NCBI GenBank assembly: GCA_013138975.1
Contig: WTBR01000043.1
Location: forward strand, 28,941 to 92,940
Origin: Bacteroidales bacterium
GTDB taxonomy: Bacteria; Bacteroidota; Bacteroidia; Bacteroidales; UBA12077
Length of the DNA stretch: 64,000 nt
Direction: 5' to 3'
In this document: piece by piece, positions 1 to 64,000 of the stretch
Numbering within the stretch: the stretch's first letter is position 1
How the letters are laid out: each line of letters opens with the position of its first letter
Notes under the pieces: generated by a model
The model's database searches: none
Told to the model about the DNA's origin: nothing
Seen by the model: the letters and a program-made list of their open reading frames with translations, nothing else
Made by a program: the position numbers and the translations under genes

Positions 1-1
1 A

Positions 2-1021
2 AATGTACTAGTTGTAAAATTTGTTGCTAGTGCCAATGATTATATAAATCAAATAGAATCATTTAAAAAAATTACATCCGAAATAAACGAAATAAAGGAT
101 GTGACAAATATTAATGGAATCCCTGGCGATGAACTGATTAATACAAGTTCACTATATTTAGAAGAAAATACGATCGATGAAAGTATACAGGTACATAAGG
201 TTTATATTGATGATAATTTTTGTAATGTGTTTAAATTAAGCTTTTTAGAAGGAGAAGATTTTTCTGAGGATTATAATTTAAATGCCCAAAGTGTTATAAT
301 AAATGAGACTTGTATGAAGCGTTTAGGATTTAAATCTCCCGCTGAAGCAGTTGGTCAGTTTGTTATGGAAAGAAGCCGAAAATTAAGTAATTATAAAATC
401 ATAGGCGTTGTTCAGGATTACAATCACAGATATGGTAAATTTGAAATTCAACCCATGATACTTTTAACATGGAAGAATAGTTCCGGATTTTTTGCATTAA
501 AATTGAATGAAGATATTAACACGATTAAAACGGTTGAGTATGTTAAAACTGTTTGGACTAAATTCTTTCCGGAATTACCCTTTTCTTACTTTTTCTTTGA
601 TGTATATTTTGAAAGGCAGTTTAAAGATGATGTTCAATTTCTCCGTATAATGAAAATATTAGTTGCAATTATTACTATTTTATCAGTTATAGGCTTATTT
701 AGTTTATCTACTTTTTATTCTATTAAAAGAAAAAAAGAAGTATGTATAAGATGGGTTTTGGGTGCAAGTGTTACCAATATAATAGGATTGTTTTTTAAAG
801 ATATGTTCAAACTTGTTGCAGTCGGTAGTATTATTGCTTATCCTCTAGCGTTTTGGGTATTTACAAAATGGTTAGATCGTTTTGCTTATCATATTCAAAT
901 TACACCATTTATTTTATTTCTTGCATTCTTTGTAATGCTAATCATAATATTAGTTACAGTACTTTACCATATTTTTTCCGTTGTAAGAATGAATCCTGTG
1001 GATTCTTTGAGAGAGGAATAG
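2..1021 (+). CDS. ABC-transporter permease, FtsX/MacB family, C-terminal part (5' end outside window)
   Basis: The reading frame is open from nt 2, with no stop upstream of the listed GTG at 101, so the gene is cut by the window edge. The C-terminal region has hydrophobic helices (ILVAIITILSVIGLFSL, LVAVGSIIAYPLAFWVF, ILFLAFFVMLIIILVTVLY). It ends ...RMNPVDSLREE, which is characteristic of FtsX-family permeases. The preceding soluble part resembles a MacB-type extracytoplasmic domain. Confidence 0.8.
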   Translation, partial: NVLVVKFVASANDYINQIESFKKITSEINEIKDVTNINGIPGDELINTSSLYLEENTIDESIQVHKVYIDDNFCNVFKLSFLEGEDFSEDYNLNAQSVIINETCMKRLGFKSPAEAVGQFVMERSRKLSNYKIIGVVQDYNHRYGKFEIQPMILLTWKNSSGFFALKLNEDINTIKTVEYVKTVWTKFFPELPFSYFFFDVYFERQFKDDVQFLRIMKILVAIITILSVIGLFSLSTFYSIKRKKEVCIRWVLGASVTNIIGLFFKDMFKLVAVGSIIAYPLAFWVFTKWLDRFAYHIQITPFILFLAFFVMLIIILVTVLYHIFSVVRMNPVDSLREE

Positions 1022-1048
1022 TAATTTCTTTCAAACTAAAACATTAGT

Positions 1049-4000
1049 ATGCAAATTCTCGATAAAAAAAATATTGAAGATATAATTGAACTTTCTCCAT
1101 TACAAGAAGGGATGTTTTTTCATTATTTAAACGATGAGAGCTTCGCTCAATATCATGAACAGCTTTGCATTGAGATGACAGGATGCCTTAAGTTAGACTT
1201 GGTTCAACAAGCCTGGCAGATGGTTGTGGATACAAATCAATTGTTGAGGGTACTATTTAGATGGGAAAAAATTAAAACTCCCATTCAAATTGTTTTGAAA
1301 AACCACACCGCAGATTTTGCATACTATAATTTAAAGAATAACAACAGTGAAATAAAGAGTATCAATGAACTTTTAGAACAAGATCTTAAATTAAAATTTG
1401 ACCTTTCAAAAGTGCCATTTCGAGTAAAATTGGTTGAAACTGATGAGAATAAAAGCTTTCTAATTGTTAGTAATCATCATATTTTATATGATGGCTGGAG
1501 CACAGGCATTATTCTAAATGATTTTTTCACTAACTATAATGGATTAATACAAGATCCTAATCTTAAGCCTTTAGTGAAGCCGGAGAATGTTTTTAGGAAA
1601 TATGTGGCGCATTTAAAGAAGTCAAAAAACATTAAAGCATTAGATTATTGGAAAAAGGAATTTGAAGGAATCAAATCAAATACTGATTTGCAATTCGAAA
1701 ATACTGATAATCAAACACCTCCTGATTATGAACTTGTAGATTCTTTGTTAAGTGAAGACTTAAACGAAAAACTAAATTCATTTACCGCTAATCATCGATT
1801 AACATTGTCTCAATATTTTTATTGTGCCTGGGCTATTTTGTTATATAAGTATAATTATAATGGCAAAAATATTGTTTTTGGGACAACAGTATCAGATCGT
1901 TCATTAAATATTTTAGGTATCCAGGAGTCAGTCGGATTATATATTAATACAGTACCTTGTATTGCGAAAATTAAACCTGAGAATACGATAATTCAAACCT
2001 TAATTGAATTAAAGTCGTTCCTCGATAAAAGAACAGATTTTGAATCTGTTCCCTTATCCGATATTATTACAAACTGTTGCAACATTAATAGGGAAATTTT
2101 CAACTCCATTCTTGTCGTAGAGAATTACCCGATTAGTTCAAAAAAATACTCCAATTCTGATTTAGAGATTAATTCAATTACCGATCATGGAGTTACGAAT
2201 TATGATATTACAGTAAGGATTAAAACGCATAAGGAACTTAAAGTGGAGATTAGTTATAATAAATCTAACTATTCTTCTTATTACGTAAATCAATTGTTAA
2301 ATCAATATGTAAACATTTTACAATTATTATATAAATCATCGGATATTTCAATTGGGAATTTTGATTTTTTGACTCATGAAGAAAAAGAACGATTACTTTA
2401 TTCATGGAATAATACAGAATCTGATGTAAACAAAGAAAAAAATATTGTAGAGCTGTTCGAAAATGTTGCTCGAAAGAATAATGAAAAAGTTTTATGTGTA
2501 AGTGAAGATAGAATCTTTACATATGGATATATCTCTAAAAGAGTAAATGCACTTGCTAGCCAATTATTATCAAAAGGAGCAGTAAAGGAAAATATTGTTG
2601 GAGTAATCGTTTCGCGAAACGAATTATTGATTATTTCAATACTCGGGATATTAAAAGCGGGATGTGCTTATTTGCCAATCGATCCTGAATATCCAACAGA
2701 TAGGGTTTCCTATATGTTAGAAGATAGTGAAGTTGAAATAATTATTACAGATGACAAAAATCAAAATATTTTCGAAAATTCCGACTCTAATTATAAAATT
2801 CTGGATATTTCAGAACCATGCATAACAAATGAATACCTTGAAATAAATAAGGATATTGATCCAGGATCTTTAGCATATCTTATATATACATCAGGTTCTA
2901 CAGGTAAGCCAAAAGGGATTTTAATAGAACAAGCCAGCGTAATAAATTTTTGTCATGCAATAAAAAATCGTATTCCAATTGAACCAGAGCATGGAATGCT
3001 AATGTTAACAACAATTTCATTTGACATCTTCGTTCTTGAAATGTTTGTTCCATTGTTAATAGCTTCGAAAATAATTATTGCAAACGAGAAAGAGCAGAAG
3101 GATACACATTTACTAAGTAAACTGATGGCAAGAAGCGCAGTCGATTTAGTTCAAATGACTCCGTCAAGGTTGCAAATGATCTTAGAAGATGACGAACAAA
3201 AAGATTGTTTAAAGCCTGTCAAAATATTAATGATAGGAGGAGAATCGTTCCCCGAAAATGTATTAAAGTCCTTAAAAGAGAGTTACAAGAATAAAATTTA
3301 TAATATGTATGGGCCCACTGAAACAACAGTATGGTCTACAATAGGTGAATTAACAAATAATGAGGAAATTAATATTGGACAACCAATATTAAATACCCAG
3401 ACATATATATTGGATTCTTCGGGAAATTTAATGCCAAATGGGGCTTCGGGCGAATTGTGCATAGGCGGTGAAGGAGTTTTAAGAGCATATTGGAGAAATG
3501 AAAAATCGAACAAAGAGAAAATTATAGAAAATCCTTTTATATCAGGTCAAAAGATATTTAAAACCGGTGATATTGCACGATGGAATAAAAATGGGGAATT
3601 AGAATGTTTTGGAAGGATCGATGATCAAGTAAAAATAAGAGGATTTAGAATTGAGTTAGGTGAAATTGAAAATCAAGCTAATCAAATTCAAGGAATCATT
3701 AATGTTGCAGCTTCCGTATTTGAAATTAACCCGGGAAATAAGGCATTGTGTTTGTACTATGTTTCTGATATTGAAATCGATAGCGAATATCTTATAGAAG
3801 AATTATCGGGGAAAATACCTTATTATATGGTTCCTCAGCGTTATGTCCGCTTGAATTCCCTGCCACTTACCCTAAATGGGAAAATAAACAGGAGATTGTT
3901 ACCTAAACCAACTGTAAATTCTCAGAAGTCTTTAAGCATGCCTGTTACAAGTGAAGAAAAGGAGATGGTGAAGATTTGGAGTGATGTTTTAAGCGTTGAT

Positions 4001-5572
4001 GTTTGTAAAATTGGGCTTGAGAGTAACTTCTTTGAGCTGGGTGGGCATTCAATAAAAGCTACACTTTTAGTTTTAAGGATAAAAAAAGAACTTGGAATGG
4101 ATGTGTCCATTTCAGATATCTTTAATAAGCAATCCATTAATAAGATTTTAACTGTTGGAAAGAAGAAAATAGAAGATAAGTCTTTCATTCAAAAATCTGT
4201 CGAAAAAAGAGAATACTACTCCGCTTCCTCAACCCAGAAAAGGTTATTTGCACTACAAGCAATGCAAGATGATACTTCTTTCAATATGTCGATCGCTTTT
4301 AAATTAAAAGGTGAAGCAAATGAGAAGAAAATAGAAGAAATTTTCAATATACTTATACAAAGACATGAAAGTTTAAGAGTCTCTTTTCAAGTGATAGATA
4401 ACAATATTGTTCAGATTGTTGATGATAATGCAGATATAAAACTCAAATCACGATTAATAAAGAATAGCGAAATCGATGGAGTTATTGAAGATTTTATTAC
4501 AAAATTTGATATTAGTGTTGCTCCACTTTTACGGGTAGGCTTATTTAAAATTATAGATTCTGATGATGCCGGGTTTAACTATTTATTGGTAATTGACGTG
4601 CATCATATAATTGCTGATGAAGCATCATATAAGATATTAATTCAAGAGTTTATTGATTTATACTCTGGTAAGAAATTAGCAGTAACAGAACTACAGTATA
4701 AGGAATTTGCATATTGGCAAAATGATACAGTAAATAATGATGCATTAAGAAAACAGGAAAAGTATTGGTTAAGTAAATTTTCAGATGGAATTAATGAATT
4801 AAACCTTCCGAAAAGAGAAGATTCTATTCAGATTGAAGACCAAGCCGCAATTAAAAGATTCGAACTTGACCTTGATAAATCTATAATACTAAGCGAATTT
4901 GTTAAAAGTTCGAATACAACAATGTATGTATTTCTTTTATCCATTTTTAAAGTATTACTAAGTAAATATTGTAACCAAAAAGATATTATTGTTACATCTC
5001 CGGTTTCTACACGACCCGGCATTAAATTTCAAAATACCATTGGTTTATTTGTAAATATGTTGCCAATGAAAAGCCATATTGAACCAGATATGGAATATTC
5101 TAATTACCTTTTAGATTTGAAAAATGAGGTGATGAGTAATTTGGAGAATGATATGTTTCAATTTGAAAACATCGTTTGGAGTCTTAAGATAAAGGAAAAA
5201 TTTAAACGAAATATATTACTTGATGCCGTTTTCGTGTATAACGAAATAAAGGATAATGAAAATAAATTCATTTTAAAAGATCAAAACGGTACAAATAAAT
5301 TAGTTCAAAAAGACATTGATAAAAAGGATTTACAAAACAATTTACAAATAGATGCTATAAAAAAGAAGGGGAATGTTTCCTTCGAACTTTCATATAGGAC
5401 AAAAGATTACACAGAAGAGGCTATCGAATTATTTGCAGAAAATTATCTCCTTATCTTGAACCAGGTTTTAGAAGATAAATCAATTTTAATTAAAGATATT
5501 ATTATTGATTCTAATAAGATAACGGTAGATGCTCCTGTAATTTCCAATCCGGATTCTGATTTTAGATTTTAA
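1049..5572 (+). CDS. NRPS subunit, C-A-T-C (A domain Gly-like code)
   Basis: N-terminal C domain: LSPLQEGMFFH, HHILYDG at 1475-1495. A domain: YTSGSTGKPKG at 2885-2917, NMYGPTETT, GELCIGGEGVLRAYW, FKTGDIARW, GRIDDQVKIRGFRIELGEIE, LNGKINRR. T domain: FFELGGHS, Ser codon 4049-4051. Second C domain: SSTQKRLFALQ, HHIIADE at 4601-4621. The protein ends ...DSDFRF. Confidence 0.9.
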   Translation: MQILDKKNIEDIIELSPLQEGMFFHYLNDESFAQYHEQLCIEMTGCLKLDLVQQAWQMVVDTNQLLRVLFRWEKIKTPIQIVLKNHTADFAYYNLKNNNSEIKSINELLEQDLKLKFDLSKVPFRVKLVETDENKSFLIVSNHHILYDGWSTGIILNDFFTNYNGLIQDPNLKPLVKPENVFRKYVAHLKKSKNIKALDYWKKEFEGIKSNTDLQFENTDNQTPPDYELVDSLLSEDLNEKLNSFTANHRLTLSQYFYCAWAILLYKYNYNGKNIVFGTTVSDRSLNILGIQESVGLYINTVPCIAKIKPENTIIQTLIELKSFLDKRTDFESVPLSDIITNCCNINREIFNSILVVENYPISSKKYSNSDLEINSITDHGVTNYDITVRIKTHKELKVEISYNKSNYSSYYVNQLLNQYVNILQLLYKSSDISIGNFDFLTHEEKERLLYSWNNTESDVNKEKNIVELFENVARKNNEKVLCVSEDRIFTYGYISKRVNALASQLLSKGAVKENIVGVIVSRNELLIISILGILKAGCAYLPIDPEYPTDRVSYMLEDSEVEIIITDDKNQNIFENSDSNYKILDISEPCITNEYLEINKDIDPGSLAYLIYTSGSTGKPKGILIEQASVINFCHAIKNRIPIEPEHGMLMLTTISFDIFVLEMFVPLLIASKIIIANEKEQKDTHLLSKLMARSAVDLVQMTPSRLQMILEDDEQKDCLKPVKILMIGGESFPENVLKSLKESYKNKIYNMYGPTETTVWSTIGELTNNEEINIGQPILNTQTYILDSSGNLMPNGASGELCIGGEGVLRAYWRNEKSNKEKIIENPFISGQKIFKTGDIARWNKNGELECFGRIDDQVKIRGFRIELGEIENQANQIQGIINVAASVFEINPGNKALCLYYVSDIEIDSEYLIEELSGKIPYYMVPQRYVRLNSLPLTLNGKINRRLLPKPTVNSQKSLSMPVTSEEKEMVKIWSDVLSVDVCKIGLESNFFELGGHSIKATLLVLRIKKELGMDVSISDIFNKQSINKILTVGKKKIEDKSFIQKSVEKREYYSASSTQKRLFALQAMQDDTSFNMSIAFKLKGEANEKKIEEIFNILIQRHESLRVSFQVIDNNIVQIVDDNADIKLKSRLIKNSEIDGVIEDFITKFDISVAPLLRVGLFKIIDSDDAGFNYLLVIDVHHIIADEASYKILIQEFIDLYSGKKLAVTELQYKEFAYWQNDTVNNDALRKQEKYWLSKFSDGINELNLPKREDSIQIEDQAAIKRFELDLDKSIILSEFVKSSNTTMYVFLLSIFKVLLSKYCNQKDIIVTSPVSTRPGIKFQNTIGLFVNMLPMKSHIEPDMEYSNYLLDLKNEVMSNLENDMFQFENIVWSLKIKEKFKRNILLDAVFVYNEIKDNENKFILKDQNGTNKLVQKDIDKKDLQNNLQIDAIKKKGNVSFELSYRTKDYTEEAIELFAENYLLILNQVLEDKSILIKDIIIDSNKITVDAPVISNPDSDFRF

Positions 5573-5607
5573 TTTCAGGTTTGAGCGGAAACAAAAGAGC
5601 TTATATT

Positions 5608-5760
5608 ATGTCAACGATGCTTTTTTAGTTGAAAACCTGACAGAGTCAGAATGACCTAACAGATCTAAATGAGATATTCATATTCGCCTAGCCGCTTGAA
5701 GCGGCTTGGCGAATTCAAAACTCTGTCAGGCAGACCCGAAACATAAAGCTTGACTTGACA
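5608..5760 (-). repeat. intergenic repeat family A (MITE/REP-like), full copy, inverted orientation
   Basis: The reverse complement begins TGTCAAGTCAAGCTT..TTTCGGGTC.GCCTGACAGAGTTTT and ends GGTCATTCTGACTCTGTCAGGTTTTCAACTAAAAAAGCATCGTTGACAT. Both ends match the copy at 24359-24487. The internal segment differs and contains the hairpin TTCGCCTAGCCGC/GCGGCTTGGCGAA (~5684-5716). Confidence 0.8.
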
Positions 5761-5853
5761 ATAGTTTTTGTTCTTACTTTCGAGCAAATAAAATATAAAG
5801 GTTTTTTTTAAATATAAAACAATAGTATATCAACCTTGTAAAATATCTTAGCG

Positions 5854-7560
5854 ATGAATAAAAACATGGTATCCGAAAATACAAGAATTTTAATGATGCA
5901 ATTACCCTTTTGGGCACCTTTAATTCCGCCACAGGGTATCGCACGACTTAAAACCTATTTGAATATGAATGGGTATAATAATGTTGTGACAATAGATGCA
6001 AATGTTGAAACTCAGTTTAAAAATATATACGAAGATTATTTTAATCACGCAAAAGAATATATTCCGGATGAGTTACACGGGAATTTTTACGATAATGGAC
6101 ATGATGTTTTCCGACTTCATTTAATGGCTCACTTGAATTGTAAAGTTGAGAAGGATTATATTCATCTGGCAGGATTGTTATTTGATTCAATTTACTTATA
6201 TATTCCATCAAACCAGGAAATCATTAATCTTAATAAGATTATAGATTCTTTTTATACTAAATTGGAAACATATTTCTTGTCTTTGATGAAGGAATATGAT
6301 CCGGAAATAATAGGATTTTCACTTCACAGCGGTAATTTCCCTGCAACCATATTTTTAAGTGAACTGGTAAGAAAAATAAGGCCTGATACTAAAATTATTC
6401 TTGGAGGTAGCATGTTTGCAGGTGAACTCAGACAAGAAACTCCGGATTTTGAAATGTTCATTAAAAGAACCGGAAATCTATTTGATAAAATTTTTATAGG
6501 ATTAAGCGAACGTGCCTTATATAAATATTTGCGTGGAGAATTGCCTGAAGATAAAAAAGTAATTTGTCAAGAGGATTTGAACGAGAAAATAATGACCATA
6601 AATTCTTTTGTAAAACCGGATTTATCTGATTTTGATTTATCAAAATACTCAACAATTGCGAGTTATACCTCTTTAAGTTGTACAAATGAATGTAGCTTTT
6701 GTAACGAAAAATCATTTTGGGGTGAATATCAAAAGAGAGATTTATCATTGGCAGTGAATGAGATAGTGAAGTCTTATGAAGAATATAAACCCGGTTATTT
6801 TTTCATGTTAGATGTAATGTTAAATCATACAATAGATGATTTTTCGAAAGCCATAATTGAAACAAAATTGCCAATATACTATGATGGTTATTTAAGAGTA
6901 TCTGAAGATTCGTGCGACTATGAAAAATGCATGACATGGAGACAGGGAGGATTATATAGGGTAAGAATGGGCTTGGAGAGTGGATCGCAAAAATTGCTTG
7001 ATGATATGAAAAAAGGGATTACTGTAGAGCAATCAAAACAAACTTTACATAACCTTGCGAAAGTAGGTATCAAAACAACAGGTTATTTTGTAATTGGTCA
7101 TCCGGGAGAAACAGAAGAAGATTTTATTAAAACCCTTAATTTTATTGAAGAATCAAAAGATAATTTCTGGCAAATAGAACCACATGTGTTTAATTATATG
7201 CATACGGGACAAAATTCGGGTGACATCTGGTCTGAAAATAGAAGCCTTATTTATCCTGAAAAATATAATGAGCATCTTATTTGTACAAGATGGAAAATTG
7301 ATCTTGAGCCAAATAGAAACACGGTTTTTGAAAGGCTTTTAAGATTCGTTAAACATTGTGATAAGCTCGGTATCAAAAATCCGTATTATTCATATGAAAA
7401 ATATAATGCAGATCTCCGTTGGAAAAGATTGCATAAAAATGCAGTTCCTTCTACCTTGGAGCTTGATAGTCATAATTTTACTGATACAGTTCGTGGTATT
7501 GAGGATCGAATAGAAGCTGCAATTATCAAGGATGACTCAAATGGTGATTTTGCATTTTAA
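5854..7560 (+). CDS. B12-binding (class B) radical SAM enzyme
   Basis: The N-terminal Rossmann-like cobalamin-binding-type segment reads ILMMQLPFWAPLIPPQGIARLKTYL...EIIGFSLHS...KIILGGSMF. The CxxxCxxC radical SAM motif CTNECSFC lies at 6679-6702. It is a paralog of the 49333 gene and ends ...NGDFAF. Confidence 0.85.
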   Translation: MNKNMVSENTRILMMQLPFWAPLIPPQGIARLKTYLNMNGYNNVVTIDANVETQFKNIYEDYFNHAKEYIPDELHGNFYDNGHDVFRLHLMAHLNCKVEKDYIHLAGLLFDSIYLYIPSNQEIINLNKIIDSFYTKLETYFLSLMKEYDPEIIGFSLHSGNFPATIFLSELVRKIRPDTKIILGGSMFAGELRQETPDFEMFIKRTGNLFDKIFIGLSERALYKYLRGELPEDKKVICQEDLNEKIMTINSFVKPDLSDFDLSKYSTIASYTSLSCTNECSFCNEKSFWGEYQKRDLSLAVNEIVKSYEEYKPGYFFMLDVMLNHTIDDFSKAIIETKLPIYYDGYLRVSEDSCDYEKCMTWRQGGLYRVRMGLESGSQKLLDDMKKGITVEQSKQTLHNLAKVGIKTTGYFVIGHPGETEEDFIKTLNFIEESKDNFWQIEPHVFNYMHTGQNSGDIWSENRSLIYPEKYNEHLICTRWKIDLEPNRNTVFERLLRFVKHCDKLGIKNPYYSYEKYNADLRWKRLHKNAVPSTLELDSHNFTDTVRGIEDRIEAAIIKDDSNGDFAF

Positions 7561-7602
7561 TATTGATGTATTCAATTTAATCCGACCAAATAATTATTAA
7601 TT

Positions 7603-8766
7603 ATGAAATATTTCTCTTTACCTGCTGATTTTAAAACTGAAACTATTGATAAATATGTTGAGCTAAACAACAAGTTTTCAGGATCGAAAGTTTCCGAAAC
7701 TTATGGGCAAATCACGGTAGGCGCATATACGGGGTCGGGTCGAAGTATTAAATTATTACCAAAAACCGATTTTGCTGATTTAGAGAAATATGTTAAATAT
7801 TCTCAGGATAGGGGGATTAAATTCAACTATACATTCAATACTGCTTGTATGGCTAATTCTGAATTTACTGAAAAAGGAATGGCAGAATTGAAGGATTTCT
7901 TTTATAAACTTGATAATATTAATATTAAATCACTAACAATAGCATTACCATCATTAATTGAATTAGTAAAGGAGATATTACCGGAAACTGAAATTAAAGT
8001 TTCAGCTATTTCTAATGTTATTTCACCTGATAATGCCCTGTTTTATAAGAAAATGGGAGCGAAAAGGTTAGTGCCAAATACTGATATTAACCGTAATTTT
8101 ACATTACTCGGAGCCATATCAAAATGTTTTGGAGATGGAGTAGAAATAATTGTAAACAGCGTTTGTTATAAGAATTGTCCTTATAAGATCTTCCATTATA
8201 ATCATGAATCACATTCTAATAATAATCAAGACGTTGACAATTATTATTTCCATAGGTGTACAATGCAAAAAACAATGGAACTTAAGAATATGGTTCGTTT
8301 AAATTGGATTAGACCTGAAGATTTAAATTTATATGAAGATATTGGAATTCATCATTTTAAGCTCCAAGGCAGGAATAATGTGTATAATGGCGATCCTGCA
8401 AAATCTATCGAAGCATACTTTAAAGAAGAATACGAAGGCAACTTATATGACTTATTAACACTTTTTTCCCCAATCAATTCATATCATCCTTTTATCGACA
8501 ATAAGAAATTGGATGGTTACATAGAACGATTTAAAAAAGATCCTGAATTCTGTAAAAACATTTGTAGTGAATGTAATTATTGCGATCGTTTTGCTCAAAA
8601 ATCGATGGATAAAAATCATATGGACGAGTTGAATAGTTCTACTTATCAATTATATAATGGGATTGACGGGTATAATAAACTTGTTAAACAAGAAAAAGAA
8701 AAAAACGAGAAAAAAACGATTGAAGCTACATTTTCACCTGATGATAAAGAAGATTTTAATTTTTAA
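7603..8766 (+). CDS. U32-family (peptidase U32 / UbiU-UbiV-like) protein
   Basis: The layout resembles U32 proteins by eye: a TIM-barrel-like N-half (IKVSAISNVISPDNALFYKKMGAKRLV), a Cys-containing strand VEIIVNSVCYKNCPY, and HHFKLQGRNN (compare the conserved KIEGR of U32). There is an extra C-terminal Cys cluster, CKNICSECNYC. It ends ...KEDFNF. The family assignment has not been checked by HMM. Confidence 0.55.
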   Translation: MKYFSLPADFKTETIDKYVELNNKFSGSKVSETYGQITVGAYTGSGRSIKLLPKTDFADLEKYVKYSQDRGIKFNYTFNTACMANSEFTEKGMAELKDFFYKLDNINIKSLTIALPSLIELVKEILPETEIKVSAISNVISPDNALFYKKMGAKRLVPNTDINRNFTLLGAISKCFGDGVEIIVNSVCYKNCPYKIFHYNHESHSNNNQDVDNYYFHRCTMQKTMELKNMVRLNWIRPEDLNLYEDIGIHHFKLQGRNNVYNGDPAKSIEAYFKEEYEGNLYDLLTLFSPINSYHPFIDNKKLDGYIERFKKDPEFCKNICSECNYCDRFAQKSMDKNHMDELNSSTYQLYNGIDGYNKLVKQEKEKNEKKTIEATFSPDDKEDFNF

Positions 8767-8807
8767 CTTATTCTACTATGACAGATTTAACTTTTATACA
8801 AAATCAA

Positions 8808-8857
8808 CCTGTTTTTACCCTTGCTCCATAAAGGGAACAGGATGATTTTTCAGTTTT
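8808..8857 (+). terminator. candidate intrinsic terminator after the U32-like gene
   Basis: The imperfect hairpin CCTGTT(TTTA)CCCTT-GCTCCAT-AAGGGAACAGG at 8808-8841 is followed by ATGATTTTTCAGTTTT. It lies 42 nt after the stop at 8766. Confidence 0.3.
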
Positions 8858-8953
8858 CTCCCTTTAGGGTTTGGGGCAAAAAAGATGAAAAATCTTAATT
8901 CTGTCTAATCTGTTAAAGTAGAACTAATTAAATAGCAACAAGTATAATTAATC

Positions 8954-10789
8954 ATGACTCATAGAAATAAATTTATCGTAAAATTAATTCACTGTGGAAA
9001 TAATAACCCTGTGAATCTTAATGATAAAGCACAAAAGAATATGTTTTTTATGCCCATGGGTTTACTCATGTTGGCAGAGGCTTTGAATAAGGAAAATTAC
9101 GATGTAGAGGTAATTCATTCAGATATTGAAACTGATTCACTGGACGATATTTTGGACTTTAACAATATCAATGCCATTGGGTTTGATTGTCATTGGATAA
9201 ACCAAAGTTTGGCTATTCTGGAAACAGCAAAATACATTAAAGAAAAGAATAGTTCAATTTTTATTTTCCTGGGTGGATTTTCTGCAAGCTTATTTTATTC
9301 TGAGTTATTAACAGAATACGACTATTTCGATGCAATAATTAAAGGAGATGGAGAGAAACCATTACTGGAATTATGTAAAGTATTAAGTGAAAATCTAAAG
9401 GAGGAACAGACTGAAGTAAACCTTGATTTAAAGAGCGTTTCTAATTTAGTATGGAGAGAAAACGGTAATGTTATCGATAATAAAACGGATTATATTGCTT
9501 CATCTCAGGATGTAGAAGATTATACTTTTGCAAAATTTGATTTACTAAAAAATTGGGAGTTCTATAGAGATTTATCGAATTACTATTCGCATTTCAAACC
9601 AATTAGTGAACACCCAATGTATTTACTGGAAATAGGCAGGGGATGTGAAAATTCATGTGCGTATTGCGGTGGAAATAGTGTAGCTCAAGAAAAGATAAAT
9701 AATAGAAGTAATGTATTCTTTAGAAGTATATCTTCAGTAATTGAATCAATTAAAGAATCTTATTCTTATGGATTTCGAGTTTATTATTTTAGTTTAGAGT
9801 GTAAAGAAAGCGATGAATATTATCAACTTTTGTTTCAGGAAATTAAGAAGCTTGATTTACCCATATATGTGGTGTATGGTGCATGGAGATTGCCTTCAGC
9901 TAATATAATTGATCAAATTTCAGCTTGTTGCGAACAATCGGTTCTTGAGATTTCTCCTGAAACTTCAAATGAGTTACTAAGGAAAAAAAATAAAGACAAT
10001 AAGATTTATTTCTCAAACACCCAGCTTGAAGAGTGTTTATCACATATTAAAAGCAAGCAAAATATTAAAGCGCAAATATTTTTTGGATACTATCTCTCAG
10101 GGGATTCTAAAGAAACAATTTTATCTACGATAGAGTATATTTTACATTTATTGGCAAGTTATAATGGAATGGTAGAAATTGAGTACTCTAATTTCTCTAC
10201 CGACCCGGGTTCTTTATATTTCTTTAAACCAGAAAGTTATGATATAAATATTAGTACGAGAAATTTCGATGATTATATCACGAATCTTAAAAGAATGTAT
10301 GTGGATAATAGCGATAATCCGGCTGATATGACCTTGTTTCGTCCAAATACAATTTCGGAAGAGGAATCTCAAAAGATATTCTTACTAATGAGAATATTTA
10401 ATTATATATTCATCACATATCGAAACACGATCACCTTGTATTTTGAGGAAACAGGAGAAATAAACTTTTTATTAAACTTGATAAATAAATTCGATACAAA
10501 AAATCTACTGAATTATGACTCAAAATTAATACAGGACATTTTTGATGAATTATTTTCCATATTTAAACCCACTGGTGAAGAAATACGAATTGTATTTCTA
10601 AGCGAATTTGAAAAATCACACAACAGTCATACTATCTCAAGACCTACCACACAACTATTTATGGATAGTGAATTGGCACATCAGTTTTTGGAACGTTGCG
10701 ATAGATCGATTTTAACAAAATACCAACTTAATATTGAAGGGCAATTAGCCGAACAAAAAGAGAAGGATCAAGGAGATTTTAATTTTTAG
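8954..10789 (+). CDS. B12-binding (class B) radical SAM enzyme
   Basis: The N-terminal B12-binding-like segment reads FFMPMGLLMLAEALNKENYDVEVIHSD...AIGFDCHW...IFLGGFSAS...AIIKGDGEKPLLEL. The CxxxCxxC motif CENSCAYC lies at 9644-9667. It ends ...QGDFNF. Confidence 0.85.
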   Translation: MTHRNKFIVKLIHCGNNNPVNLNDKAQKNMFFMPMGLLMLAEALNKENYDVEVIHSDIETDSLDDILDFNNINAIGFDCHWINQSLAILETAKYIKEKNSSIFIFLGGFSASLFYSELLTEYDYFDAIIKGDGEKPLLELCKVLSENLKEEQTEVNLDLKSVSNLVWRENGNVIDNKTDYIASSQDVEDYTFAKFDLLKNWEFYRDLSNYYSHFKPISEHPMYLLEIGRGCENSCAYCGGNSVAQEKINNRSNVFFRSISSVIESIKESYSYGFRVYYFSLECKESDEYYQLLFQEIKKLDLPIYVVYGAWRLPSANIIDQISACCEQSVLEISPETSNELLRKKNKDNKIYFSNTQLEECLSHIKSKQNIKAQIFFGYYLSGDSKETILSTIEYILHLLASYNGMVEIEYSNFSTDPGSLYFFKPESYDINISTRNFDDYITNLKRMYVDNSDNPADMTLFRPNTISEEESQKIFLLMRIFNYIFITYRNTITLYFEETGEINFLLNLINKFDTKNLLNYDSKLIQDIFDELFSIFKPTGEEIRIVFLSEFEKSHNSHTISRPTTQLFMDSELAHQFLERCDRSILTKYQLNIEGQLAEQKEKDQGDFNF

Positions 10790-10790
10790 A

Positions 10791-10850
10791 TCGACCTGAC
10801 AGGTCATTCTGACTCTATCAGGATTTCAACTGAAAAAACATCGTTGACTT
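10791..10850 (+). repeat. repeat family A, internally deleted copy
   Basis: The sequence is TCGACCTGACAGGTCATTCTGACTCTATCAGGATTTCAACTGAAAAAACATCGTTGACTT. This joins the left CGACCTGACAG core directly to the right arm of the 24359 copy. It starts 2 nt after the rSAM stop codon. Confidence 0.75.
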
Positions 10851-10892
10851 AACTATCAATTTATTTCCCGGATAAAACAATACTTTGTTAAT

Positions 10893-10972
10893 CTTTGGCA
10901 AAGTTGAATTTCATAAATAGCCAAGCTGCTGATAATTAGATATATGATTTAAGTAAACTAGCTTTGCCAAAG
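10893..10972. promoter_or_regulatory. pair of 11-bp palindromes CTTTG-N-CAAAG (candidate operator) upstream of NRPS gene 11045
   Basis: CTTTGGCAAAG lies at 10893-10903 and CTTTGCCAAAG at 10962-10972. The two are reverse complements of each other. Each is followed by GTT..AATTTCA. They lie 140 and 70 nt upstream of the ATG at 11045. Confidence 0.3.
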
Positions 10973-11044
10973 TTTTTAATTTCAATCGAATACTGAAACC
11001 TAACGAACTATAAATATAAAATAGCAATTTTAAAATATATCAAA

Positions 11045-14000
11045 ATGACACAAAAAGAAAGCTCAAGTCATTCTACTACATCCACTAATAAATACGAAAA
11101 AGAAAGAGATTTCTGGTATTCTAAATTTTCTGATGGAGTAATACGAAATATTATACCTTATGATGTGATCGACGAGGTAGATTTATCTTCAAAGTATCTA
11201 ATTGAAGAGTTTGTTCTTAGTCAGGAAATATCAAAAAAACTTTTCTGGTTATCTAATGAATCAGATTATCGTTTATTAATGATATTGATTACAGGAATTA
11301 CCTCACTTCTTAAAAAGTATACAGGAAATAACGATATCACCATTGGAACTTCCATATATAAACAAAAAGTTGACGGGGATTTTATAAATAAGATTTTACC
11401 TATTAGAAATGTCATTAATGACGATGCTACTTTCAAGGATGTGATTATTTTATCAAAGGATAATCTGGAAAATGCAGTATTACACCAAAACTTCCCCATT
11501 GATTCTTTATCAATGAATAATTCAGGGAATGGTCATTTTCTGTTTAACAATGCTGTTTTATTGAAGAATATTCAAAGTGAAAGCTATATCGATCATTTAG
11601 AACTTGATTTACTATTCGCATTCGAAAGGATAAATGACGATATCAAACTTTCGATTAATTATAGTCCTAAATTATATAAAAAATCAACCATCGATAGATT
11701 CTATAGTCATTTCGATGCCTTTATGCAAAAATCCCTGGGTAATATAAATGAACAGTTAAAGGGTATTTCACTTATCACGGTAAAAGAAAAAGAAGATTAT
11801 CTTTTCAATAAAAATACGGGACTTACCCAAGCCCTGGATCATGAAAATATTGTAAGTTGGTTTGAAGATATAGTTGAGCGCTTTCCAAATAACAATGCTG
11901 TTTCCATGGATCAATTTGGAAAAAGTAGTGGTGATATTATTACTGAAAAGAAACTCAATATTACATATAAGGAATTAAATGATAAAGCAAATAATTTGGC
12001 TTATCAGTTAAGAAAAGAAGGATTGAAAGAAGGAAGTACTGTTGGCCTGTTGATGTATCCGGGAATTGAAGTCGCAATAAGTGTTCTGGGGGTTTTGAAA
12101 GCTCGGGGTGTTTATTTGCCGATAGCTGCAGAAACTCCAAATACAAGAATGGAACATATGCTTAAAGATTGCAATGCAGAGTTTCTTGTAGTCGATAAAA
12201 GAGTGGAATCAACTGCCGATGAAATTAAGAATCAAATAGAAAATATAAAGATTATTTCTGTTTGTGATAAAATTGAAGAACTTGGTAATGGCAATCTTGA
12301 TTTGCCTTATTCCAAAGAAGATCCTATTTATGTAATTTATACTTCCGGTTCAATGGGTTATCCTAAAGGAGTTCTTGTAGGAAATTCAGGTTTGATAAAT
12401 TATGTTCAATGGAGAAGAGAAGCATATGAATATAATGAGAAGGATATTTCTTTACAATTGCTGTCCTATAGTTTTGATGGTTTCTATTCTAATTTTTTCA
12501 CCAGTTTACTTACTGGTGGACAGTTAATTATGGTACCTGAGACACACATGCTTGAATTATCGTATTTAAATTCCTTGATCAAAGAAACAGGAGTAAGCAA
12601 TACTAGTCTTATTCCTAGATTGTTCGAGAGTATATTTAACAATCAAAAAGAAAGAGAACTTGAGAGTCTCCGGTTTGTTGTTTTAGCTGGTGAGAAAACC
12701 GACGAAGAATTAAAGGCAGGAATTAGAGAATGTTATCCTAAACTTAAAATCATTAATGAGTTTGGTTTAACCGAAACCAGTGTTACTTCAATTGCAAACC
12801 TTAATTATGCACAGGATGATTCTAATATATTAGGAAATCCAATAAACAATAATACGATATACATTCTTGATAAAGATTTAAACCCAGTACCTAAAGGAAT
12901 TTGCGGCGAATTATATATTTCGGGGATAGGATTGGCAAAGGGGTATTTGAATGAACCTGTTTTAACAGGAGATAGTTTTATAAAGAATCCGTTTAAAGAA
13001 GATACCTTGATGTATAAAACGGGTGATCTTGCTAGTTGGTCTGACGATGATACCATAAGATATTTTGGTAGAAAAGATTACCAGGTAAAAATTCGAGGTT
13101 TTCGAATCGAACTTAGTGAAATTGAAGAATGTATGAAGAAACATCCAATGCTTATGGATGCTTTAGTTATTACAAAAATGAATCATGCCAATGAGAGTCT
13201 GCTTATTGGATATTATGTTTCTAAAAATGGGAAAGAGATAGGCGATTTGACAGATCATCTCCAGGAAATATTATCGGATTACATGATTCCTTCTATTTTA
13301 ATGGAAATAGGTGAATTTCCTAAAAATCAAAGTGGTAAACTTGATTACGGTAGATTGCCTGAACCAAAGATAAGTTCCTTTAACGAATATGTTTCTCCAA
13401 AAACCGATACAGAGAGAAGGTTGGTTTCTATTTGGAGCGAAGTTTTGAATATAGAAGAATCTAAAATAAGTAGTATCGATAATTTCTTCGAGTCAGGAGG
13501 ACATTCCTTAAATGCTACAATAATAATATCTAAAGTTCAAAAAGAATTTAATGTTAAAATTCCAATTATTGATGTTTTTGAATACCCTACCGTTAAATGT
13601 TTTGCTAAAAATTTAGAGGAGAAAAGCAAAAGCACATTTAAATCATTGGAGAAAGCAGTTTCAAAAGATTTTTATCCATTGTCATCCGGTCAGGAACGAT
13701 TATATTTTATTCAGGAAAAACAAAAAAATACCATTGCATATAACATCCCGCTCATATTAAAAATAGAGGGGAGTTTAGATATAAATACGATAGAATCAAT
13801 TTTTAACAAATTGGTCGAAAGACACGAAAGTCTTAGAACCGTATTTGTTATGAATGAAGATCGTCCGGTACAAAAAATTCTGGATCAGCTTAAAATTAAA
13901 ATCGATTGCCTAAAGCACGATCAAATAGATATAATGACTTTAAAAGAGGAATTCGTAAAACCTTTTAATTTAAACGAATCTCCTTTATTCAGAGTGATGC

Positions 14001-14986
14001 TTGTTGAATTAAAAGGAAAGATAGAATACCTGTTTTTTGATATACATCATATTATTACAGATGCTTTATCAATGCAAATTCTGGTTAATGATTTTATCAA
14101 GTGTTTATCGAATATTGAATTACCGCAACTAAAATATCAATACAAAGATTTCTCAGAGAATAGTCTTAATAGAAAAGGTAGCGATTTATTTAAGAAACAA
14201 GAAGAATTTTGGTTGGATCAATATAGAAATTCTTATAACCGACTTAAATTGCCTGTTGATAATGCGAATGTTGAAAATAATTTCATCCCTCAAAAAGCAG
14301 GCTTTATTATTAATAAAACTCAAACCGATAAGTTGAACCAAATTGCAAAAGATAACAATATGTCATTGTTTATCTTGATGCTAGGTATAACGAATGTGTT
14401 TATCTCTAAATTATGTAACCAGGAGGATATTGTAATTGGGATTCCGGTAGCAGGAAGACTTCATGATGATCTTTCTGATATCGTAGGTTTGTTTATTAAT
14501 ACACTTGCTCTTAGGAATAATCCGGCGCAGGAAAAACAGGTCGGGGATTTTCTTAAGGAAGTAAAACAAAACACCTTTAATTGTTTGGAAAACCAAGAGT
14601 ATGATTTTGATATTTTGGTTGATAAGTTGGGAATAAAAAGAGTGGTTGGTCAAAACCCATTAATTGACTTATTCTTTATGTGGGATAATTTTAATTTGCC
14701 TGATATTAAATCAGAAACGGTGAGTTTAACACCGGTTTATTATGAAAATAATAACAAGTTCGATTTATCATTATTGGCTGATGAAAAACCAGATCAGATA
14801 GATTTTACAATAGAATATAATGCTGCTATTTTCAATGAAGACACGATTTTATTTATGACAAAATGGTACACAGATTTAGTGGATTGTATTTTGAATGACA
14901 CTCAAGTCAAAATAAAAGAATTACAGATAGATGCTTTTAGTAAACAAAATGAAAGTAATAGCATCGATATAACTTTTAATGTTTAA
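11045..14986 (+). CDS. NRPS subunit, half-C(C-lobe only)-A-T-C
   Basis: The N-terminal ~255 aa align with the post-His-motif half of C domains (DFWYSKF..., LLKKYTGNNDITIGTSIY..., HQNFPIDSL) but have no HHxxxDG. A domain: YTSGSMGYPKG, NEFGLTETS, GELYISGIGLAKGYL, YKTGDLASW, GRKDYQVKIRGFRIELSEIE, SGKLDYGR. T domain: FFESGGHS. C domain: YPLSSGQERLYFIQ, HHIITDALS. Confidence 0.9.
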   Translation: MTQKESSSHSTTSTNKYEKERDFWYSKFSDGVIRNIIPYDVIDEVDLSSKYLIEEFVLSQEISKKLFWLSNESDYRLLMILITGITSLLKKYTGNNDITIGTSIYKQKVDGDFINKILPIRNVINDDATFKDVIILSKDNLENAVLHQNFPIDSLSMNNSGNGHFLFNNAVLLKNIQSESYIDHLELDLLFAFERINDDIKLSINYSPKLYKKSTIDRFYSHFDAFMQKSLGNINEQLKGISLITVKEKEDYLFNKNTGLTQALDHENIVSWFEDIVERFPNNNAVSMDQFGKSSGDIITEKKLNITYKELNDKANNLAYQLRKEGLKEGSTVGLLMYPGIEVAISVLGVLKARGVYLPIAAETPNTRMEHMLKDCNAEFLVVDKRVESTADEIKNQIENIKIISVCDKIEELGNGNLDLPYSKEDPIYVIYTSGSMGYPKGVLVGNSGLINYVQWRREAYEYNEKDISLQLLSYSFDGFYSNFFTSLLTGGQLIMVPETHMLELSYLNSLIKETGVSNTSLIPRLFESIFNNQKERELESLRFVVLAGEKTDEELKAGIRECYPKLKIINEFGLTETSVTSIANLNYAQDDSNILGNPINNNTIYILDKDLNPVPKGICGELYISGIGLAKGYLNEPVLTGDSFIKNPFKEDTLMYKTGDLASWSDDDTIRYFGRKDYQVKIRGFRIELSEIEECMKKHPMLMDALVITKMNHANESLLIGYYVSKNGKEIGDLTDHLQEILSDYMIPSILMEIGEFPKNQSGKLDYGRLPEPKISSFNEYVSPKTDTERRLVSIWSEVLNIEESKISSIDNFFESGGHSLNATIIISKVQKEFNVKIPIIDVFEYPTVKCFAKNLEEKSKSTFKSLEKAVSKDFYPLSSGQERLYFIQEKQKNTIAYNIPLILKIEGSLDINTIESIFNKLVERHESLRTVFVMNEDRPVQKILDQLKIKIDCLKHDQIDIMTLKEEFVKPFNLNESPLFRVMLVELKGKIEYLFFDIHHIITDALSMQILVNDFIKCLSNIELPQLKYQYKDFSENSLNRKGSDLFKKQEEFWLDQYRNSYNRLKLPVDNANVENNFIPQKAGFIINKTQTDKLNQIAKDNNMSLFILMLGITNVFISKLCNQEDIVIGIPVAGRLHDDLSDIVGLFINTLALRNNPAQEKQVGDFLKEVKQNTFNCLENQEYDFDILVDKLGIKRVVGQNPLIDLFFMWDNFNLPDIKSETVSLTPVYYENNNKFDLSLLADEKPDQIDFTIEYNAAIFNEDTILFMTKWYTDLVDCILNDTQVKIKELQIDAFSKQNESNSIDITFNV

Positions 14987-15008
14987 ATTTTTTAAATAGT
15001 ATAAGTTC

Positions 15009-18000
15009 ATGGATATTGTAACCAAAGTTACAGAAGAGTATTGGTTAAGGCGCTTGTCGGGGTTAGATAATAAAGGCGTTTTAGCTAATACAGTTCATTT
15101 TAATAATGGTAATGATTTGGTATTAGGTAATACTTATCAATTGCCAAAGGATACTATTTCCATGTTAAAAAGAATTAGTAATAATTCGGATGTAGGAACT
15201 TATATTATATTATTATCGATATTAAAATACCAGCTCTTTTTATATTCAGGGAAAGGAGATTTTTCTGTAGGCTCTGTTTTCTTTGGTAATAATGCTGAAA
15301 ACAGCGATTATCTTATTTCACGAGAACATATAGATGAAAATTTATTGTTGAGTGATGTGCTTGGCATCGTAAAAAAATCCTATATAGACGATAACAATCA
15401 TCCATACCCATCTTTTCAGAAAATTTATGAAAAACTTTGTCTGAGGGAAGGGCTGAAAAATATAGAATTATTTGATATAGCATTGGTATCAGAAAAACTT
15501 TTCTCAGGGAATAAAGAAGTTTTCAAGAAGTTCAATATCTTAATGATTTTGAAGGAAAATGGGGAAGATTTTTGTATTGATGTTTATTCGAGAAGTGAAG
15601 GTATGGATTTGCAACAAATCCATTATTTCTGTCAAAATTATGTGCAGAATATAAATAACTTTCAAGATAATTATACAAAAAGGATTAAGGATATTGACAT
15701 TCTTGCAGACAGCGAGAAGAAACTTATTCTTTCTGATTTTAATAATACCGATAAAGATTTTCCGAAGAATAAATCTGTTATTGATTTATTTGAAAATCAG
15801 CTTGAAAGAACTCCCGATAAATGTGCTTTAAAATATAATGGAGAAGAACTTTCTTACAGGGAATTGAACGAAAAGGCAAATCAATTAGGGCGTTTATTAC
15901 AGGCTAAAGGTGTTTCTTCCGATATGGTAGTGCCTATTGTTGCTGAGAGATCTTTTGAATTAATTATTGGCTTGTTTGGAATTTTAAAAGCCGGGGGAGC
16001 TTATCTTCCTATCGATACGAAGTATCCAAAGGAAAGAATGCTTTTTTTGGTAAATGAATGTGATGCTAAAATTATTTTAACTACAAAGCAGATAGATCAT
16101 TTTACCGGCACAGATATAGAGTGTATTGATTTAAGAAAACCTGATATTTATACAGGAGATTCGCACAATATATTAAAAGATATAAAGCCTAACCACCTGG
16201 CATATGTAATTTACACCTCAGGTTCTACAGGCAATCCCAAAGGTGTCATGATTGAACATCAGGCCTTGGTAAACAGGCTTAATTGGATGCAAAATCGATA
16301 TCCTATTGGAGTAAACGATGTGATTCTTCAAAAAACATCAATAACATTTGATGTTTCTGTATGGGAATTATTTTGGTGGGCCTTACAAGGATCAACGCTT
16401 AGCTTATTGCCTGTCGATGGAGAGAAAAATCCGGATCTTATACTTAAAACCATTGAAAAGGATAAAGTAACTACCATGCATTTTGTTCCTTCGATGCTAT
16501 CTGTTTTCTTGGATTCTTTGGCTTTTTGTAAGGATATACAAATATTGAAGAGCCTTAAATATGTCTTTTCAAGTGGCGAAGAGTTAAAAGCCTTTCATGT
16601 CAATAATTTTCATGATTTAATATCCAAAGAAACAGGAGCAAAACTTATAAACCTCTATGGTCCCACAGAAGCAACTGTCGATGTTAGTTATTATGATTGC
16701 CAAAGTGATTTGACATATGGGAAAGTACCAATTGGTAAACCAATAGATAATATAAACTTGATGATACTGGATAAACAATTCAAACATGTACCGATTGGCG
16801 TAATGGGTGAATTGTGTATTGCAGGAACAGGTTTAGCACGGGGCTACTTGAAAAACGAAGAATTTACTAAGGAAAAGTTTATTGATGATTCTAAACTAAT
16901 AAATAAACGATTTTACAGAACAGGTGATTATGCCAAATGGAGAACCGATGGAAATATTGAGTTTTTAGGACGAATCGATAATCAATTTAAAATAAGAGGA
17001 TTTAGGGTTGAGATAGGGGAGATAGAGCGAAATATAAGAGAGCATGATTCAATCAAAGAAGTTATTGTTGTACCTCGCACAAACAAAAAAGAGGAAAAAC
17101 AATTATTCACATATTATATTCCTCATAATGAAAAAGAAATAGACGCATCTAAGATAAAAGCTTATTTGTCAGCTAAGCTACCGGCTTATATGATCCCGGA
17201 TATTTTTATTAAAATTGATAAAATTCCATTGACATTGAATGGGAAAGTAGATGTTAAATTACTTCCCGATAGCATAATATCTGAGCTTGAATATGCTCCT
17301 CCTAGAGATGAACTACAGGTAAATTTGGCTAAAATATGTGCCGAAGTATTGGAATCAGATTGGAAGAAGATAGGTATTAATGACAGTTTTTTTATGCTTG
17401 GAGGTAATTCAATAAAGATAATTTCCTTATTACATAAAATAAAAAAGAGATTTAATGTAGACTTGTCCATTGATACCATTTTTGATTATGATACAATAGA
17501 AAAACTTTCGGAACTGATAACAGAAGGAAGTGAAAAAAGAATTGATTCCATTGTTAAAGTAGAAAAGAAAGATTATTACCCGCTGTCATCTGCTCAGAAA
17601 AGATTATTTATTATTCAAAATACATTTAAAGATAATATTGGCTACAATATGTTAAGTGCTTTTGAAATTATGTCTGTAATTGTTCTGGAAAAAGTGCAAT
17701 CTATTTTCGATATCATACTTCAACGACATGAAAATTTAAGAACTTCATTCCGGATTATAGATGGAATACCAGTACAGGTAATTCATGATAAAATCGATTT
17801 AAAGATCGAATTTATTACTGGGGTGAAGGACATTGCAAAAGAAATATCTGATTTTGAAAAACCTTTTAATTTATTGAAGGATAATTTATTGAGAGTTCGA
17901 ATTATTAATACCACAAGTAATAAAAACTTTCTTTTATTAGATATGCATCATATAATTTCAGATGGTTTATCTAATGGCATATTCCAAAACGAATTTATAG

Positions 18001-18899
18001 CTCTTTACAATAAGCAAAAGCTCCCCGGTTTGTTGTTACAATATAAAGATTATTCAAATTGGGAACAAAAATTTGTATCTGGCCAAAGCTATAAAAAACA
18101 AGAATTATTTTGGTTTAATCAGTTCGATGAAAATCCTGAATACAGCCATATCCCATTTGATTTTAAACGACCTGCAATACAAAGTTACGAAGGTGCATCT
18201 GTATTCGAATTGATTGAAAATAATCAGTTGGATAGTTTGAAAAAAATTGCTGCAGACAATAAACTTTCTCTTTATATCCTTCTTCTGTCAATCGTTAATA
18301 TCTTGTATTCGAAAAAAACAGATACCGGTGAAGTAAGCCTTGGTACTATAGTGCATGGGAGAAATCATCCGGATTTGGAAAATGTAATGGGGCAGTTTAT
18401 AAACTTATTGGTGATTAAAAGTTCTGTGGATAAAGACTTGGGATTCCGGGAACATTTATTAGAAACAAAAAGAGTAGTATTAAATTATTTCAATAATCAA
18501 CAATTTCATTTTGAGCGCCTTGTTGAGAAAAAATATACCAAAAGAGACATGGCGATGACTCCATTCTTCAACACCTTATTTACTTATGAAAATAAGGATG
18601 AAATTGGTGGTTTGGATAATGATATTCTTAGTCCTTATGATCAAAATATCCATAAAACAAATTTTGATATCATTATTACCATTAAAGAAAAAATGGAAGG
18701 ATTGAATATTCGATTCGATTATTGTACCAAGATATATAAAAAGGAAACGATTTTACAGCTATTGTTTAATTTCAAAGAAGTTATAAATGCTGTTGTAGAG
18801 AACAATAACATTCAAATAGAAGATATAGCCATAGACAAGAACTTAAATGACATTGAGGAGAATGCATTTCTTAATGAAAGTGATGATTTTCAATTTTGA
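15009..18899 (+). CDS. NRPS subunit, half-C-A-T-C (A domain Ser-like code)
   Basis: The N-terminal ~240 aa are a C-lobe-only region (EEYWLRRL...). A domain: YTSGSTGNPKG, FDVSVWELFWW, NLYGPTEATVDVS, GELCIAGTGLARGYL, YRTGDYAKW, GRIDNQFKIRGFRVEIGEIE, LNGKVDVK. T domain: FFMLGGNS. C domain: YYPLSSAQKRLFIIQ, HHIISDGLS. It ends ...SDDFQF. Confidence 0.9.
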   Translation: MDIVTKVTEEYWLRRLSGLDNKGVLANTVHFNNGNDLVLGNTYQLPKDTISMLKRISNNSDVGTYIILLSILKYQLFLYSGKGDFSVGSVFFGNNAENSDYLISREHIDENLLLSDVLGIVKKSYIDDNNHPYPSFQKIYEKLCLREGLKNIELFDIALVSEKLFSGNKEVFKKFNILMILKENGEDFCIDVYSRSEGMDLQQIHYFCQNYVQNINNFQDNYTKRIKDIDILADSEKKLILSDFNNTDKDFPKNKSVIDLFENQLERTPDKCALKYNGEELSYRELNEKANQLGRLLQAKGVSSDMVVPIVAERSFELIIGLFGILKAGGAYLPIDTKYPKERMLFLVNECDAKIILTTKQIDHFTGTDIECIDLRKPDIYTGDSHNILKDIKPNHLAYVIYTSGSTGNPKGVMIEHQALVNRLNWMQNRYPIGVNDVILQKTSITFDVSVWELFWWALQGSTLSLLPVDGEKNPDLILKTIEKDKVTTMHFVPSMLSVFLDSLAFCKDIQILKSLKYVFSSGEELKAFHVNNFHDLISKETGAKLINLYGPTEATVDVSYYDCQSDLTYGKVPIGKPIDNINLMILDKQFKHVPIGVMGELCIAGTGLARGYLKNEEFTKEKFIDDSKLINKRFYRTGDYAKWRTDGNIEFLGRIDNQFKIRGFRVEIGEIERNIREHDSIKEVIVVPRTNKKEEKQLFTYYIPHNEKEIDASKIKAYLSAKLPAYMIPDIFIKIDKIPLTLNGKVDVKLLPDSIISELEYAPPRDELQVNLAKICAEVLESDWKKIGINDSFFMLGGNSIKIISLLHKIKKRFNVDLSIDTIFDYDTIEKLSELITEGSEKRIDSIVKVEKKDYYPLSSAQKRLFIIQNTFKDNIGYNMLSAFEIMSVIVLEKVQSIFDIILQRHENLRTSFRIIDGIPVQVIHDKIDLKIEFITGVKDIAKEISDFEKPFNLLKDNLLRVRIINTTSNKNFLLLDMHHIISDGLSNGIFQNEFIALYNKQKLPGLLLQYKDYSNWEQKFVSGQSYKKQELFWFNQFDENPEYSHIPFDFKRPAIQSYEGASVFELIENNQLDSLKKIAADNKLSLYILLLSIVNILYSKKTDTGEVSLGTIVHGRNHPDLENVMGQFINLLVIKSSVDKDLGFREHLLETKRVVLNYFNNQQFHFERLVEKKYTKRDMAMTPFFNTLFTYENKDEIGGLDNDILSPYDQNIHKTNFDIIITIKEKMEGLNIRFDYCTKIYKKETILQLLFNFKEVINAVVENNNIQIEDIAIDKNLNDIEENAFLNESDDFQF

Positions 18900-18930
18900 T
18901 CAGGGTTTAAAATGAAAAAAAATAATGTGA

Positions 18931-21444
18931 ATGAGTAATAAGATTGAAAAATATTGGGAAAACAAGCTTTTTGATTCCAAAGATGCGAACATAGGAATAT
19001 TTTATTCCGGGTATGAGGGTAAGAATAGTATAAATCAAAAAAGATATACTTTACCTTCTTCATTATCCGGAAAAATTAATTCTATATGTAATAAGTCTGA
19101 TTTAAAGCTTTTTACATTTCTTGCTTCAATTACCAATTTGTTATTATTTAATTATTTTAACAGTCCTCGTATTTTATTATTATCTCCTGTAATTCAGCAA
19201 AATACAAATCAGAAATTATTAAACTATATATTGGTTTACCAAAGCGAAATAAAAGCAAATATTTCATTTAAAGACTTTTTGTTATCTGTGTGGAAAGAAA
19301 TTAGTACTTCAACAGAACATCAGAATTTCCCACTTAAAGATTTAATTAAAAAAGCATCTGCTAACATTACTCCTTTAAATGATGTTCGAAATGTTGGAAT
19401 TTTATTGGAGAACATACATTCTAAGTCTTATTTAGGAGATATTCCAAATTTATTATTTTGTTTTAACAAAAAACAGGATGAAATAGAGTGTACAATCGAA
19501 TATAAAAATCAAGCTTTTACAGATACAGCGATTGATAAAATATGGGAATGTTTTACCACTTTAACTACAAATATTTTAAACGATCTTTCTTCAGATATTA
19601 GTCGAATTGATTTAATATCGAAAGAACAAAAAGAAGAGTTTTTATTCGAATTTAACAATACCAATAAAGCAATCGGTGATGATTCTATAGTAGACTATTT
19701 TAATAAACAAGTAGCCCAATTGCCCGATAAGATAGCTGTAATAATGGATAATTTATTTATTACATATAAAGAACTGGGAAAAAGATCAGATCATTTTTCA
19801 GCAGTATTGAATAAAAACGGGCTTGGTACAAATCATATTTGTGCGGTTTATTTAGATAGAAGTATCCATTTTATTATTTCTATTCTTGGTATTCTCAAAG
19901 CAGGAGCAGCTTACTTACCAATGGATAGAGATTATCCGGTAGAACGAATTAAATATATTGTTAAGGATAGTAAGGTAGAGATTGTTATCGTTGATAATGA
20001 GTCCTATAAAGTAGATATAGAATGCAATAAACTTAACATTGAGAAAATAGATTTTAATGCCGCGAATGAAGCTTTACCTGAAATAAATTACAACAAAGAA
20101 AATGCAGCTTATGTAATTTATACATCAGGTTCGACAGGTATTCCCAAAGGGGTAATTATAAAGCAAGAAGGGGTTTTAAATTATGCTTTATGGGCTATTG
20201 ATCATTATATTGGAAACAATGAGATTACTTTTCCATTGTTTACATCCATTTCATTCGATTTAACGGTAACATCAATTTTTACTCCTTTACTGAGTGGTAA
20301 TAAAATAAAAATATACGAAGCCAAACAGAACAGTGCTTTTTTATTGGAGAAAATATTAAAAGAGAATCAAGTCGATATTATTAAAGTTACACCTTCTCAT
20401 CTTCGGTATTTGATTCAATTATATAAGTATAAACCTACTTCAAATAATTCTGATTTCACTTCGAATATCAAAAAAATTATTGTTGGAGGAGAGGATCTTA
20501 AAACTGATTTGGCCAATTCGGTTCTGGATATTTTTGGAAATCATATTGAAATATACAATGAATATGGCCCAACCGAAACAGTAGTTGGAAGCATAATATA
20601 TAAATTTAAGCGAGATGCATATTTGGAATATCAAAGTGTAGCCATAGGTAAACCCATAGCCAATACCAAGGTGTATATCTGTAATAAGTTTGGAGGTATC
20701 ATGGCACAGGGTGTTGAAGGCGAGATTCTTATAGGAGGTAGTGGTGTTAGCATGGGTTATATAAATAAACCAGAAGCAACACATGAAAGATATATTCATC
20801 ATTCGAATAATGGCGAACAGCAATTGTATAAAACAGGCGATAGAGCAAAATGGATAGATTCTGAAAGTATTTTATTTTTGGGACGTTTGGATGAGCAAGT
20901 CAAAATAAGAGGATTTAGAATAGAATTAGGGGAAATCGAAAATACAGCTAAAAATTTTGCAGATATTGATGATTGTAAGGCCATTGTAATTAATGATAAT
21001 GAAAATATTATTGTTTGTGTGATGGCTCAGTCTAAAATTGACCAAAAGGAATTGTCCGATCATTTTAGTCAGTATCTCCCTGAATATATGATACCATCTG
21101 AGATTTACCAGGTAGATAAGATTCCTTTGACCATAAATGGTAAGATAGATACTTCTGAGTTGCTATCGATGAGGCAAACAAAGGAAGTTACGGAAGGATA
21201 TGTTGCTCCAAATAGTAAAACCGAGAAAATCATTTCTGAAATTTGGGGAGAAGAATTGAATATTGCGAAGGTGGGTATCTACGACAATTTTTTTACAATT
21301 GGAGGTACATCATTAAACATGATAAAAGTAAATAGTCGTATTCAGGAAACGCTCGAAAAGCAAATTGAGATTATTCATATGTTTGAATACACAACGATAC
21401 AGTCTTTGTCGGAATTTATAGATAATCAAATGGTTAATAATTAA
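18931..21444 (+). CDS. NRPS subunit, half-C-A-T (A domain Asn-like code), ends in carrier domain
   Basis: The N-terminal region is C-lobe-only (EKYWENKL...). A domain: YTSGSTGIPKG, FDLTVTSIF, NEYGPTETVVGS, GEILIGGSGVSMGYI, YKTGDRAKW, GRLDEQVKIRGFRIELGEIE, INGKIDTS. T domain: FFTIGGTS. There is no downstream C domain and no DFxF tail. Confidence 0.9.
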   Translation: MSNKIEKYWENKLFDSKDANIGIFYSGYEGKNSINQKRYTLPSSLSGKINSICNKSDLKLFTFLASITNLLLFNYFNSPRILLLSPVIQQNTNQKLLNYILVYQSEIKANISFKDFLLSVWKEISTSTEHQNFPLKDLIKKASANITPLNDVRNVGILLENIHSKSYLGDIPNLLFCFNKKQDEIECTIEYKNQAFTDTAIDKIWECFTTLTTNILNDLSSDISRIDLISKEQKEEFLFEFNNTNKAIGDDSIVDYFNKQVAQLPDKIAVIMDNLFITYKELGKRSDHFSAVLNKNGLGTNHICAVYLDRSIHFIISILGILKAGAAYLPMDRDYPVERIKYIVKDSKVEIVIVDNESYKVDIECNKLNIEKIDFNAANEALPEINYNKENAAYVIYTSGSTGIPKGVIIKQEGVLNYALWAIDHYIGNNEITFPLFTSISFDLTVTSIFTPLLSGNKIKIYEAKQNSAFLLEKILKENQVDIIKVTPSHLRYLIQLYKYKPTSNNSDFTSNIKKIIVGGEDLKTDLANSVLDIFGNHIEIYNEYGPTETVVGSIIYKFKRDAYLEYQSVAIGKPIANTKVYICNKFGGIMAQGVEGEILIGGSGVSMGYINKPEATHERYIHHSNNGEQQLYKTGDRAKWIDSESILFLGRLDEQVKIRGFRIELGEIENTAKNFADIDDCKAIVINDNENIIVCVMAQSKIDQKELSDHFSQYLPEYMIPSEIYQVDKIPLTINGKIDTSELLSMRQTKEVTEGYVAPNSKTEKIISEIWGEELNIAKVGIYDNFFTIGGTSLNMIKVNSRIQETLEKQIEIIHMFEYTTIQSLSEFIDNQMVNN

Positions 21445-21455
21445 TTGTGTATGAT

Positions 21456-21534
21456 AGCGTGGTACGGATTTATTAATAATCAGCAAGTTGATTATAATTT
21501 CATGTTATCTATATTAGTTAACCGTGGCACGGCT
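21456..21534 (-). repeat. probable diverged, inverted family-B unit
   Basis: AGCGTGGTACGGA...AATCAGCAA...ACCGTGGCACGGCT resembles the reverse complement of family B (AGCGGTGGTACGAC...AAATCAGCAAA...GTCGTACAACCGCT). The arms are degenerate. Confidence 0.4.
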
Positions 21535-21554
21535 AATTACTTAGCCAAAGCCTT

Positions 21555-21618
21555 GTGTCAACTCAAGCTTTAATTGTCGGATCGACCTGACAGAGTTTTT
21601 TTTAAACCTGTCAGAGTC
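21555..21618 (+). repeat. repeat family A, left-half copy
   Basis: GTGTCAACTCAAGCTTTAATTGTCGGATCGACCTGACAGAGTTTTTTTTAAACCTGTCAGAGTC matches 24359-24422 with a few substitutions. Confidence 0.75.
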
Positions 21619-21704
21619 TGGTACTAGGTAATAGTCTTTTAAGTTATACCACAAAGGGACACTAAGGACTCACAAAGTTACACAAAGAGTTTTTGAACAG
21701 CCCC

Positions 21705-21744
21705 TTAGTCAAACAAACATTAAGGTCATAAAGTAAAATTAATA
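21705..21744 (+). repeat. repeat family D, copy 1 (copy 2 at 48097-48134)
   Basis: Copy 1 is TTAGTCAAACAAACATTAAGGTCATAAAGTAAAATTAATA. Copy 2 is TTAGTCAAACAAACATTAAAGTCGTAAAGTTAATTAAT. Copy 1 lies 22 nt upstream of the carrier-protein start. Copy 2 abuts a family-B unit. Confidence 0.7.
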
Positions 21745-21765
21745 TACAAATTAATAATAAAACAA

Positions 21766-22011
21766 ATGGGAACTGAAACTAAAATTAGAGAATTTATTAC
21801 TCAAAATTTAATGGTATTCGAAAAAGATGTAACATTCACAGATCAAGACAATATTTTTGAAATGGGATTTGTTAATTCTCTTTTTGCAATGAAGCTTTTA
21901 AATTACCTCGAATCTGAGTTCAAAGTGGAAATAGAAGAACATGATATGGATATTCAAAATTTTAGTTCTGTAGTAAATATCACTGCATTAATTGATAAAT
22001 ATTTAAAATAA
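21766..22011 (+). CDS. free-standing carrier protein (DltC/ACP-like)
   Basis: This 81-aa acidic protein contains IFEMGFVNSLFAMKLLNYLESEF. The Ser codon at 21877-21879 sits where the phosphopantetheinyl Ser of DltC/ACP-type four-helix carriers is found. Confidence 0.7.
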   Translation: MGTETKIREFITQNLMVFEKDVTFTDQDNIFEMGFVNSLFAMKLLNYLESEFKVEIEEHDMDIQNFSSVVNITALIDKYLK

Positions 22012-22019
22012 GACGGCTA

Positions 22020-22730
22020 ATGTTTATTACTAAGAATTATAGCACTATTACAGATGATAAGGATAGTTTTGATTGGAAAAAATTCTTTGAAAATGAAACT
22101 GATTTTTCATCTGATAATATTGATATACTCAAAATATTTAATGAATTAAGAGACCATCTAAGCGAAAAGAATAGTCAGTTTGGTTTAGTATTTAATTCGT
22201 TTATGAAATCTCTTTTGAGAGGAACAGAATTCGAGTCCAATATTAAAATCCTTGAAATAGGTTCCGGAACCGGATTTCTTACCAGGTGGTTGCTTTCTAA
22301 TTACAATGGAGAAGGATGTTTAGTTGATTCCTGTAATGAATCATTTAAAGCTTTTAAAGCAATTCAGGATATGTCACATAAAATTGAATTCATACAAAGT
22401 GATGTATTTGACCTTGATATAAAAGAAACTTTCGATATAGTTTGCAGTTTTGGACTTATAGAACATTTTGAGGATAAAACCCGAATAATGGATGCTCATA
22501 AAAAAAATATGGATGCCAATGGTTGGGGTATAATAATAGTACCACTGGATAGCCCATTATCCAGGTGTTTTTTTGAAGTTCACCCTGAACTTAATTTAGG
22601 TTACCGTGAATTATTAACGGAAAGCGAATTTCGTAATATATTAATAGATAACAATTTAGATATACATAAAATAGTTTCTAGTAAGGGTTATGTGTATGAT
22701 TTTATTGCTGCTTTAGTGAAAAAGAATTAA
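22020..22730 (+). CDS. class I SAM-dependent methyltransferase
   Basis: Motif I is ILEIGSGTGFLT, followed by an acidic post-I (LVDS) and the motif II-like FDIVCSFGLIEHF. Its start is 8 nt after the carrier-protein stop. Confidence 0.8.
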   Translation: MFITKNYSTITDDKDSFDWKKFFENETDFSSDNIDILKIFNELRDHLSEKNSQFGLVFNSFMKSLLRGTEFESNIKILEIGSGTGFLTRWLLSNYNGEGCLVDSCNESFKAFKAIQDMSHKIEFIQSDVFDLDIKETFDIVCSFGLIEHFEDKTRIMDAHKKNMDANGWGIIIVPLDSPLSRCFFEVHPELNLGYRELLTESEFRNILIDNNLDIHKIVSSKGYVYDFIAALVKKN

Positions 22731-22789
22731 ATAAAGCCTAACTACTCAAGTATATTATAATATTGATATATAGTTATTTGAAAAGATAG

Positions 22790-22900
22790 TTTCACGCAGA
22801 GCACGCTAAGAAAAAAATATGCAAAGGCCGCATTTAATACATTATGAGCCTTTTGCGATCTTTGCAAAAAACTTTGCGACTTTTGCGAGAAAACTATAAA
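22790..22900. repeat. low-complexity TTTGCGA/TTTGCAA-type intergenic element
   Basis: The element reads TTTCACGCAGAGCACGCTAAG...GCAAAGGCCGC...CTTTTGCGATCTTTGCAAAAAACTTTGCGACTTTTGCGAG. A similar style of element, CACAAAG(G/T)..CACAAAG, occurs at ~21645-21690. Confidence 0.5.
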
Positions 22901-23132
22901 GTATTAAAATTTTATCTGTTAGTTTTAATTAGTGTGCCTGAGTAATTACAATAAAGTACATTTTTTAAACACTTTTATAAAAGGGCTTTAGGATTATTTT
23001 CATGACTGTATTAACGAAAAATAAGATGAAATATTAAGTTATAGGCAAGCCATCGACAAAATGCTCAGGGCAGATGAAAGAAAGCCTATAACAATGATTT
23101 AACATATATAAAATTTAAAAGGAGAAATATTT

Positions 23133-23654
23133 ATGTGGATTTTACTTCATAATAATGATGACCAAGGTAAACAAGCTGCAACTCGAGCTCGTAATGCAGG
23201 CTTAAGGTTTATAGATGTGGTATTAGAAAATGGCCCTAAAGCGGCTTATAAAGACATACTTATTGCTAGGGAACAAGCTGGGGCGGACTTTCTCGGTATA
23301 TTGTATAGTGGACATGGATCCAAATCAGGAAAAAAATTCATGTCAACAAACAATAAAGAACTAAATACAACGAACTTTGCTAAATTATTGGGTTTGGCTA
23401 ATCCCTTGCGAATTGTTTTTTTTAGCTGTTATGGTGGATTAATTGTTGAAAACACACTAACGGAATTTCAGACCGTGGATCAAATTCAAGTGGAAGTTGA
23501 TAATGTAAACTATAGTGCCAATTTAAAGGGGTGTTCAGTCGAGGGGCCAATAGATGCAATAATTGGAGCCAGTGTACAGCCAGATATGAGAAGACTGGCT
23601 GAAGATCCGAATTTTCGACCTTATAAAGCCACTGGTTACACAGTAGTTTTATGA
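23133..23654 (+). CDS. hypothetical small protein with His/Cys dyad arrangement (clan-CD cysteine-peptidase-like)
   Basis: The 173-aa ORF is preceded by AGGAG 7 nt upstream. It shows beta-strand-GHG (LYSGHG, His codon 23313-23315) and strand-C (IVFFSCYGG, Cys codon 23427-23429) 38 aa apart, as in caspase/CPD-type folds. It is visibly more G+C-rich than its neighbours. Confidence 0.5.
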   Translation: MWILLHNNDDQGKQAATRARNAGLRFIDVVLENGPKAAYKDILIAREQAGADFLGILYSGHGSKSGKKFMSTNNKELNTTNFAKLLGLANPLRIVFFSCYGGLIVENTLTEFQTVDQIQVEVDNVNYSANLKGCSVEGPIDAIIGASVQPDMRRLAEDPNFRPYKATGYTVVL

Positions 23655-23705
23655 TCTTAAGAAATAGATAATTAAAGATATAACAAATAATTTAAGAGAA
23701 ATAGA

Positions 23706-24359
23706 ATGTCAAATTTAGTATTATATGTAAACCCTAACGACAGAGGAAAAGCAGAGAAAATGATGGCTGCCGGTGGTGCAAATTCGAGAGCAGTTCAGGT
23801 GAAATTTAAGCGAGGAAATCAAACCCAAAGTTACGATATTGATAATCTTGAAGATATAAGAGTCGGTGATTTAGTTGCTGAAAAGATTTTTTGGATCGGA
23901 CATGGTAGGGCAGGAGCATTATCAGCAAAAGATGGAACAACTACCGAAAATACCAAAATAACTAAAGACGGTACATTTATCACATCCAAATCTATTCGTG
24001 AGTTATTAAATAAACTGAATACTCAGGTTTTCACGATACAGGGTTGTGATGTAGCCAAAGGAAATGGAAGTGAAAAGTTTGCACGAAAACTAGCTGAGAA
24101 TACGAATAGTCTGGCTATAATCAATATGTCGTCTAATCCTACAATGTTTGCACCATCTGGTAACCCAGCTCAAAATGTTACTTATTGGAATGCAATAATG
24201 CAGGATGTGCACATATTTTACAAAAGGGAACATGAATATTTTGTAAAGAGTACCCAGAGTGCGATGACTACCTTTGGAGGTGAGCCAATAGCTACTATTT
24301 GCCAAAATGGTGGTTATACTAAGAATCAGAAAGATCAATTAAAGGTTTCTGATTCCTAG
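23706..24359 (+). CDS. hypothetical small protein with His/Cys dyad arrangement (clan-CD cysteine-peptidase-like), distant paralog of previous gene
   Basis: The 217-aa ORF contains FWIGHGRAG (His codon 23901-23903) and FTIQGCDVAKG (Cys codon 24045-24047) 48 aa apart. This resembles the IGHGK...LLGCN pattern of C80-type cysteine protease domains. Confidence 0.5.
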   Translation: MSNLVLYVNPNDRGKAEKMMAAGGANSRAVQVKFKRGNQTQSYDIDNLEDIRVGDLVAEKIFWIGHGRAGALSAKDGTTTENTKITKDGTFITSKSIRELLNKLNTQVFTIQGCDVAKGNGSEKFARKLAENTNSLAIINMSSNPTMFAPSGNPAQNVTYWNAIMQDVHIFYKREHEYFVKSTQSAMTTFGGEPIATICQNGGYTKNQKDQLKVSDS

Positions 24360-24487
24360 TGTCAAGTCAAGCTTCTAGTTTCGGGTCGACCTGACAGAGT
24401 TTTTTAAAACCTGTCAGAGTCAAAACTCTATAAGGTCATACTGACTCTGTCAGGATTTCAACTAAAAAAACATCCTTGACATGACAC
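24359..24487 (+). repeat. repeat family A, full copy with terminal inverted repeats
   Basis: The copy runs GTGTCAAGTCAAG...CTTGACATGACAC, with termini that are reverse complements. The internal arms CCTGACAGAGT / CCTGTCAGAGT can each pair with ACTCTGTCAGG. The element overlaps the last base of the upstream stop codon. Confidence 0.8.
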
Positions 24488-24548
24488 TAGTGAAAAAATT
24501 GCTTGCCCCAAAAGCAAGTATTCAAGATAATAAAATAGCTCATAATTT

Positions 24549-27500
24549 ATGAAGAAAATAAAATCAGTTGATAATACGAAAGCCCAATATTCTGATTCGG
24601 ATATCGCAATAGTAGGGATTGACCTTCGTTTTCCGGGTGCTACAAGTGTTTCGGAATTTTGGGAAAACCTAGTTGATGGAAAAGAGTTGATTACCTTTTT
24701 TACGGATGAAGAATTAATCGCTGATGGAGAAGATAAAAATCTTATAAATAAAAAAAATTATGTAAAAACGAATGGAAGTATTCTGGAAAACAAAGAATAT
24801 TTCGATGCTTCCTTCTTCAATTTTACTCCACTTGAAGCACTTCTTTTAGATCCACAAACCAGGGTATTAATGGAATGTGTTTATGGTGCCGTTGAAGATG
24901 CCGGTTTTAGTTTGCAGGATAAAAAAAATAAAATAGGTCTTTTTGTTGGAGCATCATCGAGTTTATACTGGGAATTACTAACGCATATCTATGCTAAAGA
25001 AAATAATATAGATGATTTTATGGTTATGAACCTGGCTAAAAAAGATGTTATTAGTACATGGATATCTCATAAATTAAATCTTACAGGGCCAAGTGTTTCC
25101 ATTCAATCCGCTTGCTCTACTTCATTATTAGGCATTGATTTAGCTTGTAGGTCATTAAGAGATGGTCAGTGTAAAGTAGCAATAGTTGGTGGTGCGTCAA
25201 TTACTAAATTTAAAAAACGAGGATATCTTTATCAGGAAGGGATGATCTTTTCGAAAGATGGACACAATAGGGCTTTTGATGCAGAGGCAAGTGGAATGGT
25301 ATCCGGTGAAGGAGTTGCTGCCATTGTTTTACGAAAGGCCAATGATGCAATAAGAGACGGTGATGATATATATGGTATTATCAAAGGTATTGGAGTAAAC
25401 AATGATGGTAATCGTAAAGTTGGATTTTATGCACCAAGCGTTCAAGGTCAAACAGAAGCCATTCTTTTAGCATTGGAGAATTCAAAAGTATTATCTCGTG
25501 ACATTAATTATGTAGAAACACATGGTACCGGAACAATAATAGGAGATGCAATTGAAATTGAGGCCTTAAAAAAGGCATATAATACAAGCGAAAAAAAATA
25601 TTGTGCTTTAGGAGCAGTAAAATCAAATATCGGGCATTTGGATGTTTCCGCAGGATTAGCAGGATTAATAAAAACAGTATTAGTCCTGAAAAATAAGAAA
25701 ATACCACCCATTTTAAATCTTACAAAAACGAATCCAAAATTAGACCTCGATAATAGTCCTTTTTATATAAATACAGAGCTTGAAGAACTGAAAGATACTC
25801 AAAGCTTACAAAAGGCAGGGGTTAGTGCTTTTGGAATTGGGGGAACGAATGTTCATGTCATATTAGAAGAAGCCCAAACTGCACCTACATCAAGCACAGC
25901 AGGAAAGTGGCAAATGATTTATTTATCTGCCAAGAATCAAAATTCGCTGGAACAAAAAAGAATAGATTTTATTGAATATTTAAAAAATAATAAGGAAGAA
26001 AACTTAGCAGATATTTCTTATACCTTACTTAAAGGTAGAGACAATTACAGATTTAAACTTTCATGTGTAACGAGTTCTGTTTCAGAAACAATTGAAACGC
26101 TTGAAAATGCAGATCCACGAAAAGTTGATTATAAAAATGATGCTTATTTAAATAAACCCATTGTATTTGTATTTACCGGACAAGGCACACAATATATCAA
26201 TATGGGAAAAGATATATATGCGTCTGAGAAATATTTTAGAGATATCATGGATTATTGTTTTTCGAAAATTTCTCAATATTATGATATTAACCTGAAAGAC
26301 ATCTTATTTGCGGAAGAAGATACAGAATTGATTAAAGAAAAATTGGGTTCACAAGAAATTCTTCAGCCAGTATTATTCATTTTAGAATATTCGCTTGCCA
26401 GATTGCTAATGCATTGGGGTATCGTTCCTACATCAATGATTGGTTACAGTATTGGTGAATATGTTGCAGCATGTTTATCAGAAGTTATGACCTTAGATGA
26501 TGCGCTAATGCTTGTATGTAAAAGAGGAAAGGTGATGCAAAAAGCTCCGGAAGGAGTAATGATTAGTGTACCCTTAAATGAAAATGATGTTCAAGCATTT
26601 TTAAATAATAAAATATCATTAGCAGCAGTTAATGGCGATTCTTGTATTCTTTCAGGAAATTCAGAGGATATTACACAGCTGGAACGTACTTTGAGAGCGA
26701 AGAAGATACTTGCTTTCCGTTTGTCAATAACATGTGCAGGGCATTCGCCAATGATGGAGAATATTCTTCAGGATTTTGAAAAAGAATTTGATTCAGTTGA
26801 ATTAAAAGCTCCACAAATACCTTTTACATCTAATATTACTGGTAAATATATATTGCCGGAACAGGCAATGTCTAAGGAATACTGGGTTTCACAAGTTTCT
26901 AAAACAACCAGATTCTACGACTGTATTAAAACAGCAATGAAAAATAAGCTTCCTGTATTTATTGAACTAGGGCCTGGTCAGGAAGTAAGCGCACTTGTAA
27001 AAAGAGTAGTTTCCGGTGATGAATCGGAACCCGAAGTAATTAATTTAATAAGACATAAAACCAGGGATATATCAGATCACAAATACCTGCAAATAAAATT
27101 ATTACAAATATTCTCGAATAATATAAATATAGAATGGGATAAATTTTTCGAAGCTGAGAAAAGAACAAAAGTTAAGTTACCGAAGTATCCATTTAATAAA
27201 TCAAAGTATTGGTTGGAAGGCGATTTATATAAATTAGGTTTAGGTGGATCAGATGCGAAAATGAAAGTAGAATCCTTTCAGGGCGTTGATGATAGCAATG
27301 ATCTTAATAATGATCAGTTTGTAAACAATAGAATAAATATTACAAGTGATTATGTTGAACCAACGAACCCGCAAGAAGAGAAAATGCAAAAGCTTTGGTG
27401 TGATTTTTTCGGATTAAAGCGTATAGGAATTAAGGATAACTTTTTAGAATTGGGAGGCGATTCCTTAAAAGCGATTAACCTGATTAACATTATATATGAG

Positions 27501-28979
27501 AAATTCGAAACGAAAATACTGCTAAAAGATTTCTTTGCAAATCCAACGATTTGTAATATTTGTGAGCATATTGAAAATCAGGGTGAAGAGAGTTTTGTGA
27601 AAATTAAAAAAGCAGAAAAGAAAGAATATTATTTAGCTTCTTTCGCCCAGAAAAGAGTGTTTTTTGTACAGTATATGGACGAAAACAGCACTACTTATAA
27701 TATGCCACAGTTTTGCATACTAGAAGGGAATATTGACATAAATAAAATTGAAAATTCTTTTAATGAAATAGTTCGGAGACATGAATGTTTGAGAACTTCT
27801 TTTGTACTTCAAAACGAGGAGCCTGTCCAGATAATTAAAGAAAACTGTACTATTAATGTGCCAGTTATAGAATCAAATGTAGAATCAATAAAAGGAATAG
27901 CTTCTGAATTTATTAAGTATTTTGTATTGTCCGAAGCACCTTTAATCAGGGTTGGCTTAATTAAATTATCACCCGAAAAAGTCGTATTAATGGTTGATAT
28001 GCACCATATTATCTCCGATCTTATTTCGTATGGTATTATAATTGACGAATTCATGAGCTTATATAACGATGATAAGTTGCCGCATCAGGAATTACAGTAT
28101 AAAGATTTTACAGAATGGCAATATGCACAGGCTAAATCAGGAATTTTAGCAGACCAGGAAGCTTTTTGGTTAAATGAATTTAAGGATAATATACCGGATT
28201 TGAATTTACCATATGATTTTGAAAGACCGTCTTATCTTCCTCCGGATGGAAACTTAGTGAAATTCGAGGCAGGAGAAGAAATCTTAAATAAACTTAATTT
28301 ATGGGCAAAAGATAGAAATACAACATTATTTATTAATATAATTTCTATTTATTACATTTTTCTATCGAAAATATGTTGTCAGAATGATTTAGTTATTGGC
28401 ACTCCTTCAGTTGGAAGGCGACATCCCAATCTCTATAAAATCATAGGTAAATTCGTTAATATGTTATCAATACGTTCTTTAGTTGATGAGGATATTTCTT
28501 TTAGCGATTACCTTGACAGGATTAAACTAAAGTTTATGGAAGTATTGGATAATCAGGATTATCAATATGATGAACTAATAGATAAACTAAAATTCAAACT
28601 GGATAATAACAAAAACCCCATTTTTAACGTCGCTTTTTCACTTGTGAATGTAATGTCCGAAGTGTCAAATAAGCTTAACTCGCTGAATAATAAGAATCTT
28701 AAGATTACACAAGAGGAATTGGTAGAATATAAAATGTCAAAATTTGATCTCGTTTTACATGCTAGTATCTATCCGGAAAAAATTAATTTCATGTTTGAAT
28801 ATTCTACCGGTTTGTTTAAAGAAGAAACAGTAATGGGATTTAAAGATGGATTTAAAAACATACTTGAACAAGTAGTCGAAAATGAAGAATTATTAATAAA
28901 AGACATTCATTTAGAAACCGGGTATCATGAATGCACCACTAATTTATATAATTCAGAAGAAGCCGATTTCGATTTTTAA
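24549..28979 (+). CDS. hybrid PKS-NRPS subunit, KS-AT-T-C
   Basis: KS domain: DIAIVGIDLRFPGA, active-site SACSTS (Cys codon 25113-25115), ETHGTGT, KSNIGH. AT domain: FVFTGQGTQY, GYSIGE (Ser codon 26448-26450), CAGHS. T domain: FLELGGDS (Ser codon 27462-27464). C domain: YYLASFAQKRVFFVQ, HHIISDL at 28002-28022. No KR/DH/ER domain is present. It ends ...EADFDF. Confidence 0.9.
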   Translation: MKKIKSVDNTKAQYSDSDIAIVGIDLRFPGATSVSEFWENLVDGKELITFFTDEELIADGEDKNLINKKNYVKTNGSILENKEYFDASFFNFTPLEALLLDPQTRVLMECVYGAVEDAGFSLQDKKNKIGLFVGASSSLYWELLTHIYAKENNIDDFMVMNLAKKDVISTWISHKLNLTGPSVSIQSACSTSLLGIDLACRSLRDGQCKVAIVGGASITKFKKRGYLYQEGMIFSKDGHNRAFDAEASGMVSGEGVAAIVLRKANDAIRDGDDIYGIIKGIGVNNDGNRKVGFYAPSVQGQTEAILLALENSKVLSRDINYVETHGTGTIIGDAIEIEALKKAYNTSEKKYCALGAVKSNIGHLDVSAGLAGLIKTVLVLKNKKIPPILNLTKTNPKLDLDNSPFYINTELEELKDTQSLQKAGVSAFGIGGTNVHVILEEAQTAPTSSTAGKWQMIYLSAKNQNSLEQKRIDFIEYLKNNKEENLADISYTLLKGRDNYRFKLSCVTSSVSETIETLENADPRKVDYKNDAYLNKPIVFVFTGQGTQYINMGKDIYASEKYFRDIMDYCFSKISQYYDINLKDILFAEEDTELIKEKLGSQEILQPVLFILEYSLARLLMHWGIVPTSMIGYSIGEYVAACLSEVMTLDDALMLVCKRGKVMQKAPEGVMISVPLNENDVQAFLNNKISLAAVNGDSCILSGNSEDITQLERTLRAKKILAFRLSITCAGHSPMMENILQDFEKEFDSVELKAPQIPFTSNITGKYILPEQAMSKEYWVSQVSKTTRFYDCIKTAMKNKLPVFIELGPGQEVSALVKRVVSGDESEPEVINLIRHKTRDISDHKYLQIKLLQIFSNNINIEWDKFFEAEKRTKVKLPKYPFNKSKYWLEGDLYKLGLGGSDAKMKVESFQGVDDSNDLNNDQFVNNRINITSDYVEPTNPQEEKMQKLWCDFFGLKRIGIKDNFLELGGDSLKAINLINIIYEKFETKILLKDFFANPTICNICEHIENQGEESFVKIKKAEKKEYYLASFAQKRVFFVQYMDENSTTYNMPQFCILEGNIDINKIENSFNEIVRRHECLRTSFVLQNEEPVQIIKENCTINVPVIESNVESIKGIASEFIKYFVLSEAPLIRVGLIKLSPEKVVLMVDMHHIISDLISYGIIIDEFMSLYNDDKLPHQELQYKDFTEWQYAQAKSGILADQEAFWLNEFKDNIPDLNLPYDFERPSYLPPDGNLVKFEAGEEILNKLNLWAKDRNTTLFINIISIYYIFLSKICCQNDLVIGTPSVGRRHPNLYKIIGKFVNMLSIRSLVDEDISFSDYLDRIKLKFMEVLDNQDYQYDELIDKLKFKLDNNKNPIFNVAFSLVNVMSEVSNKLNSLNNKNLKITQEELVEYKMSKFDLVLHASIYPEKINFMFEYSTGLFKEETVMGFKDGFKNILEQVVENEELLIKDIHLETGYHECTTNLYNSEEADFDF

Positions 28980-28993
28980 TAAGTAAACAGCAG

Positions 28994-29347
28994 AGCGGTT
29001 GTACGACTTTACCTACAAAGTTGAGATCAAACTATATATTATTTGCTGATTTAAAAAAGAAAGTCGTACCACCGCTTGTGGAAGTGCAAGTAAAAATAGC
29101 GGTTGAACGACTCACTAAAAAAGTTGAGATCAAATTATAAATTATTTACAGATTTTTAAAGAAAAGTCGTACCACCGCTTGTGTAAAATTAGCAAGATCT
29201 AACAGGTAGCAGTGATACGGATAGTTAAGTAATAGCGGTTGTACGATTTACTTACAAAGTTGAGAACAAACTATAAATTATTTGCTGATTTAAAAAGATA
29301 GTCGTACCACCGCTTGCAACAGTTTGCGAAGTCGTACCACCGCTTGT
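28994..29347 (+). repeat. repeat family B array: three ~85-bp long-hairpin units plus a solo right arm
   Basis: The units lie at 28994-29079, 29098-29182 and 29234-29316. Each has the form AGCGGTTGTACGAC - ~55 nt AT-rich loop - GTCGTACCACCGCT, a 14-bp stem with one mismatch. An extra GTCGTACCACCGCTTGT sits at 29331-29347. The array ends ~70 nt upstream of the 29415 start codon. Confidence 0.85.
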
Positions 29348-29414
29348 AGGAGCGCTAGTTAACTGATAAATAGCTGATTTCATTAGCTCAAAAAGAAATA
29401 AATAAGAATAAATA

Positions 29415-32400
29415 ATGACGAATTTATCTAAGGAAAATACCACTTTAAATAAAAAAAGAGAAGAAAATAATTATTGGAAGACTCTTTTGTCTGGTATTAC
29501 ATTACCAACATATATACCTGTAGATTCTACTGTAATTAGGGGTGAGGGTGACTATAAGGAATTTAGCATTAATTTAGATGATGAAAGTTCTTCCTTTATT
29601 CTTAAAATCAGTAACAATTCAAACGTTCGTTTGCATATAATTCTTGTTTCGCTTGTAAAAGTATTGTTATATAAATACAGAACCCAATCCGAATTATTAA
29701 GTATAACAACAATCGATAAGCAGGTATCAGACAAAAAAATATTAAATCACATCTTACCATTTAAAACTTTTGTAGCCAAAGACCAATCTTTTAAAGAAGT
29801 TATTTTAGCTGTTAAAGAATCGTTGAAACAAGCATCCGATAACCAGAATTATCCAATTGAAAAGTTGGCAAAATCTATCGAACGACAACTTCAGTTCGAG
29901 AAACCCTACGGCTTATTTAACATAGCTATTCTTTTAGATGGCATGCATGATGAAAAATATTTAGAAGGAATTGATTGTCATTTGCTTTTTAAATTCCGAA
30001 AAATAAACGATAAGATCAATTTAGTTATTAAATATAAGGATGAATTATATACAAAGAATAAGATAGAACGAGTAGCCGGTCATCTGAAAAACATAGCCAA
30101 TTCCATAAGTAACAATATAGAATTACAAGTTAATTCAATCAACTATCTTTCAGAAAATGAAAGCAAAAACTTATTAGAAGGTTTAAATGAAAACATAGAA
30201 CAACCAATTCCGGAATCGATTTACCAAGTTATAAAAGAAAACGCAAAGAAATATGCCCATAAAGTAGCTCTTGTATATAAAGATGAACACATTACATATC
30301 AGGTATTAGACAAAAAGGCTAACAGCATAGCAAAAATATTGAAAATAAAAGGCGTAGTCCAAAATTCAATAGTAGGAGTGCTTGGGAATCGCTCTATGAA
30401 TACCATGTTAAATATCCTCGGAACACTAAAAGCTGGAGGAACCTATTTGCCTATTGATCCTGAATATCCTTTAGATCGAATAAAATTTATGATCGAGGAT
30501 GCAAACATTAAGTATTTATTAGTGGATCCTGAGGTGTATAGTAAGATTGAGATATCTGGTTTATTTGAAGAATTGGAAGATTCCACGGAATTAATACATA
30601 CTCAATGCAGGAGTCAAATTGAGGATTTTAATTCATTACCATTTCCCGATAGGTCGAAAGTGGACTATGACAAGTATAATAAACACATTGGTCAGGCCAT
30701 GGTAAAGAATAGTATTGCTATTCAAGCTACCCGTGGTTGTCCATATGCATGTGCATATTGTCATAAAATTTGGCCAAAGAAACATGTTTGGAGAAGTTCA
30801 GATAATATTTTCGAAGAAATACAGATGTATTACAATCAAGGAATAAAACGATTTGTTTTCATCGACGATATTTTCAATCTGAAAAAGAACAATAGCAAAG
30901 ATTTATTTAAAAAAATTATTGATAAGGGATTAAAAATTCAACTATTCTTTCCTAATGGCTTGCGAGGCGATATTTTAAATGAAGAGCTGATTGACCTTAT
31001 GGTTGAAGCAGGGATGGTTAATGTAGCCCTTGCATTGGAAACAGCATCTCCACGATTACAAAAGCTCATAGGAAAAAACTTGAACCTCGACAAACTAAGA
31101 ACCAACATCAACTATATCTGTGAAAAACACCCACATGTAGTTCTTGAATTGTTTACCATGCATGGCTTCCCAACCGAAACAGAAGAAGAAGCGAATAGCA
31201 CACTCGAATTTATTAAAAGTATTAAATGGCTTCATTTTCCATATGTTCATATCCTGAAAATATATCCTAATACCGATATGTCCAAATTGGCTATTGAAAA
31301 TGGAATATCTTCACTCGATATTGACAATTCGGCAAATTTATCCTATCACGAACTCCCGACCACTTTACCTTTTGAAAAGTCTTTTACTTTAAAATATCAA
31401 TCGGATTTTTTCAATAATTATTTCTTATCAAAAGAACGTTTGATAAAGGTTTTACCGCATCAAATGAAAGTTTTAACCGAGGACGAAATAGTTCAGAAAT
31501 ACAATAGTTATTTACCCGTTAACATAACTAATATTGAAGAATTGCTGGAATTCTTAAAAATTAGTAAAGAAGAACTGGGGGCATTCGAATTTGTTCAGGA
31601 AGATGAGTTTCATGTAAAAGATTTAAATAAAAAACTACAAGCTTGTTTTAAAAAAGATTACGAAGTAGAAAAAAATGCCTTCAAAATCCTTTTACTTGAC
31701 CTGTCACAGAATTTAACTTCCGATGAAGAGATGCTTTACGATGTAGTTGAGCCCCCTTTAGGCTTGATGTACCTCGCCGCATATGTAGAAGGCAAATTCA
31801 GGCAGGATGTTGATGTGCGAGTTTTAAAATCAAAAATTGATTTCGACAACTTTAGCGCTTTAAAGAATATATTAGATGATTTCAAGCCCGACGTAATCGG
31901 AGTCAGGACATTATCCTATTATAAAGAATTTTTTCATGAGACCATATCTAATATTCGTTTATGGAATCCATCGATCCCGATATTAGCTGGTGGGCCTTAT
32001 CCATCGAGCGACTATATGTCAACCCTGAAAGATGGCAACATAGATTTAGTAATTCAAGGAGAAGGAGAATTTACGTTTGGCGAAATTGTCGAATGCATGA
32101 TGAAGAATGATAATAAGTTGCCCGATGAGGAGCAGCTTAAAACCATAGATGGAATCCATTTCATGAAAAAGTCGGTGCTTAAACGTCAGATTATATCCAC
32201 CGATTTTAAGAACATAAACTCTGAACCGGAAGAATTAGCACATATCAATAAACCAGACGATGGCGCATACATTATATATACTTCAGGCACAACCGGTAGG
32301 CCAAAAGGAGTTATGGTATCCCATGAAAATGTTTTAAGCCTGTTAATAAATAACAATCATTTATTTGATTTCAATAAAGAAGATATTTGGTCAGTATTTC

Positions 32401-35400
32401 ATTCCTTATGCTTTGATTTTTCGGTTTGGGAAATATTTGGCAGCTTGTTTTTTGGAGGCAAAGCCATATTAATACCAACCGACATAACAAAAGATCCCGA
32501 TTGTTTCAGGGATGTATTACAAAAAGAAAAGGTTACAATATTAAATCAAACCCCATCATCCTTTTATAATGTTATTAATAAAGAACTTCAAAGCGAAAAT
32601 AAATCATTAAAGTTACGAAGCATCATATTTGGAGGCGAAGCATTGAATCCTTCGAAGTTATCCAAATGGAGAAATTCATACCCCAATGTGAAACTTGTAA
32701 ACATGTTTGGGATTACCGAAACAACAGTACATGTAACGTATAAAGAAATTACCCAAAAAGAAATTGAAGAAGGAATAAGCAATATAGGCAAATCGCTGCC
32801 AACCTCATTAACACTGGTTTTGAATGAAAATATGGAGCTGTTACCAATAGGTATGCCTGGAGAGTTATATGTTGGCGGAAGCGGAGTTTCTTTGGGCTAT
32901 TTAAACAGGACTGAATTGAATTTCGATAAATTTATAAATAAGAATAATGATTATAAAACACAAGTCTATAAAACAGGGGATAAAGTAGTATTAAATGAAA
33001 AATACGAATTAGAATATATAGGTCGAATAGATGAGCAGATTCAACTTCGTGGTTTTAGGATTGAATTAAAGGAAATTGAATCTGAGATGAATAATCATGA
33101 CAAAATTGATAATGCTTATGTTGAACTATTTGAAAAAGACGAAGAAAAATACCTGAGTGCCTATTATGTTTCTAATGAGGAACTAGAAAATGCTGAAATA
33201 AGAAAATTCTTGCAAAAGAGATTGCCTTATTACATGTTACCATCATATTACATAAGAATTGACAATATTCCTTTAACAATTAATGGTAAAATCGATAAGA
33301 AATTATTGCCTAAACCCAGTGTTTTAAACTGCTTGTTCGAAGTTGTTGCTCCTGAAAATGAACTTCAGGTTCATCTGGTCGAAATCTGGAAGAAAGTTTT
33401 ACAGGTAAATAACATAGGAATCGAGGATAGTTTCTTTAATCTCGGGGGCGACTCGATAAAAGGAATAAGGCTTGTAAATGCAATAAATGAAAACTTGGAC
33501 ACCAGGCTTAGAGTAGCCGATCTGTTTAAGAACGATACCATTAGGACACTGAGTTTGATCGTAAAAAATAAAGAAGCAGATCAAGAAAACAATAAAGAAA
33601 CACAGCTTCTAAAAGATTTTGAACAAATAAAAGAAAGCGCCTTTCAAAAAAATATATACAATCAACACGAAATTGAGGATCTCTACCCAATGAGTGATAT
33701 TCAGCGAGGAATGGTTTATCATGCTATAAAAAGTGCTGATAAAGCTGTATACCACGATCAAATGATTCATCAAATAAAGATACCTGATTTCAAACAAAAT
33801 ACATTAAAGGATGCGTTGAAATTAATGAGTCAGAAACACTCCATTTTAAGGGCATCATTTAACATGGAAAATTTTGAAGAATCCAGTATTGTAATTTTCA
33901 AGGAAATAGAAATCGACTATCAGCATGAGGATATCTCCGAAATGCCAAAAGACAGTAAAGTAGAATTCCTGGGTAAATACCTCGAAGACGATAAGAAAAA
34001 GATTCTAAGAACCGACCAAAAAGGCTTATGGAGGTTGAGAACATTTCAGGTAGATGAGAATGAGATTTTCGTTTTATTCGTTTGCCACCATGCCATAATT
34101 GATGGATGGAGTGATGCCTCATTTATTACAGAATTGCATAATTTGTATTTTAAACTTCTTGAAGACATAAATTATGTTCCTGTAAAACTGAAATCGACCT
34201 ATAAAGATTATGTAATTGATCAAACCATTGAAAGAAGCAATAATGAAAATATTAATTTCTGGAAAACAGAACTTTCCGGAGTAAAGAAATACGATGATAG
34301 GTATTTTTTAAATAAGCCACAGATAACTAAAAATGAGTTTAAATTTAGTATAAACGAGCTGGATAGCGATTTAGTAAGTAAGATAAATAAAAAAGGGAAA
34401 GATCTAAATATCAGCCTTAAATCCATTTATCTTACAGCCTTTAGTTTTGCACTAAACATGTTCTCTTTTGAACCTGATTTTGTATTTGGATTAGTTTCAA
34501 ACTCTCGAATCGCAAAACCCGATGGAGATAAAATCCTTGGATGTTTCTTGAACACCTTGCCACTAAAGATAAAATTCTCCTTAGAACAGGAAAATCAGGA
34601 CTTAATGACTTACTTTAATACTAAATTAAATGACCTGAAAAAATACGATTCAATTTCATTGTTCGAGATACTAAAATTTGCAGATCATGAAGGAGCTGAA
34701 AACGCTTTATTCGATATAATATTTAATTATGTCGATTTTCATATCCTTAATCAAATTGATTATACACAGGAACAAAAATCAGGAATTCCTTACCTGGTAT
34801 CCAAACTAACAGGTAATGCACGGGCAGATACCCCATTAAATTTCACGCTCGATACAACAAAAGAAAGTGTTAAGTTTTATTCCTCCTTCGATTCCTCGAA
34901 ATACAGCGAAGAAAAAGTAAAACAAATCCATATTTATTTAGTACGTGCCCTGGAAATACTTTCAGGAGATGATTCTGCCAGCTTATCAAAATCGCAGTTA
35001 ATAGATAAAAACGAGAAACAAGAAATACTAAATACATTAAACAATACCGATACATCATATCCTAAGGATAAAACGATACATCAATTATTCGAAGAGCAGG
35101 CAGAACGAAGCCCTGATAATATAGCTTTGGTATTAGGTTCAGAGTCAATCACATATTCAGAGTTAAATAAGAAATCGAACCAACTGGCACAATATCTGAT
35201 ACATAACGGAGCCTTAGAGAGTGATTTTATAGGGATAATAAACGAACCTGCTATAGAAGTTTACATAAGTATTTTAGCTATATTGAAAACCGGAAAGGCT
35301 TATTTGCCAATAGATAACTCCTTGCCAGATTCGCGAATACAATTCATGTTAAACGATTGTGGGGTGAAAATACTTTTAGCATCGAACCTTAAAACACAAT

Positions 35401-38400
35401 ATCTTGATAATGATAAAAATCCGATTGTTCCAATAAATATTTTTGAAACACTTATAGGAGGTTCAAGTAACTTGAACTTAAAAACCTCTTCGACTAGCCC
35501 TGCATATGTAATTTATACATCCGGCTCAACGGGGAAACCCAAAGGAGTTTTAATTGAGCACAAGTCTTTAGTAAACTTATCTTTTAATCATAATAAATTC
35601 TATGGAATTAAATCCGACGATCGTTTAAGCAAATTTGCTGGCTTTGGTTTCGATGCTTCCGTTTGGGAAATTTTTCCAAGTTTTATTGCTGGTTCATCCT
35701 TATATATTATTGATGAAAATATAAAACCCGATCCGGGGAAAGTAAATAAATATTTCGAGAAGAATAACATAACAGTAAGTTTCTTACCAACACAGTTTTG
35801 TGAGAAATTTATGGAATACGATAATAAATCACTGAAAATATTATTGACAGGAGGAGATAAGCTAAATTATTTTAAGAAAAGAGATTATAAATTATATAAT
35901 AATTATGGCCCTACCGAAAATACTGTTGTTACAAGCAGATTTGAAGTACAGAATTTGGAAAATAATATTCCAATAGGTAAACCAATAGAAAATATTCAAG
36001 TTTATATTTTAGATCGATATTCTCAGGTTCAAGCATTTGGGGTTCCGGGCGAGCTATGTATTTCAGGAATTGGATTAGCGAAAGGATATATTGGGAATGA
36101 TGAATTAAGCGCTGAAAAATTTACTAAGCACCCATTTAATAAAGGAGAACGAATATACCGAACCGGAGATTTAGCATGTTGCTTGCCCGATGGTAATATT
36201 GAGTTTTTAGGTAGGATTGATCAACAGGTAAAGATCCGGGGTTTTAGGATTGAGTTGGGAGAGATTGAGTCGGTTTTGCTTAAACATGAGTATGTTCAAG
36301 AAAGTGTTGTATTAACTAGAGAAGAAACCGGCGATAAACATCTGTGTGCTTACATAGTTTGCAAGGAAGGTTATATTCAGGAAAATCTTCGACAATACTT
36401 ATCAACTTTACTTCCGGATTATATGGTTCCGGCTTATTTTGTGGACTTGGAAGCGCTGCCGATAAGTCCAAGCGGAAAAGTAAACCGCAAAGCTCTACAG
36501 GCTCTTGAGATCGAGGCAGGTGCAGATTATATAGCACCATCGAATGCGATAGAAGAAAAGTTGCTTGATATTTGGTCAGAAATTTTAAATACCCCGGTCG
36601 AAAAAATAAGTGTAATGGCTAATTTTTTCTTAATAGGAGGCCATTCACTCAAAGCTACCGTGTTAGCAAGTTATATACATAAAGAAATAGGGGTTGAATT
36701 TCCTTTAGAAGATATATTTTTACATACAAGCATTAGAGCTCAAGCATGTCAAATAAGAATAAGTAAAAAGACAGAGTTTGTGTCCATACCAAAAACAGAG
36801 GAACAATCAAATTACCCGGTATCTCCTGCACAGAAGCGATTGTATTTTCTACAACAGTTTGATTTGGAGTCAATAGCCTATAATATGCCCAATGTGTTTT
36901 CATTGGGAAAAGAGGCCGATAAAAGAAAAATAGAAGAAGTATTCAAACAACTGATAGATCGTCATGAGAGTTTTCGCACAAGTATTATTGTTGTTGATGG
37001 TGAGCCTGTTCAGTTTATAAGTAAGGAAGTTGAGTTTGAGCTCGAAGAACTGAGTATAACAAACAATGAAGTTGAAAACACACGAAATAAATTCATAAAG
37101 CCTTTTGATTTATCTAACGCACCTTATTTACGAGTGGCCTTAGTAAATATTAAGGGAGAAGATAGCTTGTTAATGATAGATATGCACCATATTATAAGTG
37201 ATGGAACCTCACATATAATCTTAGAGAAAGAATTTCAGACTTTATATTCAGAAAAAGAATTGACTCCATTAAAGTTGCAATACAAGGATTATAGTCAGTG
37301 GCAAAATAGTAACGAGCAGCAAGAGTTTATAAAAGATCAGGAACAATATTGGCTTACTAAATTTGAAGGAGAGATACCGGTATTGAGTCTTCCAATGGAT
37401 TATGTCCGGCCTTTAATGCAAAGTCAAGAAGGAGCAACCGTAAATTTTATCCTGAGCAAAGAAGAAACAGAAGGGATAAGATTATTCAGCAAAGAAAATG
37501 ATCTTACTTTATATATGTCCTTGTTATCTGTATTTAGTATTCTATTATCGAAGCTAAGTGGACAAGATGATATAGTAGTAGGAACACCAATAGCCAGTAG
37601 AAATCATGCAGATTTGGAGAATATAGTAGGCATGTTTGTGAATACACTATCTATACGTAATGCAGTAAAAGGAGAAGAAACTATACGAGATTTCGTATCA
37701 AGCTTAAAGCAAACAGTTCTTGGAGCATACGAAAATCAGAATTACCAATTCGAAGATTTAGTAGGCAAGATTTCAGTAGAGCGAGATACCGGCCGCAATC
37801 CTATTTTCGATGTAATGTTTAATTTGTTGAATCAAGCTGAGTATAATGGATCAATAAATGAAGATATTGATAATAGTCATAAGAAGGGAACATCAAAATT
37901 CGATTTAAATTTAACAGCAATTGAATTTGAAAATAATATATCTTTAAGTATAGAATACAGTACAAGATTATTTAAAGAAGAGACATTAGATCGATTTATA
38001 AACTATTTTAAACAGATAGTAGCTCAATTAACAAGAAAGTCAGAATTAAAAATCTCGGCAATTGATATTCTTACAGAAGATGAGAAACATCAGGTGTTGT
38101 ATGAGTTTAACAATACAAAAGCAGATTATCCAACAGATAAGACAATTCATCAGCTTTTTGAAGATCAGGTAGAGAAAACACCCGAGAATATTGCGTTATC
38201 CTTAAATGGAGAAACCGTCAAATATTCGGAGCTCAATGCCAAAGTAAATCAATTGGCATGGAAACTAAGAGAGCAAGGGGTGAAAAATGATTCAGTGGTA
38301 GGTTTGTTTGTTGAACGTTCCATAGAGATGGTGGTAGGAATTTTGGGGATATTAAAATCAGGTGGAGCTTATTTACCCATAGATACAGAGTATCCTAAGG

Positions 38401-41249
38401 ATAGAATATCCTATATGTTTGAAGATAGTAAGTTGCAAATCTTATTGGTCAATACCGATATTTCAAATCTGAATCTTGAAACAGAGCAATACTTAATTTA
38501 TGATCTTAGGGATGAAAGCAGTTATGCTTCAAATACATCTAATCCAGATGTAATTGGAACACCTGAAGACTTGGTTTATATAATTTATACCTCTGGTTCT
38601 ACAGGTAAACCTAAAGGTGTAATGCTGAAAGACAAGAATATGGTTAATCTCATACAATTTGATTATGACAAGACCAATTTAGATTTTAGCTCTATCTTAC
38701 AATTTTCGACCATTAGTTTTGATGCCTCGGCTCATGAAATATTCGGAGCTTTATTAAGTGGAGGAAAACTTGTTTTAGTTGACGAATCTACACGTTTAAA
38801 TGTAATGGGGATTTTCGAATTAATGACAAAAGAACAAGTTAAAACTGTTTTCTGGCCCATGTCATTAATAAAATTGATATTTGGGGATCAAACTTTTGTT
38901 GATCAAATACCAAAATGCTTACGTCATCTTCAAACTGCAGGGGAAAAGGTTATTATAAATGAGTCGTTAAGAAATTACCTTAAAACGAACAATGTATTTA
39001 TACATAACCATTACGGGCCATCAGAAACCCATGTTGTAACAACTTTAACAATAGCACCGAATGAAGATCATCCGGAATTTCCTACAATAGGTAAACCTAT
39101 TTCAAACACAACAGCTTATATCTTGGATAAGAGTCTCAATCTTGTACCTGTAGGAGTTAAAGGAGAACTTTATTTTGGAGGAACTCAGGTTGGAAGAGGA
39201 TATTTTGGAAAAGAGGAACTTACCAGAGAGAAGTTTATTGAAAGTCCATTTATTAAAGGAGAAAAAATTTATCAAACAGGAGATATAGCACGTTGGTTAC
39301 CTGATGGTAACATCGATTTTTTGGGAAGGGTCGATCACCAAGTAAAGATTCGTGGATTTAGGGTAGAATTAGGCGAGATAGAGAGTGCTTTATTAAAATA
39401 TGAAAACATAAAAGAGATTGTAGTTCTTGCTAGGGAAGAAAAAGGAGACAAGTACTTGTGTGCATATATAGTTAGTACTGAAGAAATTGATCATGAAGAG
39501 CTAAGAGCGTATATGTCGGAACGGCTTCCCGATTATATGGTTCCTTCTTATTTTGTTGTGCTTGAGAGTTTCCCACAAACTGCAAACGGAAAGATAAATA
39601 GTAAAGCTTTGCCGAAACCGGAAATAAAAGAAGGAGACGATCATGTAGCACCATCCGCAGAAATAGAGGAAAAGGTAGTTGAAATATGGTCGGAAGTCTT
39701 AGATATCGATAAAGAAAATATAAGTGTAAATTCTGATTTTTTCTCATTAGGAGGCCATTCCTTAAAAGCGATAGCATTATTATCCAAAATTGAGAAAGAA
39801 TTCTCGGTAAGAATTGCAATGAAAGATTTCTTTGCTAATCCAAGTGTGAAGAAGCTGGGTAAATCGATTTTAAAATCGAAAAAAACTACAAATAATACAA
39901 AACTGGTACCCGTTGAATCGAAGGAATATTATGTAGCATCTATGCCTCAAAAGAGATTGTATTTTATACAAAACCTTAATCCTGCGGATAAAAGCTATAA
40001 TGTTTCTGCTGCCTTTACCATTAAAGGTGAACTTGATAAACAGAAATTTGAAAATGCATTACAACAACTAATAAATCGACATGCAGGTTTAAGGACTTCA
40101 TTCATAATGCTTAATGATGAAATAGTACAAAAAATAAACAATAAGCTTGAACCTCGGCTTACGTACATAAATGAAGATGATAAGGACATTCCCCAAATCA
40201 TTAAAGACTTTATTACACCCTTTGAATTATCTGAAAAATCATTATTTAGAGTTGGCTTGGTTAAAACAAAGAAAAATGATTCGATATTAATTCTGGATAT
40301 GCACCATATTATTTCTGATGAAGTATCCAACAGGATTATATTCGGTGACTTTGTTGATTTTTATAATGGTAAAAAATTAAGCTTGCTGAAAATTCAATAT
40401 GTGGATTTATGCGAGGAGCAGGAGGAAATGAAAAAGCGGGATGTTCTGAATACACAAAAGGTTTTCTGGGAGAATTATTATGATAATTACAATAATGACA
40501 GTTCACTTCCGTATGATCTTAACAAAGACGATCAATTAAAGAATAAAGGAAATATAATATCATTTACTCTTGACGGTTCAATGAATCAGGATTTGATAAA
40601 AATAAGAGAAGAATATAATTCATCCATTTATATTATAATCCTTTCCGTATTTAACATCCTTCTTTCGAAAATTTTAAATCATGATGATATCGTTGTAGGA
40701 TCGCCTATTACTGGGAGAGAAAACCCGGCCTTGAAAAACATCGTGGGATATTTAGTGAATACTTTGGCAATGCGCAGTATTGTTAATGGGGAAGCTAAAT
40801 TTGTTGATTTCTTAAAAATAGTAAACGATAGAACATTAGATGCAATTGATAATAGCAATTACGATACAATAGAATTAATTAATAAAATCAATAAAAGTGG
40901 AAGGAACAAAGGCAAGTCATTATTCGATATAATGTATACATACAATATTGTTGAAAGCAATAAGGCGAGTTTGTCAAACATAAATGTTGAACCATATACA
41001 TTTGATGGATTTTCGTCGCAATGCGATATAAAACTGAGAGTTATGGATAATAAAAATTCCTTATCACTTGCTTTTGAATACAACGAAAACTTATTCCTCG
41101 AAGATAAAATTCATAGATACATTAAGTATTTTAAGAAAATATTAAATGACATTATATTAAATCCTGAAATTACAATTGACGAAATAAATTTAACTTCTGA
41201 AAAAGATGAAGTTAAGCTAATGAATTCTTTAGTAGAAGATTTAGAGTAA
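29415..41249 (+). CDS. trimodular NRPS, half-C - A(interrupted by rSAM/B12 unit) - T - C - A - T - C - A - T - C
   Basis: The N-terminal region is C-lobe-only (NNYWKTLL...). Module 1: A1 has ITYQVL and LKAGGTYLPID, is then interrupted, and resumes with YIIYTSGTTGRPKG, FDFSVWEIF, NMFGITETTVH, YKTGDKV, GRIDEQIQLRGFRIELKEIE, INGKIDKK. T1 is FFNLGGDSI. The first C domain has LYPMSDIQRGMVYH and HHAIIDGWS. Module 2: A2 has YTSGSTGKPKG, NNYGPTENTVV. T2 is LIGGHS. The second C domain has YPVSPAQKRLYFLQ and HHIISDGTS. Module 3: A3 has YTSGSTGKPKG, NHYGPSETHVV. T3 is SLGGHS. The final C domain has YYVASMPQKRLYFIQ and HHIISDEVS. Confidence 0.9.
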   Translation: MTNLSKENTTLNKKREENNYWKTLLSGITLPTYIPVDSTVIRGEGDYKEFSINLDDESSSFILKISNNSNVRLHIILVSLVKVLLYKYRTQSELLSITTIDKQVSDKKILNHILPFKTFVAKDQSFKEVILAVKESLKQASDNQNYPIEKLAKSIERQLQFEKPYGLFNIAILLDGMHDEKYLEGIDCHLLFKFRKINDKINLVIKYKDELYTKNKIERVAGHLKNIANSISNNIELQVNSINYLSENESKNLLEGLNENIEQPIPESIYQVIKENAKKYAHKVALVYKDEHITYQVLDKKANSIAKILKIKGVVQNSIVGVLGNRSMNTMLNILGTLKAGGTYLPIDPEYPLDRIKFMIEDANIKYLLVDPEVYSKIEISGLFEELEDSTELIHTQCRSQIEDFNSLPFPDRSKVDYDKYNKHIGQAMVKNSIAIQATRGCPYACAYCHKIWPKKHVWRSSDNIFEEIQMYYNQGIKRFVFIDDIFNLKKNNSKDLFKKIIDKGLKIQLFFPNGLRGDILNEELIDLMVEAGMVNVALALETASPRLQKLIGKNLNLDKLRTNINYICEKHPHVVLELFTMHGFPTETEEEANSTLEFIKSIKWLHFPYVHILKIYPNTDMSKLAIENGISSLDIDNSANLSYHELPTTLPFEKSFTLKYQSDFFNNYFLSKERLIKVLPHQMKVLTEDEIVQKYNSYLPVNITNIEELLEFLKISKEELGAFEFVQEDEFHVKDLNKKLQACFKKDYEVEKNAFKILLLDLSQNLTSDEEMLYDVVEPPLGLMYLAAYVEGKFRQDVDVRVLKSKIDFDNFSALKNILDDFKPDVIGVRTLSYYKEFFHETISNIRLWNPSIPILAGGPYPSSDYMSTLKDGNIDLVIQGEGEFTFGEIVECMMKNDNKLPDEEQLKTIDGIHFMKKSVLKRQIISTDFKNINSEPEELAHINKPDDGAYIIYTSGTTGRPKGVMVSHENVLSLLINNNHLFDFNKEDIWSVFHSLCFDFSVWEIFGSLFFGGKAILIPTDITKDPDCFRDVLQKEKVTILNQTPSSFYNVINKELQSENKSLKLRSIIFGGEALNPSKLSKWRNSYPNVKLVNMFGITETTVHVTYKEITQKEIEEGISNIGKSLPTSLTLVLNENMELLPIGMPGELYVGGSGVSLGYLNRTELNFDKFINKNNDYKTQVYKTGDKVVLNEKYELEYIGRIDEQIQLRGFRIELKEIESEMNNHDKIDNAYVELFEKDEEKYLSAYYVSNEELENAEIRKFLQKRLPYYMLPSYYIRIDNIPLTINGKIDKKLLPKPSVLNCLFEVVAPENELQVHLVEIWKKVLQVNNIGIEDSFFNLGGDSIKGIRLVNAINENLDTRLRVADLFKNDTIRTLSLIVKNKEADQENNKETQLLKDFEQIKESAFQKNIYNQHEIEDLYPMSDIQRGMVYHAIKSADKAVYHDQMIHQIKIPDFKQNTLKDALKLMSQKHSILRASFNMENFEESSIVIFKEIEIDYQHEDISEMPKDSKVEFLGKYLEDDKKKILRTDQKGLWRLRTFQVDENEIFVLFVCHHAIIDGWSDASFITELHNLYFKLLEDINYVPVKLKSTYKDYVIDQTIERSNNENINFWKTELSGVKKYDDRYFLNKPQITKNEFKFSINELDSDLVSKINKKGKDLNISLKSIYLTAFSFALNMFSFEPDFVFGLVSNSRIAKPDGDKILGCFLNTLPLKIKFSLEQENQDLMTYFNTKLNDLKKYDSISLFEILKFADHEGAENALFDIIFNYVDFHILNQIDYTQEQKSGIPYLVSKLTGNARADTPLNFTLDTTKESVKFYSSFDSSKYSEEKVKQIHIYLVRALEILSGDDSASLSKSQLIDKNEKQEILNTLNNTDTSYPKDKTIHQLFEEQAERSPDNIALVLGSESITYSELNKKSNQLAQYLIHNGALESDFIGIINEPAIEVYISILAILKTGKAYLPIDNSLPDSRIQFMLNDCGVKILLASNLKTQYLDNDKNPIVPINIFETLIGGSSNLNLKTSSTSPAYVIYTSGSTGKPKGVLIEHKSLVNLSFNHNKFYGIKSDDRLSKFAGFGFDASVWEIFPSFIAGSSLYIIDENIKPDPGKVNKYFEKNNITVSFLPTQFCEKFMEYDNKSLKILLTGGDKLNYFKKRDYKLYNNYGPTENTVVTSRFEVQNLENNIPIGKPIENIQVYILDRYSQVQAFGVPGELCISGIGLAKGYIGNDELSAEKFTKHPFNKGERIYRTGDLACCLPDGNIEFLGRIDQQVKIRGFRIELGEIESVLLKHEYVQESVVLTREETGDKHLCAYIVCKEGYIQENLRQYLSTLLPDYMVPAYFVDLEALPISPSGKVNRKALQALEIEAGADYIAPSNAIEEKLLDIWSEILNTPVEKISVMANFFLIGGHSLKATVLASYIHKEIGVEFPLEDIFLHTSIRAQACQIRISKKTEFVSIPKTEEQSNYPVSPAQKRLYFLQQFDLESIAYNMPNVFSLGKEADKRKIEEVFKQLIDRHESFRTSIIVVDGEPVQFISKEVEFELEELSITNNEVENTRNKFIKPFDLSNAPYLRVALVNIKGEDSLLMIDMHHIISDGTSHIILEKEFQTLYSEKELTPLKLQYKDYSQWQNSNEQQEFIKDQEQYWLTKFEGEIPVLSLPMDYVRPLMQSQEGATVNFILSKEETEGIRLFSKENDLTLYMSLLSVFSILLSKLSGQDDIVVGTPIASRNHADLENIVGMFVNTLSIRNAVKGEETIRDFVSSLKQTVLGAYENQNYQFEDLVGKISVERDTGRNPIFDVMFNLLNQAEYNGSINEDIDNSHKKGTSKFDLNLTAIEFENNISLSIEYSTRLFKEETLDRFINYFKQIVAQLTRKSELKISAIDILTEDEKHQVLYEFNNTKADYPTDKTIHQLFEDQVEKTPENIALSLNGETVKYSELNAKVNQLAWKLREQGVKNDSVVGLFVERSIEMVVGILGILKSGGAYLPIDTEYPKDRISYMFEDSKLQILLVNTDISNLNLETEQYLIYDLRDESSYASNTSNPDVIGTPEDLVYIIYTSGSTGKPKGVMLKDKNMVNLIQFDYDKTNLDFSSILQFSTISFDASAHEIFGALLSGGKLVLVDESTRLNVMGIFELMTKEQVKTVFWPMSLIKLIFGDQTFVDQIPKCLRHLQTAGEKVIINESLRNYLKTNNVFIHNHYGPSETHVVTTLTIAPNEDHPEFPTIGKPISNTTAYILDKSLNLVPVGVKGELYFGGTQVGRGYFGKEELTREKFIESPFIKGEKIYQTGDIARWLPDGNIDFLGRVDHQVKIRGFRVELGEIESALLKYENIKEIVVLAREEKGDKYLCAYIVSTEEIDHEELRAYMSERLPDYMVPSYFVVLESFPQTANGKINSKALPKPEIKEGDDHVAPSAEIEEKVVEIWSEVLDIDKENISVNSDFFSLGGHSLKAIALLSKIEKEFSVRIAMKDFFANPSVKKLGKSILKSKKTTNNTKLVPVESKEYYVASMPQKRLYFIQNLNPADKSYNVSAAFTIKGELDKQKFENALQQLINRHAGLRTSFIMLNDEIVQKINNKLEPRLTYINEDDKDIPQIIKDFITPFELSEKSLFRVGLVKTKKNDSILILDMHHIISDEVSNRIIFGDFVDFYNGKKLSLLKIQYVDLCEEQEEMKKRDVLNTQKVFWENYYDNYNNDSSLPYDLNKDDQLKNKGNIISFTLDGSMNQDLIKIREEYNSSIYIIILSVFNILLSKILNHDDIVVGSPITGRENPALKNIVGYLVNTLAMRSIVNGEAKFVDFLKIVNDRTLDAIDNSNYDTIELINKINKSGRNKGKSLFDIMYTYNIVESNKASLSNINVEPYTFDGFSSQCDIKLRVMDNKNSLSLAFEYNENLFLEDKIHRYIKYFKKILNDIILNPEITIDEINLTSEKDEVKLMNSLVEDLE
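30540..32180 (+). other. radical SAM + B12-binding-like unit embedded in adenylation domain 1 (between core motifs A2 and A3)
   Basis: The insert lies in-frame inside the 29415 CDS. A2 (LKAGGTYLPID) is at ~30427-30460. The radical SAM motif ATRGCPYACAYC has its CxxxCxxC at 30738-30761. The Rossmann/B12-type segment (FKILLLDLSQ...PPLGLMYLAAYVEG...VIGVRTLSY...ILAGGPYPS...DLVIQGEGEFTFGEIVE) is at ~31680-32160. A3 (YIIYTSGTTGRPKG) is at ~32263-32310. Boundaries are approximate. Confidence 0.75.
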
Positions 41250-41452
41250 ACCATGGAATTCCGAACCTGATCGCACTATTAATTAGAACCTGTCCATTAA
41301 GTCATGTGTTTGGTTCAGAAAGTTCGAGATCAAGGCTTGTGAAGTTTTAAAAATCAAGAGTTTACTAATGTAAATGGCTGATTTTTAAAACGAGCATAAC
41401 GCAGATATCGGGCTTTATGGACAAACACTAATTTTAATAATTATTTAGATAA

Positions 41453-44400
41453 ATGACAATACAAAAACTTATCAATAACAGTTTTAAAAGGCACGAAGAT
41501 AATTATGCCTTGAAAAGCGCGAATAGAACTTTATTATACAAGAATCTTCACGAACAATCCGATATTCTTGCTAAGAATATACTTTCAAAAGGATTAAGAG
41601 GGAAAGCAATTGGCGTGTATTTAAGTGATAAAATTGATTTTATTATTAGCATTTTAGGTATACTAAAAGCGCAAAGTATTTTTGTTGTTATTCCAAACGA
41701 ATTCCCTGTAAACAGAGTTCGTAAATCAATCGAAATAACAGATCTGACTTATATTATTTGCAGTAATACAGAAAATGATGAAGCAGTTTTTGGTTCAGGA
41801 AATCAGAATATTAAATGTGAATGTTTTTCTGATTTGATAAAAAATGAGCAAAGCGAACAAAATATTAATTTAGATGAACTCACATACGATGCTGAAGATA
41901 TAATTTATTATTATTTACAATCAACAAAGGATGGCTTACAGGCAATTGCAGGAAAGAATAAAAGCCTTCTGAATGCATCGAATTGGTTTACTGAGGAATT
42001 TGATTTGAACGATAATACAAAATCAGCCTTTTTTTCTGAGTTACAATTAGAACAGTCACTTTTTGATATTTTTCCGGTTCTTATTTCAGGTGGTACAATA
42101 AATATACCTGATAATAACATTAATATTACGAATTATATTCCTGCCAAAGTAGATCCTTCTAATAAGGAAGAAGCCTTACCAAAAGAAGATTACAATAAAG
42201 AATATCCCTTTATTCTTTCAAATGATAAGCTTGAAAGTCTCGAAAAACAATCAAAAAGCCTTGAGGGATATCTTAAAAATAATTCAAAAGCCAATTTCGC
42301 TGATATTTCTTATTCTTTGTCATTATTAAATACAAACAATGCTTATAGAAGATCTTCAATTTGTAGTGATGTTAATGATCTAATAAAGAAAATTGAAGAT
42401 TATTCAAAGGAATCCGCAACAGCTCTTAAATTAAAACAAAACGAAGATATTGTTTTTCTTTTTGCCGGTTTGGGTTCTCAATATCAAAATATGGGTTTGG
42501 GATTATATAATTCCTATGATGTATTTAAAAATTCTGTTGATAAATGCTGCGATATTGTAACTTCAATTTCTGATATTGATATTAAAAACATATTATATCC
42601 TATAGATAAACAGTTAGATAAAACAATAATTGACTCCATAGATATTTCACAGTTAGTTATTTTTATTTTTGAATATGCATTAGCACAACTTCTATTAAGT
42701 ATAGGTATTAAGCCAAAAGTATTAATCGGTTATAGTTTTGGTGAATATATTGCAGCTACTATTTCAGAAGTATTTTACCTTAAGGATATTCTTAAATTAA
42801 TTGTTTTAAGAGGGAAATTAATCAAACAATTACCAGAAGGAAGCATGCTAAGTGTTCCTTTGAATATAAGAAAAGTTGAACCCTATTTGAATGATGATGT
42901 TTCATTGGCAATAAATAATGGAGTTTCTTGCATTATTTCAGGAAAAGTTGAGGCTATAAACTTATTAAAACAAAATTTGCGCAAGGAAAGAATACTTTCT
43001 TATAAATTATCAGGTGAGCGTGCAATTCATTCTTATATGATGGACGAAATTCTTGATGAATTTGAAAAAGAGTTGAGCAAATTCACATTAAATGAACCTA
43101 AAATTCCAATATTGTCCAATCTTACAGGATCATATGTAAAAGAAGGAGAGATGACAGATCCACAATATTGGTCGCGTCATTTGCGTAATACCGTTATATT
43201 TGAACAAGGGATAAAAGAATTGCTAAAATTCGAGAAGGGCGTTTTTATTGAAATAGGGCCGGGGCGAGATTTATGTAATTTACTAAGCAACTTTACAACA
43301 CCCGATCATAAATCCTTTAGCTTAATAAGAAACGAAAATAGAGAAGTTTCTGACGAATCTTTTTTATTGAAAAATGTAGAAAAAATTTGGCAGTCAGGTG
43401 TTTCTGTACAATGGAAACAGATTTTTGCCCCTGAGAGTAGAAATAAGATTGAGATATTTAATAAATCTGAAGAAATTATCGATTGGTTAGAAGCTGGAAA
43501 AATTAATTTTCTACTTGGATCAAATCCTTTATTGAAAGAATTGATAAATATGGATAAGCCTGAATCTCGCTTAGATAATTTATCAAAAATACTTGTTTGC
43601 GAAGAGCGAATAAACAAAACATTACTTAAAGAATGGTTTGAGAAATTTGATAATAGCCTTGAGCTTTATACTTTGTATGGATATTCTGAAACAGGGATTA
43701 TTAACTCCTATCATAAATTTGCAAACGAAGATTTGAATAAGCCCGGTATCCCTATCGGTAAAAACATAAAAGGAGTCAGGTTAATAATATTAGATAACAG
43801 TAATCAGTTATGCAACGAAGATCAGGTAGGGCGGGTTTTTATAAGAACACCTTATAGATCTGCCGGTTATCTTTCAAAAGGAGAAATTAAAGAAACATGT
43901 TTCATTCAAAATCCATACAATCAAAACCCTAAAGATCTTATTTTTCCTACCAACAATCTTGGTAAACTGCAAGCAGACGGAAATGTATTTATTCTGGATA
44001 AAATAGACAAAAGAAACATTTCAATTTTAAACAGGCCTGTACATTTACAAGAAATAGATTGCATTATCGAGAACTTTCTGGACATGGAAAAATCACACAG
44101 CATTTTTATAAGTGATGATAATGAGGATGGTAAATTGTATAATTTCTTTAATGCAAAGAATGAAATTCAGGTGAATGAGCTTGAGTCTTATGTAAGAGAA
44201 AGCCTGCCGGCTTATATGTGTGCAGAATCCTATATTCAAACAAACATTGATTTGAGTAATGAAGAGGATTTTGATGACAATATGCTAATTGAACTTTTAA
44301 AAGTCAGTAGCGAAGAAGAAGAGAGTTTTTCCGAAACCGAGAAAGAATTAGCAAGACTCTGGCAAGAAGTGCTCGATGTTGAAGAATCTAAAATATTCAG

Positions 44401-45937
44401 GTACAGTAATTTTTTCGAATTAGGAGGACATTCATTAAAGGCCATTTCTTTAATCTCTAAAATCCATGAAAAATTTGGAGTTAACTTGTCATTAAATGAT
44501 TTATTTAATAATACATCCTTTTCTTCTCAAATGCATTTGATTGACGTAAGTAAAAAAGAAACATATTTAAATATTCCGAATGCGGAAAAGAAAGAATTTT
44601 ACCCGGTTTCAGCAGCACAGAAAAGATTATATTTTATTCAACAAGTAGATTTACAAAGTACAGTTTATCATACAATTACATTATTAGAAGTAAAGGGAGA
44701 AATAAACAAAGATAAATTTGAGTCAACCTTTACAAAGTTAATAGATAGGCACAACAGCCTTCGTACATCATTTCATCAAATCGATAATGAAATAGTTCAG
44801 CGAATTGATCCCCAAGTAAATTTTGAAATTGAATATATGGATGCCCAAAATATAGACATAACAAGGTCTATAAAAGGCACTATACAGCCATTCAATTTAC
44901 AGCAAGCCCCTTTATTTCGAGTGAATCTAATTAAAAGGAGCCTGAATGATCATATTCTCATGATTGATATGCATCATATCATTACAGACGCAACATCAAG
45001 AGGTGTTTTTGTAGGAGACTTTATGAAGCTATATAATCAGGAGGAAACAGGAAAGATTGAATTACATTATAATGATTTTTCTGAATGGCAAAACAAGCTA
45101 TTTAGCTCTGGAAGGATTAAAAAACAAGAACAATTTTGGTTAGATCAATTTAAAGAAACGATCCCGGAACTAAAATTAAAAACAGATTTTGAACGTCCTC
45201 CGGAAATGAGTTTTATAGGAAATCAATATAAAACACAATTTGATGATGCGCTTTTCGAAAAAATAAATCAATTAGTTTCGGAAAGAAATAGCACAGTTAA
45301 TATCTTTTTACTTTCAATATATTATATCTTTTTATGGAAATTCACCGGGCAAACCGATATAGTTGTCGGTTCGGTAATCGTAGGCCGACGACATTCATCT
45401 TTAGAAAAAATTATAGGATTTTTTGTGAATATGCTTCCATTATACAGCAAGTTGTCTGGAGAGATGACTTTTAATACATACCTAAACGAAGTAAAGGAAT
45501 TATCATTAAATGCATATAACAATCAGGATTATCAATTCGAAGAATTAATTAAAAAATTAGAAATCCCAAGAAAAAAAGGCCGACATACCTTAGTTGAAAC
45601 AGTTCTTACGTATCGGGAATTAGGTAATGATTCTAATGTTGCAACTGTGTTTAAAAAAGATAATTTAGAATTTTCTTACTATGATCAAGAATTTGATAAA
45701 GCACATTTTGATTTGCTTTTTGATATAGGTAAAAATAGGAATTCATTATTTATGAATATAGAATATTCAAGCGATTTATTTAAAGATTCAACCATCGTAA
45801 AGTTTGCCAAGCATTTTACACATATCATGGAGCAGGTAATATCAAATAAAAACATAAAACTCGACGAAATAACACTATCACATGATCTTATGACCGCTTC
45901 TGTTGTGGAAGAAGTTGAGGAGGATTGGGATATTTGA
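41453..45937 (+). CDS. NRPS-like subunit: degenerate A domain interrupted by an AT domain, then T-C
   Basis: A-like N-part: LLYKNL, LKAQSIFVVIPNEFP. A3 is replaced by YYLQSTKDGLQAIAG, so there is no TSGSTGxPKG. AT domain: FLFAGLGSQY, GYSFGE (Ser codon 42734-42736), RAIHS. A-like C-part: TLYGYSETG, GRVFIRTPYRSAGYL. A7 YxTGD and the A8 GRxDxQVKIRG are degenerate, and there is no A10 Lys motif. T domain: FFELGGHS. C domain: FYPVSAAQKRLYFIQ, HHIITDATS. It ends ...EEDWDI. Confidence 0.85.
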   Translation: MTIQKLINNSFKRHEDNYALKSANRTLLYKNLHEQSDILAKNILSKGLRGKAIGVYLSDKIDFIISILGILKAQSIFVVIPNEFPVNRVRKSIEITDLTYIICSNTENDEAVFGSGNQNIKCECFSDLIKNEQSEQNINLDELTYDAEDIIYYYLQSTKDGLQAIAGKNKSLLNASNWFTEEFDLNDNTKSAFFSELQLEQSLFDIFPVLISGGTINIPDNNINITNYIPAKVDPSNKEEALPKEDYNKEYPFILSNDKLESLEKQSKSLEGYLKNNSKANFADISYSLSLLNTNNAYRRSSICSDVNDLIKKIEDYSKESATALKLKQNEDIVFLFAGLGSQYQNMGLGLYNSYDVFKNSVDKCCDIVTSISDIDIKNILYPIDKQLDKTIIDSIDISQLVIFIFEYALAQLLLSIGIKPKVLIGYSFGEYIAATISEVFYLKDILKLIVLRGKLIKQLPEGSMLSVPLNIRKVEPYLNDDVSLAINNGVSCIISGKVEAINLLKQNLRKERILSYKLSGERAIHSYMMDEILDEFEKELSKFTLNEPKIPILSNLTGSYVKEGEMTDPQYWSRHLRNTVIFEQGIKELLKFEKGVFIEIGPGRDLCNLLSNFTTPDHKSFSLIRNENREVSDESFLLKNVEKIWQSGVSVQWKQIFAPESRNKIEIFNKSEEIIDWLEAGKINFLLGSNPLLKELINMDKPESRLDNLSKILVCEERINKTLLKEWFEKFDNSLELYTLYGYSETGIINSYHKFANEDLNKPGIPIGKNIKGVRLIILDNSNQLCNEDQVGRVFIRTPYRSAGYLSKGEIKETCFIQNPYNQNPKDLIFPTNNLGKLQADGNVFILDKIDKRNISILNRPVHLQEIDCIIENFLDMEKSHSIFISDDNEDGKLYNFFNAKNEIQVNELESYVRESLPAYMCAESYIQTNIDLSNEEDFDDNMLIELLKVSSEEEESFSETEKELARLWQEVLDVEESKIFRYSNFFELGGHSLKAISLISKIHEKFGVNLSLNDLFNNTSFSSQMHLIDVSKKETYLNIPNAEKKEFYPVSAAQKRLYFIQQVDLQSTVYHTITLLEVKGEINKDKFESTFTKLIDRHNSLRTSFHQIDNEIVQRIDPQVNFEIEYMDAQNIDITRSIKGTIQPFNLQQAPLFRVNLIKRSLNDHILMIDMHHIITDATSRGVFVGDFMKLYNQEETGKIELHYNDFSEWQNKLFSSGRIKKQEQFWLDQFKETIPELKLKTDFERPPEMSFIGNQYKTQFDDALFEKINQLVSERNSTVNIFLLSIYYIFLWKFTGQTDIVVGSVIVGRRHSSLEKIIGFFVNMLPLYSKLSGEMTFNTYLNEVKELSLNAYNNQDYQFEELIKKLEIPRKKGRHTLVETVLTYRELGNDSNVATVFKKDNLEFSYYDQEFDKAHFDLLFDIGKNRNSLFMNIEYSSDLFKDSTIVKFAKHFTHIMEQVISNKNIKLDEITLSHDLMTASVVEEVEEDWDI
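42200..43470 (+). other. acyltransferase domain with PKS-type pre- and post-AT linkers, inserted between A4-like and A5-like regions of a dead adenylation domain
   Basis: The segment YPFILSNDKLESLEKQSKSLEGYLKNN...ADISYSL parallels the KS-AT linker of the 24549 protein (WQMIYLSAKNQNSLEQKRIDFIEYLKNN...ADISYTL). The AT motifs are as listed for the CDS. The post-AT linker VSVQWKQIFAPESRNK parallels NINIEWDKFFEAEKRTK. Boundaries are approximate. Confidence 0.75.
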
Positions 45938-46045
45938 TTTTGTTATTTCGTTATGAATATTATAATTCTACTTTAGAAATTAAACTATTGAAGTGATAAT
46001 AACTAACACCGGCACAAATAATTTGAAAAACTAAAATAAATCAAA

Positions 46046-47020
46046 ATGGATTGGATTTCTATAATATCATTTTTTGTAGCCATAATTAGTACTGGTTTAA
46101 GTATATTTTTCTATCTCAGACCACGTTTAAGAAAAAAAATAGACATTAATTCAAATGCAAGTATTTCAATTATTGAGATAAAAGAGCAAATCGATGATCT
46201 GAAAATAACTTATAAAGGAAAGGAAATTGAAAATTTGCATGTTCTAAGATTTAGAATTGAAAATAAGGGTAGTAAAGATTTTACAAATGAAGATTTTATT
46301 GATCCTTTTCATTGTACAATTATGGGCAATATAGTTAATGTGACAAAAGTAAATTCTCATCCATATAATTGCGATTTAGATATTAACAAAATAGAAAATA
46401 ATAAAATCTACTTCAAAACAAATTTGTTCAAAGCTGGAGAATATGTTGATATAAAAGTCATATTACTTTCAAAACCTTCACTTAATTTCAATACTAATAG
46501 AATAAAAGATTTGAAAGAAATATCAGTTACTAAGAATGAGTCTGCAAATAAATTTAAATATTTTAAGGGTGGATTGGTTGCTTCAATTTTTTTATCTATA
46601 AGTTTCTTAATAGCAAATGATATAATCAACCCTTCTAAACAATTACTTATTAATCTTTCTTATATAGAGAGGCAATTTTCAATAATTGGAGAAAGCGATT
46701 CAGATAAATATAAATCTCATATTTCTACAAATATTGTAACAATTTCAAATATTGGCTCTAAAGCTATTAAAACCGAGGATTTTGATGGTAATTTTGAATT
46801 TAAATCAAATGATTCAATATTGTACTTTGATTTTTCTGAAGAAATATTTGATAATTTAATTGCAACTACTTTAACTGGAGATAGAAGAAATTTTCACTTT
46901 TCTAAATTTGAGTTGTTACCTAAAACATCTATTTCTTTTTTAATAAAAACCTCTAAACCTTCCAAATTAAATATTAATTGCAAGCTTAAAGATGGCAAAG
47001 TAAGATTCAACAATAATTAG
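46046..47020 (+). CDS. hypothetical membrane protein
   Basis: The 324-aa ORF has an N-terminal TM helix (WISIISFFVAIISTGLSIFFYL) and a second hydrophobic helix (GGLVASIFLSISFLIANDII). I recognise no motif, and it appears unrelated to the biosynthetic genes. Confidence 0.5.
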   Translation: MDWISIISFFVAIISTGLSIFFYLRPRLRKKIDINSNASISIIEIKEQIDDLKITYKGKEIENLHVLRFRIENKGSKDFTNEDFIDPFHCTIMGNIVNVTKVNSHPYNCDLDINKIENNKIYFKTNLFKAGEYVDIKVILLSKPSLNFNTNRIKDLKEISVTKNESANKFKYFKGGLVASIFLSISFLIANDIINPSKQLLINLSYIERQFSIIGESDSDKYKSHISTNIVTISNIGSKAIKTEDFDGNFEFKSNDSILYFDFSEEIFDNLIATTLTGDRRNFHFSKFELLPKTSISFLIKTSKPSKLNINCKLKDGKVRFNNN

Positions 47021-47155
47021 AGTTTAAAAAAATGAAAACCCACTAAATTGCAACAATGGCTAAAAAAATTGCTACATTTAATGATTAGAGAAAAGTAGAA
47101 ATAGGGAATTCTATTTTTTTTTAAAACTTGTGCAGTAAATTCATTTAAAAAATAA

Positions 47156-47809
47156 ATGGCAGATTTATATAAACAAATTCACGAATACTTTAATTCACTT
47201 GAAAGATATTCATTTCCTTATGATAAAAAGGAACTCGAAAGAATCACTGATAAAAATGGACTTTATATCTTGTTTGAAAATGGTGAGAAATATGAAAAAT
47301 ACGACAGAATTGTAAGAATTGGTAGTCATGATTCAGATGACAGATTGATTAAAAGATTGCGAGACCACTTTTTATCAAGCAGACAAAGAAAAAGTATTTT
47401 CCGAAAACACATTGGTCGTTGTTTCCTAAATAGTAAAAATGATGATTACTTAAATGCTTGGGATAAGCCTTTCAATAAAACTGCTGATAAGGAAAAACAC
47501 AAAGAAATTGTTGATTTAAAATACGAACAGCAATATGAAGAATTAATCACAACGCATATAAGAACAAAACTGTCATTTGTTGTTATTCCTAAGGTTTATG
47601 AAAAATTAGATAGAGATAGAATAGAAGAGGGGCTAATTGCTTCTCTTGCACAATCTGACTTAAAAATTAGTTCGAGTAACTGGCTTGGGAATGAACACCC
47701 TAAGATTAAAATTCGACAATCTAAAATCTGGAATATTAAATTCTTAAATGGTAACCCTTTAACAGAAATAGAATTTATAAACTTGATAATAAACAAATAC
47801 GGTGGCTAA
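47156..47809 (+). CDS. hypothetical protein, possible GIY-YIG-type nuclease fold
   Basis: The GIY-YIG-like spacing GLYILFENGEKYEKYDRIVRIGS is followed by RLIKRLRDHF and a later conserved-type Glu (RIEEGLIASL). The assignment is by eye only. Confidence 0.45.
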   Translation: MADLYKQIHEYFNSLERYSFPYDKKELERITDKNGLYILFENGEKYEKYDRIVRIGSHDSDDRLIKRLRDHFLSSRQRKSIFRKHIGRCFLNSKNDDYLNAWDKPFNKTADKEKHKEIVDLKYEQQYEELITTHIRTKLSFVVIPKVYEKLDRDRIEEGLIASLAQSDLKISSSNWLGNEHPKIKIRQSKIWNIKFLNGNPLTEIEFINLIINKYGG

Positions 47810-48003
47810 CAAAAAATATAATGCATTTGGCAGATAGTGCTAAAATTGAAGATGATGGCAAAAAATAAACACAGTAGTAAATTGTAAGTTTGGAGCATTG
47901 AAATGCTAAACTCACCATATTCAATCCGACAATAACTAACTCCGGCATTTATGCCGGAGAAACAAGAATTCAGACGAATGGGCTTTTAGCCCAAAAAGTG
48001 TTA

Positions 48004-48052
48004 TAGATTAAGGGCTAAAGCCCAATGTTCTGTACTTTTATACTCCGCCATA
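48004..48052 (+). repeat. repeat family C, copy 1 (copy 2 at 48249-48297)
   Basis: Copy 1 is TAGATTAAGGGCTAAAGCCCAATGTTCTGTACTTTTATACTCCGCCATA. Copy 2 is TAGATTAAGGGCTAAAGTCCAATGTTCTATACTTTTGTATTCCGCCATA. The two are direct repeats 245 bp apart that bracket family-B unit 48135-48218. Confidence 0.8.
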
Positions 48053-48096
48053 CCTGCCCGCCGAATAATGTGCTAAGGCAGGTGGGAATGACGGAG

Positions 48097-48134
48097 TTAG
48101 TCAAACAAACATTAAAGTCGTAAAGTTAATTAAT
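48097..48134 (+). repeat. repeat family D, copy 2
   Basis: See copy 1 at 21705-21744. Confidence 0.7.
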
Positions 48135-48218
48135 AGCGGTTGTACGACTTACTTAAATAGATGAGAACAAATTGTAAATTTTTTACTAATTTTAAAAAAA
48201 AGTCGTACCACCGCTTGT
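48135..48218 (+). repeat. repeat family B, single unit
   Basis: The unit is AGCGGTTGTACGACTTACTTAAATAGATGAGAACAAATTGTAAATTTTTTACTAATTTTAAAAAAAAGTCGTACCACCGCTTGT. It is followed by the partial spacer GCAAGACCTGTTA that is also seen in the arrays. Confidence 0.85.
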
Positions 48219-48248
48219 GGTAAATATGCAAGACCTGTTAGTTTTTTT

Positions 48249-48297
48249 TAGATTAAGGGCTAAAGTCCAATGTTCTATACTTTTGTATTCCGCCATA
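48249..48297 (+). repeat. repeat family C, copy 2
   Basis: See copy 1 at 48004-48052. There are a few substitutions between the two copies. Confidence 0.8.
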
Positions 48298-48335
48298 ATT
48301 TTGTTAGAGCAAATAATGAAAAATGAAACCAAATA

Positions 48336-48941
48336 ATGTTAGAAAATTTTTTACTGATAAAAGATATTATAGAATTAATTCATCAATATCGCAAGAAAGT
48401 ACTAAAATTACTGTTGACTGTATTAGTAATACTCATTCTTTTTTTCGGTTGGGTAAGTAAGATTGTTTCTAAGGAAGAGACCCGAGATATAGAGACTTGG
48501 ACAATTATAGAGCCTGGTGATTCAATCTTTGTAAAGGATAATGTGTTCTACCTTGACTTTTATAAAAAAGGAAGAGAAAAACTTTCTGACTATAATCAGA
48601 AAGAAATTAATTATCGCAGAGAGGATACTATTAATTTTATACAACAAAATTCAGTGCATGAAAAATACTTTTATAAAAAAAGAACCTCATTCGTAGGGAT
48701 TTGTAAAGAAAAAGATTCAACAATTACTGTACAAGGTGAATATAACAATCATAGATGGGTTAAGATAAAACCTTCATATGAAATTTCACACCCACCAAAA
48801 TCAAATAAATATGACTATGATGCTCGAAAATGGTATGATAACAAAGATAGCTATTTTGTCAACGGACATCTCAGTAAAGACTTTTTTGTAGACTTTGAAG
48901 ATATTACAAATATAAATAATGATAGTATTTTTAATAGATAA
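48336..48941 (+). CDS. hypothetical membrane-anchored protein
   Basis: The 201-aa ORF has a single TM helix (LLLTVLVILILFFGWVSKIV). No motif was recognised. It is flanked on both sides by family-B repeat units. Confidence 0.45.
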   Translation: MLENFLLIKDIIELIHQYRKKVLKLLLTVLVILILFFGWVSKIVSKEETRDIETWTIIEPGDSIFVKDNVFYLDFYKKGREKLSDYNQKEINYRREDTINFIQQNSVHEKYFYKKRTSFVGICKEKDSTITVQGEYNNHRWVKIKPSYEISHPPKSNKYDYDARKWYDNKDSYFVNGHLSKDFFVDFEDITNINNDSIFNR

Positions 48942-49003
48942 ATTAATTAAGAATTGCGCAGAAAGTTCGTTTAACTCGCAATTTATATAAAGAACATATT
49001 TCC

Positions 49004-49264
49004 GCAAGACCTAACAGGTAAAAGTGATATGGCTAAATAAGTAATAGTGCTTGTACGACTTACTTAAATAGATGAGAACAAATTGTAAATTTTTTACTGA
49101 TTTAAAAAAAAGAGTCGTACCACCGCTTGTGGAAAATATGAAAGACCTAACAAGTAACAATGATATGGCCAATTAAGTAATAGCGGTTGTACGACGTACA
49201 TAAATAGATGAGAACAAATTGCAAATTTTTACTGATTTTTTAAAAGAGTCGTACCACCGCTTGT
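49004..49264 (+). repeat. repeat family B array: two units with conserved spacers (136-bp period)
   Basis: The hairpin units lie at 49046-49130 and 49182-49264. Each is preceded by the spacer AAGACCTAACA(G/A)GTA..(A/T)GATATGGC...TAAGTAAT. The same 136-bp spacing separates the 29098 and 29234 units. Confidence 0.85.
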
Positions 49265-49332
49265 AGAAAAAGAGAAAATACCTGCAGATATCAGGAAAGA
49301 ATCAAAAATATAAAACATTAAAAATTAAAGAT

Positions 49333-51009
49333 ATGAATATTTTACTCGGATTATTACCTTTTTGGGATCCTCAAATTCCACCATTAGGGATTGCATGCTT
49401 AAAAAGTTATTTAAATAAAAATGATCTTGATGCAGTTTGTTTTGATTTAAACACCAAAATAGAATTTCGAAATATTTACGATAAATATTTTAGTGTCTTA
49501 AATCGAGTAATCCCCGAAGACAAAAAAGGGAACATTTACAATATTGGAAATCAGGTTGTAAGAAATCATCTCACAGCACATTTGCATGTTGAATCTCAGG
49601 AAAAGTATTTTTTGGTTTTAGGAACCTTGGTTTTAAATACTTTTTATACCAAACTTGAGAATGATGATTATATTGAGTTAATAAATATTGTTAAAGAATA
49701 TTATGTATTACTTGAAAAAGCAATACGTGAATTATTCCTTAAGCATAAACCGACAATATTTGGTTTATCAGTGTTTGGTGATACATTAGGACCATCAATT
49801 TTTGCTTTTAAATTGGCAAAAGAAATAAACCCTGAAATAAAAACGATAATGGGTGGAGGTATTTTTGCCGATCAGCTAGCGCCAAATTCTCCTAATCTTG
49901 AGTATTTTATGAATTATTCTCGCAGTTTTATCGATAAGTACGTTATTGGTGAAGGCGAAGAGCTATTTCTTGCATTTGTTAAAGACGAAATTCCGGAAGA
50001 TGAAATTGTATTATCAAAGCAAAGCAGTGGAAACTATCTGAGTATTGATGAATTGAACGTTCCTGTTTATGATGATTTTGAACTTAAACATTATGCTCAT
50101 GTTGGATTTTATGGGGCAAGAAGTTGTCCATTTCAATGCAATTTTTGTTCTGAAACAATTAATTGGGGAAAATATCGAAAAAAGGAGATAGACAAAACAG
50201 TAAGTGAATTTAAATTATTAAATGAGAAGTATAATAATCAATTGTTTTTATTGACCGATTCAACATTAAATCCTGTTGTTACTCCACTTTCAGAAGCATT
50301 AATAAAAGCTGATTTTACAGTGTATTGGGATGGATTTTTAAGAGCCGACAAACACGTTTGCAGTGAAGAGAATACTATACTATGGAGAAAAGGCGGGTTT
50401 TATAGAGCTAAATTGGGCTTAGAAAGTGGATCTCAGCGTATGTTGGATTTAATGAATAAATCAACATCAGTTGAAACCTATAAAAAAGCGCTAGCCAGTC
50501 TCGCCTTCGCAGGAATAAAAACAACAACATTTTGGCTATTTGGATTCCCCGGTGAAACAGAGGAGGACTTTCAAAAAACACTTGACTTTTTAGAAGAGTG
50601 TAAAGATTATATATACGAGGCCGATTGTAATGCTTTTAATTATTTCGTATCAGGTCAGGCAAATTCAGATGATTGGTTGCAAAATAGCACAAGTTCAGCG
50701 CTATTCCCGGAATGGACAAGAGAATATTTTATTACACAAACAAATGTATTGGATAGTTTACCTTCCAGACAAGATGCCTATTCTCGGGTCAATCGTTTTA
50801 TGGAACATTGTAAAAAACTAGGAATACCTAATCCATATTCTTTAACAGATATTGATAAGGCAGATAAACGATGGAAAAGCTTACATCTTAATGCTGTTCC
50901 TGCCTTAATGGATTTTAAAAGTAATACATATATAGATGAATGTAAAGATGTAAAACAATATACGTTTACATCAGAAGTCGATACAGAAGATTTTGAGTTT
51001 GATCTTTAA
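49333..51009 (+). CDS. B12-binding (class B) radical SAM enzyme (paralog of 5854 gene)
   Basis: The N-terminal segment is LLPFWDPQIPPLGIACLKSYL...IFGLSVFG...KTIMGGGIF...YVIGEGEELF. The CxxxCxxC motif CPFQCNFC lies at 50125-50148. It is collinear with the 5854 protein to the C-terminus (NPY..AD.RWK.LH.NAVP). It ends ...TEDFEFDL. Confidence 0.85.
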   Translation: MNILLGLLPFWDPQIPPLGIACLKSYLNKNDLDAVCFDLNTKIEFRNIYDKYFSVLNRVIPEDKKGNIYNIGNQVVRNHLTAHLHVESQEKYFLVLGTLVLNTFYTKLENDDYIELINIVKEYYVLLEKAIRELFLKHKPTIFGLSVFGDTLGPSIFAFKLAKEINPEIKTIMGGGIFADQLAPNSPNLEYFMNYSRSFIDKYVIGEGEELFLAFVKDEIPEDEIVLSKQSSGNYLSIDELNVPVYDDFELKHYAHVGFYGARSCPFQCNFCSETINWGKYRKKEIDKTVSEFKLLNEKYNNQLFLLTDSTLNPVVTPLSEALIKADFTVYWDGFLRADKHVCSEENTILWRKGGFYRAKLGLESGSQRMLDLMNKSTSVETYKKALASLAFAGIKTTTFWLFGFPGETEEDFQKTLDFLEECKDYIYEADCNAFNYFVSGQANSDDWLQNSTSSALFPEWTREYFITQTNVLDSLPSRQDAYSRVNRFMEHCKKLGIPNPYSLTDIDKADKRWKSLHLNAVPALMDFKSNTYIDECKDVKQYTFTSEVDTEDFEFDL

Positions 51010-51070
51010 TTTATACCAATTAAACACAAAATGACCGATATAATTCGTTTCTTTTTCACTTATATATCTT

Positions 51071-51112
51071 CAAAAAATAAAACCATAGCTACGGCTATGC
51101 TTGGATTTTTTG
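51071..51112 (+). terminator. candidate terminator/attenuator hairpin after rSAM gene 49333
   Basis: CAAAAAAT..CATAGC-TACG-GCTATG..ATTTTTTG forms nested inverted repeats that end in a T-run. The stem is short and AT-rich, so support is weak. Confidence 0.25.
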
Positions 51113-51189
51113 AATCATCTAAGCAAAAAAGAATTCAAATTATTCATAGGTCATATTGAAATTTAACTGGTATTACAAAAAATTGTAGT

Positions 51190-54100
51190 ATGCAAGAGAG
51201 TATTTCGTCAGATAAAACAATCATATCATATCAGCAAAAAAATGAAAGAGATTTTTGGTTGGATAAATTGGCTGATTATGAAACAAAAAAGGGTATAGGC
51301 TTAAGGCTCGATGTTATAACTGAGAATGTAGTAGGGCAAGATTCAGTAAAATTATTATTTGATTCAGAAGCAAGCAGTAAAATAAATGGCTTGGTAAGTA
51401 ATTCAAGTCATAAGCTACACATATTTTTAACAGCCGTATTAACAGAGTTATTGCATCGATATACAGGCGACGAAGATATTATTATAGGTACACCTATTTA
51501 CAAACAGGATCAGGAGGGAGATTACATAAACACGGTGCTGGCCTTGCGGGCAAAAATAGAAAAAGGACTATGTTTTAAAGATCTTTTACTGAAAGTAGTA
51601 AGACCTACTGTTGTAGAAGCTGTAAAACATCAGAATTACCCATTTGAGAGTTTACTCCATCAATTAGATTTAGGAGCATTAGATGGAATTAATCCTTTGT
51701 TTGATGTAGCCATATTATTAGATAATATTCAAGAAAAAAGCTATTTAGATCATGTTCCCGTTCGATTGTTATTTAAATTCAATAATAGTTCAGAGGGTCA
51801 GGTATCCTGCGAATTAGAATATGACACATCCGTAATAAGTAAATCTTTTGCAAGCAATTTATTGGTTCATTATGAGTTTTTAGCAAAACAATTCATAGGC
51901 AATTTAACAGTACCTATGGATGATCTGGCAATGCTTTTACCCGCAGAACGAAAGCAGATCTTAGAAGATTTTAATTCAACAGAACATACTTATCCATCAG
52001 AAGAATCAGTTGATGAATTATTTAGAGAAACAGCTACATTATATAAAGACAAAATAGCACTAAAATATAATGGACATCATTTAACTTACGGAGAATTAGA
52101 TCAAGAATCAAGCAAGTTAAGTAGCTATCTACAAAAACAAGGAGTAGAAAAGGGAGAACCTGTAGGGATCATGATTGGTCATAGTGTAGAGATGATCGTA
52201 GGTTTATTGGGAATCTTAAAATCAGGAGCAATTTATTGTCCAATTAATATTGATTATCCCGAAGAGCGCAAACGAAGTCTTCTAGCAGATAGCGATATAC
52301 GCTTTTTACTATGCAATGATTTAGAATATAAGAATGATGCTGTAACGAAGATTGATTTGACATCAATAGAGTTTAATCAGGAAGAATTAGCTGAGGTATC
52401 AACGCATACAGGTCAGGATGCCTGTTATATAATGTACACTTCAGGATCAACCGGTCAACCAAAAGGAGTTATCATAAATCATCAAAATGTAGTTCGATTA
52501 GTAAAGAATACGAATTTTGTAAATTTTAATTCCGATTACCGCATATTACAAACAGGTGCATTAGAGTTTGACGCTTCAACATTCGAACTATGGGGATCTT
52601 TATTAAATGGAGGTACCTTATACCTGGAAGATAAGTACACAATCATAAACAATAAAAAACTAAAAAGCACACTAGAGAAAAATTCAATAAACACCATCTG
52701 GATGACTGCCCCCTTATTTAACCAGATGTTAGATACAGACATATCCATTTTTAAGAACCTCGATCATTTACTGGTTGGAGGAGATGTATTATCAACAAAA
52801 CATATTAATAAATTACGTGAATCATATCCCGGAATAAAAGTAACAAATGGTTATGGGCCTACAGAAAACACGACATTTTCAACAACACATGAAATTACTA
52901 AACAGTATAAAGGGAATAACATTCCGATAGGAAAACCCATAAATAATTCCACAGCTTATATATTAGATCATAAAGAAAATATTTTACCACCGGAAGTTCC
53001 GGGAGAATTATATGTAGGAGGAGACGGAGTAGGTTTAGGATATCTGAATAATCCCGAATACACACACGAAAAATTTATAGAACTTCCGGATTTTACGGGA
53101 CAAAGATTCTATAAAACAGGAGATAAGGCCTTATGGCTTTCCAATGGAGACATCTCGTTTGTAGGAAGAATAGACAATCAGGTAAAAATTCGAGGTTACC
53201 GAATAGAACCGGGAGAAGTTGAGAGTGTAATCACTTCCGATAATGAAGTAAAAGAATCGATAGTAATAGTTAAGGAAAGTGATGATGGAGAAAAATATTT
53301 ATGTGCTTATTTGGTAGGAGAAAGTGATCTAATAATTTCAGACCTGAAAATTCGCTTGCAAAATAAGTTACCGGACTATATGCTACCTACTTATATAGTA
53401 AAACTTGATAAATTTCCATTAACCACCAATGGAAAGATTGATAAGAAATTATTGCCGGAACCTGAAATAGAATTAGGAAAAGAACTTATTGCCCCAAGAA
53501 ACCGAATTGAAAAAGAACTATTAGAAATTTGGTCGGAATTATTGAGCCTTGAAAAAGAACATATAGGGATTGACTCCAACTTTTTTGAATTGGGAGGACA
53601 TTCACTGAAAGCTACTTTATTAACATCACAAATACACAAAGCCTTAAATGTAGATGTATCCCTTTCAGAGGTATTTAAGAATCAAACAATTCGGGAACTA
53701 TCTTTAGTATTGGAGTCATCAGCAGAAGGATTTTACAAATCCATAAGTCGAGCACCTGAACAAGCATATTATGATCTATCCTCAGCCCAAAAGCGACTTT
53801 ACGTTTTGGAACAAATGGAAAGCCTTTCTACAAGCTATAATGTGCCAATGGCCTTTACCTTGGAAGGGAAAGTTAACGTAGAAAAGATAGAGCATGCATT
53901 GCAGCAACTGGTTCAACGACATGTAAGTTTACGAACATCCTTTACCTTGGTAGATCAAGTTCCCAAACAAAAAATTGAAGAACATGTAGAATTGCCAATT
54001 CGCTTTTACGATGAGTCTGATGTAAATGCAGAAGAATTGATAAAGGATTTTGTGCAAGCATTTGATTTAAGCAAGGCTCCTTTAATGCGTGTAGGTCTGG

Positions 54101-57100
54101 CAAAACTGGGTGAGGAGAAATACTTGTTTTTGATCGATATGCATCATATCATTACCGATGGTACTTCGGTGGCAATCACCTTGAAAGAATTTATGCAGCT
54201 TTATTCCGGTTTAGAATTAAAAACCAAACCAATACAGTATACTGATTTTTCAGAATGGCAAAATAAGCTATTAAAATTAGAGGAAATAAATAAGCAAAAG
54301 CATTTTTGGGAGAAGGAATTTGAGGAAGAAATCTCAGTATTAGAGCTACCAAATGATTATTCTCGTCCAATAGTTCAAAGCTACGAAGGAGATAGCCATA
54401 ATTTTGAACTCGACACTGAAATAACCGAGAAACTACAGCAAATATGCGCACAAGAAGGCAAAACCATGTTTATGCTTTTACTTGCAGCATATAATGTATT
54501 ATTATCAAAACTTAGTAATCAGGATGATATTGTTGTAGGATCACCAATTGCAGGAAGACGTCATGCCGATTTAGAGAACACAGTAGGGATGTTTATAAAT
54601 ACACTGGTATTAAGAAACTTTCCTTCCGGAGATAAAACATTTAAAAGTTTCTTAAATGAAGTAGGCGAAAAAACCTTAAATGTATTTGAAAATCAAGAGT
54701 ATCAGTTTGAAGATTTGGTTGGGCAATTAGCCTTGAGTAAAGATACCAGCCGTAATCCAATTTTTGATGTGGCATTTTCTTTTCATAATGAATCTGCGCC
54801 GGGGCGAATTGAACACATAAAAACTCCCGGATTAACATTACGACCGTACAATACGAATAATACTACAATAAAATTTGATCTGACTTTAAGCGCAACAAGC
54901 AAAAAAGATAAATTATTATTAAGTTTTCAGTATTGTACAAAGTTATTTAAAAAGGAAACAATAGAACGTTTTACGGAATCTTACATAAATATTCTGGAAG
55001 CAATAAGTACAGATATTAACCAGTCTCTATTTAAAATAGATATTATCTCCGATAAGGAAAAACAGTGGATATTAGAACAGCAAAACAATACATCGGTACA
55101 ATATCCTGAAAACAAATTATTACATACACTATTTGAAGAACAGGTAGAAAAAAGGGAACATAAGGTAGCGGTAAAATTTGGCGATGAGCATATTACTTAT
55201 CGCGAACTGAATAATAGGGCGAATCACTTAGGACATACGCTTCGAAAAAGGGGAATAGAACCGGGTAGTATTGTTGGACTCATACAAGACAAGTCAATTG
55301 AAATGTTGATATCTATTCTCGGTGTTTTAAAAGCAGGAGCTGGTTATTTACCAATAAATCCATCGTATCCTCAAGAGAGAATCGAATTTTTAATAAATGA
55401 TTCAAATGCAGCTATAGTTGTTGTATCAGAAACCACAAAACAAAAGTACACTGAAAAGCAGATTAATATATCAGATTTAAGCGATGAAGAAGTAAGTATA
55501 TCAAACTTAAAAACAGATCAATCTCCAGAAAGTTTAGCGTATATCATATATACTTCGGGTACTACAGGTAAACCTAAAGGAGTAATGATAAATCATAAAA
55601 ATGTAGTTCGTTTATTATTTAACGATTCGGAACTCTTTGATTTTAATGACCAAGATGTTTGGAGTATGTTTCATGCCTATAATTTTGATTTTTCGGTATG
55701 GGAAATATATGGAGCATTACTTAAGGGCGGAGAGTTAGTTGTTTTTAACGATTCGGAGGTTAAGGATGCAAGCGTAGTTACAGAAAAAATAATCAAAGAA
55801 AACATTACAGTTCTAAATCAAACACCAGCTTCGTTTTATAATTTACAGTATAGCAACGATAATATATTAAGTAAAAAGCTTCAATTACGTTATGTTATTT
55901 TTGGAGGTGATGCATTAATTTCTTCTAAGCTAAAAGAATGGAAAGAATATTTTCCGGGGATAAAATTTGTAAATATGTATGGCATAACAGAAACAACAGT
56001 TCATGTCACATATAAGGAAATAGGCGATGAAGAGATAAAGGGAAATAAAAGTAATATAGGTAAATCAATACCAACTTTATCTACATATATTTTAGACGAA
56101 AGGCAAGGAGTATTGCCCATAGGAGTTGGAGGTGAAATATGTATTAGTGGTGCCGGAACGAGTGTTGGATATTTGAATAATCCGGAATTAACAAACGAAA
56201 AATTTATACCCAATCCATATCAACAAGGAGAGCGCCTTTATAAATCGGGAGATAAGGGAAGGATACTGAAAAATGGAGACATAGAGTATTTAGGTCGTAT
56301 CGATCAACAGGTTAAAATTAGAGGATACAGAATAGAATTAGGAGAAATAAATTCTTATTTATCAGGCTATGATCAAATAAAAAAGTCTGTTGTAGGTGTA
56401 ATTCCAATGAACGAAGAAAAAGCCTTGGTGGCTTACTTTATATCATCCGGGAAAATAGCATCCGACCAGCTAAAAAAATATCTATTAGGAAGTCTTCCTG
56501 AATATATGATTCCGACTTATTTTATTCAAGTAGAAAATATTCCTTTAACAAGCAATGGTAAAGTGGATTGGAAATCTTTACCCGAACCCGATATTAAGAT
56601 AAAAGAACAATATGAAGAAGCTACAAGTACAGCAGAATTAAAGATTTTGGAGATTTGGGCTAATGTTTTAAATATTGATAGTTCTGCAATTAGTGTAAGC
56701 GAAAGTTTCTTTAAAATTGGAGGTAACTCGCTAAATGCTAATCAGGTAGTTTTAAAGATTCATCAAAGTTTAAATGTAAAATTACCTTTAACAGATTTGT
56801 TTCGATTCCAAACCATAAGGGAGCTGGCACAAAGATTAAATCAGTATAAAACCGAAGATTTTATATTGATGAAAAATACAGAAAAGAAAGAATACTACAA
56901 TATTTCACCGGCACAAAGAAGATTATACCTTCTTCAGCAAATGGCTGCAAATAATATTACGTATAATTTACCGCAGTTAATAAAATTAAATTTTGAACTT
57001 GATGTTAAAAAAGTTGAGGAAGTATTTATAAAACTAATTAATAGACATGAATGTTTTAGAACTTCATTTCATGTAATTAATGGAAAAATTGTTCAGCGAA

Positions 57101-58221
57101 TTAACGAAGAATCTAAAATTGAAATTGATTTTTATGATATTAAATCGACAAATAAGGAAGCAATAATTTCAAACTTTATTAAACCTTTTGATATTTCTAA
57201 ATCACCCTTAATAAGACTTAGCATAATCAAAGAAAATACGAATAGTTATATACTTTTGATTGATATGCATCATATAATTTCCGATGAAGTATCTCAGGAA
57301 TTATTAATGAAAGAATTTAACTTATTGTACAATAACGAATCGCTGAGTAAGCAAAAATTACAATACAAAGATTTTGCAGAATGGTTTTGTTCTGAAAATA
57401 GCGTGAATATATTGGAAAGTGAAGAGAAATTTTGGTTGGATATGTACAAGGATAATATTCCAATACTTAATTTGCCAATAGATAATTTAAGAGATAAGGA
57501 TGTGTTTTCATCAGGGGATAAAAAGAATTATTTTATCGATGATCAACTTGCTGCGAAAATAAAAGACTTAGCAATAAAAAAAGAGTGTTCAATAAATAAT
57601 TTACTTTTTAGTATTTATTTTATTCTTCTCGCAAAATTATCTGGTCAAGATGATCTTGTTATAGGAACAGTTGCCTCCGGTCGAAAACATGTAGATTTAA
57701 TAAACATAATTGGCTTTTTTGTAAATATGCTGGCGATAAGAAATAAACCTGCCGGTAATAGAAAATTCAGTGTGTTTTTAAACGAAGTGACTAATAATTA
57801 TTATTCGGCTATTGATAATCAGAATTACCAATTTGATGAATTAATCGATAAACTTAAAATCACCAGAACCGAAAATCGTAATCCTTTGGTTGATGCCGTT
57901 TATGTTTTTAAAGACAGTTCGGATGTTTTTATAGAAAGCAAAGAAACGTTAAATGAAGATAAATTAGACTTTAACATATCGCATTTTGATATTATGTTTT
58001 ATTTAACTGAATATAAGAATAGTATGCGTATTTCAGTTGAGTATAGCACAAAATTATTCTCCGAAAAGACAATTGATAATATGGCAAGTTCTTATATAAA
58101 ACTATTAGAACAGATTGTTGAAAATGAGGACATTACTATTGATGAATTACAGATTGTTGATGATTTTAAATCAACAACTACTGATATAGAATCACTTAAT
58201 CAAATTGAATTCGAATTATAA
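51190..58221 (+). CDS. bimodular NRPS, half-C-A-T-C-A-T-C (Val-like and Thr-like codes)
   Basis: The N-terminal region is C-lobe-only (RDFWLDKL...). Module 1: A1 has [61 protein letters not shown]. T1 is FFELGGHS. The first C domain has [16 protein letters not shown] and HHIITDGTS. Module 2: A2 has [59 protein letters not shown]. T2 is KIGGNS. The final C domain has [15 protein letters not shown] and HHIISDE at 57268-57288. It ends ...QIEFEL. Confidence 0.9.
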   Translation: [2343 protein letters not shown]

Positions 58222-58234
58222 GAATTAAGATAAA

Positions 58235-61200
58235 ATGAAGAATAGAACATTATCGCAAGTATCATTATCATCATCAAAATATACTAAAGAAAAGGACTTT
58301 TGGTTAAAATTCTTTTCTGGTGTAAAAAGTAAAAACGCTATTGTAGGATTAATTGATACTAACAACAATAATACTGAAAGTGTATTCGAAAAAATACAAA
58401 TCTCTTTTGAATCCAATCTTTGTAATGGAATAAATAAGATATGTAAAAACTCGGATAATACTTTACACATATTTTTAACAGCCGTATTAACAGAATTATT
58501 GCATCGATATACTGGCGATGAAGATATTATTATAGGTACACCAATTTACAGGCAGGATCAGGAGGGAGACTATATAAATACAGTACTTGCAATACGATCG
58601 AAGATAGAAAAAGGGCAAAGCTTTAAAGATCTTTTACTGAAGGTAGTAAGACCTAATGTTATAGAATGTATCAAACATCAGAATTACCCATTTGAGAGTT
58701 TACTCCATCAATTAAATTTAGGAGCATTAGATGGAATTAATCCCTTATTTGATGTAGCCATATTATTAGATAATATACAAGAAAAGAGCTATTTAGATCA
58801 TATTCCTAAGCGATTGTTATTTAAATTCAATCATAGTTCAGAGGGGCAAGTGTCCTGTGAATTAGAATATGACGCATCGGTAATAAGTAAATCTTCGGCA
58901 AGCAATTTATTGCTTCATTATGAGTTTTTAGCAAAACAATTAATAAGCAATATAGCAGTACCCATGGATGATCTGGCGATGCTTTTACCCGCAGAACAAA
59001 AGCAGGTTATAGAAGATTTTAATTCAACAGAAAATACTTATCCATCGGAAGAATCCGTTGACAGTTTATTTAGAGAAACAGCTGCATTAAATAAAGACAA
59101 AGTAGCACTAAAATATAATGGACATCATATAACTTACCGAGAATTAGATCAACGTTCAAGCCAGTTAAGTAGCTATTTGCAAAAACAAGGAGTAGAAAAG
59201 GGAGAACCTGTAGGGATCATGATTGGTCATAGCGTAGAGATGATTGTTGGTTTATTAGGAATCTTAAAATCAGGAGGAATTTATTGTCCAATTAATATTG
59301 ATTACCCGGAAGAACGCAAACGAAGTCTTCTAGCAGATAGCAATATACGCTTTTTGCTATGCAAGGATTTAGAATTTAAGAATGATGCTGTAACGAAGAT
59401 TGATTTGACATTAATAGAGTTGAATCAGGAAGAATTTGCAGAGGTATCAAAGCATACAGGTCAGGATGCTTGCTATATTATGTATACTTCAGGATCAACA
59501 GGACAACCAAAAGGAGTTATCATAAATCATCAAAATGTAGTTCGATTAGTAAAGAATACGAATTTTGTAAATTTTAATTCCGATTACCGCATATTACAAA
59601 CAGGTGCATTGGAGTTTGATGCTTCAACATTCGAACTTTGGGGATCCTTATTAAATGGAGGTACCTTATACCTGGAAGATAAGTACACAATCATAAACGA
59701 TCAAAAACTAAAAAGTACACTAGAGAAAAATTCAATAAACACCATCTGGATGACTTCCCCATTATTTAACCAGATGTTAGATACAGACATTTCCATTTTT
59801 AAGAACCTCGATCATTTATTAGTTGGAGGAGATGTATTATCAACTAAACATATTAACAAGTTACGTGAATCTTATCCCGGAATAAAAGTAACAAATGGTT
59901 ATGGACCTACAGAAAACACGACATTTTCAACAACACATGAAATTACAAAACAGTATAATGGAAATAACATTCCAATTGGAAAACCCATAAATAATTCCAC
60001 AGCTTATATAATAGATCATAAGGAACATATTTTACCACCTGAAGTTCCGGGAGAGTTGTATGTAGGTGGCGATGGAGTAGGATTAGGATATTTGAATAAT
60101 CCTGAATACACACACGAAAAATTTATAGAACTGCAAGATCTTCCGGGACAAAGATTTTATAAAACAGGAGATAAGGCCTTATGGCTTTCCGATGGAGAAA
60201 TCTCGTTTTTAGGAAGGATCGACTATCAGGTAAAAATTCGCGGTTACCGCATAGAACCGGGAGAAGTTGAAAGTGTAATCACTTCCGATAATGAAGTAAA
60301 AGAATCATTAGTAATAGTTAAGGAGAATAACGAAGGAGAAAAATATTTATGTGCCTACCTGGTAGGAGAAAGTGACCTGGAAATTTCAGACCTGAAAATT
60401 CGCTTGAAAGATAGCTTACCGGACTATATGCTACCTACTTATATAGTTAAGCTTGATAAATTTCCATTAACCACCAATGGAAAGATAGATAGAAAATTAT
60501 TGCCAGAACCTGAAATAGACTTTGGAAAAGAACTTATTGCCCCAAGAAACCCAACTGAAAAAAGACTATTAGAAATATGGTCAGAATTATTAGGTATTGA
60601 AAAAGAAAATATCGGAATAGATTCAAATTTTTTTGAATTAGGAGGACACTCATTGAAAGCAACATTACTGACCTCCCAAATATATAAGATATTAAATGTT
60701 GAGTTGCCACTTTCGGAGATATTTAAAAATCAAACAATCCGAGAACTGTCTTTAGTATTGGAATCATCAGCAGAAGGATTGTATAAATCAATAAGTCAAG
60801 CCCCGGTTCAGTCATATTATGCACTTTCATCAGCTCAAATGCGGCTTTATATTTTGGATCAAATGGATATGACTTCCACAAGTTATAATATTCCCATGGC
60901 TTTTATATTAGAAGGCGACATCGATTTAAAAAAGCTGATAAACACATTACAAAAGCTGGTAAAAAGACATGCCGCTTTACGTACATCCTTTGTTCAGGTA
61001 GATCAAATTCCCAAACAAAGAATAGCGGAAGATGCAGAATTGCAGGTAAAATATTATTCAGAATCTACAGTCACACCAAGGGAATTATTTTCTGATTTTG
61101 TACAAGCCTTTGATTTGAGTCAGGCACCCTTAATGAGGGTAAGCCTTGTAAAACAGAATGAAGGGCAATATTTATTTATGATAGATATGCATCATATCAT

Positions 61201-63940
61201 TACCGATGGTACCTCTTTAGCTATTCTGGTGAGAGAATTTATGCAACTGTATTCCGGATTAGAATTAAAACCACTACCGATACAGTATAGCGATTTTTCG
61301 GAATGGCAAAATGAATTATTGAGTACAAAGCAAATAGATAAACAAAAAGACTTTTGGACAGAAGAATTCAAAGAAGAAATAAGCATCATGGAACTACCAT
61401 GTGATTATTCACGTCCACCGGTTCAAAGTTTTGAAGGAAGGAGTTTAAAATTTACAATAAGCCCGGAGTTAACATCCAAACTAAAAGATATTTGCTTAAG
61501 TGAAGATAAGACCATGTTTATGGTATTGCTATCCGCCTATAACGTATTGTTATCGAAGCTGAGCAATCAGAGTGATATAGTTATCGGAACACCCATTGCA
61601 GGAAGACGCCATCCGGATCTTGAGAATATAGTAGGGATGTTTATAAATACATTAGTATTAAGAAATTTCCCGGCAGGAGATAAAACACTGAAAAATTTCT
61701 TAGAAGAAGTTAAAGAGAAAACAATTAAAGTGTATGATAATCAAGATTATCAGTTTGAGGATTTAGTACGCCAATTATCCTTAACTAATGATACAAGTCG
61801 TAATCCAATATTTGATGTAGCCTTTTCATTTCATAATGAATCAGCGCCCGGAAATATTGATTCAATAAGTATTCCGGGATTAAGTTTACAAGCATATAAT
61901 CCTACAATAACAACCACTAAGTTTGATTTAACCTTAAGCAGCTCAGAGGTAAGAGATCAATTGCAATTTAGTTTTCAGTATTGCACCAAACTCTTTAAAA
62001 AAGAAACAATAGAACGTTTTAAGGATTATTTTGTAAAGATATTAGAATCCATAAGTACAGATCTGCATCAAAAGATATCCCAAATTGAAATAATCTCGGA
62101 TCAAGAAAGAGATTGGATAATAGCTCAACAAGATCAAACTTCAGTAAGTTATCCTACAAACAAACTATTACATAGAATATTTGAAGAACAAGTAGAAAAG
62201 CAAGGAGACAAAATAGCGGCAAAGTTTGGAGATCAACAGATAAGTTATCGAGAGCTTAATAATAAGGCAAATCAATTAGGTCATGCACTTCAGCAGGATG
62301 GAATAGGTTTAAATAGCATAGTTGGATTGATTCAGGATAAGTCAATTGAAATGTTGATATCTATTTTAGGGGTATTAAAAGCAGGAGGAAGTTACTTGCC
62401 AATTAATCCAACATATCCACAGGAACGGATAGAGTTTTTAATAAATGATTCAAATGCAGATTTGGTAATTGTATCAAATGAAACATCAGGCGAAACTATA
62501 AAACCACAAATTAATGTTAACAGCTTGTTTGGTACAGATTTAAGTACATCTAATTTAGTATTGGAACAAACCTCGGAAAGTGCTGCATATATAATCTATA
62601 CCTCGGGAACAACAGGAAAACCCAAGGGAGTTATAATAAATCACGAAAATGTAGTACGTCTATTATTTAACGAATCAAATTTATTTGACTTTAATGATCA
62701 AGACGTATGGAGTATGTTCCATGCTTATAATTTTGATTTTTCTGTATGGGAGTTTTACGGATCTTTATTAAAAGGTGGAGAATTAATTGTATTGTCAGAT
62801 ACAGAAGTAAAAGATGCCAATCTGATAAGCGAAAAAATCCTTAAAGAAAATATTACAGTTTTTAATCAAACACCCGCATCCTTTTATAATTTAAAGAATA
62901 GCAATGAAAGTTTACTAAACAAGAATCTACAATTACGATATGTTATTTTTGGAGGAGATGCTTTAGCACCGGCCAAACTCAAGATATGGAAAGATCATTT
63001 CCCTGAAATAAAATTCATAAACATGTACGGTATCACAGAAACTACGGTTCATGTTAGCTATAAAGAAATAAGCGATAATGAAATAGCAAGAGGTAAAAGT
63101 AATATAGGTAAATCAATACCGACCTTAGCAAGCTATATTCTGGATGAAAATCAAGAATTATTACCGCAAGGAGCAGGGGGCGAGATATGCGTAAGTGGAG
63201 CAGGAATTAGTATGGGGTATTTGAACAATCCGGAGTTAACACATGAAAAATTCATTATTAATCCATTTAAGCCGGGTGAATATATATACAGATCCGGAGA
63301 TAAAGGTAGAATATTACCAGATGGAGATATCGAATACCTGGGTAGAATAGATCAACAGGTAAAAATAAGAGGCTATAGAATAGAATTAGCTGAGATAGAA
63401 AAAGTTTTATTGAAACATGAAAATATTGAAAAATGTGTTGTAATAGTCAAAGAAGATTCAGAAGATAAACACCTGTGTTCCTATATCGTTTATGAAAAAG
63501 AGATTGAACAGGAAGAATTACGCACATACTTATCCAATCATTTACCGGATTATATGATTCCATCGTATTTTGTAAAGATGGATACACTGCCATTAACTGC
63601 TAATGGTAAAGTTAATCGTAAGGCCTTGCCTAATCCTGAAGTAAAAGCAGGAGACGATTATGTCGCCCCATCCAATGAATTGGAGAAAAAAATGGTAAGT
63701 ATCTGGTCGGAAGTATTGGATGTGCCAGAAGAAGAATTGAGTGTAATGGCAAACTTCTTTGCCCTAGGTGGTCATTCATTAAAGGCCATGGATGTAACTA
63801 ACAAAATACAAGAAATTTTCAATGTTGCAGTGCCACTTACGCAAGTTTTAAATTCACTCACAATCAGGTCGCTTGTATTATTAATATCAGTAAAAGTTGA
63901 TCAGGAAGAAAATCTTGAATATGAGGAAGTAGAATTTTAA
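58235..63940 (+). CDS. bimodular NRPS, half-C-A-T-C-A-T (Val-like and Thr-like codes), ends in carrier domain
   Basis: It has the same motif set as the 51190 gene, and the first module is nearly identical. The T2 motif is FFALGGHS. No C, TE or R domain follows. It ends ...LEYEEVEF. Its start is 13 nt after the preceding stop. Confidence 0.9.
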   Translation: MKNRTLSQVSLSSSKYTKEKDFWLKFFSGVKSKNAIVGLIDTNNNNTESVFEKIQISFESNLCNGINKICKNSDNTLHIFLTAVLTELLHRYTGDEDIIIGTPIYRQDQEGDYINTVLAIRSKIEKGQSFKDLLLKVVRPNVIECIKHQNYPFESLLHQLNLGALDGINPLFDVAILLDNIQEKSYLDHIPKRLLFKFNHSSEGQVSCELEYDASVISKSSASNLLLHYEFLAKQLISNIAVPMDDLAMLLPAEQKQVIEDFNSTENTYPSEESVDSLFRETAALNKDKVALKYNGHHITYRELDQRSSQLSSYLQKQGVEKGEPVGIMIGHSVEMIVGLLGILKSGGIYCPINIDYPEERKRSLLADSNIRFLLCKDLEFKNDAVTKIDLTLIELNQEEFAEVSKHTGQDACYIMYTSGSTGQPKGVIINHQNVVRLVKNTNFVNFNSDYRILQTGALEFDASTFELWGSLLNGGTLYLEDKYTIINDQKLKSTLEKNSINTIWMTSPLFNQMLDTDISIFKNLDHLLVGGDVLSTKHINKLRESYPGIKVTNGYGPTENTTFSTTHEITKQYNGNNIPIGKPINNSTAYIIDHKEHILPPEVPGELYVGGDGVGLGYLNNPEYTHEKFIELQDLPGQRFYKTGDKALWLSDGEISFLGRIDYQVKIRGYRIEPGEVESVITSDNEVKESLVIVKENNEGEKYLCAYLVGESDLEISDLKIRLKDSLPDYMLPTYIVKLDKFPLTTNGKIDRKLLPEPEIDFGKELIAPRNPTEKRLLEIWSELLGIEKENIGIDSNFFELGGHSLKATLLTSQIYKILNVELPLSEIFKNQTIRELSLVLESSAEGLYKSISQAPVQSYYALSSAQMRLYILDQMDMTSTSYNIPMAFILEGDIDLKKLINTLQKLVKRHAALRTSFVQVDQIPKQRIAEDAELQVKYYSESTVTPRELFSDFVQAFDLSQAPLMRVSLVKQNEGQYLFMIDMHHIITDGTSLAILVREFMQLYSGLELKPLPIQYSDFSEWQNELLSTKQIDKQKDFWTEEFKEEISIMELPCDYSRPPVQSFEGRSLKFTISPELTSKLKDICLSEDKTMFMVLLSAYNVLLSKLSNQSDIVIGTPIAGRRHPDLENIVGMFINTLVLRNFPAGDKTLKNFLEEVKEKTIKVYDNQDYQFEDLVRQLSLTNDTSRNPIFDVAFSFHNESAPGNIDSISIPGLSLQAYNPTITTTKFDLTLSSSEVRDQLQFSFQYCTKLFKKETIERFKDYFVKILESISTDLHQKISQIEIISDQERDWIIAQQDQTSVSYPTNKLLHRIFEEQVEKQGDKIAAKFGDQQISYRELNNKANQLGHALQQDGIGLNSIVGLIQDKSIEMLISILGVLKAGGSYLPINPTYPQERIEFLINDSNADLVIVSNETSGETIKPQINVNSLFGTDLSTSNLVLEQTSESAAYIIYTSGTTGKPKGVIINHENVVRLLFNESNLFDFNDQDVWSMFHAYNFDFSVWEFYGSLLKGGELIVLSDTEVKDANLISEKILKENITVFNQTPASFYNLKNSNESLLNKNLQLRYVIFGGDALAPAKLKIWKDHFPEIKFINMYGITETTVHVSYKEISDNEIARGKSNIGKSIPTLASYILDENQELLPQGAGGEICVSGAGISMGYLNNPELTHEKFIINPFKPGEYIYRSGDKGRILPDGDIEYLGRIDQQVKIRGYRIELAEIEKVLLKHENIEKCVVIVKEDSEDKHLCSYIVYEKEIEQEELRTYLSNHLPDYMIPSYFVKMDTLPLTANGKVNRKALPNPEVKAGDDYVAPSNELEKKMVSIWSEVLDVPEEELSVMANFFALGGHSLKAMDVTNKIQEIFNVAVPLTQVLNSLTIRSLVLLISVKVDQEENLEYEEVEF

Positions 63941-64000
63941 AATCTGTTTTTTTAACAGAATTAAAATTCTTATTAAATTGAATATCAAATTAATATATTG

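Follow-up and report, generated by a model that had tools for sequence, protein, structure and literature searches.

The stretch of DNA analysed here (64,000 nucleotides, the window) appears, on balance, to carry the greater part of a single hybrid NRPS-PKS line of an uncultured Bacteroidales bacterium, with radical SAM (rSAM) enzymes wired into it. More tentatively, it can be proposed that many uncultured bacteria, apparently for the most part anaerobes, have in common a style of NRPS not described before, which combines three linked features: (i) a permuted B12-type rSAM unit constituting a new family of interrupted A domains, which would functionalise C–H bonds of the loaded amino acid by radical chemistry; (ii) free-standing rSAM and U32 iron-sulfur enzymes that would be addressed to individual modules by a C-terminal (D/E)FxF or DWF tail of their own, of the same kind as that of the upstream subunit; and (iii) a half-C domain with which the next subunit opens, and which would serve as the receptor of that tail. 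If true, this would provide a portable address code by which radical chemistry could be directed to selected peptide positions.

The sequence comes from an NCBI MAG ('Bacteroidales bacterium', uncultured; proteins NOQ25388–NOQ25404). Its GC content is ∼31%, and the 20 ORFs of 150 aa or more in the whole window all lie on the + strand. Domains were called from Pfam matches and purpose-built domain profiles, and families from NCBIfam models; the E-values of the domain calls were all far beyond chance. Nine megasynthase genes were found (g2, g6, g7, g8, g12, g13, g14, g19 and g20; Table 1); the initial annotation had counted eight, all on the + strand, and while the strand was right the domain map gave one gene more. 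The same profiles reproduced the 11 intact A domains, the KS-AT module and the AT lying inside an A domain (a dead one) that had been listed before. The non-megasynthase set comprises three free-standing rSAM genes, found at the starts previously given for them (5854, 8954 and 49333), together with the U32 gene, the carrier protein (ACP) and the methyltransferase that had been described as interleaved with the megasynthases. The claim that the architecture is unusual holds so far, as literature searches found no characterised cluster or paper with the same architecture; those on rSAM in NRPS, Aminicenantes NRPS, truncated-C docking and U32 proteins in gene clusters gave nothing specific. The most similar relative among GTDB representatives was 63% identical.

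Table 1. Features of the window, with the specificity codes of the A domains
Feature	Position	Strand	A-domain code	Remarks
MacB/FtsX-type ABC permease gene, 3′ portion	1–1021	+		PF02687, PF12704
g2: C-A-T-C	1049–5572	+	DILQMGMVWK, Gly-like	starter-like C; tail ..DSDFRF
g3: free-standing class-B-type rSAM	5854–7560	+		CxxxCxxC at aa 276; tail ..NGDFAF
g4: U32-family protein	7603–8766	+		PF01136, 38.4 bits; tail ..KEDFNF
g5: free-standing B12-domain rSAM, second type	8954–10789	+		CxxxCxxC; tail ..QGDFNF
g6: halfC-A-T-C	11045–14986	+	DGSSVAEV-K	half-C aa 1–262, 11045–11830
g7: halfC-A-T-C	15009–18899	+	DVWHFSLVDK (Ser)	half-C 15009–15746; tail ..SDDFQF
g8: halfC-A-T	18931–21444	+	DLTKIGEVGK (Asn)	half-C 18931–19656; ends in T
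Free-standing ACP, 81 aa	21766–22011	+		PF00550, 30 bits; NCBIfam ACP models
g9: class I SAM methyltransferase	22020–22730	+		weak BioC/UbiG-like matches
g10, g11: two small proteins	23133–24359	+		no family match
g12: KS-AT-T-C	24549–28979	+		T = GGDSL; tail ..EADFDF
g13: halfC-A(rSAM)-T-C-A-T-C-A-T-C	29415–41249	+	first DFWNIGMVHK (Thr), second Leu	half-C 29415–30191; tail ..VEDLE
Embedded, circularly permuted class-B rSAM	30546–32171	+		g13 aa 378–919; PF04055 + PF02310
g13 second C domain, DCL/dehydrating (CmodAA-like) clade	33678–34982	+		aa 1422–1856
g14: A(AT)-T-C	41453–45937	+	EQFNLCLIID	tail ..EEDWDI
g15–g17: three ORFs	46046–48941	+		no family match; lowest-GC stretch (0.27)
g18: free-standing class-B-type rSAM	49333–51009	+		directly upstream of g19; tail ..TEDFEFDL
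g19: halfC-A-T-C-A-T-C	51190–58221	+	Val, then Thr	half-C 51190–51978; tail ..NQIEFEL
g20: halfC-A-T-C-A-T	58235–63940	+	Val, then Thr-like	half-C 58235–59026; ends in T

The class-B (B12-binding) type that had been assigned to the four rSAM units was borne out by HMM, family and fold. All four contain the CxxxCxxC motif. For the rSAM core (PF04055; cut-off 29.5 bits), g3, g18 and the unit embedded in g13 scored 60–69 bits, and g5 28.0 bits, just under the cut-off. For the B12 domain (PF02310; cut-off 32.1 bits), g5 (52.2 bits) and the embedded unit (44.2 bits) lay above the cut-off and g3 (30.5 bits) and g18 (22.8 bits) below it; this domain was, nonetheless, carried by ∼110 of the 120 best g18 homologs. 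The structure model of g18, a paralog of g3 (37% identity), superposed over its full length on TsrM, CysS, TokK, OxsB and AprD4, matching CysS over ∼526 aligned columns. In g3, g5 and g18 the B12 domain is N-terminal to the rSAM core. The nearest family of g5 was TIGR04190 (180 bits versus a cut-off of 500), and g5 gave zero matches to solved structures. None of the four units reached the cut-off of any curated NCBIfam family.

The fourth unit, previously reported at ∼30540–32180, interrupts the first A domain of g13 in frame between motifs A2 (LKAGGTYLPIDPEYP) and A3 (YIIYTSGTTGRPKGV). It is 542 aa long, with CxxxCxxC at insert aa 65 and the B12 domain at ∼404–541. The motifs of its host are intact, including A5, A7, A8 and A10 downstream of the insert; this is thus an interrupted A domain in the accepted sense, its motifs being split by a foreign catalytic domain. 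The order of the parts, with the rSAM core N-terminal and the B12 domain C-terminal, is the reverse of that in g3, g5 and g18. The C-terminus of the insert matched positions 17–153 of the B12 profile while the rSAM core at its N-terminus matched from ∼152, and when the insert was re-permuted it gave single colinear matches to ApyD (22–389), BchE (21–361), BzaD (20–405) and KedN5 (17–359). The embedded unit is therefore a clean circular permutant of the ordinary class-B layout, and its AF2 model was compact (pLDDT 89.7, pTM 0.89). Permutation would allow the unit to fit between A2 and A3, since both of its ends fall where the two domains meet in the canonical order. Among 29 homologs CxxxCxxC, GGP and GEGE were invariant, and C65, C69 and C72 were the only invariant Cys residues.

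The known interrupted A domains (TioN, MarQ, KtzH and TioS; families 1–7 of Lundy, Mori and Garneau-Tsodikova 2020) likewise have an in-frame insert and intact motifs, and the a2–a3 site used in g13 is the one at which side-chain methylases, those of TioN and MarQ among them, are inserted (PMC11355689). However, the known inserts are class I SAM methyltransferase, Ox or KR domains, whereas that of g13 is a permuted rSAM/B12 unit. Two reviews of interrupted A domains mention neither radical SAM nor acyltransferase inserts, and the window has both; our literature searches likewise returned no rSAM inserted in an A domain. The domain order of the embedded unit is that of Mmp10, the arginine methylase of methyl-coenzyme M reductase, which begins with the rSAM domain and ends with the cobalamin-binding one (PMC8950095); Mmp10 was absent from the family and structure matches of the window units.

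The arrangement recurs well beyond the window. More than 1371 homologs of the embedded unit were found, many of them fused to AMP-binding or Condensation domains, and at least 36 complete A(rSAM) modules, every one interrupted at the same site. The loci bearing such modules came from at least 16 lineages, two cultured strains among them, and from many phyla, mostly uncultured. The specificity codes were diverse (Thr, Pro-like, Ile, Glu/Gln, Asn and Leu), which points to chemistry at a position common to many residues; the notion that the embedded and trans-acting rSAMs serve a single residue type was rejected for this reason. These families are large (>1300 homologs of the embedded unit and >1600 of g18) and almost entirely confined to uncultured lineages, which suggests a big untouched pool of modified peptides. 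An rSAM acting from inside an A domain would mean position-specific radical tailoring on the line, and a ready-made part for NRPS engineering.

The initial annotation had also inferred that the rSAMs act on carrier-bound residues. This is supported by the embedding of one unit in an A domain and by the location of the free-standing ones beside module starts, with docking-like tails. In the mechanism proposed, the B12-class rSAMs would act on amino acids held on carrier (T) domains, one of them from within the Thr-activating A domain of g13. The best reading of the sequences is that the chemistry, cobalamin use included, would be radical C-methylation at side-chain carbons that are not activated, turning Val into tert-Leu or methylating Thr, for instance; other redox chemistry independent of oxygen may fall to the U32/g5 pair. 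Most characterised class-B members are methylases, and CysS, ThnK and TokK act on pantetheinyl substrates (PMC8950095), while the B12-rSAM DscE C-methylates an NRPS peptide (PMC12858407), making tert-Leu-type residues. CysS (cystobactamid) and DscE (discodermin) are thus likewise class-B rSAMs that tailor NRPS products, CysS on substrates of the pantetheinyl/carrier type; however, both are free-standing and remote in sequence from the rSAMs of the window, whereas the present cluster has four units, of which one is fused to an A domain and the others have docking-like tails and lie at subunit junctions. The C-methylases PoyB/PoyC (TIGR03975) offer a further parallel: aa 3–431 of g3 and g18 aligned to positions 1–428 of this model with the same domain order, although the scores were 69–83 bits versus a cut-off of 282 and the context is an NRPS rather than a ribosomal precursor peptide. 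Radical C-methylation and C–H chemistry at unactivated carbons are hard to achieve chemically, and radical C-methylation in peptides is known mainly from ribosomal products, CysS and DscE being the trans-acting NRPS cases.

It seems rather unlikely that the rSAMs perform some other radical chemistry on carrier-bound residues (dehydration, dehydrogenation, hydroxylation with the U32 protein, or C–C/C–S cross-linking), their 'B12' domain being structural as in AprD4. This B12-independent diol dehydratase (6fd2) was the top match of the embedded unit in both sequence and fold and the best solved-structure match of the g18 model, so neither cobalamin use nor methyl transfer is implied by the fold. 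Yet the GGP and GEGE motifs of the B12 domain are invariant in the embedded family, and the lack of any score above a curated methylase cut-off has to be set against the full-length alignment of g3 and g18 to the PoyB/C-type model. Thr-coded host A domains (that of the window and 8 of the 36 in relatives) would supply a hydroxyl for such chemistry, and the next C domain in the window and in two related loci (L005 and L007) belongs to the DCL/dehydrating clade of McyA and AmbE; the codes, however, also include Pro, Ile and Leu, residues with no hydroxyl. The occurrence of a g5-type rSAM together with a U32 protein in three distant loci speaks for this alternative; that most class-B rSAM enzymes characterised to date are methylases speaks against it.

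How the free-standing enzymes might reach their module is suggested by their C-termini. An acidic-aromatic tail, (D/E)FxF, is common to the C-ending subunits, the free-standing rSAMs and the U32 protein. Of 25 C-ending subunits followed by a half-C or trans-enzyme gene, 24 had it, as against none of the five followed by a full-C gene (Fisher p = 1.4e-6; background rate of the tail, 9.5%). Among 119 g18 homologs, nearly all have DFDF or DWF at the C-terminus, and in the structure model of g18 the tail is disordered. In relatives, a g18-type rSAM with a close downstream NRPS gene preceded a half-C gene in 12 of 12 cases; a thirteenth had no such gene close by. Half-C domains open six subunits of the window (g6, g7, g8, g13, g19 and g20). 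When the half-C profile was run against 1.8 billion proteins, giant multi-C NRPSs dominated, and the best match lay at the extreme N-terminus in 43 of the top 150. An origin of the half-C by recent duplication was rejected, the domains being 21–29% identical to the C-lobes of full C domains and 24–32% among themselves.

The shared tails, together with a half-C at the start of the next gene, suggest a shared docking code, in which the (D/E)FxF tail would dock on the half-C opening the next subunit. Each trans enzyme would in this way be directed to the module that follows it on the DNA, which is g6 for g3, g4 and g5, and the Val module of g19 for g18. Such a tail would explain how trans enzymes find one module, and could be transplanted to other systems. 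Against docking counts the presence of the tail before 6 of 16 subunits with no detected half-C. The tail of g13 is of another class than those of the remaining C-ending subunits; DLE-type tails recur in relatives where the next subunit opens with an A domain, and subunits of that kind would be served by a second class of tail, DDLENE. The evidence for docking is one of co-occurrence, and four proteins (g2–g5) would have to share a single receptor on g6.

Docking of the TubC-type beta-hairpin or COM kind likewise relies on a short disordered C-terminal tail that binds the N-terminal domain of the next subunit, but the receptor proposed here is a C-lobe-like half-C, and the tail is also found on trans tailoring enzymes. 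A TubC_N domain itself occurs on a TE gene upstream of the window. Iacovelli et al. 2020 are said to have described in ACV synthetases an N-terminal truncated C-like domain, C-lobe-like and devoid of HHxxxDG, before the first A domain. The half-C resembles it; here, however, it is present on six subunits, paired with a preceding full C domain and correlated with the tail.

The proposed order of the line is g2, g6, g7, g8, the KS of g12, g13, g14, g19, g20 and, last, the upstream TubC_N-C-A-T-TE gene; it would satisfy every subunit end and comprise ∼14 modules. The terminal T domain of g8 would pass the chain to the KS of g12. The latter gene encodes a modular type I PKS extension module, with an AT (GYSIG where GHSxG is expected), an ACP and a KS having the Cys189-His324-His366 triad (C189 in QSACST, H324 in HGTGT and H366 in NIGHL). 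In g14, a KS-AT linker and an AT (aa 226–669; window 42128–43459) interrupt an A domain that, judging by its motifs, is catalytically dead: A3 reads YYYLQSTKDGL-QAIAG and A7 FPTNNLG, A8 is degenerate, the Lys of A10 is replaced by Asp, and the code has no Asp235.

As noted in the initial annotation, the window contains no E, TE or R domain and its last gene ends in a T domain (aa 1818–1880 of the 1901 of g20): no PF00975 or reductase matches were obtained with any window protein, and the E-domain motifs EGHGRE, TVGWFT and FNYLG were absent from the window. The puzzle over chain release that had been drawn from this is, however, probably no more than a consequence of where the window was cut, since the TE-ended module lies ∼8 kb upstream on the same strand; this thioesterase gene would provide the last module after g20 and release the chain. 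Transporter and glycosyltransferase genes lie between the TE gene and g2, and the TE gene could belong to a neighbouring cluster.

A comparatively improbable arrangement is that of two lines, the first (g2–g13) finishing at the last C domain of g13 and the second running from AT-loaded g14 via g19 and g20 to a release module. Since the T domain of g14 is loaded by an AT, and the upstream C domain has no evident amine nucleophile to work with, a break in the line may occur there; g14 also lacks a half-C and a live A domain, and the relatives of its A(AT) unit are A(AT)-T-TE proteins. The tail of g13, unlike that of other C-ending subunits, might be taken as a second sign of a break, but DLE-type tails precede A-starting subunits in relatives, in keeping with an ordinary transfer of the chain from g13 to g14. 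The genes form one block on one strand, and a single TE was seen in the window and its upstream flank, as one line would have it.

With no E domain in the window, the second C domain of g13 bears on stereochemistry. Tested against McyA, AmbE, TycB1 and SrfA-C, it fell in the DCL or dehydrating clade (McyA 142 bits, AmbE 87 and TycC, which is LCL, 30). The T domain before it is of the GGDSI type, which in relatives precedes an E domain in eight of eight cases; stereochemistry or dehydration may thus not require a canonical E domain. The two closest relatives of this C domain also follow Thr-coded rSAM modules, and only the window, L005 and L007 had an odd C domain after an rSAM module, in each case a Thr module. 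A special C subtype after rSAM modules was rejected as a general rule, as 22 of the 28 fell in the main cluster with C domains of ordinary modules.

It is very unlikely that radical epimerisation by the embedded and trans rSAMs makes up for the missing E domains and gives D-residues: the diverse codes of the modules served would suit C-alpha chemistry, as the GGDSI T domain and DCL-like C domain would suit epimerisation, but a canonical E domain follows A(rSAM)-T in four relatives (L018, L019, L025 and L037), so the embedded unit is no substitute epimerase, post-rSAM C domains mostly group with ordinary ones (in a cluster whose representative from the window is LCL-type), and the 29 sequences have no invariant fourth Cys as hydrogen-atom donor. 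The B12 domain is moreover conserved in them, whereas the known radical peptide epimerases PoyD and YydG have none.

Of the smaller genes, g4 was compared with the U32 oxygen-independent hydroxylases (UbiU/UbiV, TrhP and RlhA): it matched PF01136 only over profile positions 1–70, and the TrhP model with E = 2.5e-4. It has Cys clusters at C188, C192 and C219 and a CX3CX2CX2C motif at 317–327; seven of its Cys residues recur in three distant homologs. Genes g10, g11 and g15–g17 were absent from all related loci examined, so g15–g17 are possibly an unrelated insertion. The ABC permease gene at the left edge, which encodes 797 aa when complete (L001), is a candidate for export or self-resistance.

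Domains were mapped with Pfam and with profiles made from those of the window itself. All 20 open reading frames of at least 150 aa lie on the + strand (window GC ∼31%). The gene and domain content listed in the initial annotation was recovered, except that the map gives nine megasynthase genes (g2, g6, g7, g8, g12, g13, g14, g19 and g20) rather than eight. The phosphopantetheine serine is kept in all 13 T domains of the window, and the Cys-His-His triad is present in the KS of g12. No window protein matched a thioesterase or reductase family in Pfam, and the E-domain motifs EGHGRE, TVGWFT and FNYLG were not found within the window. The small proteins encoded are identical to NOQ25388-NOQ25404 ('MAG: Bacteroidales bacterium', locus tags GQ564_085xx, 93,734-bp contig), and pieces of the cluster are also present in the Logan assembly of SRR10375099.

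Features of the window and of related loci (positions refer to the window unless a locus is named; half-C, C-terminal lobe of a condensation domain, on the same strand as its gene; tails are those of C-ending subunits and of trans enzymes)
Feature	Position	Strand	Content	Half-C	C-terminal tail
g2	1049-5572	+	C-A-T-C		DFRF
g3	5854-7560	+	B12-type rSAM (trans enzyme)		DFAF
g4	7603-8766	+	U32 (trans enzyme)		DFNF
g5	8954-10789	+	B12-type rSAM (trans enzyme)		DFNF
g6	11045-14986	+	halfC-A-T-C	11045-11830	TFNV
g7	15009-18899	+	halfC-A-T-C	15009-15746	DFQF
g8	18931-21444	+	halfC-A-T	18931-19656	
ACP	21766-22011	+	81-aa carrier protein		
g9	22020-22730	+	methyltransferase		
g10, g11	23133-24359	+	no family		
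g12	24549-28979	+	KS-AT-T-C		DFDF
g13	29415-41249	+	halfC-A(rSAM)-T-C-A-T-C-A-T-C	29415-30191	
g13, embedded rSAM	30546-32171	+			
g13, T1 and second C	33375-34982	+			
g14	41453-45937	+	A(AT)-T-C		DWDI
g14, A(AT) (aa 1-945)	41453-44287	+			
g15-g17	46046-48941	+	no family		
g18	49333-51009	+	B12-type rSAM (trans enzyme)		DFEFDL
g19	51190-58221	+	halfC-A-T-C-A-T-C	51190-51978	EFEL
g20	58235-63940	+	halfC-A-T-C-A-T	58235-59026	
L008, region with DDLENE-type tails	9956-13347				
L017, g4 homolog	16333-17565				
L061, g4 homolog	18032-19201				

The first A domain of g13 is split by a B12-type radical SAM (rSAM) unit. The break falls after motif A2 (LKAGGTYLPIDPEYP ... KYLLVD) and the host domain resumes just ahead of A3 (AYIIYTSGTTGRPKGV), with A5, A7, A8 and A10 intact; its specificity code, DFWNIGMVHK, we take to be the canonical Thr code. 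The insert (542 aa) bears CxxxCxxC at aa 65 and its B12-binding domain at aa ∼404-541, an order opposite to that usual in class B; in Mmp10 the order is rSAM then B12 (PMC8950095). NCBIfam profiles matched the insert in two pieces, its C-terminal part aligning to profile positions 17-153 and its N-terminal part from ∼152 onward. When aa 397-542 were placed before aa 1-396 and the profiles rerun, the matches became single and colinear (ApyD 22-389, BchE 21-361, BzaD 20-405 and KedN5 17-359), so on this profile evidence the insert is a clean circular permutant of the class-B layout. Both termini map to the point where the two domains meet in the canonical arrangement and should be close in space, as a loop-inserted domain requires. 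An AF2 model of the insert was confident and compact (pLDDT 89.7, pTM 0.89), with an rSAM core resembling AprD4, MgmA, MiaB/RimO, TsrM, CysS and TokK. In 29 insert homologs the cluster Cys were invariant, as were GGP and GEGE of the B12 domain; no fourth Cys was.

More than 1371 homologs of the insert were found, some free-standing (540-580 aa) and others fused to AMP-binding or Condensation domains; the nearest relative among the GTDB species representatives, which do not include the source genome, is 63% identical. In 80 loci from species-representative genomes, annotated with our own profiles, the layout A(1 to ∼104)-rSAM-A(∼120 to 477) was seen in dozens. Among the lineages with such A(rSAM) domains are Clostridia, Ca. 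Aminicenantes, Acidobacteriota, Ca. Omnitrophota, Ca. Deferrimicrobium, Bacteroidales, SAR324, Planctomycetales and Elusimicrobia, two of the carriers being cultured (Lachnoclostridium phytofermentans KNHs2131 and Desulfosediminicola flagellatus IMCC35005). The specificity codes of 36 complete cases are diverse (Thr 8, Pro-like 5-6, Ile-like 4, plus Glu/Gln, Asn, Leu and others), which means that the chemistry has to act at a position shared by many amino acids. In two reviews of interrupted A domains, the inserts described are limited to M, Ox and KR, at a2-a3, a6-a7 and a8-a9, and the words radical, cobalamin and acyltransferase are absent from both (PMC8341866, PMC11355689). The literature searched, in which subscription journals are thinly covered, gave no account of an A domain interrupted by an rSAM, and this is absence of evidence only. 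Searches turned up no characterised counterpart of the cluster either; an interrupted A domain of a widespread and apparently new kind is what the present data add to the initial annotation. Relatives of the embedded rSAM that stand free (41-47% identical) were also seen in SAR11-type genomes (L043-L056; Pelagibacterales and other marine Proteobacteria), with neither NRPS genes nearby nor the DDLENE tail described below; the family therefore has a non-NRPS role too.

Two of the free-standing rSAMs, g3 and g18, are paralogs of each other (37% identity), and g5 shows no kinship to them beyond the superfamily level. None of the three reached a curated NCBIfam cut-off: g3 and g18 aligned nearly end to end with TIGR03975, the model of PoyB/C-type RiPP C-methylases, but at 69-83 bits against a cut-off of 282, while the model closest to g5, TIGR04190, gave 180 bits against a cut-off of 500. 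More than 1694 proteins belong to the g18 family, with PF02310 present in ∼110 of the best 120, and the g18 model (pLDDT 89.0) can be superposed along its whole length on AprD4 (TM 0.70), TsrM (0.60), OxsB, CysS and TokK. The class-B (B12-type) assignment thus withstood HMM profiling at the level of family and fold; because AprD4 has the same fold and does not use B12, neither cobalamin use nor methyl transfer can be read from the sequence.

Radical C-methylation is the function we consider somewhat probable for these enzymes. Known side-chain methylase inserts, such as those of TioN and MarQ, sit at a2-a3, the same site as the g13 insert (PMC11355689), DscE C-methylates the NRPS peptide discodermin (PMC12858407), and pantetheinyl substrates are used by CysS, ThnK and TokK (PMC8950095). 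Radical chemistry other than methylation appears unlikely, albeit with a real share of the probability. That the embedded rSAM is a radical epimerase, an idea prompted by the absence of E domains from the window, is quite improbable, since a canonical E domain directly follows the A(rSAM)-T module in four related loci (L018, L019, L025 and L037), of the 28 C domains that come after rSAM modules, 22 group with those after ordinary modules, the window's typical C domain of that cluster gives 353 bits with TycC (an LCL domain), and the 29 insert homologs have no conserved donor Cys. The A(rSAM)-T-E relatives, the ordinary clustering of C domains and the lack of a donor Cys therefore make side-chain chemistry by A(rSAM) more likely than epimerisation.

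The U32 protein g4 carries conserved Cys residues C188, C192 and C219, together with CX3CX2CX2C at 317-327. All seven are kept in its homologs at L017 and L061 (one of them an Aminicenantes MAG), and in these three distant loci, the window included, the U32 protein is paired with a g5-type rSAM. By analogy with the known U32 proteins UbiU/UbiV, TrhP and RlhA, this suggests that g4 is an oxygen-independent Fe-S redox enzyme rather than a protease.

Six subunits (g6, g7, g8, g13, g19 and g20) open with the C-terminal lobe only of a C domain, which begins at the 'YW' helix and is missing HHxxxDG, and the subunit before a half-C ends in a full C domain. Identity is 21-29% between half-C domains and the C-lobes of full C domains and 24-32% among half-C domains, save for the g19/g20 pair (69%); as far as sequences tell, the half-C domains are old. 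Acidic-aromatic tails of (D/E)FxF type are common to the C-ending subunits before a half-C and to all four trans enzymes (g3, g4, g5 and g18). Across related loci from many phyla, the tail motif was present in 24 of 25 C-ending subunits preceding a half-C or a trans-enzyme gene, in none of the five preceding a full-C gene and, of the remaining 16, in 6 (background 9.5%; Fisher p = 1.4e-6). Nearly all of 119 g18 homologs terminate in ..EDFDF or ..DDDWF, and the g18 model shows its own tail as disordered. Among relatives, the g18-type rSAM gene precedes a half-C gene in all 12 cases with an NRPS gene close downstream; a thirteenth has none there. This co-occurrence would be explained if the tails were short docking motifs and the half-C their receptor, with the trans enzymes sharing the address of the upstream subunit. 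The pairing looks like an undescribed docking system, a candidate code, beyond anything in the initial annotation, by which radical enzymes would be addressed to single modules.

A further tail, ..DDLENE or ..DDLEDE, was found on free-standing members of the embedded family in NRPS loci (L008 and L057 among them). The C-ending subunits beside these rSAMs share it, and the subunits downstream open directly with an A domain; g13 likewise ends in ..VEDLE, and the next subunit, g14, has no half-C. The DDLENE-type tails look like a second docking class. In the terminal C domains of g2, g6, g12, g13, g14 and g19, HHxxxD is followed by E, A or L and not by the usual G, g7 being the exception among subunit-terminal C domains; of the four internal C domains that were aligned, three keep HHxxxDG (the third of g13 and the second of g19 and of g20).

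The A domain of g14 is catalytically dead, the A3 P-loop, A7 Asp, A8 hinge, A10 Lys and code Asp235 all being lost, and an AT with its KS-AT linker is inserted between A4 and A5. This AT is 40% identical to that of g12 and has GYSFG in place of GHSxG, both window ATs being GYSxG. The insertion site is common to an A(AT)-T-TE protein family (38-42% identical) and to one ortholog (90% identical). The second C domain of g13 (aa 1422-1856) is unlike all others in the window: among solved structures it comes closest to McyA (142 bits), BacC, the AmbE domain (dehydrating), McyB, TycB and SrfA-C, and TycC gave only 30 bits. The T domain ahead of it has GGDSI, a motif typical of T domains serving E domains and followed, among relatives, by an E domain in 8 of 8 cases. 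Its two closest relatives also come after Thr-coded rSAM modules, and a GGDSI T domain paired with a C domain of the DCL/dehydrating clade (McyA, AmbE) follows such modules in L005 and L007. The second C domain may dehydrate the (modified) Thr, or accept a D-configured donor.

The initial annotation had found no release domain and looked for one beyond the right edge or in a non-canonical enzyme. The Logan contig L001 reaches 10 kb upstream of g2 and holds, in the same orientation, a gene for a 1327-aa protein with TubC_N, C, A, T and Thioesterase domains, followed by two MacB/FtsX permease genes, a GT4 glycosyltransferase and g2. The A-T-TE part of this gene was confirmed (PF00975, 46.8 bits against a cut-off of 26.4), with GYSMG as the TE active site. 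C-ending subunits are followed by half-C-starting ones, g13 to g14 being the exception, and g8 terminates in T with the KS of g12 coming next. All subunit ends would be compatible with one single order, in which the upstream TE gene would receive the T-ended g20 through docking at its TubC_N domain. Since this order ends at the upstream TE, the lack of a release domain, which does hold for the window, is probably a window-edge effect, given what is seen in the window and the 10 kb upstream. The assembly line may break into two lines at g14.

Between g14 and g18, g15-g17 lie in the lowest-GC stretch (0.27), and two of them have N-terminal hydrophobic segments; since no homologs were found among the 80 related loci, they may be an unrelated insertion. 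The adjacent small proteins g10 and g11 each show a GHG ... C pattern (SGHGSKSG ... FFSCYGG and IGHGRAG ... IQGCDVAKG) that recalls the His-Cys dyads of the caspase fold (clan CD), with a weak match to DUF4347 in g11.

What the first reader, a model, noticed from the sequence alone, without database searches (positions are those of the whole stretch)
7603..8766. U32-family protein carrying the cluster's DFNF tail, translationally adjacent to an rSAM gene
The 387-aa protein resembles U32-family proteins by eye (...VEIIVNSVCYKNCPY..., HHFKLQGRNN versus the family's KIEGR region). It has an additional C-terminal CX3CX2CX2C cluster (CKNICSECNYC) and the same KEDFNF tail as the rSAM enzymes. It starts 42 nt after rSAM 5854.

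From established knowledge, U32 members UbiU/UbiV, RlhA and TrhP are Fe-S proteins implicated in O2-independent hydroxylation. Few are true peptidases.

I infer that this protein could be an oxygen-independent hydroxylase, or another Fe-S tailoring enzyme, recruited to the assembly line by its tail. That would be a new context for the family. Together with the four rSAM units, it suggests a pathway built to run anaerobically.
Basis: partly seen in the sequence, partly recalled or inferred. Interest (0 to 1): 0.65.

Follow-up and report, generated by a model that had tools for sequence, protein, structure and literature searches.

The report
Tail-docked U32 iron-sulfur NRPS tailoring enzyme
This gene encodes a divergent member of the U32 iron-sulfur enzyme family (the family that adds hydroxyl groups without oxygen), and its short C-terminal tail appears to plug it into a peptide assembly line next to a module that loads an aromatic amino acid, a role for this family that I could not find described anywhere.

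Summary
It passes Pfam Peptidase_U32 (38.4 bits, cut-off 22.4) over only 70 of 233 profile positions. Its best solved relative, by sequence and by fold, is the U32 protein Mk0906. The catalytic Glu, the first Cys and the KIEGR-like motif align to RlhA/TrhP, but the canonical CX6CX15CX3C motif is absent. It is replaced by C188/C192/C219 plus C321/C324/C327 (with C317), conserved across a large subfamily (351 representatives at E<=1e-30).

The acidic aromatic-x-aromatic tail marks the NRPS-associated branch. In 78 related loci and at every junction in this window, a tail on a C-domain-ending subunit, rSAM or U32 precedes a subunit that starts with an extra half condensation domain.

The first adenylation domain after U32 has an aromatic-type code in 29 of 34 loci (here DGSSVAEVT, Tyr-like). 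One relative is fused to aminodeoxychorismate-synthase-like and chorismate-mutase domains, which links the subfamily to prephenate-type molecules.

Best reading: a trans-acting, O2-independent Fe-S oxidase, probably a hydroxylase, acting on the aromatic residue of module 11045. Chemistry and docking are inferred, not shown. This is a new variant of a known kind.

The parts
7603..8766 (+). Gene for the 387-aa divergent U32-family protein (stop codon included)
7735..7743 (+). Nearly invariant S45-G46-R47 loop (low pLDDT, probably a mobile ligand-binding loop)
   Evidence: R47 in 123/134 representatives
7879..8088 (+). Only stretch matched by Pfam Peptidase_U32 (aa 93-162, profile positions 1-70 of 233); core of the TIM barrel
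   Evidence: hhalign to E. coli U32 proteins covers aa 57-186
8143..8259 (+). E181...C188-X3-C192-X26-C219: the conserved Glu and first Cys align to RlhA E161/C169; the other two Cys do not have canonical spacing
   Evidence: RlhA mutagenesis in PMC5727448
8311..8373 (+). Invariant R237-P-E-D240 and K253-L-Q-G-R257, the counterpart of the U32 KIEGR motif
8551..8583 (+). C-terminal Cys cluster C317-X3-C321-X2-C324-X2-C327 (putative second Fe-S site or fourth ligand donor)
   Evidence: C321/C324/C327 in 122-126 of 134 representatives, C317 in 95
8743..8763 (+). Disordered acidic tail DKEDFNF-COOH (putative docking motif)
   Evidence: pLDDT <50; 88/120 homologues carry the motif; association with half-C subunits
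5854..7560 (+). B12-binding radical SAM enzyme with tail GDFAF, directly upstream; the gene order rSAM-U32-aromatic module recurs elsewhere
   Evidence: L035, L042, L082
8954..10789 (+). Second B12-binding radical SAM enzyme (a different type) with tail GDFNF
   Evidence: orthologues in L022 and L023 precede Ch-A(DGASVAEVA)-T
5552..5569 (+). Tail DSDFRF at the end of NRPS subunit 1049..5572 (C-A(Gly)-T-C), the upstream side of the junction
11045..11869 (+). N-terminal half condensation domain (C-terminal lobe only) of NRPS subunit 11045..14986; proposed acceptor of the tails
   Evidence: Pfam Condensation profile 187-454/456, E 1.3e-21
11873..12949 (+). Adenylation domain with specificity code DGSSVAEVT (Tyr-like aromatic type); proposed module whose residue is modified

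Best explanation
ORF 7603 encodes a trans-acting tailoring enzyme of a distinct, widespread subfamily of the U32 ('peptidase U32' / U32 oxidase) TIM-barrel family. It binds iron-sulfur cluster(s) through a non-canonical Cys set: C188, C192 and C219, plus C321, C324 and C327, with C317 and C82 as variable extra ligands.

Its disordered C-terminal acidic tail (...EDFNF-COOH) is a short docking motif. C-domain-ending NRPS subunits and the B12-radical-SAM enzymes carry the same kind of tail. The proposed partner is the extra, non-catalytic half condensation domain (C-terminal lobe) at the N-terminus of the next subunit, here ORF 11045.

Once docked, the enzyme modifies the aromatic (Tyr-like) residue activated by the adenylation domain of that subunit. 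The most likely reaction is an O2-independent hydroxylation that uses a prephenate-type co-substrate, as proposed for UbiU/UbiV, TrhP and RlhA. It acts alongside C-methylation by the two neighbouring B12-rSAM enzymes.

Shown here: family relationship, fold, Cys conservation, tail distribution, the tail/half-C gene-order rule, coupling to aromatic-type A domains, and the chorismate-mutase fusion in a relative. Inferred: Fe-S binding, physical docking, the substrate and the reaction.
For: Family and fold:
- PF01136 scores 38.4 bits against a cut-off of 22.4.
- 5d88 (Mk0906) is the only significant PDB relative: phmmer E 4e-5, profile E 3.6e-10.
- The AF2 model is confident (pLDDT 86, pTM 0.86) and is a beta/alpha barrel. 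Its best Foldseek hit is 5d88 at E 2.9e-9.
- The subfamily HMM hits RlhA at 2e-10 and TrhP at 1e-8. E181/C188 align to RlhA E161/C169, and KLQGR aligns to KIEGR.
- hhalign gives 96.5% probability.

Fe-S binding:
- Seven Cys are invariant in 89 subfamily proteins.
- C188/C192/C219 occur in 133-134 of 134 distant representatives, and C321/C324/C327 in 122-126 of 134.
- U32 members already vary in where the fourth ligand sits (UbiU C232, UbiV C39). RlhA needs its C-terminal Cys residues (PMC5727448).

Docking:
- The tail is present in 88/120 homologues and absent from the clades with no NRPS context.
- U32 with a tail is followed by an assembly-line ORF that starts with a half-C in 27/33 cases, against 8/56 for tail-less U32.
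- rSAM with a tail is followed by a half-C start in 11/12 cases.
- C-ending subunits with a tail are followed by a half-C start in 22/22 cases; T-ending subunits in 1/21.
- All 8 subunit junctions in the window obey the rule.
- Terminal C domains keep HHxxxD, so the half-C is an extra domain.
- In some loci a B12-rSAM is fused between the half-C and the A domain, directly downstream of U32.
- Unrelated enzymes also carry the tail: a beta-lactamase-fold protein, a non-B12 rSAM and a stand-alone half-C.

Substrate:
- The first A domain after U32 has the code DG[AST]S[VI]AE[IV]x in 22/34 loci, is Phe-like in 3 and His-like in 4. Among other A domains the DG-type code occurs in 10/55 (Fisher p about 1e-5).

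Prephenate link:
- Relative P0224 is a fusion of Chorismate_bind + CM_2 + U32, preceded by a GATase gene.
- Prephenate is the O donor of the UbiU/V pathway (PMC10990095).
- Glycosyltransferases and a PIG-L deacetylase sit beside U32 paralogues in L008.
Against: - The canonical CX6CX15CX3C motif that defines the characterised U32 oxidases (PMC11574389) is absent, and only the first Cys aligns.
- Pfam covers only 70 of 233 profile positions. The NCBIfam TrhP match is 20 bits against a cut-off of 534.
- No U32 protein has yet been shown to hydroxylate in vitro, and none is known to act on amino acids or carrier-protein-bound substrates.
- Docking is inferred from gene order only. Four tails face a single half-C domain at this junction, which is unexplained.
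- The assignment of the A-domain code to Tyr rests on my memory of published codes (resemblance to DGTITAEVA) and on a GrsA reference fragment recalled from memory. The extraction did return textbook codes for Gly, Thr, Leu, Val, Ser and Asn in the same window.
- The related loci are not phylogenetically independent, so the p-values overstate significance.
- The P0224 fusion is a single case. It points equally to prephenate-type molecules being the substrate rather than the co-substrate.
Confidence: 0.45

Rival explanations
1. Building-block supply. The U32 enzyme acts on a free prephenate-type metabolite (prephenate, arogenate or 4-amino-4-deoxyprephenate), for example by oxidative or non-aromatising decarboxylation. 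This makes an unusual aromatic or cyclohexadienyl keto or amino acid, which the specialised DG.S.AE adenylation domain then loads. The tail only keeps the enzyme near the module for channelling.
For: - The P0224 fusion has PabB/TrpE-like + chorismate mutase + U32 domains and an overlapping GATase gene. That is the layout of a p-aminophenylalanine-type pathway in which the U32 domain sits where the prephenate-type intermediate is consumed.
- The A-domain code coupled to U32 is unusual and is not a textbook Tyr or Phe code.
Against: - Seven U32-coupled modules have ordinary Phe-like (DAWT[IV]AAVC, DGWTIAAIC) or His-like codes.
- The tail/half-C rule is the same one used by assembly-line subunits, which suggests on-line action.
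- No aminotransferase or other shikimate-branch gene was detected among the window ORFs scanned.
Confidence: 0.2
2. A different Fe-S redox reaction on the same residue. Possibilities include desaturation, dehydroxylation, a cross-link, or electron transfer or other support for the B12-radical-SAM methylases, rather than hydroxylation.
For: - The non-canonical Cys set, with a possible three-Cys site and an open iron, resembles IspG/IspH-type or auxiliary-cluster chemistry (the comparison itself is from my own knowledge).
- U32 and B12-rSAM genes are adjacent in the window, and the order rSAM-U32-module recurs.
- 22 of 30 loci with a tail-bearing U32 in NRPS/PKS context have an rSAM within 10 kb (one search gives 18, with typed rSAM hits, gives 18 of 30).
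Against: - 12 of 30 NRPS loci with a tail-bearing U32 have no rSAM within 10 kb.
- The clade with no NRPS context consists of single genes without rSAM neighbours, so the enzyme works on its own.
- Every U32 function assigned so far is hydroxylation (PMC10990095, PMC11574389).
Confidence: 0.2
3. A true U32 peptidase (collagenase/PrtC-like) that matures, activates or degrades the peptide product.
For: Database names such as 'collagenase-like PrtC family protease'. Prodrug-activating peptidases do occur in NRPS clusters (my own knowledge).
Against: - Those names are propagated annotation.
- Six to seven Cys are conserved, together with the Glu/Cys pair required for RlhA hydroxylation.
- The protein has no signal peptide-like N-terminus.
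- The tail is shared with rSAM enzymes and precedes an adenylation module.
Confidence: 0.03
4. The tail is not a docking motif for the half-C domain. It binds some other common partner (a scaffold, chaperone or compartment), or it is a compositional by-product.
For: No physical evidence for the interaction exists. Several tails face one half-C domain. An AF2 test of the pair could not be run.
Against: The gene-order rule is very tight: 22/22, 27/33 and 11/12. The tail is absent from T-ending subunits and from non-NRPS U32 clades. It is conserved at the extreme C-terminus in unrelated enzyme families.
Confidence: 0.12

Closest known systems
UbiU/UbiV (E. coli O2-independent ubiquinone hydroxylases, U32 family)
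   Same: Same Pfam family and TIM-barrel core. They are Fe-S proteins whose fourth Cys ligand sits at variable positions. They ortho-hydroxylate a phenol ring, which is chemically what Tyr-to-DOPA would be, using prephenate as O donor (PMC10990095). They work as a pair of paralogues, and many related loci here carry two tandem U32 paralogues.
   Different: Sequence similarity is marginal (subfamily HMM E 0.009 for UbiU, not significant for UbiV). The Cys spacing differs. UbiU/V have no C-terminal CX3CX2CX2C and no docking tail. Their substrate is a prenylated lipid bound by UbiT, not an NRPS-linked residue.
RlhA and TrhP (rRNA C2501 and tRNA U34 hydroxylation factors, U32 family)
   Same: They are the best-aligning characterised relatives (E 2e-10 and 1e-8). 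E181/C188 align to RlhA E161/C169, and KLQGR to KIEGR. RlhA also needs extra C-terminal Cys residues (PMC5727448). Both hydroxylate sp2 carbons of aromatic rings and depend on prephenate.
   Different: They carry the canonical CX6CX15CX3C motif, have RNA substrates and extra domains (DUF3656), and are housekeeping genes without tails.
Mk0906 of Methanopyrus kandleri (PDB 5d88), the only solved U32 structure
   Same: It is the top hit by sequence (profile E 3.6e-10, aa 51-208) and by fold (Foldseek E 2.9e-9, TM 0.68 normalised to the target).
   Different: It has 254 residues, lacks the Cys residues at the positions of C188/C192 and the C-terminal Cys cluster (alignment), and has no known function.
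SLiM / beta-hairpin docking domains of NRPS-PKS systems (e.g. rhabdopeptide Kj12, TubC, enacyloxin; review PMC9113145)
   Same: A short, charged C-terminal linear motif, of which only the last ~5 residues bind, recruits the next subunit. Such motifs also occur on some trans-acting enzymes, and one motif can serve several partners.
   Different: The known partner is a ~70-aa alpha-beta-beta-alpha-alpha domain. Here the N-terminus of the partner subunit is a ~260-aa C-terminal lobe of a condensation domain, starting at about residue 10, which leaves no room for a beta-hairpin domain. The donors here are mostly full C domains, not carrier proteins.
X-domain recruitment of Oxy P450s in glycopeptide NRPS, and 'interface' domains that recruit beta-hydroxylases in siderophore NRPS (from my own knowledge, not checked here)
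   Same: A degenerate, non-catalytic condensation-type domain serves as the landing pad for trans-acting oxidative tailoring enzymes.
   Different: Those are full-length C-like domains that bind O2-dependent P450 or di-iron/2OG enzymes through folded surfaces. No C-terminal linear tail and no Fe-S U32 enzymes are involved.

Membership tests
Peptidase_U32 family (Pfam PF01136 / IPR001539) | Score above the curated Pfam gathering threshold | tested here: met
   38.4 bits against 22.4, E 1.1e-9, but only profile positions 1-70 of 233. All listed homologues but one carry PF01136.
Peptidase_U32 family (Pfam PF01136 / IPR001539) | [quoted passage not shown] | tested here: met
   AF2 pLDDT 86 with alternating strand/helix pattern. 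Foldseek top hit 5d88, E 2.9e-9. Profile against PDB: 5d88 is the only significant hit, E 3.6e-10.
Peptidase_U32 family (Pfam PF01136 / IPR001539) | Conserved Glu-x6/7-Cys at the end of a barrel strand, and a K-I-E-G-R motif | tested here: met
   E181/C188 align to RlhA E161/C169 and TrhP C170. K253-L-Q-G-R257 aligns to KIEGR, with E replaced by Q.
U32 oxidases (UbiU/V, TrhP, RlhA type) | Four Cys in a CX6CX15CX3C motif (or the UbiU/UbiV variants) that bind a [4Fe-4S] cluster | tested here: not met
   The spacing here is C188-X3-C192-X26-C219. hhalign stops before the motif. E. coli positions were listed. The motif definition comes from PMC11574389.
U32 oxidases (UbiU/V, TrhP, RlhA type) | An Fe-S cluster is actually bound | not testable with these tools
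   Only inferred, from 6-7 conserved Cys. No model coordinates were returned with which to measure Cys geometry.
U32 oxidases (UbiU/V, TrhP, RlhA type) | Prephenate-dependent, O2-independent hydroxylation | not testable with these tools
   Indirect only: the fusion of relative P0224 to Chorismate_bind + CM_2, and the coupling to aromatic-type A domains.
Equivalog of TrhP (NCBIfam NF011996) | Score above the curated cut-off | tested here: not met
   20 bits against a cut-off of 534.
Radical SAM superfamily (considered because C317-X3-C321-X2-C324 has the CX3CX2C spacing) | Radical_SAM profile match, with the CX3CX2C loop after the first barrel strand | tested here: not met
   No PF04055 hit. 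The motif lies after the barrel, at aa 317-327 of 387. C317 is the least conserved of the four Cys (95/134).
SLiM / beta-hairpin docking pair | C-terminal short linear motif on the donor protein | tested here: met
   Disordered tail (pLDDT <50) ending in acidic aromatic-x-aromatic. It is present on U32, rSAM and C-ending subunits.
SLiM / beta-hairpin docking pair | An N-terminal beta-hairpin docking domain of about 70 aa on the acceptor subunit | tested here: not met
   Acceptor subunits start directly with the C-terminal lobe of a condensation domain (Pfam Condensation 187-454, from residue 13).
SLiM / beta-hairpin docking pair | Physical binding of the tail to the N-terminal domain | not testable with these tools
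Only gene-order statistics are available.

The most novel reading that the evidence does not exclude
A whole branch of the U32 Fe-S family has been recruited as oxygen-independent aromatic hydroxylases of non-ribosomal peptide assembly lines. These enzymes act on carrier-protein-bound Tyr-, Phe- or His-type residues with a prephenate-type oxygen donor. They are delivered by a previously undescribed docking code (an acidic aromatic-x-aromatic C-terminal tail binding an N-terminal half condensation domain). The same code orders the NRPS subunits and recruits B12-radical-SAM and other trans-acting enzymes. This would give anaerobes a counterpart of the P450, 2OG and di-iron hydroxylases of aerobic NRPS pathways, and would give U32 chemistry its first small, defined and loadable substrate.
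Probability: 0.3. Interest if true: 0.85.

Novelty: new variant of a known kind. Interest (0 to 1): 0.7.

Why it matters
U32 'oxidases' are the only known enzymes proposed to hydroxylate with an organic oxygen donor (prephenate). No member has been reconstituted in vitro, because the known substrates are a membrane lipid and folded RNAs. An NRPS-linked member would act on an amino acid tethered to a small carrier domain. Such a substrate can be loaded enzymatically and read out by mass spectrometry, which would make the open mechanistic question directly testable.

For natural-product biosynthesis, it would show how strict anaerobes install hydroxyl groups on peptide building blocks without O2. 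It also points to a large, uncharacterised family of clusters: at least 559 hits in species-representative genomes, across Clostridia, Paenibacillus, Aminicenantes and other phyla.

The tail/half-C rule, if physical, is a simple and portable docking code. It could be used to predict subunit order and to attach tailoring enzymes to engineered assembly lines.

Tried and rejected
The HMM and hhalign align only the barrel core and the first Cys. The remaining Cys residues cannot be equated, so I do not claim canonical ligands.
- Radical SAM reading of CX3CX2C. Rejected: no profile hit, wrong position, and C317 is the least conserved Cys.
- Selenocysteine or pseudogene explanation for loci where my ORF map lacked a U32 ORF (L020, L030, L043). 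Rejected: the ORFs are intact with tails. They were lost through my greedy overlap filter.
- Operon clues from the clade with no NRPS context. The neighbours vary, so nothing could be inferred.
- AF2 of a half-C + linker + tail chimera.
- Measuring Cys-Cys distances in the model. No coordinates are exposed.
- Literature searches for U32 in NRPS clusters, for tail/half-C docking, and for the A-domain codes DGSSVAEV, DGTITAEVA and the like. Nothing relevant was found.
- Idea that U32 is an obligate partner of B12-rSAM. Weakened: 12 of 30 tail-bearing NRPS loci have no rSAM within 10 kb.
- The fused B12-rSAM domains between half-C and A are only distant relatives of ORF 8954 (50-80 bits), so I do not call them orthologues.
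Full report
OBSERVATION. ORF 7603..8766 (+) is intact and encodes 387 aa. It starts 42 nt after the stop of the B12-radical-SAM ORF 5854..7560. All quoted strings are present: VEIIVNSVCYKNCPY, HHFKLQGRNN, CKNICSECNYC (aa 317-327) and the terminal KEDFNF.

The window is a 31% G+C, single-strand NRPS/PKS cluster. The 'four rSAM units' are three free-standing genes (5854, 8954, 49333) plus a Radical_SAM + B12-binding unit inserted inside a Thr-type adenylation domain of ORF 29415.

IS IT A U32 PROTEIN? Broadly, yes.
- Pfam Peptidase_U32 scores 38.4 bits (cut-off 22.4, E 1.1e-9), but only profile positions 1-70 of 233 match.
- NCBIfam gives only a 20-bit match to TrhP, against a cut-off of 534.
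- The only significant solved relative is the U32 protein Mk0906 (5d88): phmmer E 4e-5, subfamily profile E 3.6e-10.
- An AF2 model built on 26 homologues is confident (pLDDT 86, pTM 0.86) and shows a beta/alpha barrel followed by a helical C-terminal region and a disordered tail. Its best Foldseek match is again 5d88 (E 2.9e-9). The other matches are generic TIM barrels.
- I took UbiU, UbiV, TrhP and RlhA from E. coli K-12. The subfamily HMM hits RlhA (2e-10) and TrhP (1e-8), barely UbiU (0.009), and not UbiV.
- In that alignment E181 and C188 match RlhA E161 and C169, both needed for rRNA hydroxylation (PMC5727448). KLQGR matches KIEGR.
- The profile-profile comparison gives 96.5% probability but covers only aa 57-186 and stops before the Cys motif.

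CYSTEINES. The characterised U32 oxidases are defined by CX6CX15CX3C (PMC11574389). E. coli positions are 169/176/193/232 (UbiU), 39/180/193/197 (UbiV), 170/177/193/197 (TrhP) and 169/176/192/196 (RlhA). The protein here has C188-X3-C192-X26-C219 and C317-X3-C321-X2-C324-X2-C327.
- All seven Cys are invariant in 26 aligned homologues.
- They are invariant or nearly so in 89 proteins from related loci.
- Among 134 distant representatives, C188/C192/C219 are kept in 133-134, C321/C324/C327 in 122-126, C317 in 95 and C82 in 108.

So the canonical motif is not met, but a different Fe-S-type signature is strongly conserved. It could form two clusters, or one cluster plus an open-site cluster. I could not assign ligands because no coordinates were returned. 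The CX3CX2C spacing is not a radical SAM site: there is no profile hit, the position is wrong, and C317 is the least conserved Cys.

SIZE AND SHAPE OF THE SUBFAMILY.
- 435 close homologues.
- 1522, 1001 and 351 representatives at E<=1e-3, 1e-10 and 1e-30 in the 50%-identity library.
- At least 559 hits in species-representative genomes. These are mostly Clostridia, with others in Paenibacillus, Aminicenantes, KSB1, Armatimonadota, Victivallales, Kiritimatiellota, Bacteroidota and delta-proteobacteria.
- A neighbour-joining tree separates clades of single genes with no NRPS context and no tail from two large NRPS/PKS-associated clades. In many loci these two clades occur as tandem paralogues, reminiscent of UbiU/UbiV.

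THE TAIL. 88 of 120 homologues end in [FYW]-x-[FYWLI] within the last 12 residues (FDF, FEF, FNF, YDF...). About ten more have variants. Only 11 of 134 distant representatives have the motif. The tail is therefore a trait of the NRPS-associated branch, not of this cluster alone.

I mapped ORFs and domains in 81 loci using probes from the window. The results:
- A tail on U32 goes with a subunit that starts with a half condensation domain ('Ch') in the same locus: 28/4/9/35.
- The next assembly-line ORF after a tail-bearing U32 starts with Ch in 27/33 cases, against 8/56 for tail-less U32.
- For tail-bearing rSAM the figure is 11/12.
- C-domain-ending subunits with a strict tail are followed by a Ch-starting subunit in 22/22 cases. 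Of the 16 cases 'without' a strict tail that still precede a Ch, 13 carry variants such as DFDEIF. T-ending subunits are followed by Ch in only 1/21.
- Fisher tests give p values from 1e-5 to 4e-10, but the loci are not independent.

In the window the rule holds at all eight junctions. Tail precedes Ch at 1049>11045, 11045>15009, 15009>18931, 24549>29415, 41453>51190 and 51190>58235. There is no tail and no Ch at 18931>24549 and 29415>41453.

The Ch of ORF 11045 matches Pfam Condensation positions 187-454 only. The upstream terminal C domains keep HHxxxD, so Ch is an extra, non-catalytic lobe. In several loci a B12-rSAM domain is fused between Ch and A, directly downstream of U32. The tail also occurs on a beta-lactamase-fold protein, a non-B12 rSAM and a stand-alone Ch.

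The closest known system is the SLiM / beta-hairpin docking pair (PMC9113145), but no beta-hairpin domain is present here.

WHICH RESIDUE? I extracted Stachelhaus codes by aligning A domains to a GrsA fragment recalled from memory. Its numbering is self-consistent, and it returned textbook codes for Gly, Thr, Leu, Val, Ser and Asn in this window. ORF 11045, the first Ch-starting subunit after rSAM-U32-rSAM, has the code DGSSVAEVT. From memory, this is closest to the Tyr code DGTITAEVA.

Across loci, the first A domain downstream of U32 is DG[AST]S[VI]AE[IV]x in 22/34, Phe-like in 3 and His-like in 4. Among other A domains the DG-type code occurs in about 10/55. Orthologues of both rSAM types precede the same kind of module, and the order 5854-type rSAM, U32, aromatic module recurs in L035, L042 and L082. 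U32 is thus coupled to an aromatic-residue module.

PREPHENATE LINK. One representative, P0224 (924 aa, E 2e-42 to the query), is a fusion of Anth_synt_I_N + Chorismate_bind + chorismate mutase type II + U32. It is preceded by an overlapping GATase gene. This is the layout of an aminodeoxychorismate synthase plus mutase, joined to this U32 subfamily. Prephenate is the O donor of the UbiU/V pathway and is required for TrhP and RlhA function (PMC10990095, PMC11574389). In the Pseudobacteroides cellulosolvens-type cluster, two U32 paralogues flank a PIG-L deacetylase next to GT1 and GT4 glycosyltransferases. That fits a new hydroxyl serving as sugar acceptor, but the evidence is weak.

MECHANISM PROPOSED. 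The enzyme docks through its C-terminal tail on the half-C lobe of ORF 11045, sharing that site over time with the upstream C domain and the two rSAM enzymes. It oxidises the aromatic side chain of the T-bound residue through its Fe-S centre(s), and the intermediate is quenched by hydroxide released from prephenate. This is the same chemistry as phenol-to-catechol hydroxylation by UbiU/V. The B12-rSAM enzymes add C-methyl groups.

My confidence by layer:
- U32-family Fe-S enzyme: about 0.85-0.9.
- Tail docking on Ch: about 0.7.
- Aromatic residue of module 11045 as target: about 0.6.
- Hydroxylation: about 0.4.

Rivals are: synthesis of the building block from a prephenate-type metabolite; another Fe-S redox reaction or support of the rSAMs; a true peptidase; and a tail that binds another partner.

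NOVELTY. I found no report of U32 proteins in NRPS pathways, nor of a tail/half-C docking pair. The library does not hold all journals. I classify the finding as a new variant of a known kind: the U32 Fe-S family and NRPS docking by short C-terminal motifs.

CAVEATS. All functional statements are inferences from sequence, a predicted fold and gene order. The A-code interpretation rests partly on memory. Related loci share ancestry, so the counts are not independent events. My ORF caller dropped some U32 ORFs that overlap upstream genes, which slightly undercounts tail-bearing cases.

Noticed in passing
window 30555-32234 (aa 381-940 of ORF 29415..41249): A Radical_SAM (E 2e-20) plus B12-binding (E 2e-12) unit is inserted inside an adenylation domain with a Thr-type code (DFWNIGMVH). 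The A domain is split at about aa 380/940, and the rSAM part precedes the B12 part, the reverse of the order in the free-standing enzymes.
   Followed up: partly
window junctions at 5572/11045, 14986/15009, 18899/18931, 28979/29415, 45937/51190, 58221/58235: Every NRPS/PKS subunit that ends in a full, HHxxxD-containing C domain plus an acidic aromatic-x-aromatic tail is followed by a subunit that begins with a ~260-aa C-terminal lobe of a condensation domain. The two junctions without a tail (18931>24549, 29415>41453) have no half-C. This looks like an undescribed subunit-ordering code.
   Followed up: yes
P0224 / locus L086 3179-5953 (GCA_040777565.1): A 924-aa natural fusion of Anth_synt_I_N + Chorismate_bind + chorismate mutase type II + a U32 domain of this subfamily. 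An overlapping GATase gene precedes it. The layout resembles PapA/PapB, with U32 in the position where an aminoprephenate-type intermediate would be used.
   Followed up: partly
loci L008, L009, L011-L013, L015, L017, L029, L048, L056, L063, L073, L085: Two U32 paralogues of this subfamily sit in tandem and fall into two separate clades of the tree. This is reminiscent of the UbiU/UbiV heterodimer. The window has only one copy.
   Followed up: partly
loci L041, L050-L052, L054, L055, L057, L060, L061, L064, L065, L069, L078-L081, L083, L084: A clade of tail-less ~366-aa proteins keeps the same invariant Cys set. They occur as single genes with unrelated neighbours and no NRPS/PKS or rSAM context, which suggests a housekeeping function of unknown nature in Clostridia and other anaerobes.
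   Followed up: partly
L036 8481-10004; L038 12171-13376; L044 12500-13282: Other enzyme types carry the same kind of C-terminal tail: a beta-lactamase-fold protein (507 aa), a non-B12 radical SAM protein (401 aa), and a stand-alone 260-aa half-C domain that has its own DDDFEF tail (a possible adaptor).
   Followed up: partly
L008/L011 (Pseudobacteroides cellulosolvens) 2064-18001: The U32 paralogues flank a PIG-L family deacetylase. The cluster also has GT1 (EryCIII-like) and GT4 glycosyltransferases, a type II thioesterase and a trans-AT, suggesting a glycosylated lipopeptide-like product from an anaerobe.
   Followed up: no
window 49333-51009 and 51190-58221: The third B12-rSAM (a paralogue of 5854, tail EDFEFDL) lies before a half-C-starting subunit whose first A domain has a Val code (DAFWLGGTF). 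This may be a case of C-methylation of Val (tert-leucine type).
   Followed up: no
window 41453-45937: This ORF starts with only the N-terminal ~140 aa of an adenylation-like domain, followed by a KS-AT linker and an acyltransferase domain (Acyl_transf_1, E 1.4e-45), then A-like remnants, T and C. The hybrid architecture is unusual.
   Followed up: no
window 23133-24359 and 46046-48941: Five ORFs (173, 217, 324, 217 and 201 aa) inside the cluster have no significant Pfam match and no tail. Their function is unknown.
   Followed up: no
window 7561-7602 and 8900-8953: No Shine-Dalgarno-like sequence precedes the start codons of the U32 and rSAM genes. The 187-nt spacer after U32 is the longest gap in this part of the operon. 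The source organism was not identified; the closest genome hit to the U32 protein is only 53% identical.
   Followed up: no
L004 1-4130: A tail-less U32 in a PKS/NRPS cluster lies next to FecCD-type permeases, an ABC ATPase and an MFS transporter. This hints that some products of these clusters may be metal chelators (catechol-type, if U32 makes catechols).
   Followed up: no

Follow-up and report, generated by a model that had tools for sequence, protein, structure and literature searches.

Lone C-terminal condensation lobes mark subunit boundaries between C and A in a Bacteroidales NRPS cluster

Six N-terminal half-condensation domains

We analysed a 64,000-nucleotide stretch of contig WTBR01000043.1 from a Bacteroidales bacterium (the window), in which all features described below lie on the plus strand. 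Six of its NRPS subunits (p11045, p15009, p18931, p29415, p51190 and p58235) begin their A domain at aa 257–277. When the N-terminal 300 aa of each were scanned against Pfam with hmmscan, the region before A matched the Condensation family PF00668 only, from profile positions 186–196 to 454–456 of 456 (E 3e-8 to 2e-26), with all six above the gathering score of 30.6 bits. These half-condensation domains (hC) are those of p11045 (11045..11830; PF00668 187–454, E 1.8e-21), which falls in the hC clade described below and is followed by A-T-C; p15009 (15009..15743; 194–455, E 3.3e-8), the most divergent member, likewise followed by A-T-C; p18931 (18931..19656; 196–455), followed by A-T; p29415 (29415..30188; 190–456, E 1e-20); p51190 (51190..51969; 188–456, E 6e-23); and p58235 (58235..59014; 186–454, E 2.4e-26), which folds with an AF2 pLDDT >90 over aa 20–260.

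An earlier, sequence-only reading of this DNA had proposed that the six subunits open with only the C-terminal lobe of a condensation domain, lacking the N-lobe and HHxxxDG. Both parts of this proposal hold: the profile match is confined to positions ~187–456 in all six, and alignment with the cluster's own C domains places neither an N-lobe nor HHxxxD in any hC. The hCs therefore fall outside the two-lobed pseudo-dimer with an HHxxxDG-bearing N-lobe by which the PF00668 superfamily is recognized. Mis-called starts would have undone the proposal, and we found in-frame stops 0–16 codons 5' of all six gene starts (immediately upstream in p18931, three codons upstream in p15009), so there is no hidden N-lobe. 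All six N-termini consist of a lone condensation C-lobe that is conserved but has no catalytic capacity. One detail required correction, in that the motif given as (D/E/N)(F/Y)W is YWxxxL, which is located after core motif C4, and not C4 itself.

The hC-to-A linker retains the canonical LSxEEKxxLLxxFNxT, the Lys2 model TIGR03443 matches the hCs with its N-terminus (E 1e-9 to 1e-10), and all complete NRPS-type A domains of the window have a C-lobe directly before them, either that of a full C or an hC. By contrast, p41453 opens with an AT-interrupted AMP-binding domain that has no C-lobe before it. An AF2 model of hC-A reached a pTM of 0.57, and Foldseek superposed it on C-A didomains no better than the A domain by itself (TM 0.52–0.54, rmsd 15–18 Å), so a canonical hC:A platform is only inferred.

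Terminal condensation domains, tails and the junction rule

Seven subunits (p1049, p11045, p15009, p24549, p29415, p41453 and p51190) end in a complete C domain, as had been claimed from the letters alone, with a profile span of 2–446 of 450 and HHxxxD in 7/7. In six of these, HHxxxD(E/A/L) replaces HHxxxDG; a wider count has DG in 22 of 34 terminal C domains and in 20 of 26 internal ones. Most of the terminal C domains carry a further element, a stretch of about 10–20 disordered residues that closes, at the extreme C-terminus, with a conserved acidic-aromatic motif of four to five residues of the form [DE][FW]x[FLIM]-COOH. It is found after the terminal C domains of p1049 (4199..5569; ..PDSDFRF), p15009 (17559..18896; ..ESDDFQF), the PKS module p24549 (KS-AT-T-C; 27612..28976; ..EEADFDF) and p51190 (56878..58218; ..NQIEFEL), as a W-type variant in p41453 (44582..45934; ..VEEDWDI) and in weak form in p11045 (13655..14983; ..IDITFNV). 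The terminal C of p29415 (39912..41246) ends in ..SLVEDLE, with no aromatic tail. AF2 modelled the p15009 terminal C with a pTM of 0.80 and predicted its last 17 aa to be disordered (pLDDT ~32). Among database proteins, the strict motif occurred in 28 of 79 that end in a full C, compared with 0 of 73 others.

Tails and hCs are paired in the window. The six tailed, C-ending subunits each precede an hC-starting subunit, one to one (6/6 junctions), with intergenic gaps of just 13–31 nt at three of them, and the sole untailed C-ending subunit, p29415, precedes p41453, the sole following subunit without an hC. The rule extends to related loci from several phyla, where 34 C-ending ORFs have an hC-starting ORF next downstream and 27 carry a tail (~8 of 35 have no recognisable tail); untailed ORFs with an E-like ending are instead followed by full-C starts (3/3). 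Two loci count against a tail–hC reading: in L021 a tailed stand-alone C is followed by an ORF without an hC, and in L011 the 10 kb upstream of an hC subunit contain no NRPS gene. The hC marks a non-canonical subunit boundary that runs through an NRPS module, with C on one side and A on the other, in the form ...T-C-tail] + [hC-A-T....

The same tails occur on trans-acting enzymes encoded between the two halves of such junctions, which in the window and in related loci are B12-binding radical SAM and peptidase-U32-like proteins. Upstream of p11045 lie a B12-binding radical SAM enzyme (5854..7557; ..SNGDFAF), a U32-like protein (7603..8763; ..DKEDFNF) and a second type of B12-binding radical SAM enzyme (8954..10786; ..DQGDFNF); a further B12-binding radical SAM enzyme (49333..51006; ..TEDFEFDL) is directly 5' of the hC subunit p51190. 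The tail is present in 117 of 120 homologues of the first radical SAM family, with the consensus (D/E)(D/E)GDFxF, and tailed U32-like homologues occupy the same position in three related loci (L022, L042 and L047). In a sample of 10 loci drawn by radical SAM homologue, independently of hC, the triad of tailed C, tailed enzyme and hC was present in 10/10. Two ORFs, p29415 and one in L040, have a radical SAM/B12 unit inserted into the A domain beside the hC, a fused arrangement that would match where tail docking to the hC places an enzyme in trans.

NRPS-subunit and enzyme tails at the same junction resemble one another beyond expectation, with 49 identical positions compared with 37.8 expected (p about 6e-5), and the concordance is significant in both independent subsets; local sequence copying or shared junction ancestry could also produce it. 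No significant covariation emerged between hC columns and tail class (best p 7.8e-4 over 201 tests). Four tails, those of p1049, p5854, p7603 and p8954, precede the single hC of p11045, and since tails thus outnumber hCs, binding would be competitive or use several sites.

The hC family and the 51190/58235 duplication

The hCs form one clade, with ~20% identity to the cluster's own C-lobes. We compared N-terminal hCs (n = 56 + 50) with internal C-lobes (661 + 54) from related loci and database proteins using an hC profile, and obtained medians of 190–198 bits for the former and 72–81 bits for the latter; the highest internal score was 119 in the loci and 124 among the database proteins, with one summary range holding one larger value. 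The hC type was absent from internal protein positions among the loci and database proteins compared (~100 examples, from uncultivated bacteria). Structurally, the latch is gone from the hC and the floor loop is shorter, internal C-lobes having ~21 extra residues in these regions, and these crossover elements appear to have been trimmed in an adaptive-looking way. In several phyla, more than 100 hC examples begin with Met at one shared position, and the family consensus is well conserved. Taken together, the sequences indicate that the hCs are a separate, selected family and not recent truncations.

Variants of the architecture were also encountered. A Paenibacillus protein (P0058) contains C-halfC-A three times in a single polypeptide, a precedent for C, half-C and A in one chain. 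Brevibacillus laterosporus carries an orphan hC remnant of 221 aa.

Two of the window's hC genes are related by duplication. Homology between the DNA of g51190 and g58235 starts at nt 227/230 (aa ~76) and extends to nt ~5150 at 81.6% identity, and the proteins are 24% identical over aa 1–50, 82–98% over aa 100–850 and 45–90% beyond. Comparison of the two copies gives a dN/dS of 0.16 for hC aa 77–257 and 0.13–0.14 for the A, T and C domains. The near-identity claimed earlier for the ~1000 aa after the first ~75 is therefore overstated. The further proposal that the divergent first ~75 aa encode partner specificity finds no support past this single event: the aa ~76 boundary is simply the left edge of the duplication tract, inside the hC, and the first ~75-aa segment is more variable in ordinary C-lobes too (identity 0.28 vs 0.33; 0.30 vs 0.40 in hCs).

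Candidate roles of the hC and relation to known systems

We favour, with moderate confidence, a reading in which the hC acts without catalysis, as an adaptor where a module is divided between C and A, and probably receives the tails. The usual C-A linker would keep the hC on the A domain behind it, as with the C-lobe of an ordinary C-A platform, and the hC would serve as a putative landing pad for tails. Docking would hold the upstream C so near that its acceptor site comes within reach, in trans, of the downstream carrier domain, and would also bring tailoring enzymes to the carrier-bound substrate of the hC's module. The tail may act as an anchor that is mostly generic and varies somewhat from junction to junction, further specificity, if any, coming from domain–domain contacts; the A domain, the T domain or the upstream C itself could instead be the tail receptor. 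A docking or recruitment role, for the upstream full C and/or for DFxF-tailed enzymes, had been put forward in the sequence-only reading, and the correlative evidence points the same way (pairing at junctions, the 34 junctions elsewhere, the triad in all 10 loci, the near-invariant radical SAM tail and tail concordance), whereas the lack of significant hC–tail covariation does not. More tentatively, the hC may be the receptor of a portable code, [DE][FW]x[FLIM]-COOH, that stitches together C|A-split NRPS/PKS modules and recruits B12-radical-SAM and U32-like enzymes; this would constitute a fourth, undescribed class of NRPS docking, spread widely among uncultivated anaerobes, in which tail variants specific to a junction act as an addressing code.

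A less probable alternative, which still deserves weight, is that the hC is only a structural partner of A, needed for its fold, activity or selectivity like the C* domain of ACV synthetase, with the tails docking elsewhere or acting differently. C-lobe-only domains precede A without an upstream C in ACVS module 1 (PMC7884236) and in ThdA (PMC7253712), the hC matches the Lys2 N-terminus and keeps the canonical linker, a C-lobe directly precedes every complete NRPS-type A in the window, and the L011 hC subunit lacks an upstream NRPS gene. This account leaves unexplained why the hC occurs only after a subunit ending in a tailed full C, why tailed enzymes lie immediately 5' of hC genes in 10/10 loci and why tails are similar junction by junction. 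A structural-partner role is compatible with the adaptor reading, as a second role of the hC.

It is quite improbable that the hC subunits are independent initiation modules, whose upstream terminal C domains off-load or are inactive, yielding several short products in place of one co-linear chain. C* is known from initiation modules, and product release by terminal C domains is established, in fungal CT domains and in amine-releasing C domains; the HHxxxD(E/A/L) of 6/7 terminal Cs in the window could be read in the same sense. Against this, HHxxxD itself is kept and loss of the G is not general, pairing is 1:1 with gaps of 13–31 nt at three junctions, the junction rule recurs across phyla, Paenibacillus carries a fused C-halfC-A, and seven release domains per cluster are implausible. 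Least credible of all is a non-functional relic of recombination in C domains, or an artefact of mis-called starts or frameshifts: NRPSs are known to evolve by recombination inside C domains, the 51190/58235 duplication has its left edge within the hC and the Brevibacillus remnant exists, but conservation and selection effectively refute it (dN/dS on a par with catalytic domains, >100 examples with a same-position Met in several phyla, a well-conserved consensus, in-frame stops directly 5' of the starts and adaptive-looking trimming of crossover elements).

Separately, both C-lobe-only C* domains and docking by tails have been described; for the two together we found no description in the literature. 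C*, the C-lobe-only N-terminal domain of initiation modules in ACV synthetase module 1 and ThdA, has been proposed to support the A domain (PMC7884236, PMC7253712). The hC resembles it in architecture, as an isolated, non-catalytic C-lobe directly before A with no N-lobe or HHxxxDG, and the Lys2 match hints indirectly at a possible relation in sequence. C*, however, sits in a first module with no upstream C and has no described docking tail or enzyme recruitment, whereas the hC follows a subunit ending in a full C (six times here and at 34 junctions elsewhere), is present six times in this one cluster and co-occurs with a conserved C-terminal tail.

The adaptor reading shares its logic with SLiM/beta-hairpin docking, exemplified by TubC, rhabdopeptide Kj12 and enacyloxin Bamb_5915, in which the receptor is a ~60-aa alpha-beta-beta-alpha-alpha domain at T|C, T|Cy or E|C junctions (PMC9113145). 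In both, a short disordered C-terminal peptide would meet a folded N-terminal domain of the next subunit, and one receptor type would accept the tails of several partners, including tailoring enzymes. The presumed receptor here is instead a 250-aa C-lobe, the junction C|A and the motif [DE]FxF-COOH. Pfam hmmscan found no TubC_N in any of the six N-termini, with E values up to 1 allowed; TubC_N domains do occur elsewhere in related clusters, so the beta-hairpin and hC systems coexist. COM docking, which pairs a donor helix behind an E or T with the N-terminus of a full C, was also considered and rejected, since the donor here is a C and not an E or T and the acceptor has no N-lobe, where the COM acceptor 'hand' lies (PMC9113145). 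In TomB, the PCP-like adaptor BN stands before a full C and, at a T|C junction, binds the donor PCP; it too is a degenerate NRPS-domain copy at a subunit N-terminus and mediates inter-subunit recognition, but it differs from the C-lobe hC at C|A in origin and position (PMC11186497).

Gene adjacency and shared tails suggest that the hC may recruit enzymes, and it was on this point that an analogy with the glycopeptide X-domain had been drawn. The X-domain of glycopeptide NRPSs, reportedly the subject of Haslinger et al. in 2015, is also condensation-derived and catalytically dead, and is said to recruit several trans-acting tailoring enzymes to the carrier-bound peptide. The likeness is one of function only; the structural definition fails, since the X-domain has both lobes and follows the last T before TE, whereas the hC is a single N-terminal lobe before A. 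Assignment of the hC as an X-domain was rejected on these grounds. The X-domain, moreover, binds P450s through a surface on the P450, whereas a C-terminal tail would take that place in the hC system.

The XUC exchange units (CAsub-A-T-CDsub), reportedly introduced by Bozhueyuek et al. in 2019, offer a further parallel, in that the natural hC N-terminus lies in the inter-lobe linker that is the XUC cut point and hC-A-T corresponds to CAsub-A-T. XUC recombines two half-domains into one working C, whereas the hC follows a complete C and has lost the latch for N-lobe contact; the hC is therefore an extra lobe and not half of a split C.

A 2021 review recognized three classes of NRPS docking, COM, PAX and beta-hairpin/SLiM, all at T|C or E|C (PMC9113145). 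A recurrent natural C|A split held by a C-lobe adaptor and a five-residue tail would, if true, be a new one, and would offer a compact, possibly orthogonal tag for splitting megasynthetases at the recombination point favoured by XUC. It would also explain the targeting of cobalamin-dependent radical SAM enzymes to specific modules and make radical SAM chemistry on carrier-bound amino acids testable. The 'C-tail] -> [hC' rule further provides a simple means of ordering subunits in uncharacterised clusters of Aminicenantes, Clostridia, Bacteroidales and relatives. Experimental entry points are the Paenibacillus strains carrying the fused variant and Abyssisolibacter fermentans, a presumably cultured, named species whose RefSeq genome encodes the hC-starting NRPS WP_066496038.1.

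Half-condensation domains in the synthetase cluster

A nonribosomal peptide/polyketide synthetase (NRPS/PKS) cluster of low GC content (~31%) fills the window with every gene on the + strand, and one of its proteins (3,944 aa) has an identical counterpart, NOQ25399.1, in a Bacteroidales metagenome-assembled genome (MAG). Naming proteins by the window position of their gene start, domain mapping assigned Cstarter-A-T-C to p1049, hC-A-T-C to p11045 and p15009, hC-A-T to p18931, KS-AT-T-C to p24549, hC-A(radical-SAM/B12 insert)-T-C/E-like-A-T-C-A-T-C to p29415, A(interrupted by AT)-T-C to p41453, hC-A-T-C-A-T-C to p51190, and hC-A-T-C-A-T to p58235, where hC denotes a half-condensation domain consisting of the C-lobe only. 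Interspersed among the synthetase genes are three encoding B12-radical-SAM enzymes, one encoding a U32-like protein, one methyltransferase gene, and several without assigned function. Five small ORFs (173, 217, 324, 217, and 201 aa; 23133-24356 and 46046-48938) lacked any Pfam match and any NCBIfam match that reached the curated cut-off; all five lack the aromatic tail described below, and the N-terminus of p46046 is a hydrophobic, membrane-like segment. At the start of p41453 (aa 1-810; 41453-43900), a KS-AT-linker-like segment and a complete acyltransferase domain interrupt an AMP-binding domain, such that AMP-binding profile positions 4-236 precede a CurL-like/RhiE-like linker and the AT, and positions 246-384 follow. 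This region is an AT-interrupted adenylation or FAAL-like loading domain.

The sequence-only reading had described six subunits that open with only the C-lobe of a condensation domain and seven that close with a complete one, and both descriptions held. Within the first 300 aa of p11045, p15009, p18931, p29415, p51190, and p58235, the Pfam Condensation profile (PF00668) matched only over positions ~187-456 of 456 (E 3e-8 to 2e-26). When aligned with the twelve full C domains of the cluster, the hCs start at a YWxxxL motif just past core motif C4, and neither the N-lobe nor HHxxxD is present in any of the six. Mis-called starts do not account for this arrangement: each hC start has an in-frame stop 0-16 codons before it and intergenic gaps at three junctions measure 13-31 nt, so that no N-lobe can be restored. 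HHxxxD is present in the terminal C domain of all seven C-ending subunits. The half-C N-termini and terminal C domains are thus real features and not artefacts. The motif reads HHxxxD(E/A/L) in six of the seven terminal domains (p1049, p11045, p24549, p29415, p41453, and p51190) and HHxxxDG in all internal ones; we rejected this substitution as a general trait of terminal C domains, given that DG occurs in 22/34 terminal and 20/26 internal C domains of related loci.

A separate, widely distributed C-lobe family

The six hCs form one clade, with 24-31% identity among themselves and ~20% to the C-lobes of full C domains, indicating that they are not recent truncations of their neighbors. The hC is a dead domain under selection; between p51190 and p58235, dN/dS is 0.16 for the hC (aa 77-257), on a par with 0.13, 0.13, and 0.14 for the A, T, and C domains, and its AF2 fold is confident (pLDDT >90). 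Relative to full C domains, alignment showed that ~15-20 residues are missing at the latch position and ~6 in the floor-loop/C5 region. In a normal C domain, the latch and floor loop cross over to the N-lobe (PMC11186497), and their reduction therefore points to a domain adapted to lacking this lobe, which argues against the hC being one half of a split C domain. Members of the family share a well-conserved consensus (KExxYWLxKLSG ... KYTGNxDIIxGxPIYKQ ... ENQNYPxExL ... FPLFDxAxLLENIHDxxYL).

We searched 1.84 billion representative proteins with an hC profile. Many of the proteins recovered had their best match at the very N-terminus. In a set of 152 (the best 150 plus two from a word-indexed search with a single hC), 53 start with an hC, and 35 of these also end with a full C domain. 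N-terminal hCs scored a median of 190-198 bits against the profile, internal C-lobes 72-81 bits with maxima of 119 (related loci) and 124 bits (database proteins); the internal C-lobes are also ~21 residues longer. Neither the loci nor the database proteins showed the hC type anywhere but at the N-terminus. A Paenibacillus protein (sp. RC73, WP_404591406.1) has three modules in which a full C domain is followed by an extra C-lobe-only domain and an A domain within one polypeptide (aa 931-1648, 2249-2966, and 3567-4288). Its half-C domains are of a different type, with a low hC-profile score and a retained latch-like insert, and they demonstrate that a single chain can hold a full C, an extra C-lobe, and an A domain in succession.

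A single-hC query found no match in genome contigs and two in the word-indexed protein search. Scanning genomes with a 12-member alignment of database hCs yielded 36 loci, every one from MAGs, assigned to Aminicenantes/Acidobacteriota, Deferrimicrobium, Halanaerobiales, Clostridia, Lutisporaceae, Bacillota, and Bacteroidales. The names of database entries extend this range to Kapabacteria, Omnitrophota, and a named species, Abyssisolibacter fermentans (RefSeq protein). Brevibacillus laterosporus carries an orphan 221-aa hC-type ORF with no NRPS nearby (L037:10001-10666) and a transposase-like gene (HTH_Tnp_1) a few genes away; this ORF, probably what is left of a transferred cluster, was set aside as uninformative.

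The first ~75 aa of the hC had been proposed to encode partner specificity. This idea finds no support in the family: the first 76 aa are more variable than the rest of the hC (0.30 versus 0.40 identity), but ordinary C-lobes behave likewise (0.28 versus 0.33). DNA homology between the 51190 and 58235 genes begins at nt 227/230 (81.6% identical), and the earlier description of the proteins as nearly identical thereafter was too strong, with identity of 82-98% only over aa 100-850 and lower beyond.

Junctions, tails, and tailed enzymes

Gene order in the window is strictly co-linear: p1049 is followed, after three enzymes, by p11045, p15009, and the T-ending p18931; p24549, which starts with a KS, by p29415; and p41453, after four genes, by p51190 and p58235. 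Only p29415 ends in a C domain without an hC subunit next. Across the 36 related loci, 24 of 47 hC starts have a full-C-ending ORF within 400 bp, and most of the others have one ~2 kb upstream, beyond one or two intervening genes. We counted 34 cases in these loci in which a C-ending ORF is followed by an hC-starting NRPS ORF. This pairing rule is strict, with two exceptions (L021 and L011). Where three untailed ORFs in related loci end in an E-like domain, the next ORF starts with a full C domain.

The C-ending subunits of the window close with a conserved acidic-aromatic tail, [DE][FW]x[FLIM]-COOH (SDFRF at 5555-5569, DDFQF at 18882-18896, ADFDF at 28962-28976, EDWDI at 45920-45934, and IEFEL at 58204-58218, + strand, plus a weak ITFNV); the motif is absent from p29415, whose last residues are VEDLE. 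Among 32 tails from the loci, position -4 is D/E in 24, -3 is F/W in 30, -2 is variable, and -1 is F in 27 and otherwise L/I/M. The strict motif terminates 28/79 full-C-ending proteins and 0/73 others in the set of 152 (best 150 plus two). In p15009, the last 17 residues are predicted to be disordered (AF2 pLDDT ~32) and follow a complete, well-folded C domain (pTM 0.80). A clear tail is missing at about a fifth of junctions, and tails are more numerous than hCs.

In the window, the B12-radical-SAM and U32-like enzymes close with the same tail (GDFAF at 7543-7557, EDFNF at 8749-8763, GDFNF at 10772-10786, and EDFEFDL at 50986-51006, + strand), as do the products of genes between C-ending and hC-starting subunits in other loci, with both enzyme types confirmed by Pfam. 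We considered that the tail might be a remnant of the C-A linker "DFNxT," which has similar spacing after the C domain; its occurrence on radical-SAM and U32 enzymes points instead to a portable motif. The tail is a lineage-wide property of the radical-SAM family of p5854: among the 120 closest cluster representatives, [FW]x[FLIMV] forms the exact end of 111 and lies ≤3 residues from the end of 117, with the consensus (D/E)(D/E)GDFxF. Because our first loci had been fetched through the hC, we sampled reciprocally, taking ten radical-SAM homologs on long contigs chosen independently of the hC. All ten loci contained the same triad of an NRPS/PKS ORF ending in a full C domain and tail, one or more tailed enzymes, and an hC-starting ORF (170-228 bits).

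A tailed U32-like protein of ~390-410 aa recurs beside the radical-SAM gene upstream of hC subunits (window 7603-8763; L022:2645-3847; L042:4752-5939; L047:4679-5932). The U32 family includes prephenate-dependent tRNA hydroxylases, and the NCBIfam match of the U32-like protein to TrhP is weak. Some tailed B12-radical-SAM enzymes bear an extra N-terminal CDGSH iron-sulfur zinc-finger domain (L001:8035-9951 and L017:8045-9889). The first A domain of p29415 (aa ~437-930; 30720-32200) holds a radical-SAM and B12-binding insert between AMP-binding profile positions ~130 and 131 (a2-a3 region), and an ORF in L040 contains a similarly embedded unit. In these two proteins, the trans arrangement has its fused counterpart. 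Radical-SAM inserts go unmentioned in a 2020 catalogue of interrupted A domains (PMC8341866).

Proposed docking, its alternative, and known systems

At 21 junctions, we compared the upstream-synthetase tail with the enzyme tail, taking the expectation from shuffled pairings. Positions -4 to -1 shared 49 identical residues versus 37.8 expected (p about 6e-5), positions -2 and -1 alone gave p about 4e-5, and both independent subsets were significant (0.0002 and 0.006). Concordant pairs include SDFVF/GDFVF, VSFGF/ATFGF, RGFRL/GDFLL, HDFEL/GDFDL, and EEWNM/SEWL. A shared, co-varying receptor would produce such concordance, to which local sequence copying or shared junction ancestry could add. No hC column was significantly associated with tail class (W versus F at -3, or F versus non-F at -1) after multiple-test correction; the two highest-ranking columns (aa 110 and 119 of p58235), also not significant, flank the shortened floor loop, which is only a hint.

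Together with the pairing rule and the shared tail, this concordance favors the earlier proposal that the hC serves in docking or recruitment, and the lack of significant hC-tail covariation counts against it; the proposal is well supported by correlation and unproven. In such a scheme, the hC would be an adaptor receiving the tails. By tethering the upstream C domain, docking would let the downstream T domain reach the acceptor site of that C domain; it would also recruit the radical-SAM and U32 enzymes to the downstream module. The main alternative holds that the hC is purely a platform for the A domain, like the C* domain of ACVS. Both the Lys2 N-terminal match of the hC and a canonical hC-A linker favor a platform, a role that can nevertheless coexist with docking. 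An AF2 model of hC-A (pTM 0.57) gave no confident orientation between the two domains, and its Foldseek TM was no better than that of the A domain alone.

C-lobe-only C* domains are known from the initiation modules of ACVS (PMC7884236) and ThdA (PMC7253712); the hC has their anatomy in common but differs in position. A 2021 review of NRPS docking lists COM, PAX, and beta-hairpin classes only, the last acting through tails at T|C-type junctions (PMC9113145). From these, the hC system differs both in the fold of its putative receptor and in its junction. As a whole, it combines kinds already known, a C* domain and SLiM docking. In open-access literature and bioRxiv, we found no description of the junction of C-ending and hC-starting subunits, of the tail, or of radical-SAM-interrupted A domains. 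For enzyme recruitment, the glycopeptide X-domain is a functional analog, two-lobed and differently placed. The hC/tail system occurs widely, follows a rule, can be tested, and could be of use in engineering. The hC N-terminus coincides with the XUC engineering cut site. T-ending NRPS subunits in five loci (L008, L014, L023, L027, and L029) carry strongly basic tails, e.g., RLRQMRNMRKRRTS and GKNRLKQRRQKLRK, which suggests a second, different docking code in the same clusters. TubC_N beta-hairpin docking domains are present in L040 and L041.

Follow-up and report, generated by a model that had tools for sequence, protein, structure and literature searches.

The closest described counterparts of the locus examined here are adenylation (A) domains interrupted by a class I methyltransferase. 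In TioN and MarQ (Lundy et al. 2020) the SAM-dependent passenger lies between core motifs a2 and a3 of an intact A domain and is proposed to act on the monomer bound to the carrier (T) domain. M domains at this site methylate side chains (PMC8341866), and interrupted A domains act on T-bound substrate (PMC11355689). The non-ribosomal peptide synthetase (NRPS) domain that we describe is interrupted at the same a2-a3 site, is likewise intact and likewise carries a SAM-dependent passenger with a proposed T-bound substrate, but here the ~350-aa Rossmann class I M domain gives way to a radical SAM/cobalamin enzyme of ~560 aa with two cofactors. Unlike class I M domains this enzyme would be oxygen-sensitive, and where they target an O, S or N nucleophile its expected target is an unactivated C-H bond. 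Its passenger not being a class I methyltransferase, the domain falls outside families 1-7 (M domain types I-VI) of Lundy et al. (2020). In TioS(A4aM4A4b) (PDB 5WMM) the A core folds normally around the inserted catalytic domain, as modelled here, but the TioS insert interrupts the A subdomain at a8-a9, has a class I fold and performs backbone N-methylation, whereas ours is a radical SAM insert at a2-a3. To our knowledge, 5WMM is the only solved structure of an interrupted A domain.

The passenger itself has the same two domains and conserved motifs as TokK, TsrM, CysS, PoyC, the BotRMTs, KedN5 and Fom3. Canonical class B methylases are free-standing and have an N-terminal B12 domain, whereas the passenger is embedded and has its B12 domain at the C-terminal end. 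Two class B C-methylases serve NRPS pathways, as proposed here: CysS (cystobactamid; PMC7966384), which according to the title of PDB entry 9n1b was crystallised with a pantetheinylated substrate, and DscE (discodermin), which C-methylates its NRPS product after peptide release (PMC12858407). Both are stand-alone enzymes of canonical domain order acting in trans, while the present passenger is permuted and would act in cis. A cobalamin domain C-terminal to the radical SAM domain is also found in the class 2 enzymes (Mmp10/DUF512), but that of Mmp10 is atypical and four-stranded (PMC13331322), unlike the ordinary PF02310 Rossmann domain of the passenger, which is the homologue of the domain that class 1 enzymes have at their N-terminus. 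Membership in Mmp10/DUF512 was rejected, the insert having a PF02310 domain for which AF2 predicts a terminal strand in addition to five main parallel ones, and giving no match to DUF512 in Pfam. The original prediction had known of no A domain interrupted by a radical SAM enzyme, and we too found no description of such a unit in the openly searchable literature. The words radical, B12 and cobalamin are absent from the 2020 census of interrupted A domains, and the 2025-26 reviews of B12-dependent radical SAM enzymes that we checked do not describe the unit.

The gene (29415..41249, on the + strand like all features given below) lies in a 64,000-nucleotide stretch of Bacteroidales DNA, the window, and its 3944-aa product is NOQ25399.1 at NCBI, from a Bacteroidales MAG. 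The reading frame contains no internal stops, as the original prediction had claimed, and the module order is half-C, A*(rSAM/B12), T, C, A(Leu code), T, C, A, T, C. The N-terminal condensation domain (29451..30161) is truncated to its C-terminal lobe (Pfam profile positions 190-451) and lacks the HHxxxD motif. The A* domain then begins with a fragment containing motifs a1-a2 (30201..30530, residues ~263-372; AF2 pLDDT ~91-94), in which a2, LKAGGTYLPID, is at residue 338 (nt 30426-30458). The a3 motif, IIYTSGTTGRPKG, is at residue 953 (nt ~32268-32309), within the remainder of the A domain (32235..33344, residues ~941-1310), where motifs a3-a10 are all intact (a5 NMFGITE at residue 1096, a7 YKTGD at 1185). 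A carrier domain follows (33375..33554), identified by its Pfam match and by the GGDSI motif at residue 1344, of which Ser1347 is the presumed phosphopantetheine site and expected presenter of the substrate.

The feature is therefore an interrupted NRPS A domain with a foreign enzyme between core motifs a2 and a3, as originally predicted. The AMP-binding Pfam match comes in two pieces, the second restarting at profile position 131 of 384 (position 127 in one homologue, L006), and 128 units with A-domain sequence on both sides of the insert have the junction at one and the same place. In an alignment with seven A domains of the window that have no insert, the additional sequence occupies residues ~373-940 (~568 aa). 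When these residues are excised, the remaining sequence matches the insert-free Thr A domains in ORFs 51190 and 58235 by BLASTP in a single collinear stretch of 472 residues (2-473; 45% identical, E 1e-148). The specificity code, which the original prediction had extracted by hand as DFWNIGMVHK, was reproduced as the Thr code DFWNIGMVH(K). The host A domain is thus whole, with motifs a1-a10 present, a Thr code and collinearity with uninterrupted Thr A domains after excision. In the AlphaFold model of A domain plus insert (AF2, pTM 0.75), which was computed from an alignment without uninterrupted A-domain rows because MAFFT had placed their C-terminal parts into the insert, the A core is predicted to reassemble around the insert: in Foldseek, A-core structures of TycA align across the insert over ~950 columns with a target-normalised TM of 0.70, and 5WMM is among the matches. 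This predicted refolding was one of the checks proposed beforehand.

The insert consists of an N-side linker predicted to be disordered (30531..30581, residues ~373-389; insert residues 1-20 have AF2 pLDDT <50), a radical SAM partial TIM barrel with a helical domain that is the counterpart of the C-terminal domain of canonical enzymes (30582..31511, residues ~390-699), a new connector whose limits are inferred from alignment coordinates (31512..31673, residues ~700-753), a cobalamin-binding Rossmann domain of class-1 type (31674..32201, residues ~754-929) and a C-side linker of low AF2 confidence (32202..32234, residues ~930-940). Both domains named in the original prediction score above their Pfam thresholds: Radical_SAM (PF04055) matches residues 437-600 (E 6e-19, 69-74 bits vs a threshold of 29.5) and B12-binding (PF02310) matches residues 779-891 (E 2e-11, 44-47 bits vs 32.1). 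The [4Fe-4S]/SAM cluster motif CxxxCxxC is present where it had been placed, as CPYACAYC (30738..30761, residues 442-449), and is invariant in 85 homologues. The passenger also retains the conserved PLGL, GGP and GEGE motifs of its Rossmann domain, and this domain shares 31% identity with the N-terminal one of the ORF at 8954. The insert has Pfam matches to Radical_SAM and B12-binding, and none to Methyltransf. By its domains and motifs, the passenger is a complete class B (cobalamin-dependent) radical SAM enzyme.

We found little to suggest that the insert is a decayed, non-catalytic passenger or the product of an assembly or frameshift error, a reading that we consider extremely improbable even if a2-a3-interrupted A domains were once thought to be inactive (PMC8341866). 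The homologues, ~50% identical, share ~40 invariant columns across 85 sequences, all of which are kept in the insert, and they show neither lost cluster cysteines nor stop codons. The AF2 model of the insert is confident (pLDDT 90.3, pTM 0.89), and its nearest folds by Foldseek are AprD4, MgmA, TsrM, OxsB, CysS and TokK. Degeneration of the insert was rejected on these grounds. The sequencing or assembly frameshift between separate genes that the original prediction had named as its own refutation was not found either; the same in-frame architecture recurs in five independent assemblies (L004, L006, L007, L008 and L084) and in about 145 cluster representatives, and an artefact was rejected accordingly.

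The order of parts within the passenger (barrel, helical domain, connector, Rossmann domain) is the reverse of that in canonical class B enzymes. The coordinates of NCBIfam matches follow this inversion, with insert residues 18-311 aligning to model positions ~152-478 and residues 412-551 to positions 17-155 of KedN5. Three stand-alone B12-radical SAM genes in the window (5854..7560, in the same cluster, 8954..10789, our reference for the swapped order, and 49333..51009) have the canonical order of B12 then radical SAM, and BLASTP against these paralogues returns the segments in swapped order. When the B12 part of the insert is moved to the front, the re-permuted sequence matches ApyD, BchE, HpnJ, KedN5 and PhpK in one collinear stretch, and collinearity with canonical models is obtained only after this re-permutation. 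The two ends of the passenger map to a single point, the passage from the B12 to the radical SAM domain of the canonical enzyme. These alignments identify the passenger as a class B enzyme whose canonical architecture has been circularly permuted, and we infer that the connector links the equivalents of the C- and N-termini of the canonical enzyme. Because the residues at its two ends are consecutive in the canonical fold, the termini of the insert should lie side by side, an adjacency deduced from topology that would allow splicing into the a2-a3 surface loop. The permutation was not seen in the original prediction.

The unit is widespread. At least 145 of the best 150 representatives of 50%-identity clusters, out of ~1200 with E<=1e-30, carry it, nearly all of the 150 being NRPSs of 1000-7900 aa. 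The permuted order was found in 9 NRPS loci only, whereas all 75 more distant loci have the canonical order; in these 75 there are no condensation domains and no A domains except one isolated A-profile match (L045). The permuted form was seen only in NRPS contexts, either embedded at a2-a3 or as stand-alone relatives adjoining A-T genes, and in a neighbour-joining tree of 124 units, which is star-like, embedded and stand-alone forms are interleaved. Judged by these relatives, the unit is a member of a large NRPS-dedicated clade with both forms, and its novelty consequently lies in the lack of a description, not in rarity. Carriers include uncultured Bacteroidales, Clostridia, Aminicenantes, Acidobacteriota and Deltaproteobacteria, and most of the relatives are from MAGs of anaerobic lineages. 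The host A domains have at least ten specificity codes, Thr being the commonest (27/130), followed by Glu, Ile, Leu, Val, Asx, Gln and Pro. Neither this breadth nor the non-Thr hosts had been noticed before. This spread of host codes well beyond Thr speaks against a reaction that depends on the Thr side chain.

We think it somewhat probable that the circularly permuted class B unit in a2-a3 works in cis as a cobalamin-dependent radical C-methyltransferase whose substrate is the residue on the carrier domain, the methyl group probably going to a backbone-proximal carbon. The original prediction had likewise proposed an in-cis radical modification such as C-methylation, and the survey of the whole family gives this proposal a firmer footing. 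The A domain would adenylate L-Thr and load it onto the T domain at Ser1347, from where the pantetheine arm would bring Thr-S-T to the insert. There, SAM would be cleaved reductively to give a 5'-deoxyadenosyl radical that takes an H atom from an unactivated sp3 carbon, methylcobalamin would give its methyl group to the substrate radical, and a second SAM would re-methylate cob(I)alamin. The C-methylated residue would finally be condensed by the downstream C domain. The inserts are ~58% identical regardless of the amino acid selected by the host A domain, and Gly hosts are absent (0/130 vs 5/94 among uninterrupted A domains); for these reasons the target is probably a backbone-proximal carbon common to all substrates, most likely C-beta, and the product from Thr would in that case be 3-methylthreonine (beta-hydroxyvaline). 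Shared ancestry confounds the part of this argument that rests on uniformity.

Methylation is not the only chemistry open to such a fold. The best score of the insert against the NCBIfam equivalogs compared (PhpK, Sden_1168, ApyD, BchE, KedN5, AprD4, MgmA and HpnJ) is 108 bits vs a cut-off of 575, and all are far under their cut-offs. Transfer of function from a named family was rejected on these scores, and since no curated threshold is reached the chemistry is not transferable by homology. Speaking against a methylase, the closest solved relative by both sequence (E 1e-13) and fold is AprD4 (PDB 6FD2), which matches the radical SAM half with 23% identity and a Foldseek E of 8e-13. AprD4 is a cobalamin-free diol dehydratase with an aminoglycoside substrate and, unlike the permuted passenger, has the canonical domain order. 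The inserted enzyme might perform non-methylating radical chemistry on the tethered residue, such as a cyclisation, a rearrangement like that of OxsB or, with the Thr amino-alcohol, a 1,2-elimination or dehydration of the AprD4 kind. Class B enzymes do include non-methylases (PMC13331322), and the most frequent host residue, Thr, is a vicinal amino-alcohol. We nevertheless consider such chemistry improbable, as the same unit is found in A domains for Leu, Ile, Val and Pro, residues that offer no side-chain heteroatom for elimination, and the insert scores only 75 bits against the AprD4 model, with its cut-off of 500. AprD4 has reportedly lost cobalamin binding, and the invariance of the class B-typical Rossmann motifs in the present units would be unexpected after such a loss.

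A C-methyltransferase might also act on something other than the residue of its own A domain, namely the upstream acyl or peptidyl chain or the peptide after condensation, as DscE does with a finished NRPS peptide (PMC12858407). Half of the units belong to the module that opens a protein and come immediately behind a C domain of the protein before it, and insert sequences barely follow the host code: no insert columns were found that cleanly track it, with weakly associated ones existing (e.g. insert position 167, which is Arg in roughly half the Glu hosts). However, nearest-neighbour inserts share a host code in 51 of 130 cases vs 11 expected by chance, Gly hosts are lacking, and every interrupted A domain characterised so far modifies the monomer on its own T domain (PMC11355689). 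We therefore regard this other substrate as unlikely.

A third alternative is that the unit takes the place of E domains in these anaerobes, as a radical epimerase or another enzyme directed at C-alpha. The structural neighbour MgmA is named a glutamine methylase, and its product in MCR is 2-methylglutamine (PMC11796369). Uniformity across side chains is compatible with a C-alpha target, and the 64-kb window has no E-domain signature ([ED]GHGR). We take the 2-methylglutamine product of MgmA to reflect methylation at C-alpha. Against this alternative, E-domain motifs are present in 23/145 related NRPSs, and C domains that follow A* modules do not differ from other C domains in their distribution of motif types and form no special type. 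The lack of Gly hosts likewise speaks against a pure C-alpha target. No radical SAM peptide epimerase is known to have a cobalamin domain. An epimerase or other C-alpha-directed enzyme is thus quite improbable.

The insert represents a fourth chemical class of A-domain passenger, after class I methyltransferases, oxidases and pseudo-KR, and no earlier class had the potential to functionalise unactivated C-H bonds during chain assembly. It would offer a concrete and testable route to beta-branched and tert-alkyl residues in non-ribosomal peptides, among which the origin of the tert-leucine of hemiasterlin and plocabulin is an open question (PMC12858407). A broader reading, to which we give an even chance, is that the unit is an undescribed and widespread NRPS tailoring domain, a permuted cobalamin/radical SAM methylase in the a2-a3 loop that C-methylates carrier-bound residues (Thr, Val, Ile, Leu, Glu, Gln, Asx, Pro and others) at unactivated carbons near the backbone while the chain is being built, and that its permutation is an adaptation enabling insertion. 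RiPP-style radical C-methylation (tert-leucine, beta-methyl residues) would then be a programmed step of the assembly line.

The domain order, for its part, adds a third topology for cobalamin radical SAM enzymes to the two classes of current reviews. The unit is also a natural example of a two-domain metalloenzyme that is both circularly permuted and inserted into a loop of a second enzyme, an arrangement relevant to the engineering of bifunctional A domains. Considerably more than 100 orphan NRPS clusters are flagged by the unit, and any product prediction that overlooks the insert would be wrong for them. Another fusion, for which no second case was seen in the other loci and proteins examined, is present in the same window, where ORF 41453 has an AT-in-A architecture.

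By Pfam domain content the window, whose GC is ~31% and whose genes all lie on the + strand, is a single large NRPS/PKS gene cluster. Its NRPS gene at 29415-41249 (+; ORF 29415, other ORF numbers likewise being start positions of window genes) is an uninterrupted frame of 3944 aa, as originally predicted, and corresponds to NCBI NOQ25399.1, a Bacteroidales MAG protein named 'amino acid adenylation domain-containing protein'. Pfam places in it four Condensation stretches, four AMP-binding stretches representing three adenylation (A) domains, and three carrier (T) domains. AMP-binding is split in the first A domain, which contains matches to Radical_SAM (residues 437-600, E 6e-19, 69 bits against a threshold of 29.5) and B12-binding (residues 779-891, E 2e-11, 44 bits against 32.1). 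Motif searches on the + strand place a2 at residue 338, CPYACAYC at residue 442 (nt 30738-30761, where a CxxxCxxC motif had been claimed) and a3 at residue 953, so the original prediction of a radical SAM (rSAM)/B12 unit at the a2-a3 site holds. Alignment against seven uninterrupted A domains from the same window bounded the extra sequence to ~residues 373-940. With these residues excised, the A domain aligned with two uninterrupted Thr-code A domains, those of ORFs 51190 and 58235, in a single segment (residues 2-473, 45% identity, E 1e-148), and all motifs from a3 through a10 are canonical, in agreement with the claim that the domain resumes at a3. Its nine specificity residues, DFWNIGMVH, reproduce the hand-extracted code DFWNIGMVHK, recur in two further A domains within the cluster and are those of the classical Thr code.

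Whether the A core refolds around the insert, a check proposed originally, was examined by structure prediction. The AlphaFold2 model of residues 262-1310 (53-row alignment) reached pTM 0.75, with pLDDT of ~91-94 in the N-terminal A fragment and 65-91 in the a3-a8 part; the A subdomain was poorly modelled, which we attribute to too little alignment depth. In Foldseek comparisons, the TycA A-core structures 5N82, 7YWK and 5N81 (~396-401 residues) align with this model over ~950 columns (target-normalised TM 0.70), spanning the insert; a further match is TioS (5WMM), itself an interrupted A domain. The A core is thus predicted to close around the insert.

The inserted unit itself is predicted to be intact and to fold. 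Aligning 85 homologues (mutual identity ~50%) gives ~40 invariant columns, all kept by the window sequence. They include, in insert numbering, R71-G-C73-P-x2-C77-x2-C80 and D116-x-F-N, as well as P412-L-G414, G490-G-P492 and G513-E-G-E516 in the Rossmann domain. The AlphaFold2 model built on this alignment has a mean pLDDT of 90.3 and pTM 0.89, with disorder limited to linkers (residues 1-20 and 561-576). Given the retained invariant residues, the confident model and the recurrence of the unit in independent assemblies, an assembly artefact or decayed passenger is excluded. The model's Foldseek matches in the PDB are AprD4, MgmA, TsrM, RimO/MiaB, OxsB, CysS and TokK, a picture with which a PDB sequence search agrees. 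The insert reaches none of the curated NCBIfam families (at best 108 bits, where the cut-off is 575).

Each structural match spans only ~230-340 columns, as expected for a permuted protein. Canonical class B radical SAM enzymes have an N-terminal cobalamin Rossmann domain followed by the rSAM barrel, and the three stand-alone B12-rSAM genes of the window (5854-7560, 8954-10789 and 49333-51009, all +) follow this order; the insert has the reverse. In NCBIfam alignments, insert residues 18-311 fall on model positions ~152-478 of BchE, HpnJ, PhpK, ApyD and Sden_1168, and residues 412-551 on positions 17-155 of KedN5. BLASTP against ORF 8954 gives the same swap (412-529 on 34-147 at 31% identity, 67-113 on 225-279), and the first ordered residues of the insert, 19-65, match the B12-to-rSAM linker of ORF 5854. 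When residues 377-560 were placed in silico before 18-376, the insert gave one collinear match to each of ApyD (18-389), BchE (21-361), HpnJ (68-443 of 472), KedN5 (17-359) and PhpK (73-410). These alignments identify the insert, at the sequence level, as a circular permutant of a class B enzyme; the swapped and collinear matches put its new termini exactly at the canonical B12|rSAM junction, and its old termini appear to be bridged by a new connector (insert ~331-384). Termini at this junction would be spatial neighbours in the folded unit, and such adjacency, which we infer, is what the geometry of a loop insertion requires.

A search with the insert recovered homologues 48-60% identical over >90% of its length. 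Sorted by flank length, ~41 lie within AMP-binding proteins (MAGs labelled Aminicenantes, Acidobacteriota, Clostridia, Deferrimicrobium, Bacteroidales and Deltaproteobacteria) and ~83 are stand-alone proteins of 540-600 aa, also rSAM-then-B12, that adjoin A-T genes inside NRPS/PKS clusters, for instance in the isolate [Clostridium] polysaccharolyticum and in a MAG carrying two copies in tandem. In a local HMM scan of 84 loci with homologues, the permuted order was confined to nine NRPS loci (L001-L008 and L084). The 75 more distant loci (<=38% identity, archaea included) are all canonical, have no condensation domain near the unit and, except for one isolated A-profile match in L045, no A domain. 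An exhaustive search of 1.84 billion cluster representatives returned 1218 proteins at E<=1e-30; the best 150 are nearly all 1000-7900 aa long with the unit internal, some having two units. Among the 150 units located in them, 128 have both A flanks, with a constant junction (A-profile positions ~115-125 | ~121-142). By sequence, the window unit is one member of a large NRPS-dedicated clade.

Some relatives have other layouts. L007:3314-13534 (an Aminicenantes MAG) and the cluster-representative proteins P0046 and P0107 carry an a1-a2 fragment plus the unit without the rest of the A domain, arranged as full A, A(N-fragment)-rSAM-B12, ~200 aa, C, or as T-rSAM-B12; fragment and unit may be mobile together as a cassette. 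On JGI contig Ga0452210_001179, which has at least three A*(rSAM) modules (A* denoting an A domain with such a unit), a 725-aa gene (L084:10001-12178) stops directly behind the B12 domain; the gene that follows overlaps it and begins with the a3-a10 part of an A domain. Either a frameshift or a natural split at the C-side junction would account for this. P0005, P0012, P0024 and P0037 also have the ~725-aa form.

Host codes of 130 units comprise Thr (27), Glu (13), Ile (13), a Lys/Orn-like DAE group (11), Leu (9), Asn/Asp (9), Val (8), a DANN group (8), Gln (6), Pro (5) and Ser (1); none of the 130 is a Gly code, compared with 5 of the 94 A domains that have no insert in these proteins. Insert identity is 59.4% with the same host code and 58.1% with a different one, and no alignment column segregates cleanly by code, suggesting a generic enzyme that would recognise the pantetheinyl thioester and the backbone common to all substrates. 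The point of attack would be a backbone-proximal side-chain carbon, although shared ancestry confounds the argument. Nearest-neighbour inserts do have the host code in common in 51 of 130 cases, against 11 expected by chance.

From established family knowledge and inference, L-Thr would be adenylated by the A domain and transferred onto Ser1347 of the T domain, whose arm would bring it to the inserted enzyme; the 5'-deoxyadenosyl radical would take an H atom, methylcobalamin would methylate the substrate radical, and a second SAM would re-methylate the cobalamin. Interrupted A domains work on the T-bound monomer (PMC11355689), and those with an M domain at a2-a3 methylate the side chain (PMC8341866). 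Action on an intermediate other than the unit's own loaded residue is a less likely alternative. CysS, which belongs to class B and serves an NRPS pathway (PMC7966384), was crystallised with a pantetheinylated substrate, going by the title of PDB entry 9N1B. DscE methylates Ala and Val carbons of discodermin once the peptide has been released; the authors of that work call this a 'RiPP-like modification' in NRPS biosynthesis (PMC12858407). The Leu, Ile, Val and Pro hosts, together with the conserved motifs of the cobalamin domain, speak against AprD4-type chemistry without methylation. Epimerisation is also unlikely: it would make the cobalamin domain superfluous, epimerisation (E) domain motifs are present in 23 of 145 related proteins, and C domains downstream of A* modules do not stand out as a distinct type.

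A 2020 census of interrupted A domains in bacteria describes seven families, with class I M domains throughout, at a2-a3, a6-a7 or a8-a9, and contains none of the words 'radical', 'B12' or 'cobalamin' (PMC8341866); a 2024 A-domain review likewise mentions no such inserts (PMC11355689), and a 2026 review of B12-rSAM enzymes mentions neither NRPS nor adenylation. According to a December 2025 review, Mmp10 is the only characterised rSAM enzyme with a C-terminal cobalamin domain, which is atypical and four-stranded (PMC13331322), whereas that of the unit is also C-terminal but an ordinary Rossmann domain. As the original prediction had supposed, we found no description of an rSAM/B12-interrupted A domain in full-text literature searchable outside subscription-only papers; the family's sequences are public under generic names only. 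We regard the feature as a new variant on two known kinds, the interrupted A domain and the class B radical SAM enzyme; its interest lies in its wide occurrence, its mechanistic distinctiveness and the fact that it can be tested directly.

The three additional B12-rSAM genes suggest a heavily C-methylated product. Between 5854-7560 and 8954-10789 lies a peptidase-U32-family gene (7603-8766, 387 aa); this family includes oxygen-independent hydroxylases such as UbiU/UbiV, and together these genes suggest more anaerobic tailoring steps. Five ORFs at 23133-24359 and 46046-48941 (173, 217, 324, 217 and 201 aa) have no Pfam match at E<=0.001.

The C domain after A*(rSAM)-T (33600-34980, ORF 29415 residues ~1400-1860) has the motifs LYPMSDIQRGMVYH and HHAIIDGWS, and the N-terminal C of ORF 1049 also deviates (HHILYDGWS), the window's remaining complete C domains being mostly of the C1 SxAQKRLY type (where examined) and C3 HHII[STA]D type; an association of deviant motifs with A* modules was not upheld across related proteins. 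The whole window has no E-domain signature. An apparent second interrupted A-like domain, of a different type, occurs at 41453-45937 (+, 1494 aa): after A-profile positions 10-229 (residues 2-224) come a KS-AT linker and an acyltransferase domain (AT; Pfam residues 253-649), the profile returns at 232-485 (residues 672-930), and T and C follow. Its a3 P-loop is degenerate (DIIYYYLQSTKDGLQ), as a7 and a8 appear to be, and it may be an adenylation-dead scaffold bearing the AT; this architecture was absent from 145 other NRPS proteins and the 84 loci. Finally, ORF 29415 starts with a half-C (29451-30161), as do ORFs 18931, 11045 and 15009, consisting of the C-terminal lobe only (Pfam profile ~190-451, without HHxxxD), and the protein preceding such a start ends in a complete C domain. 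In related proteins a half-C precedes 61 of 75 first-module rSAM units and 0 of 75 internal ones, and it may serve for docking or as a pseudo-C scaffold.
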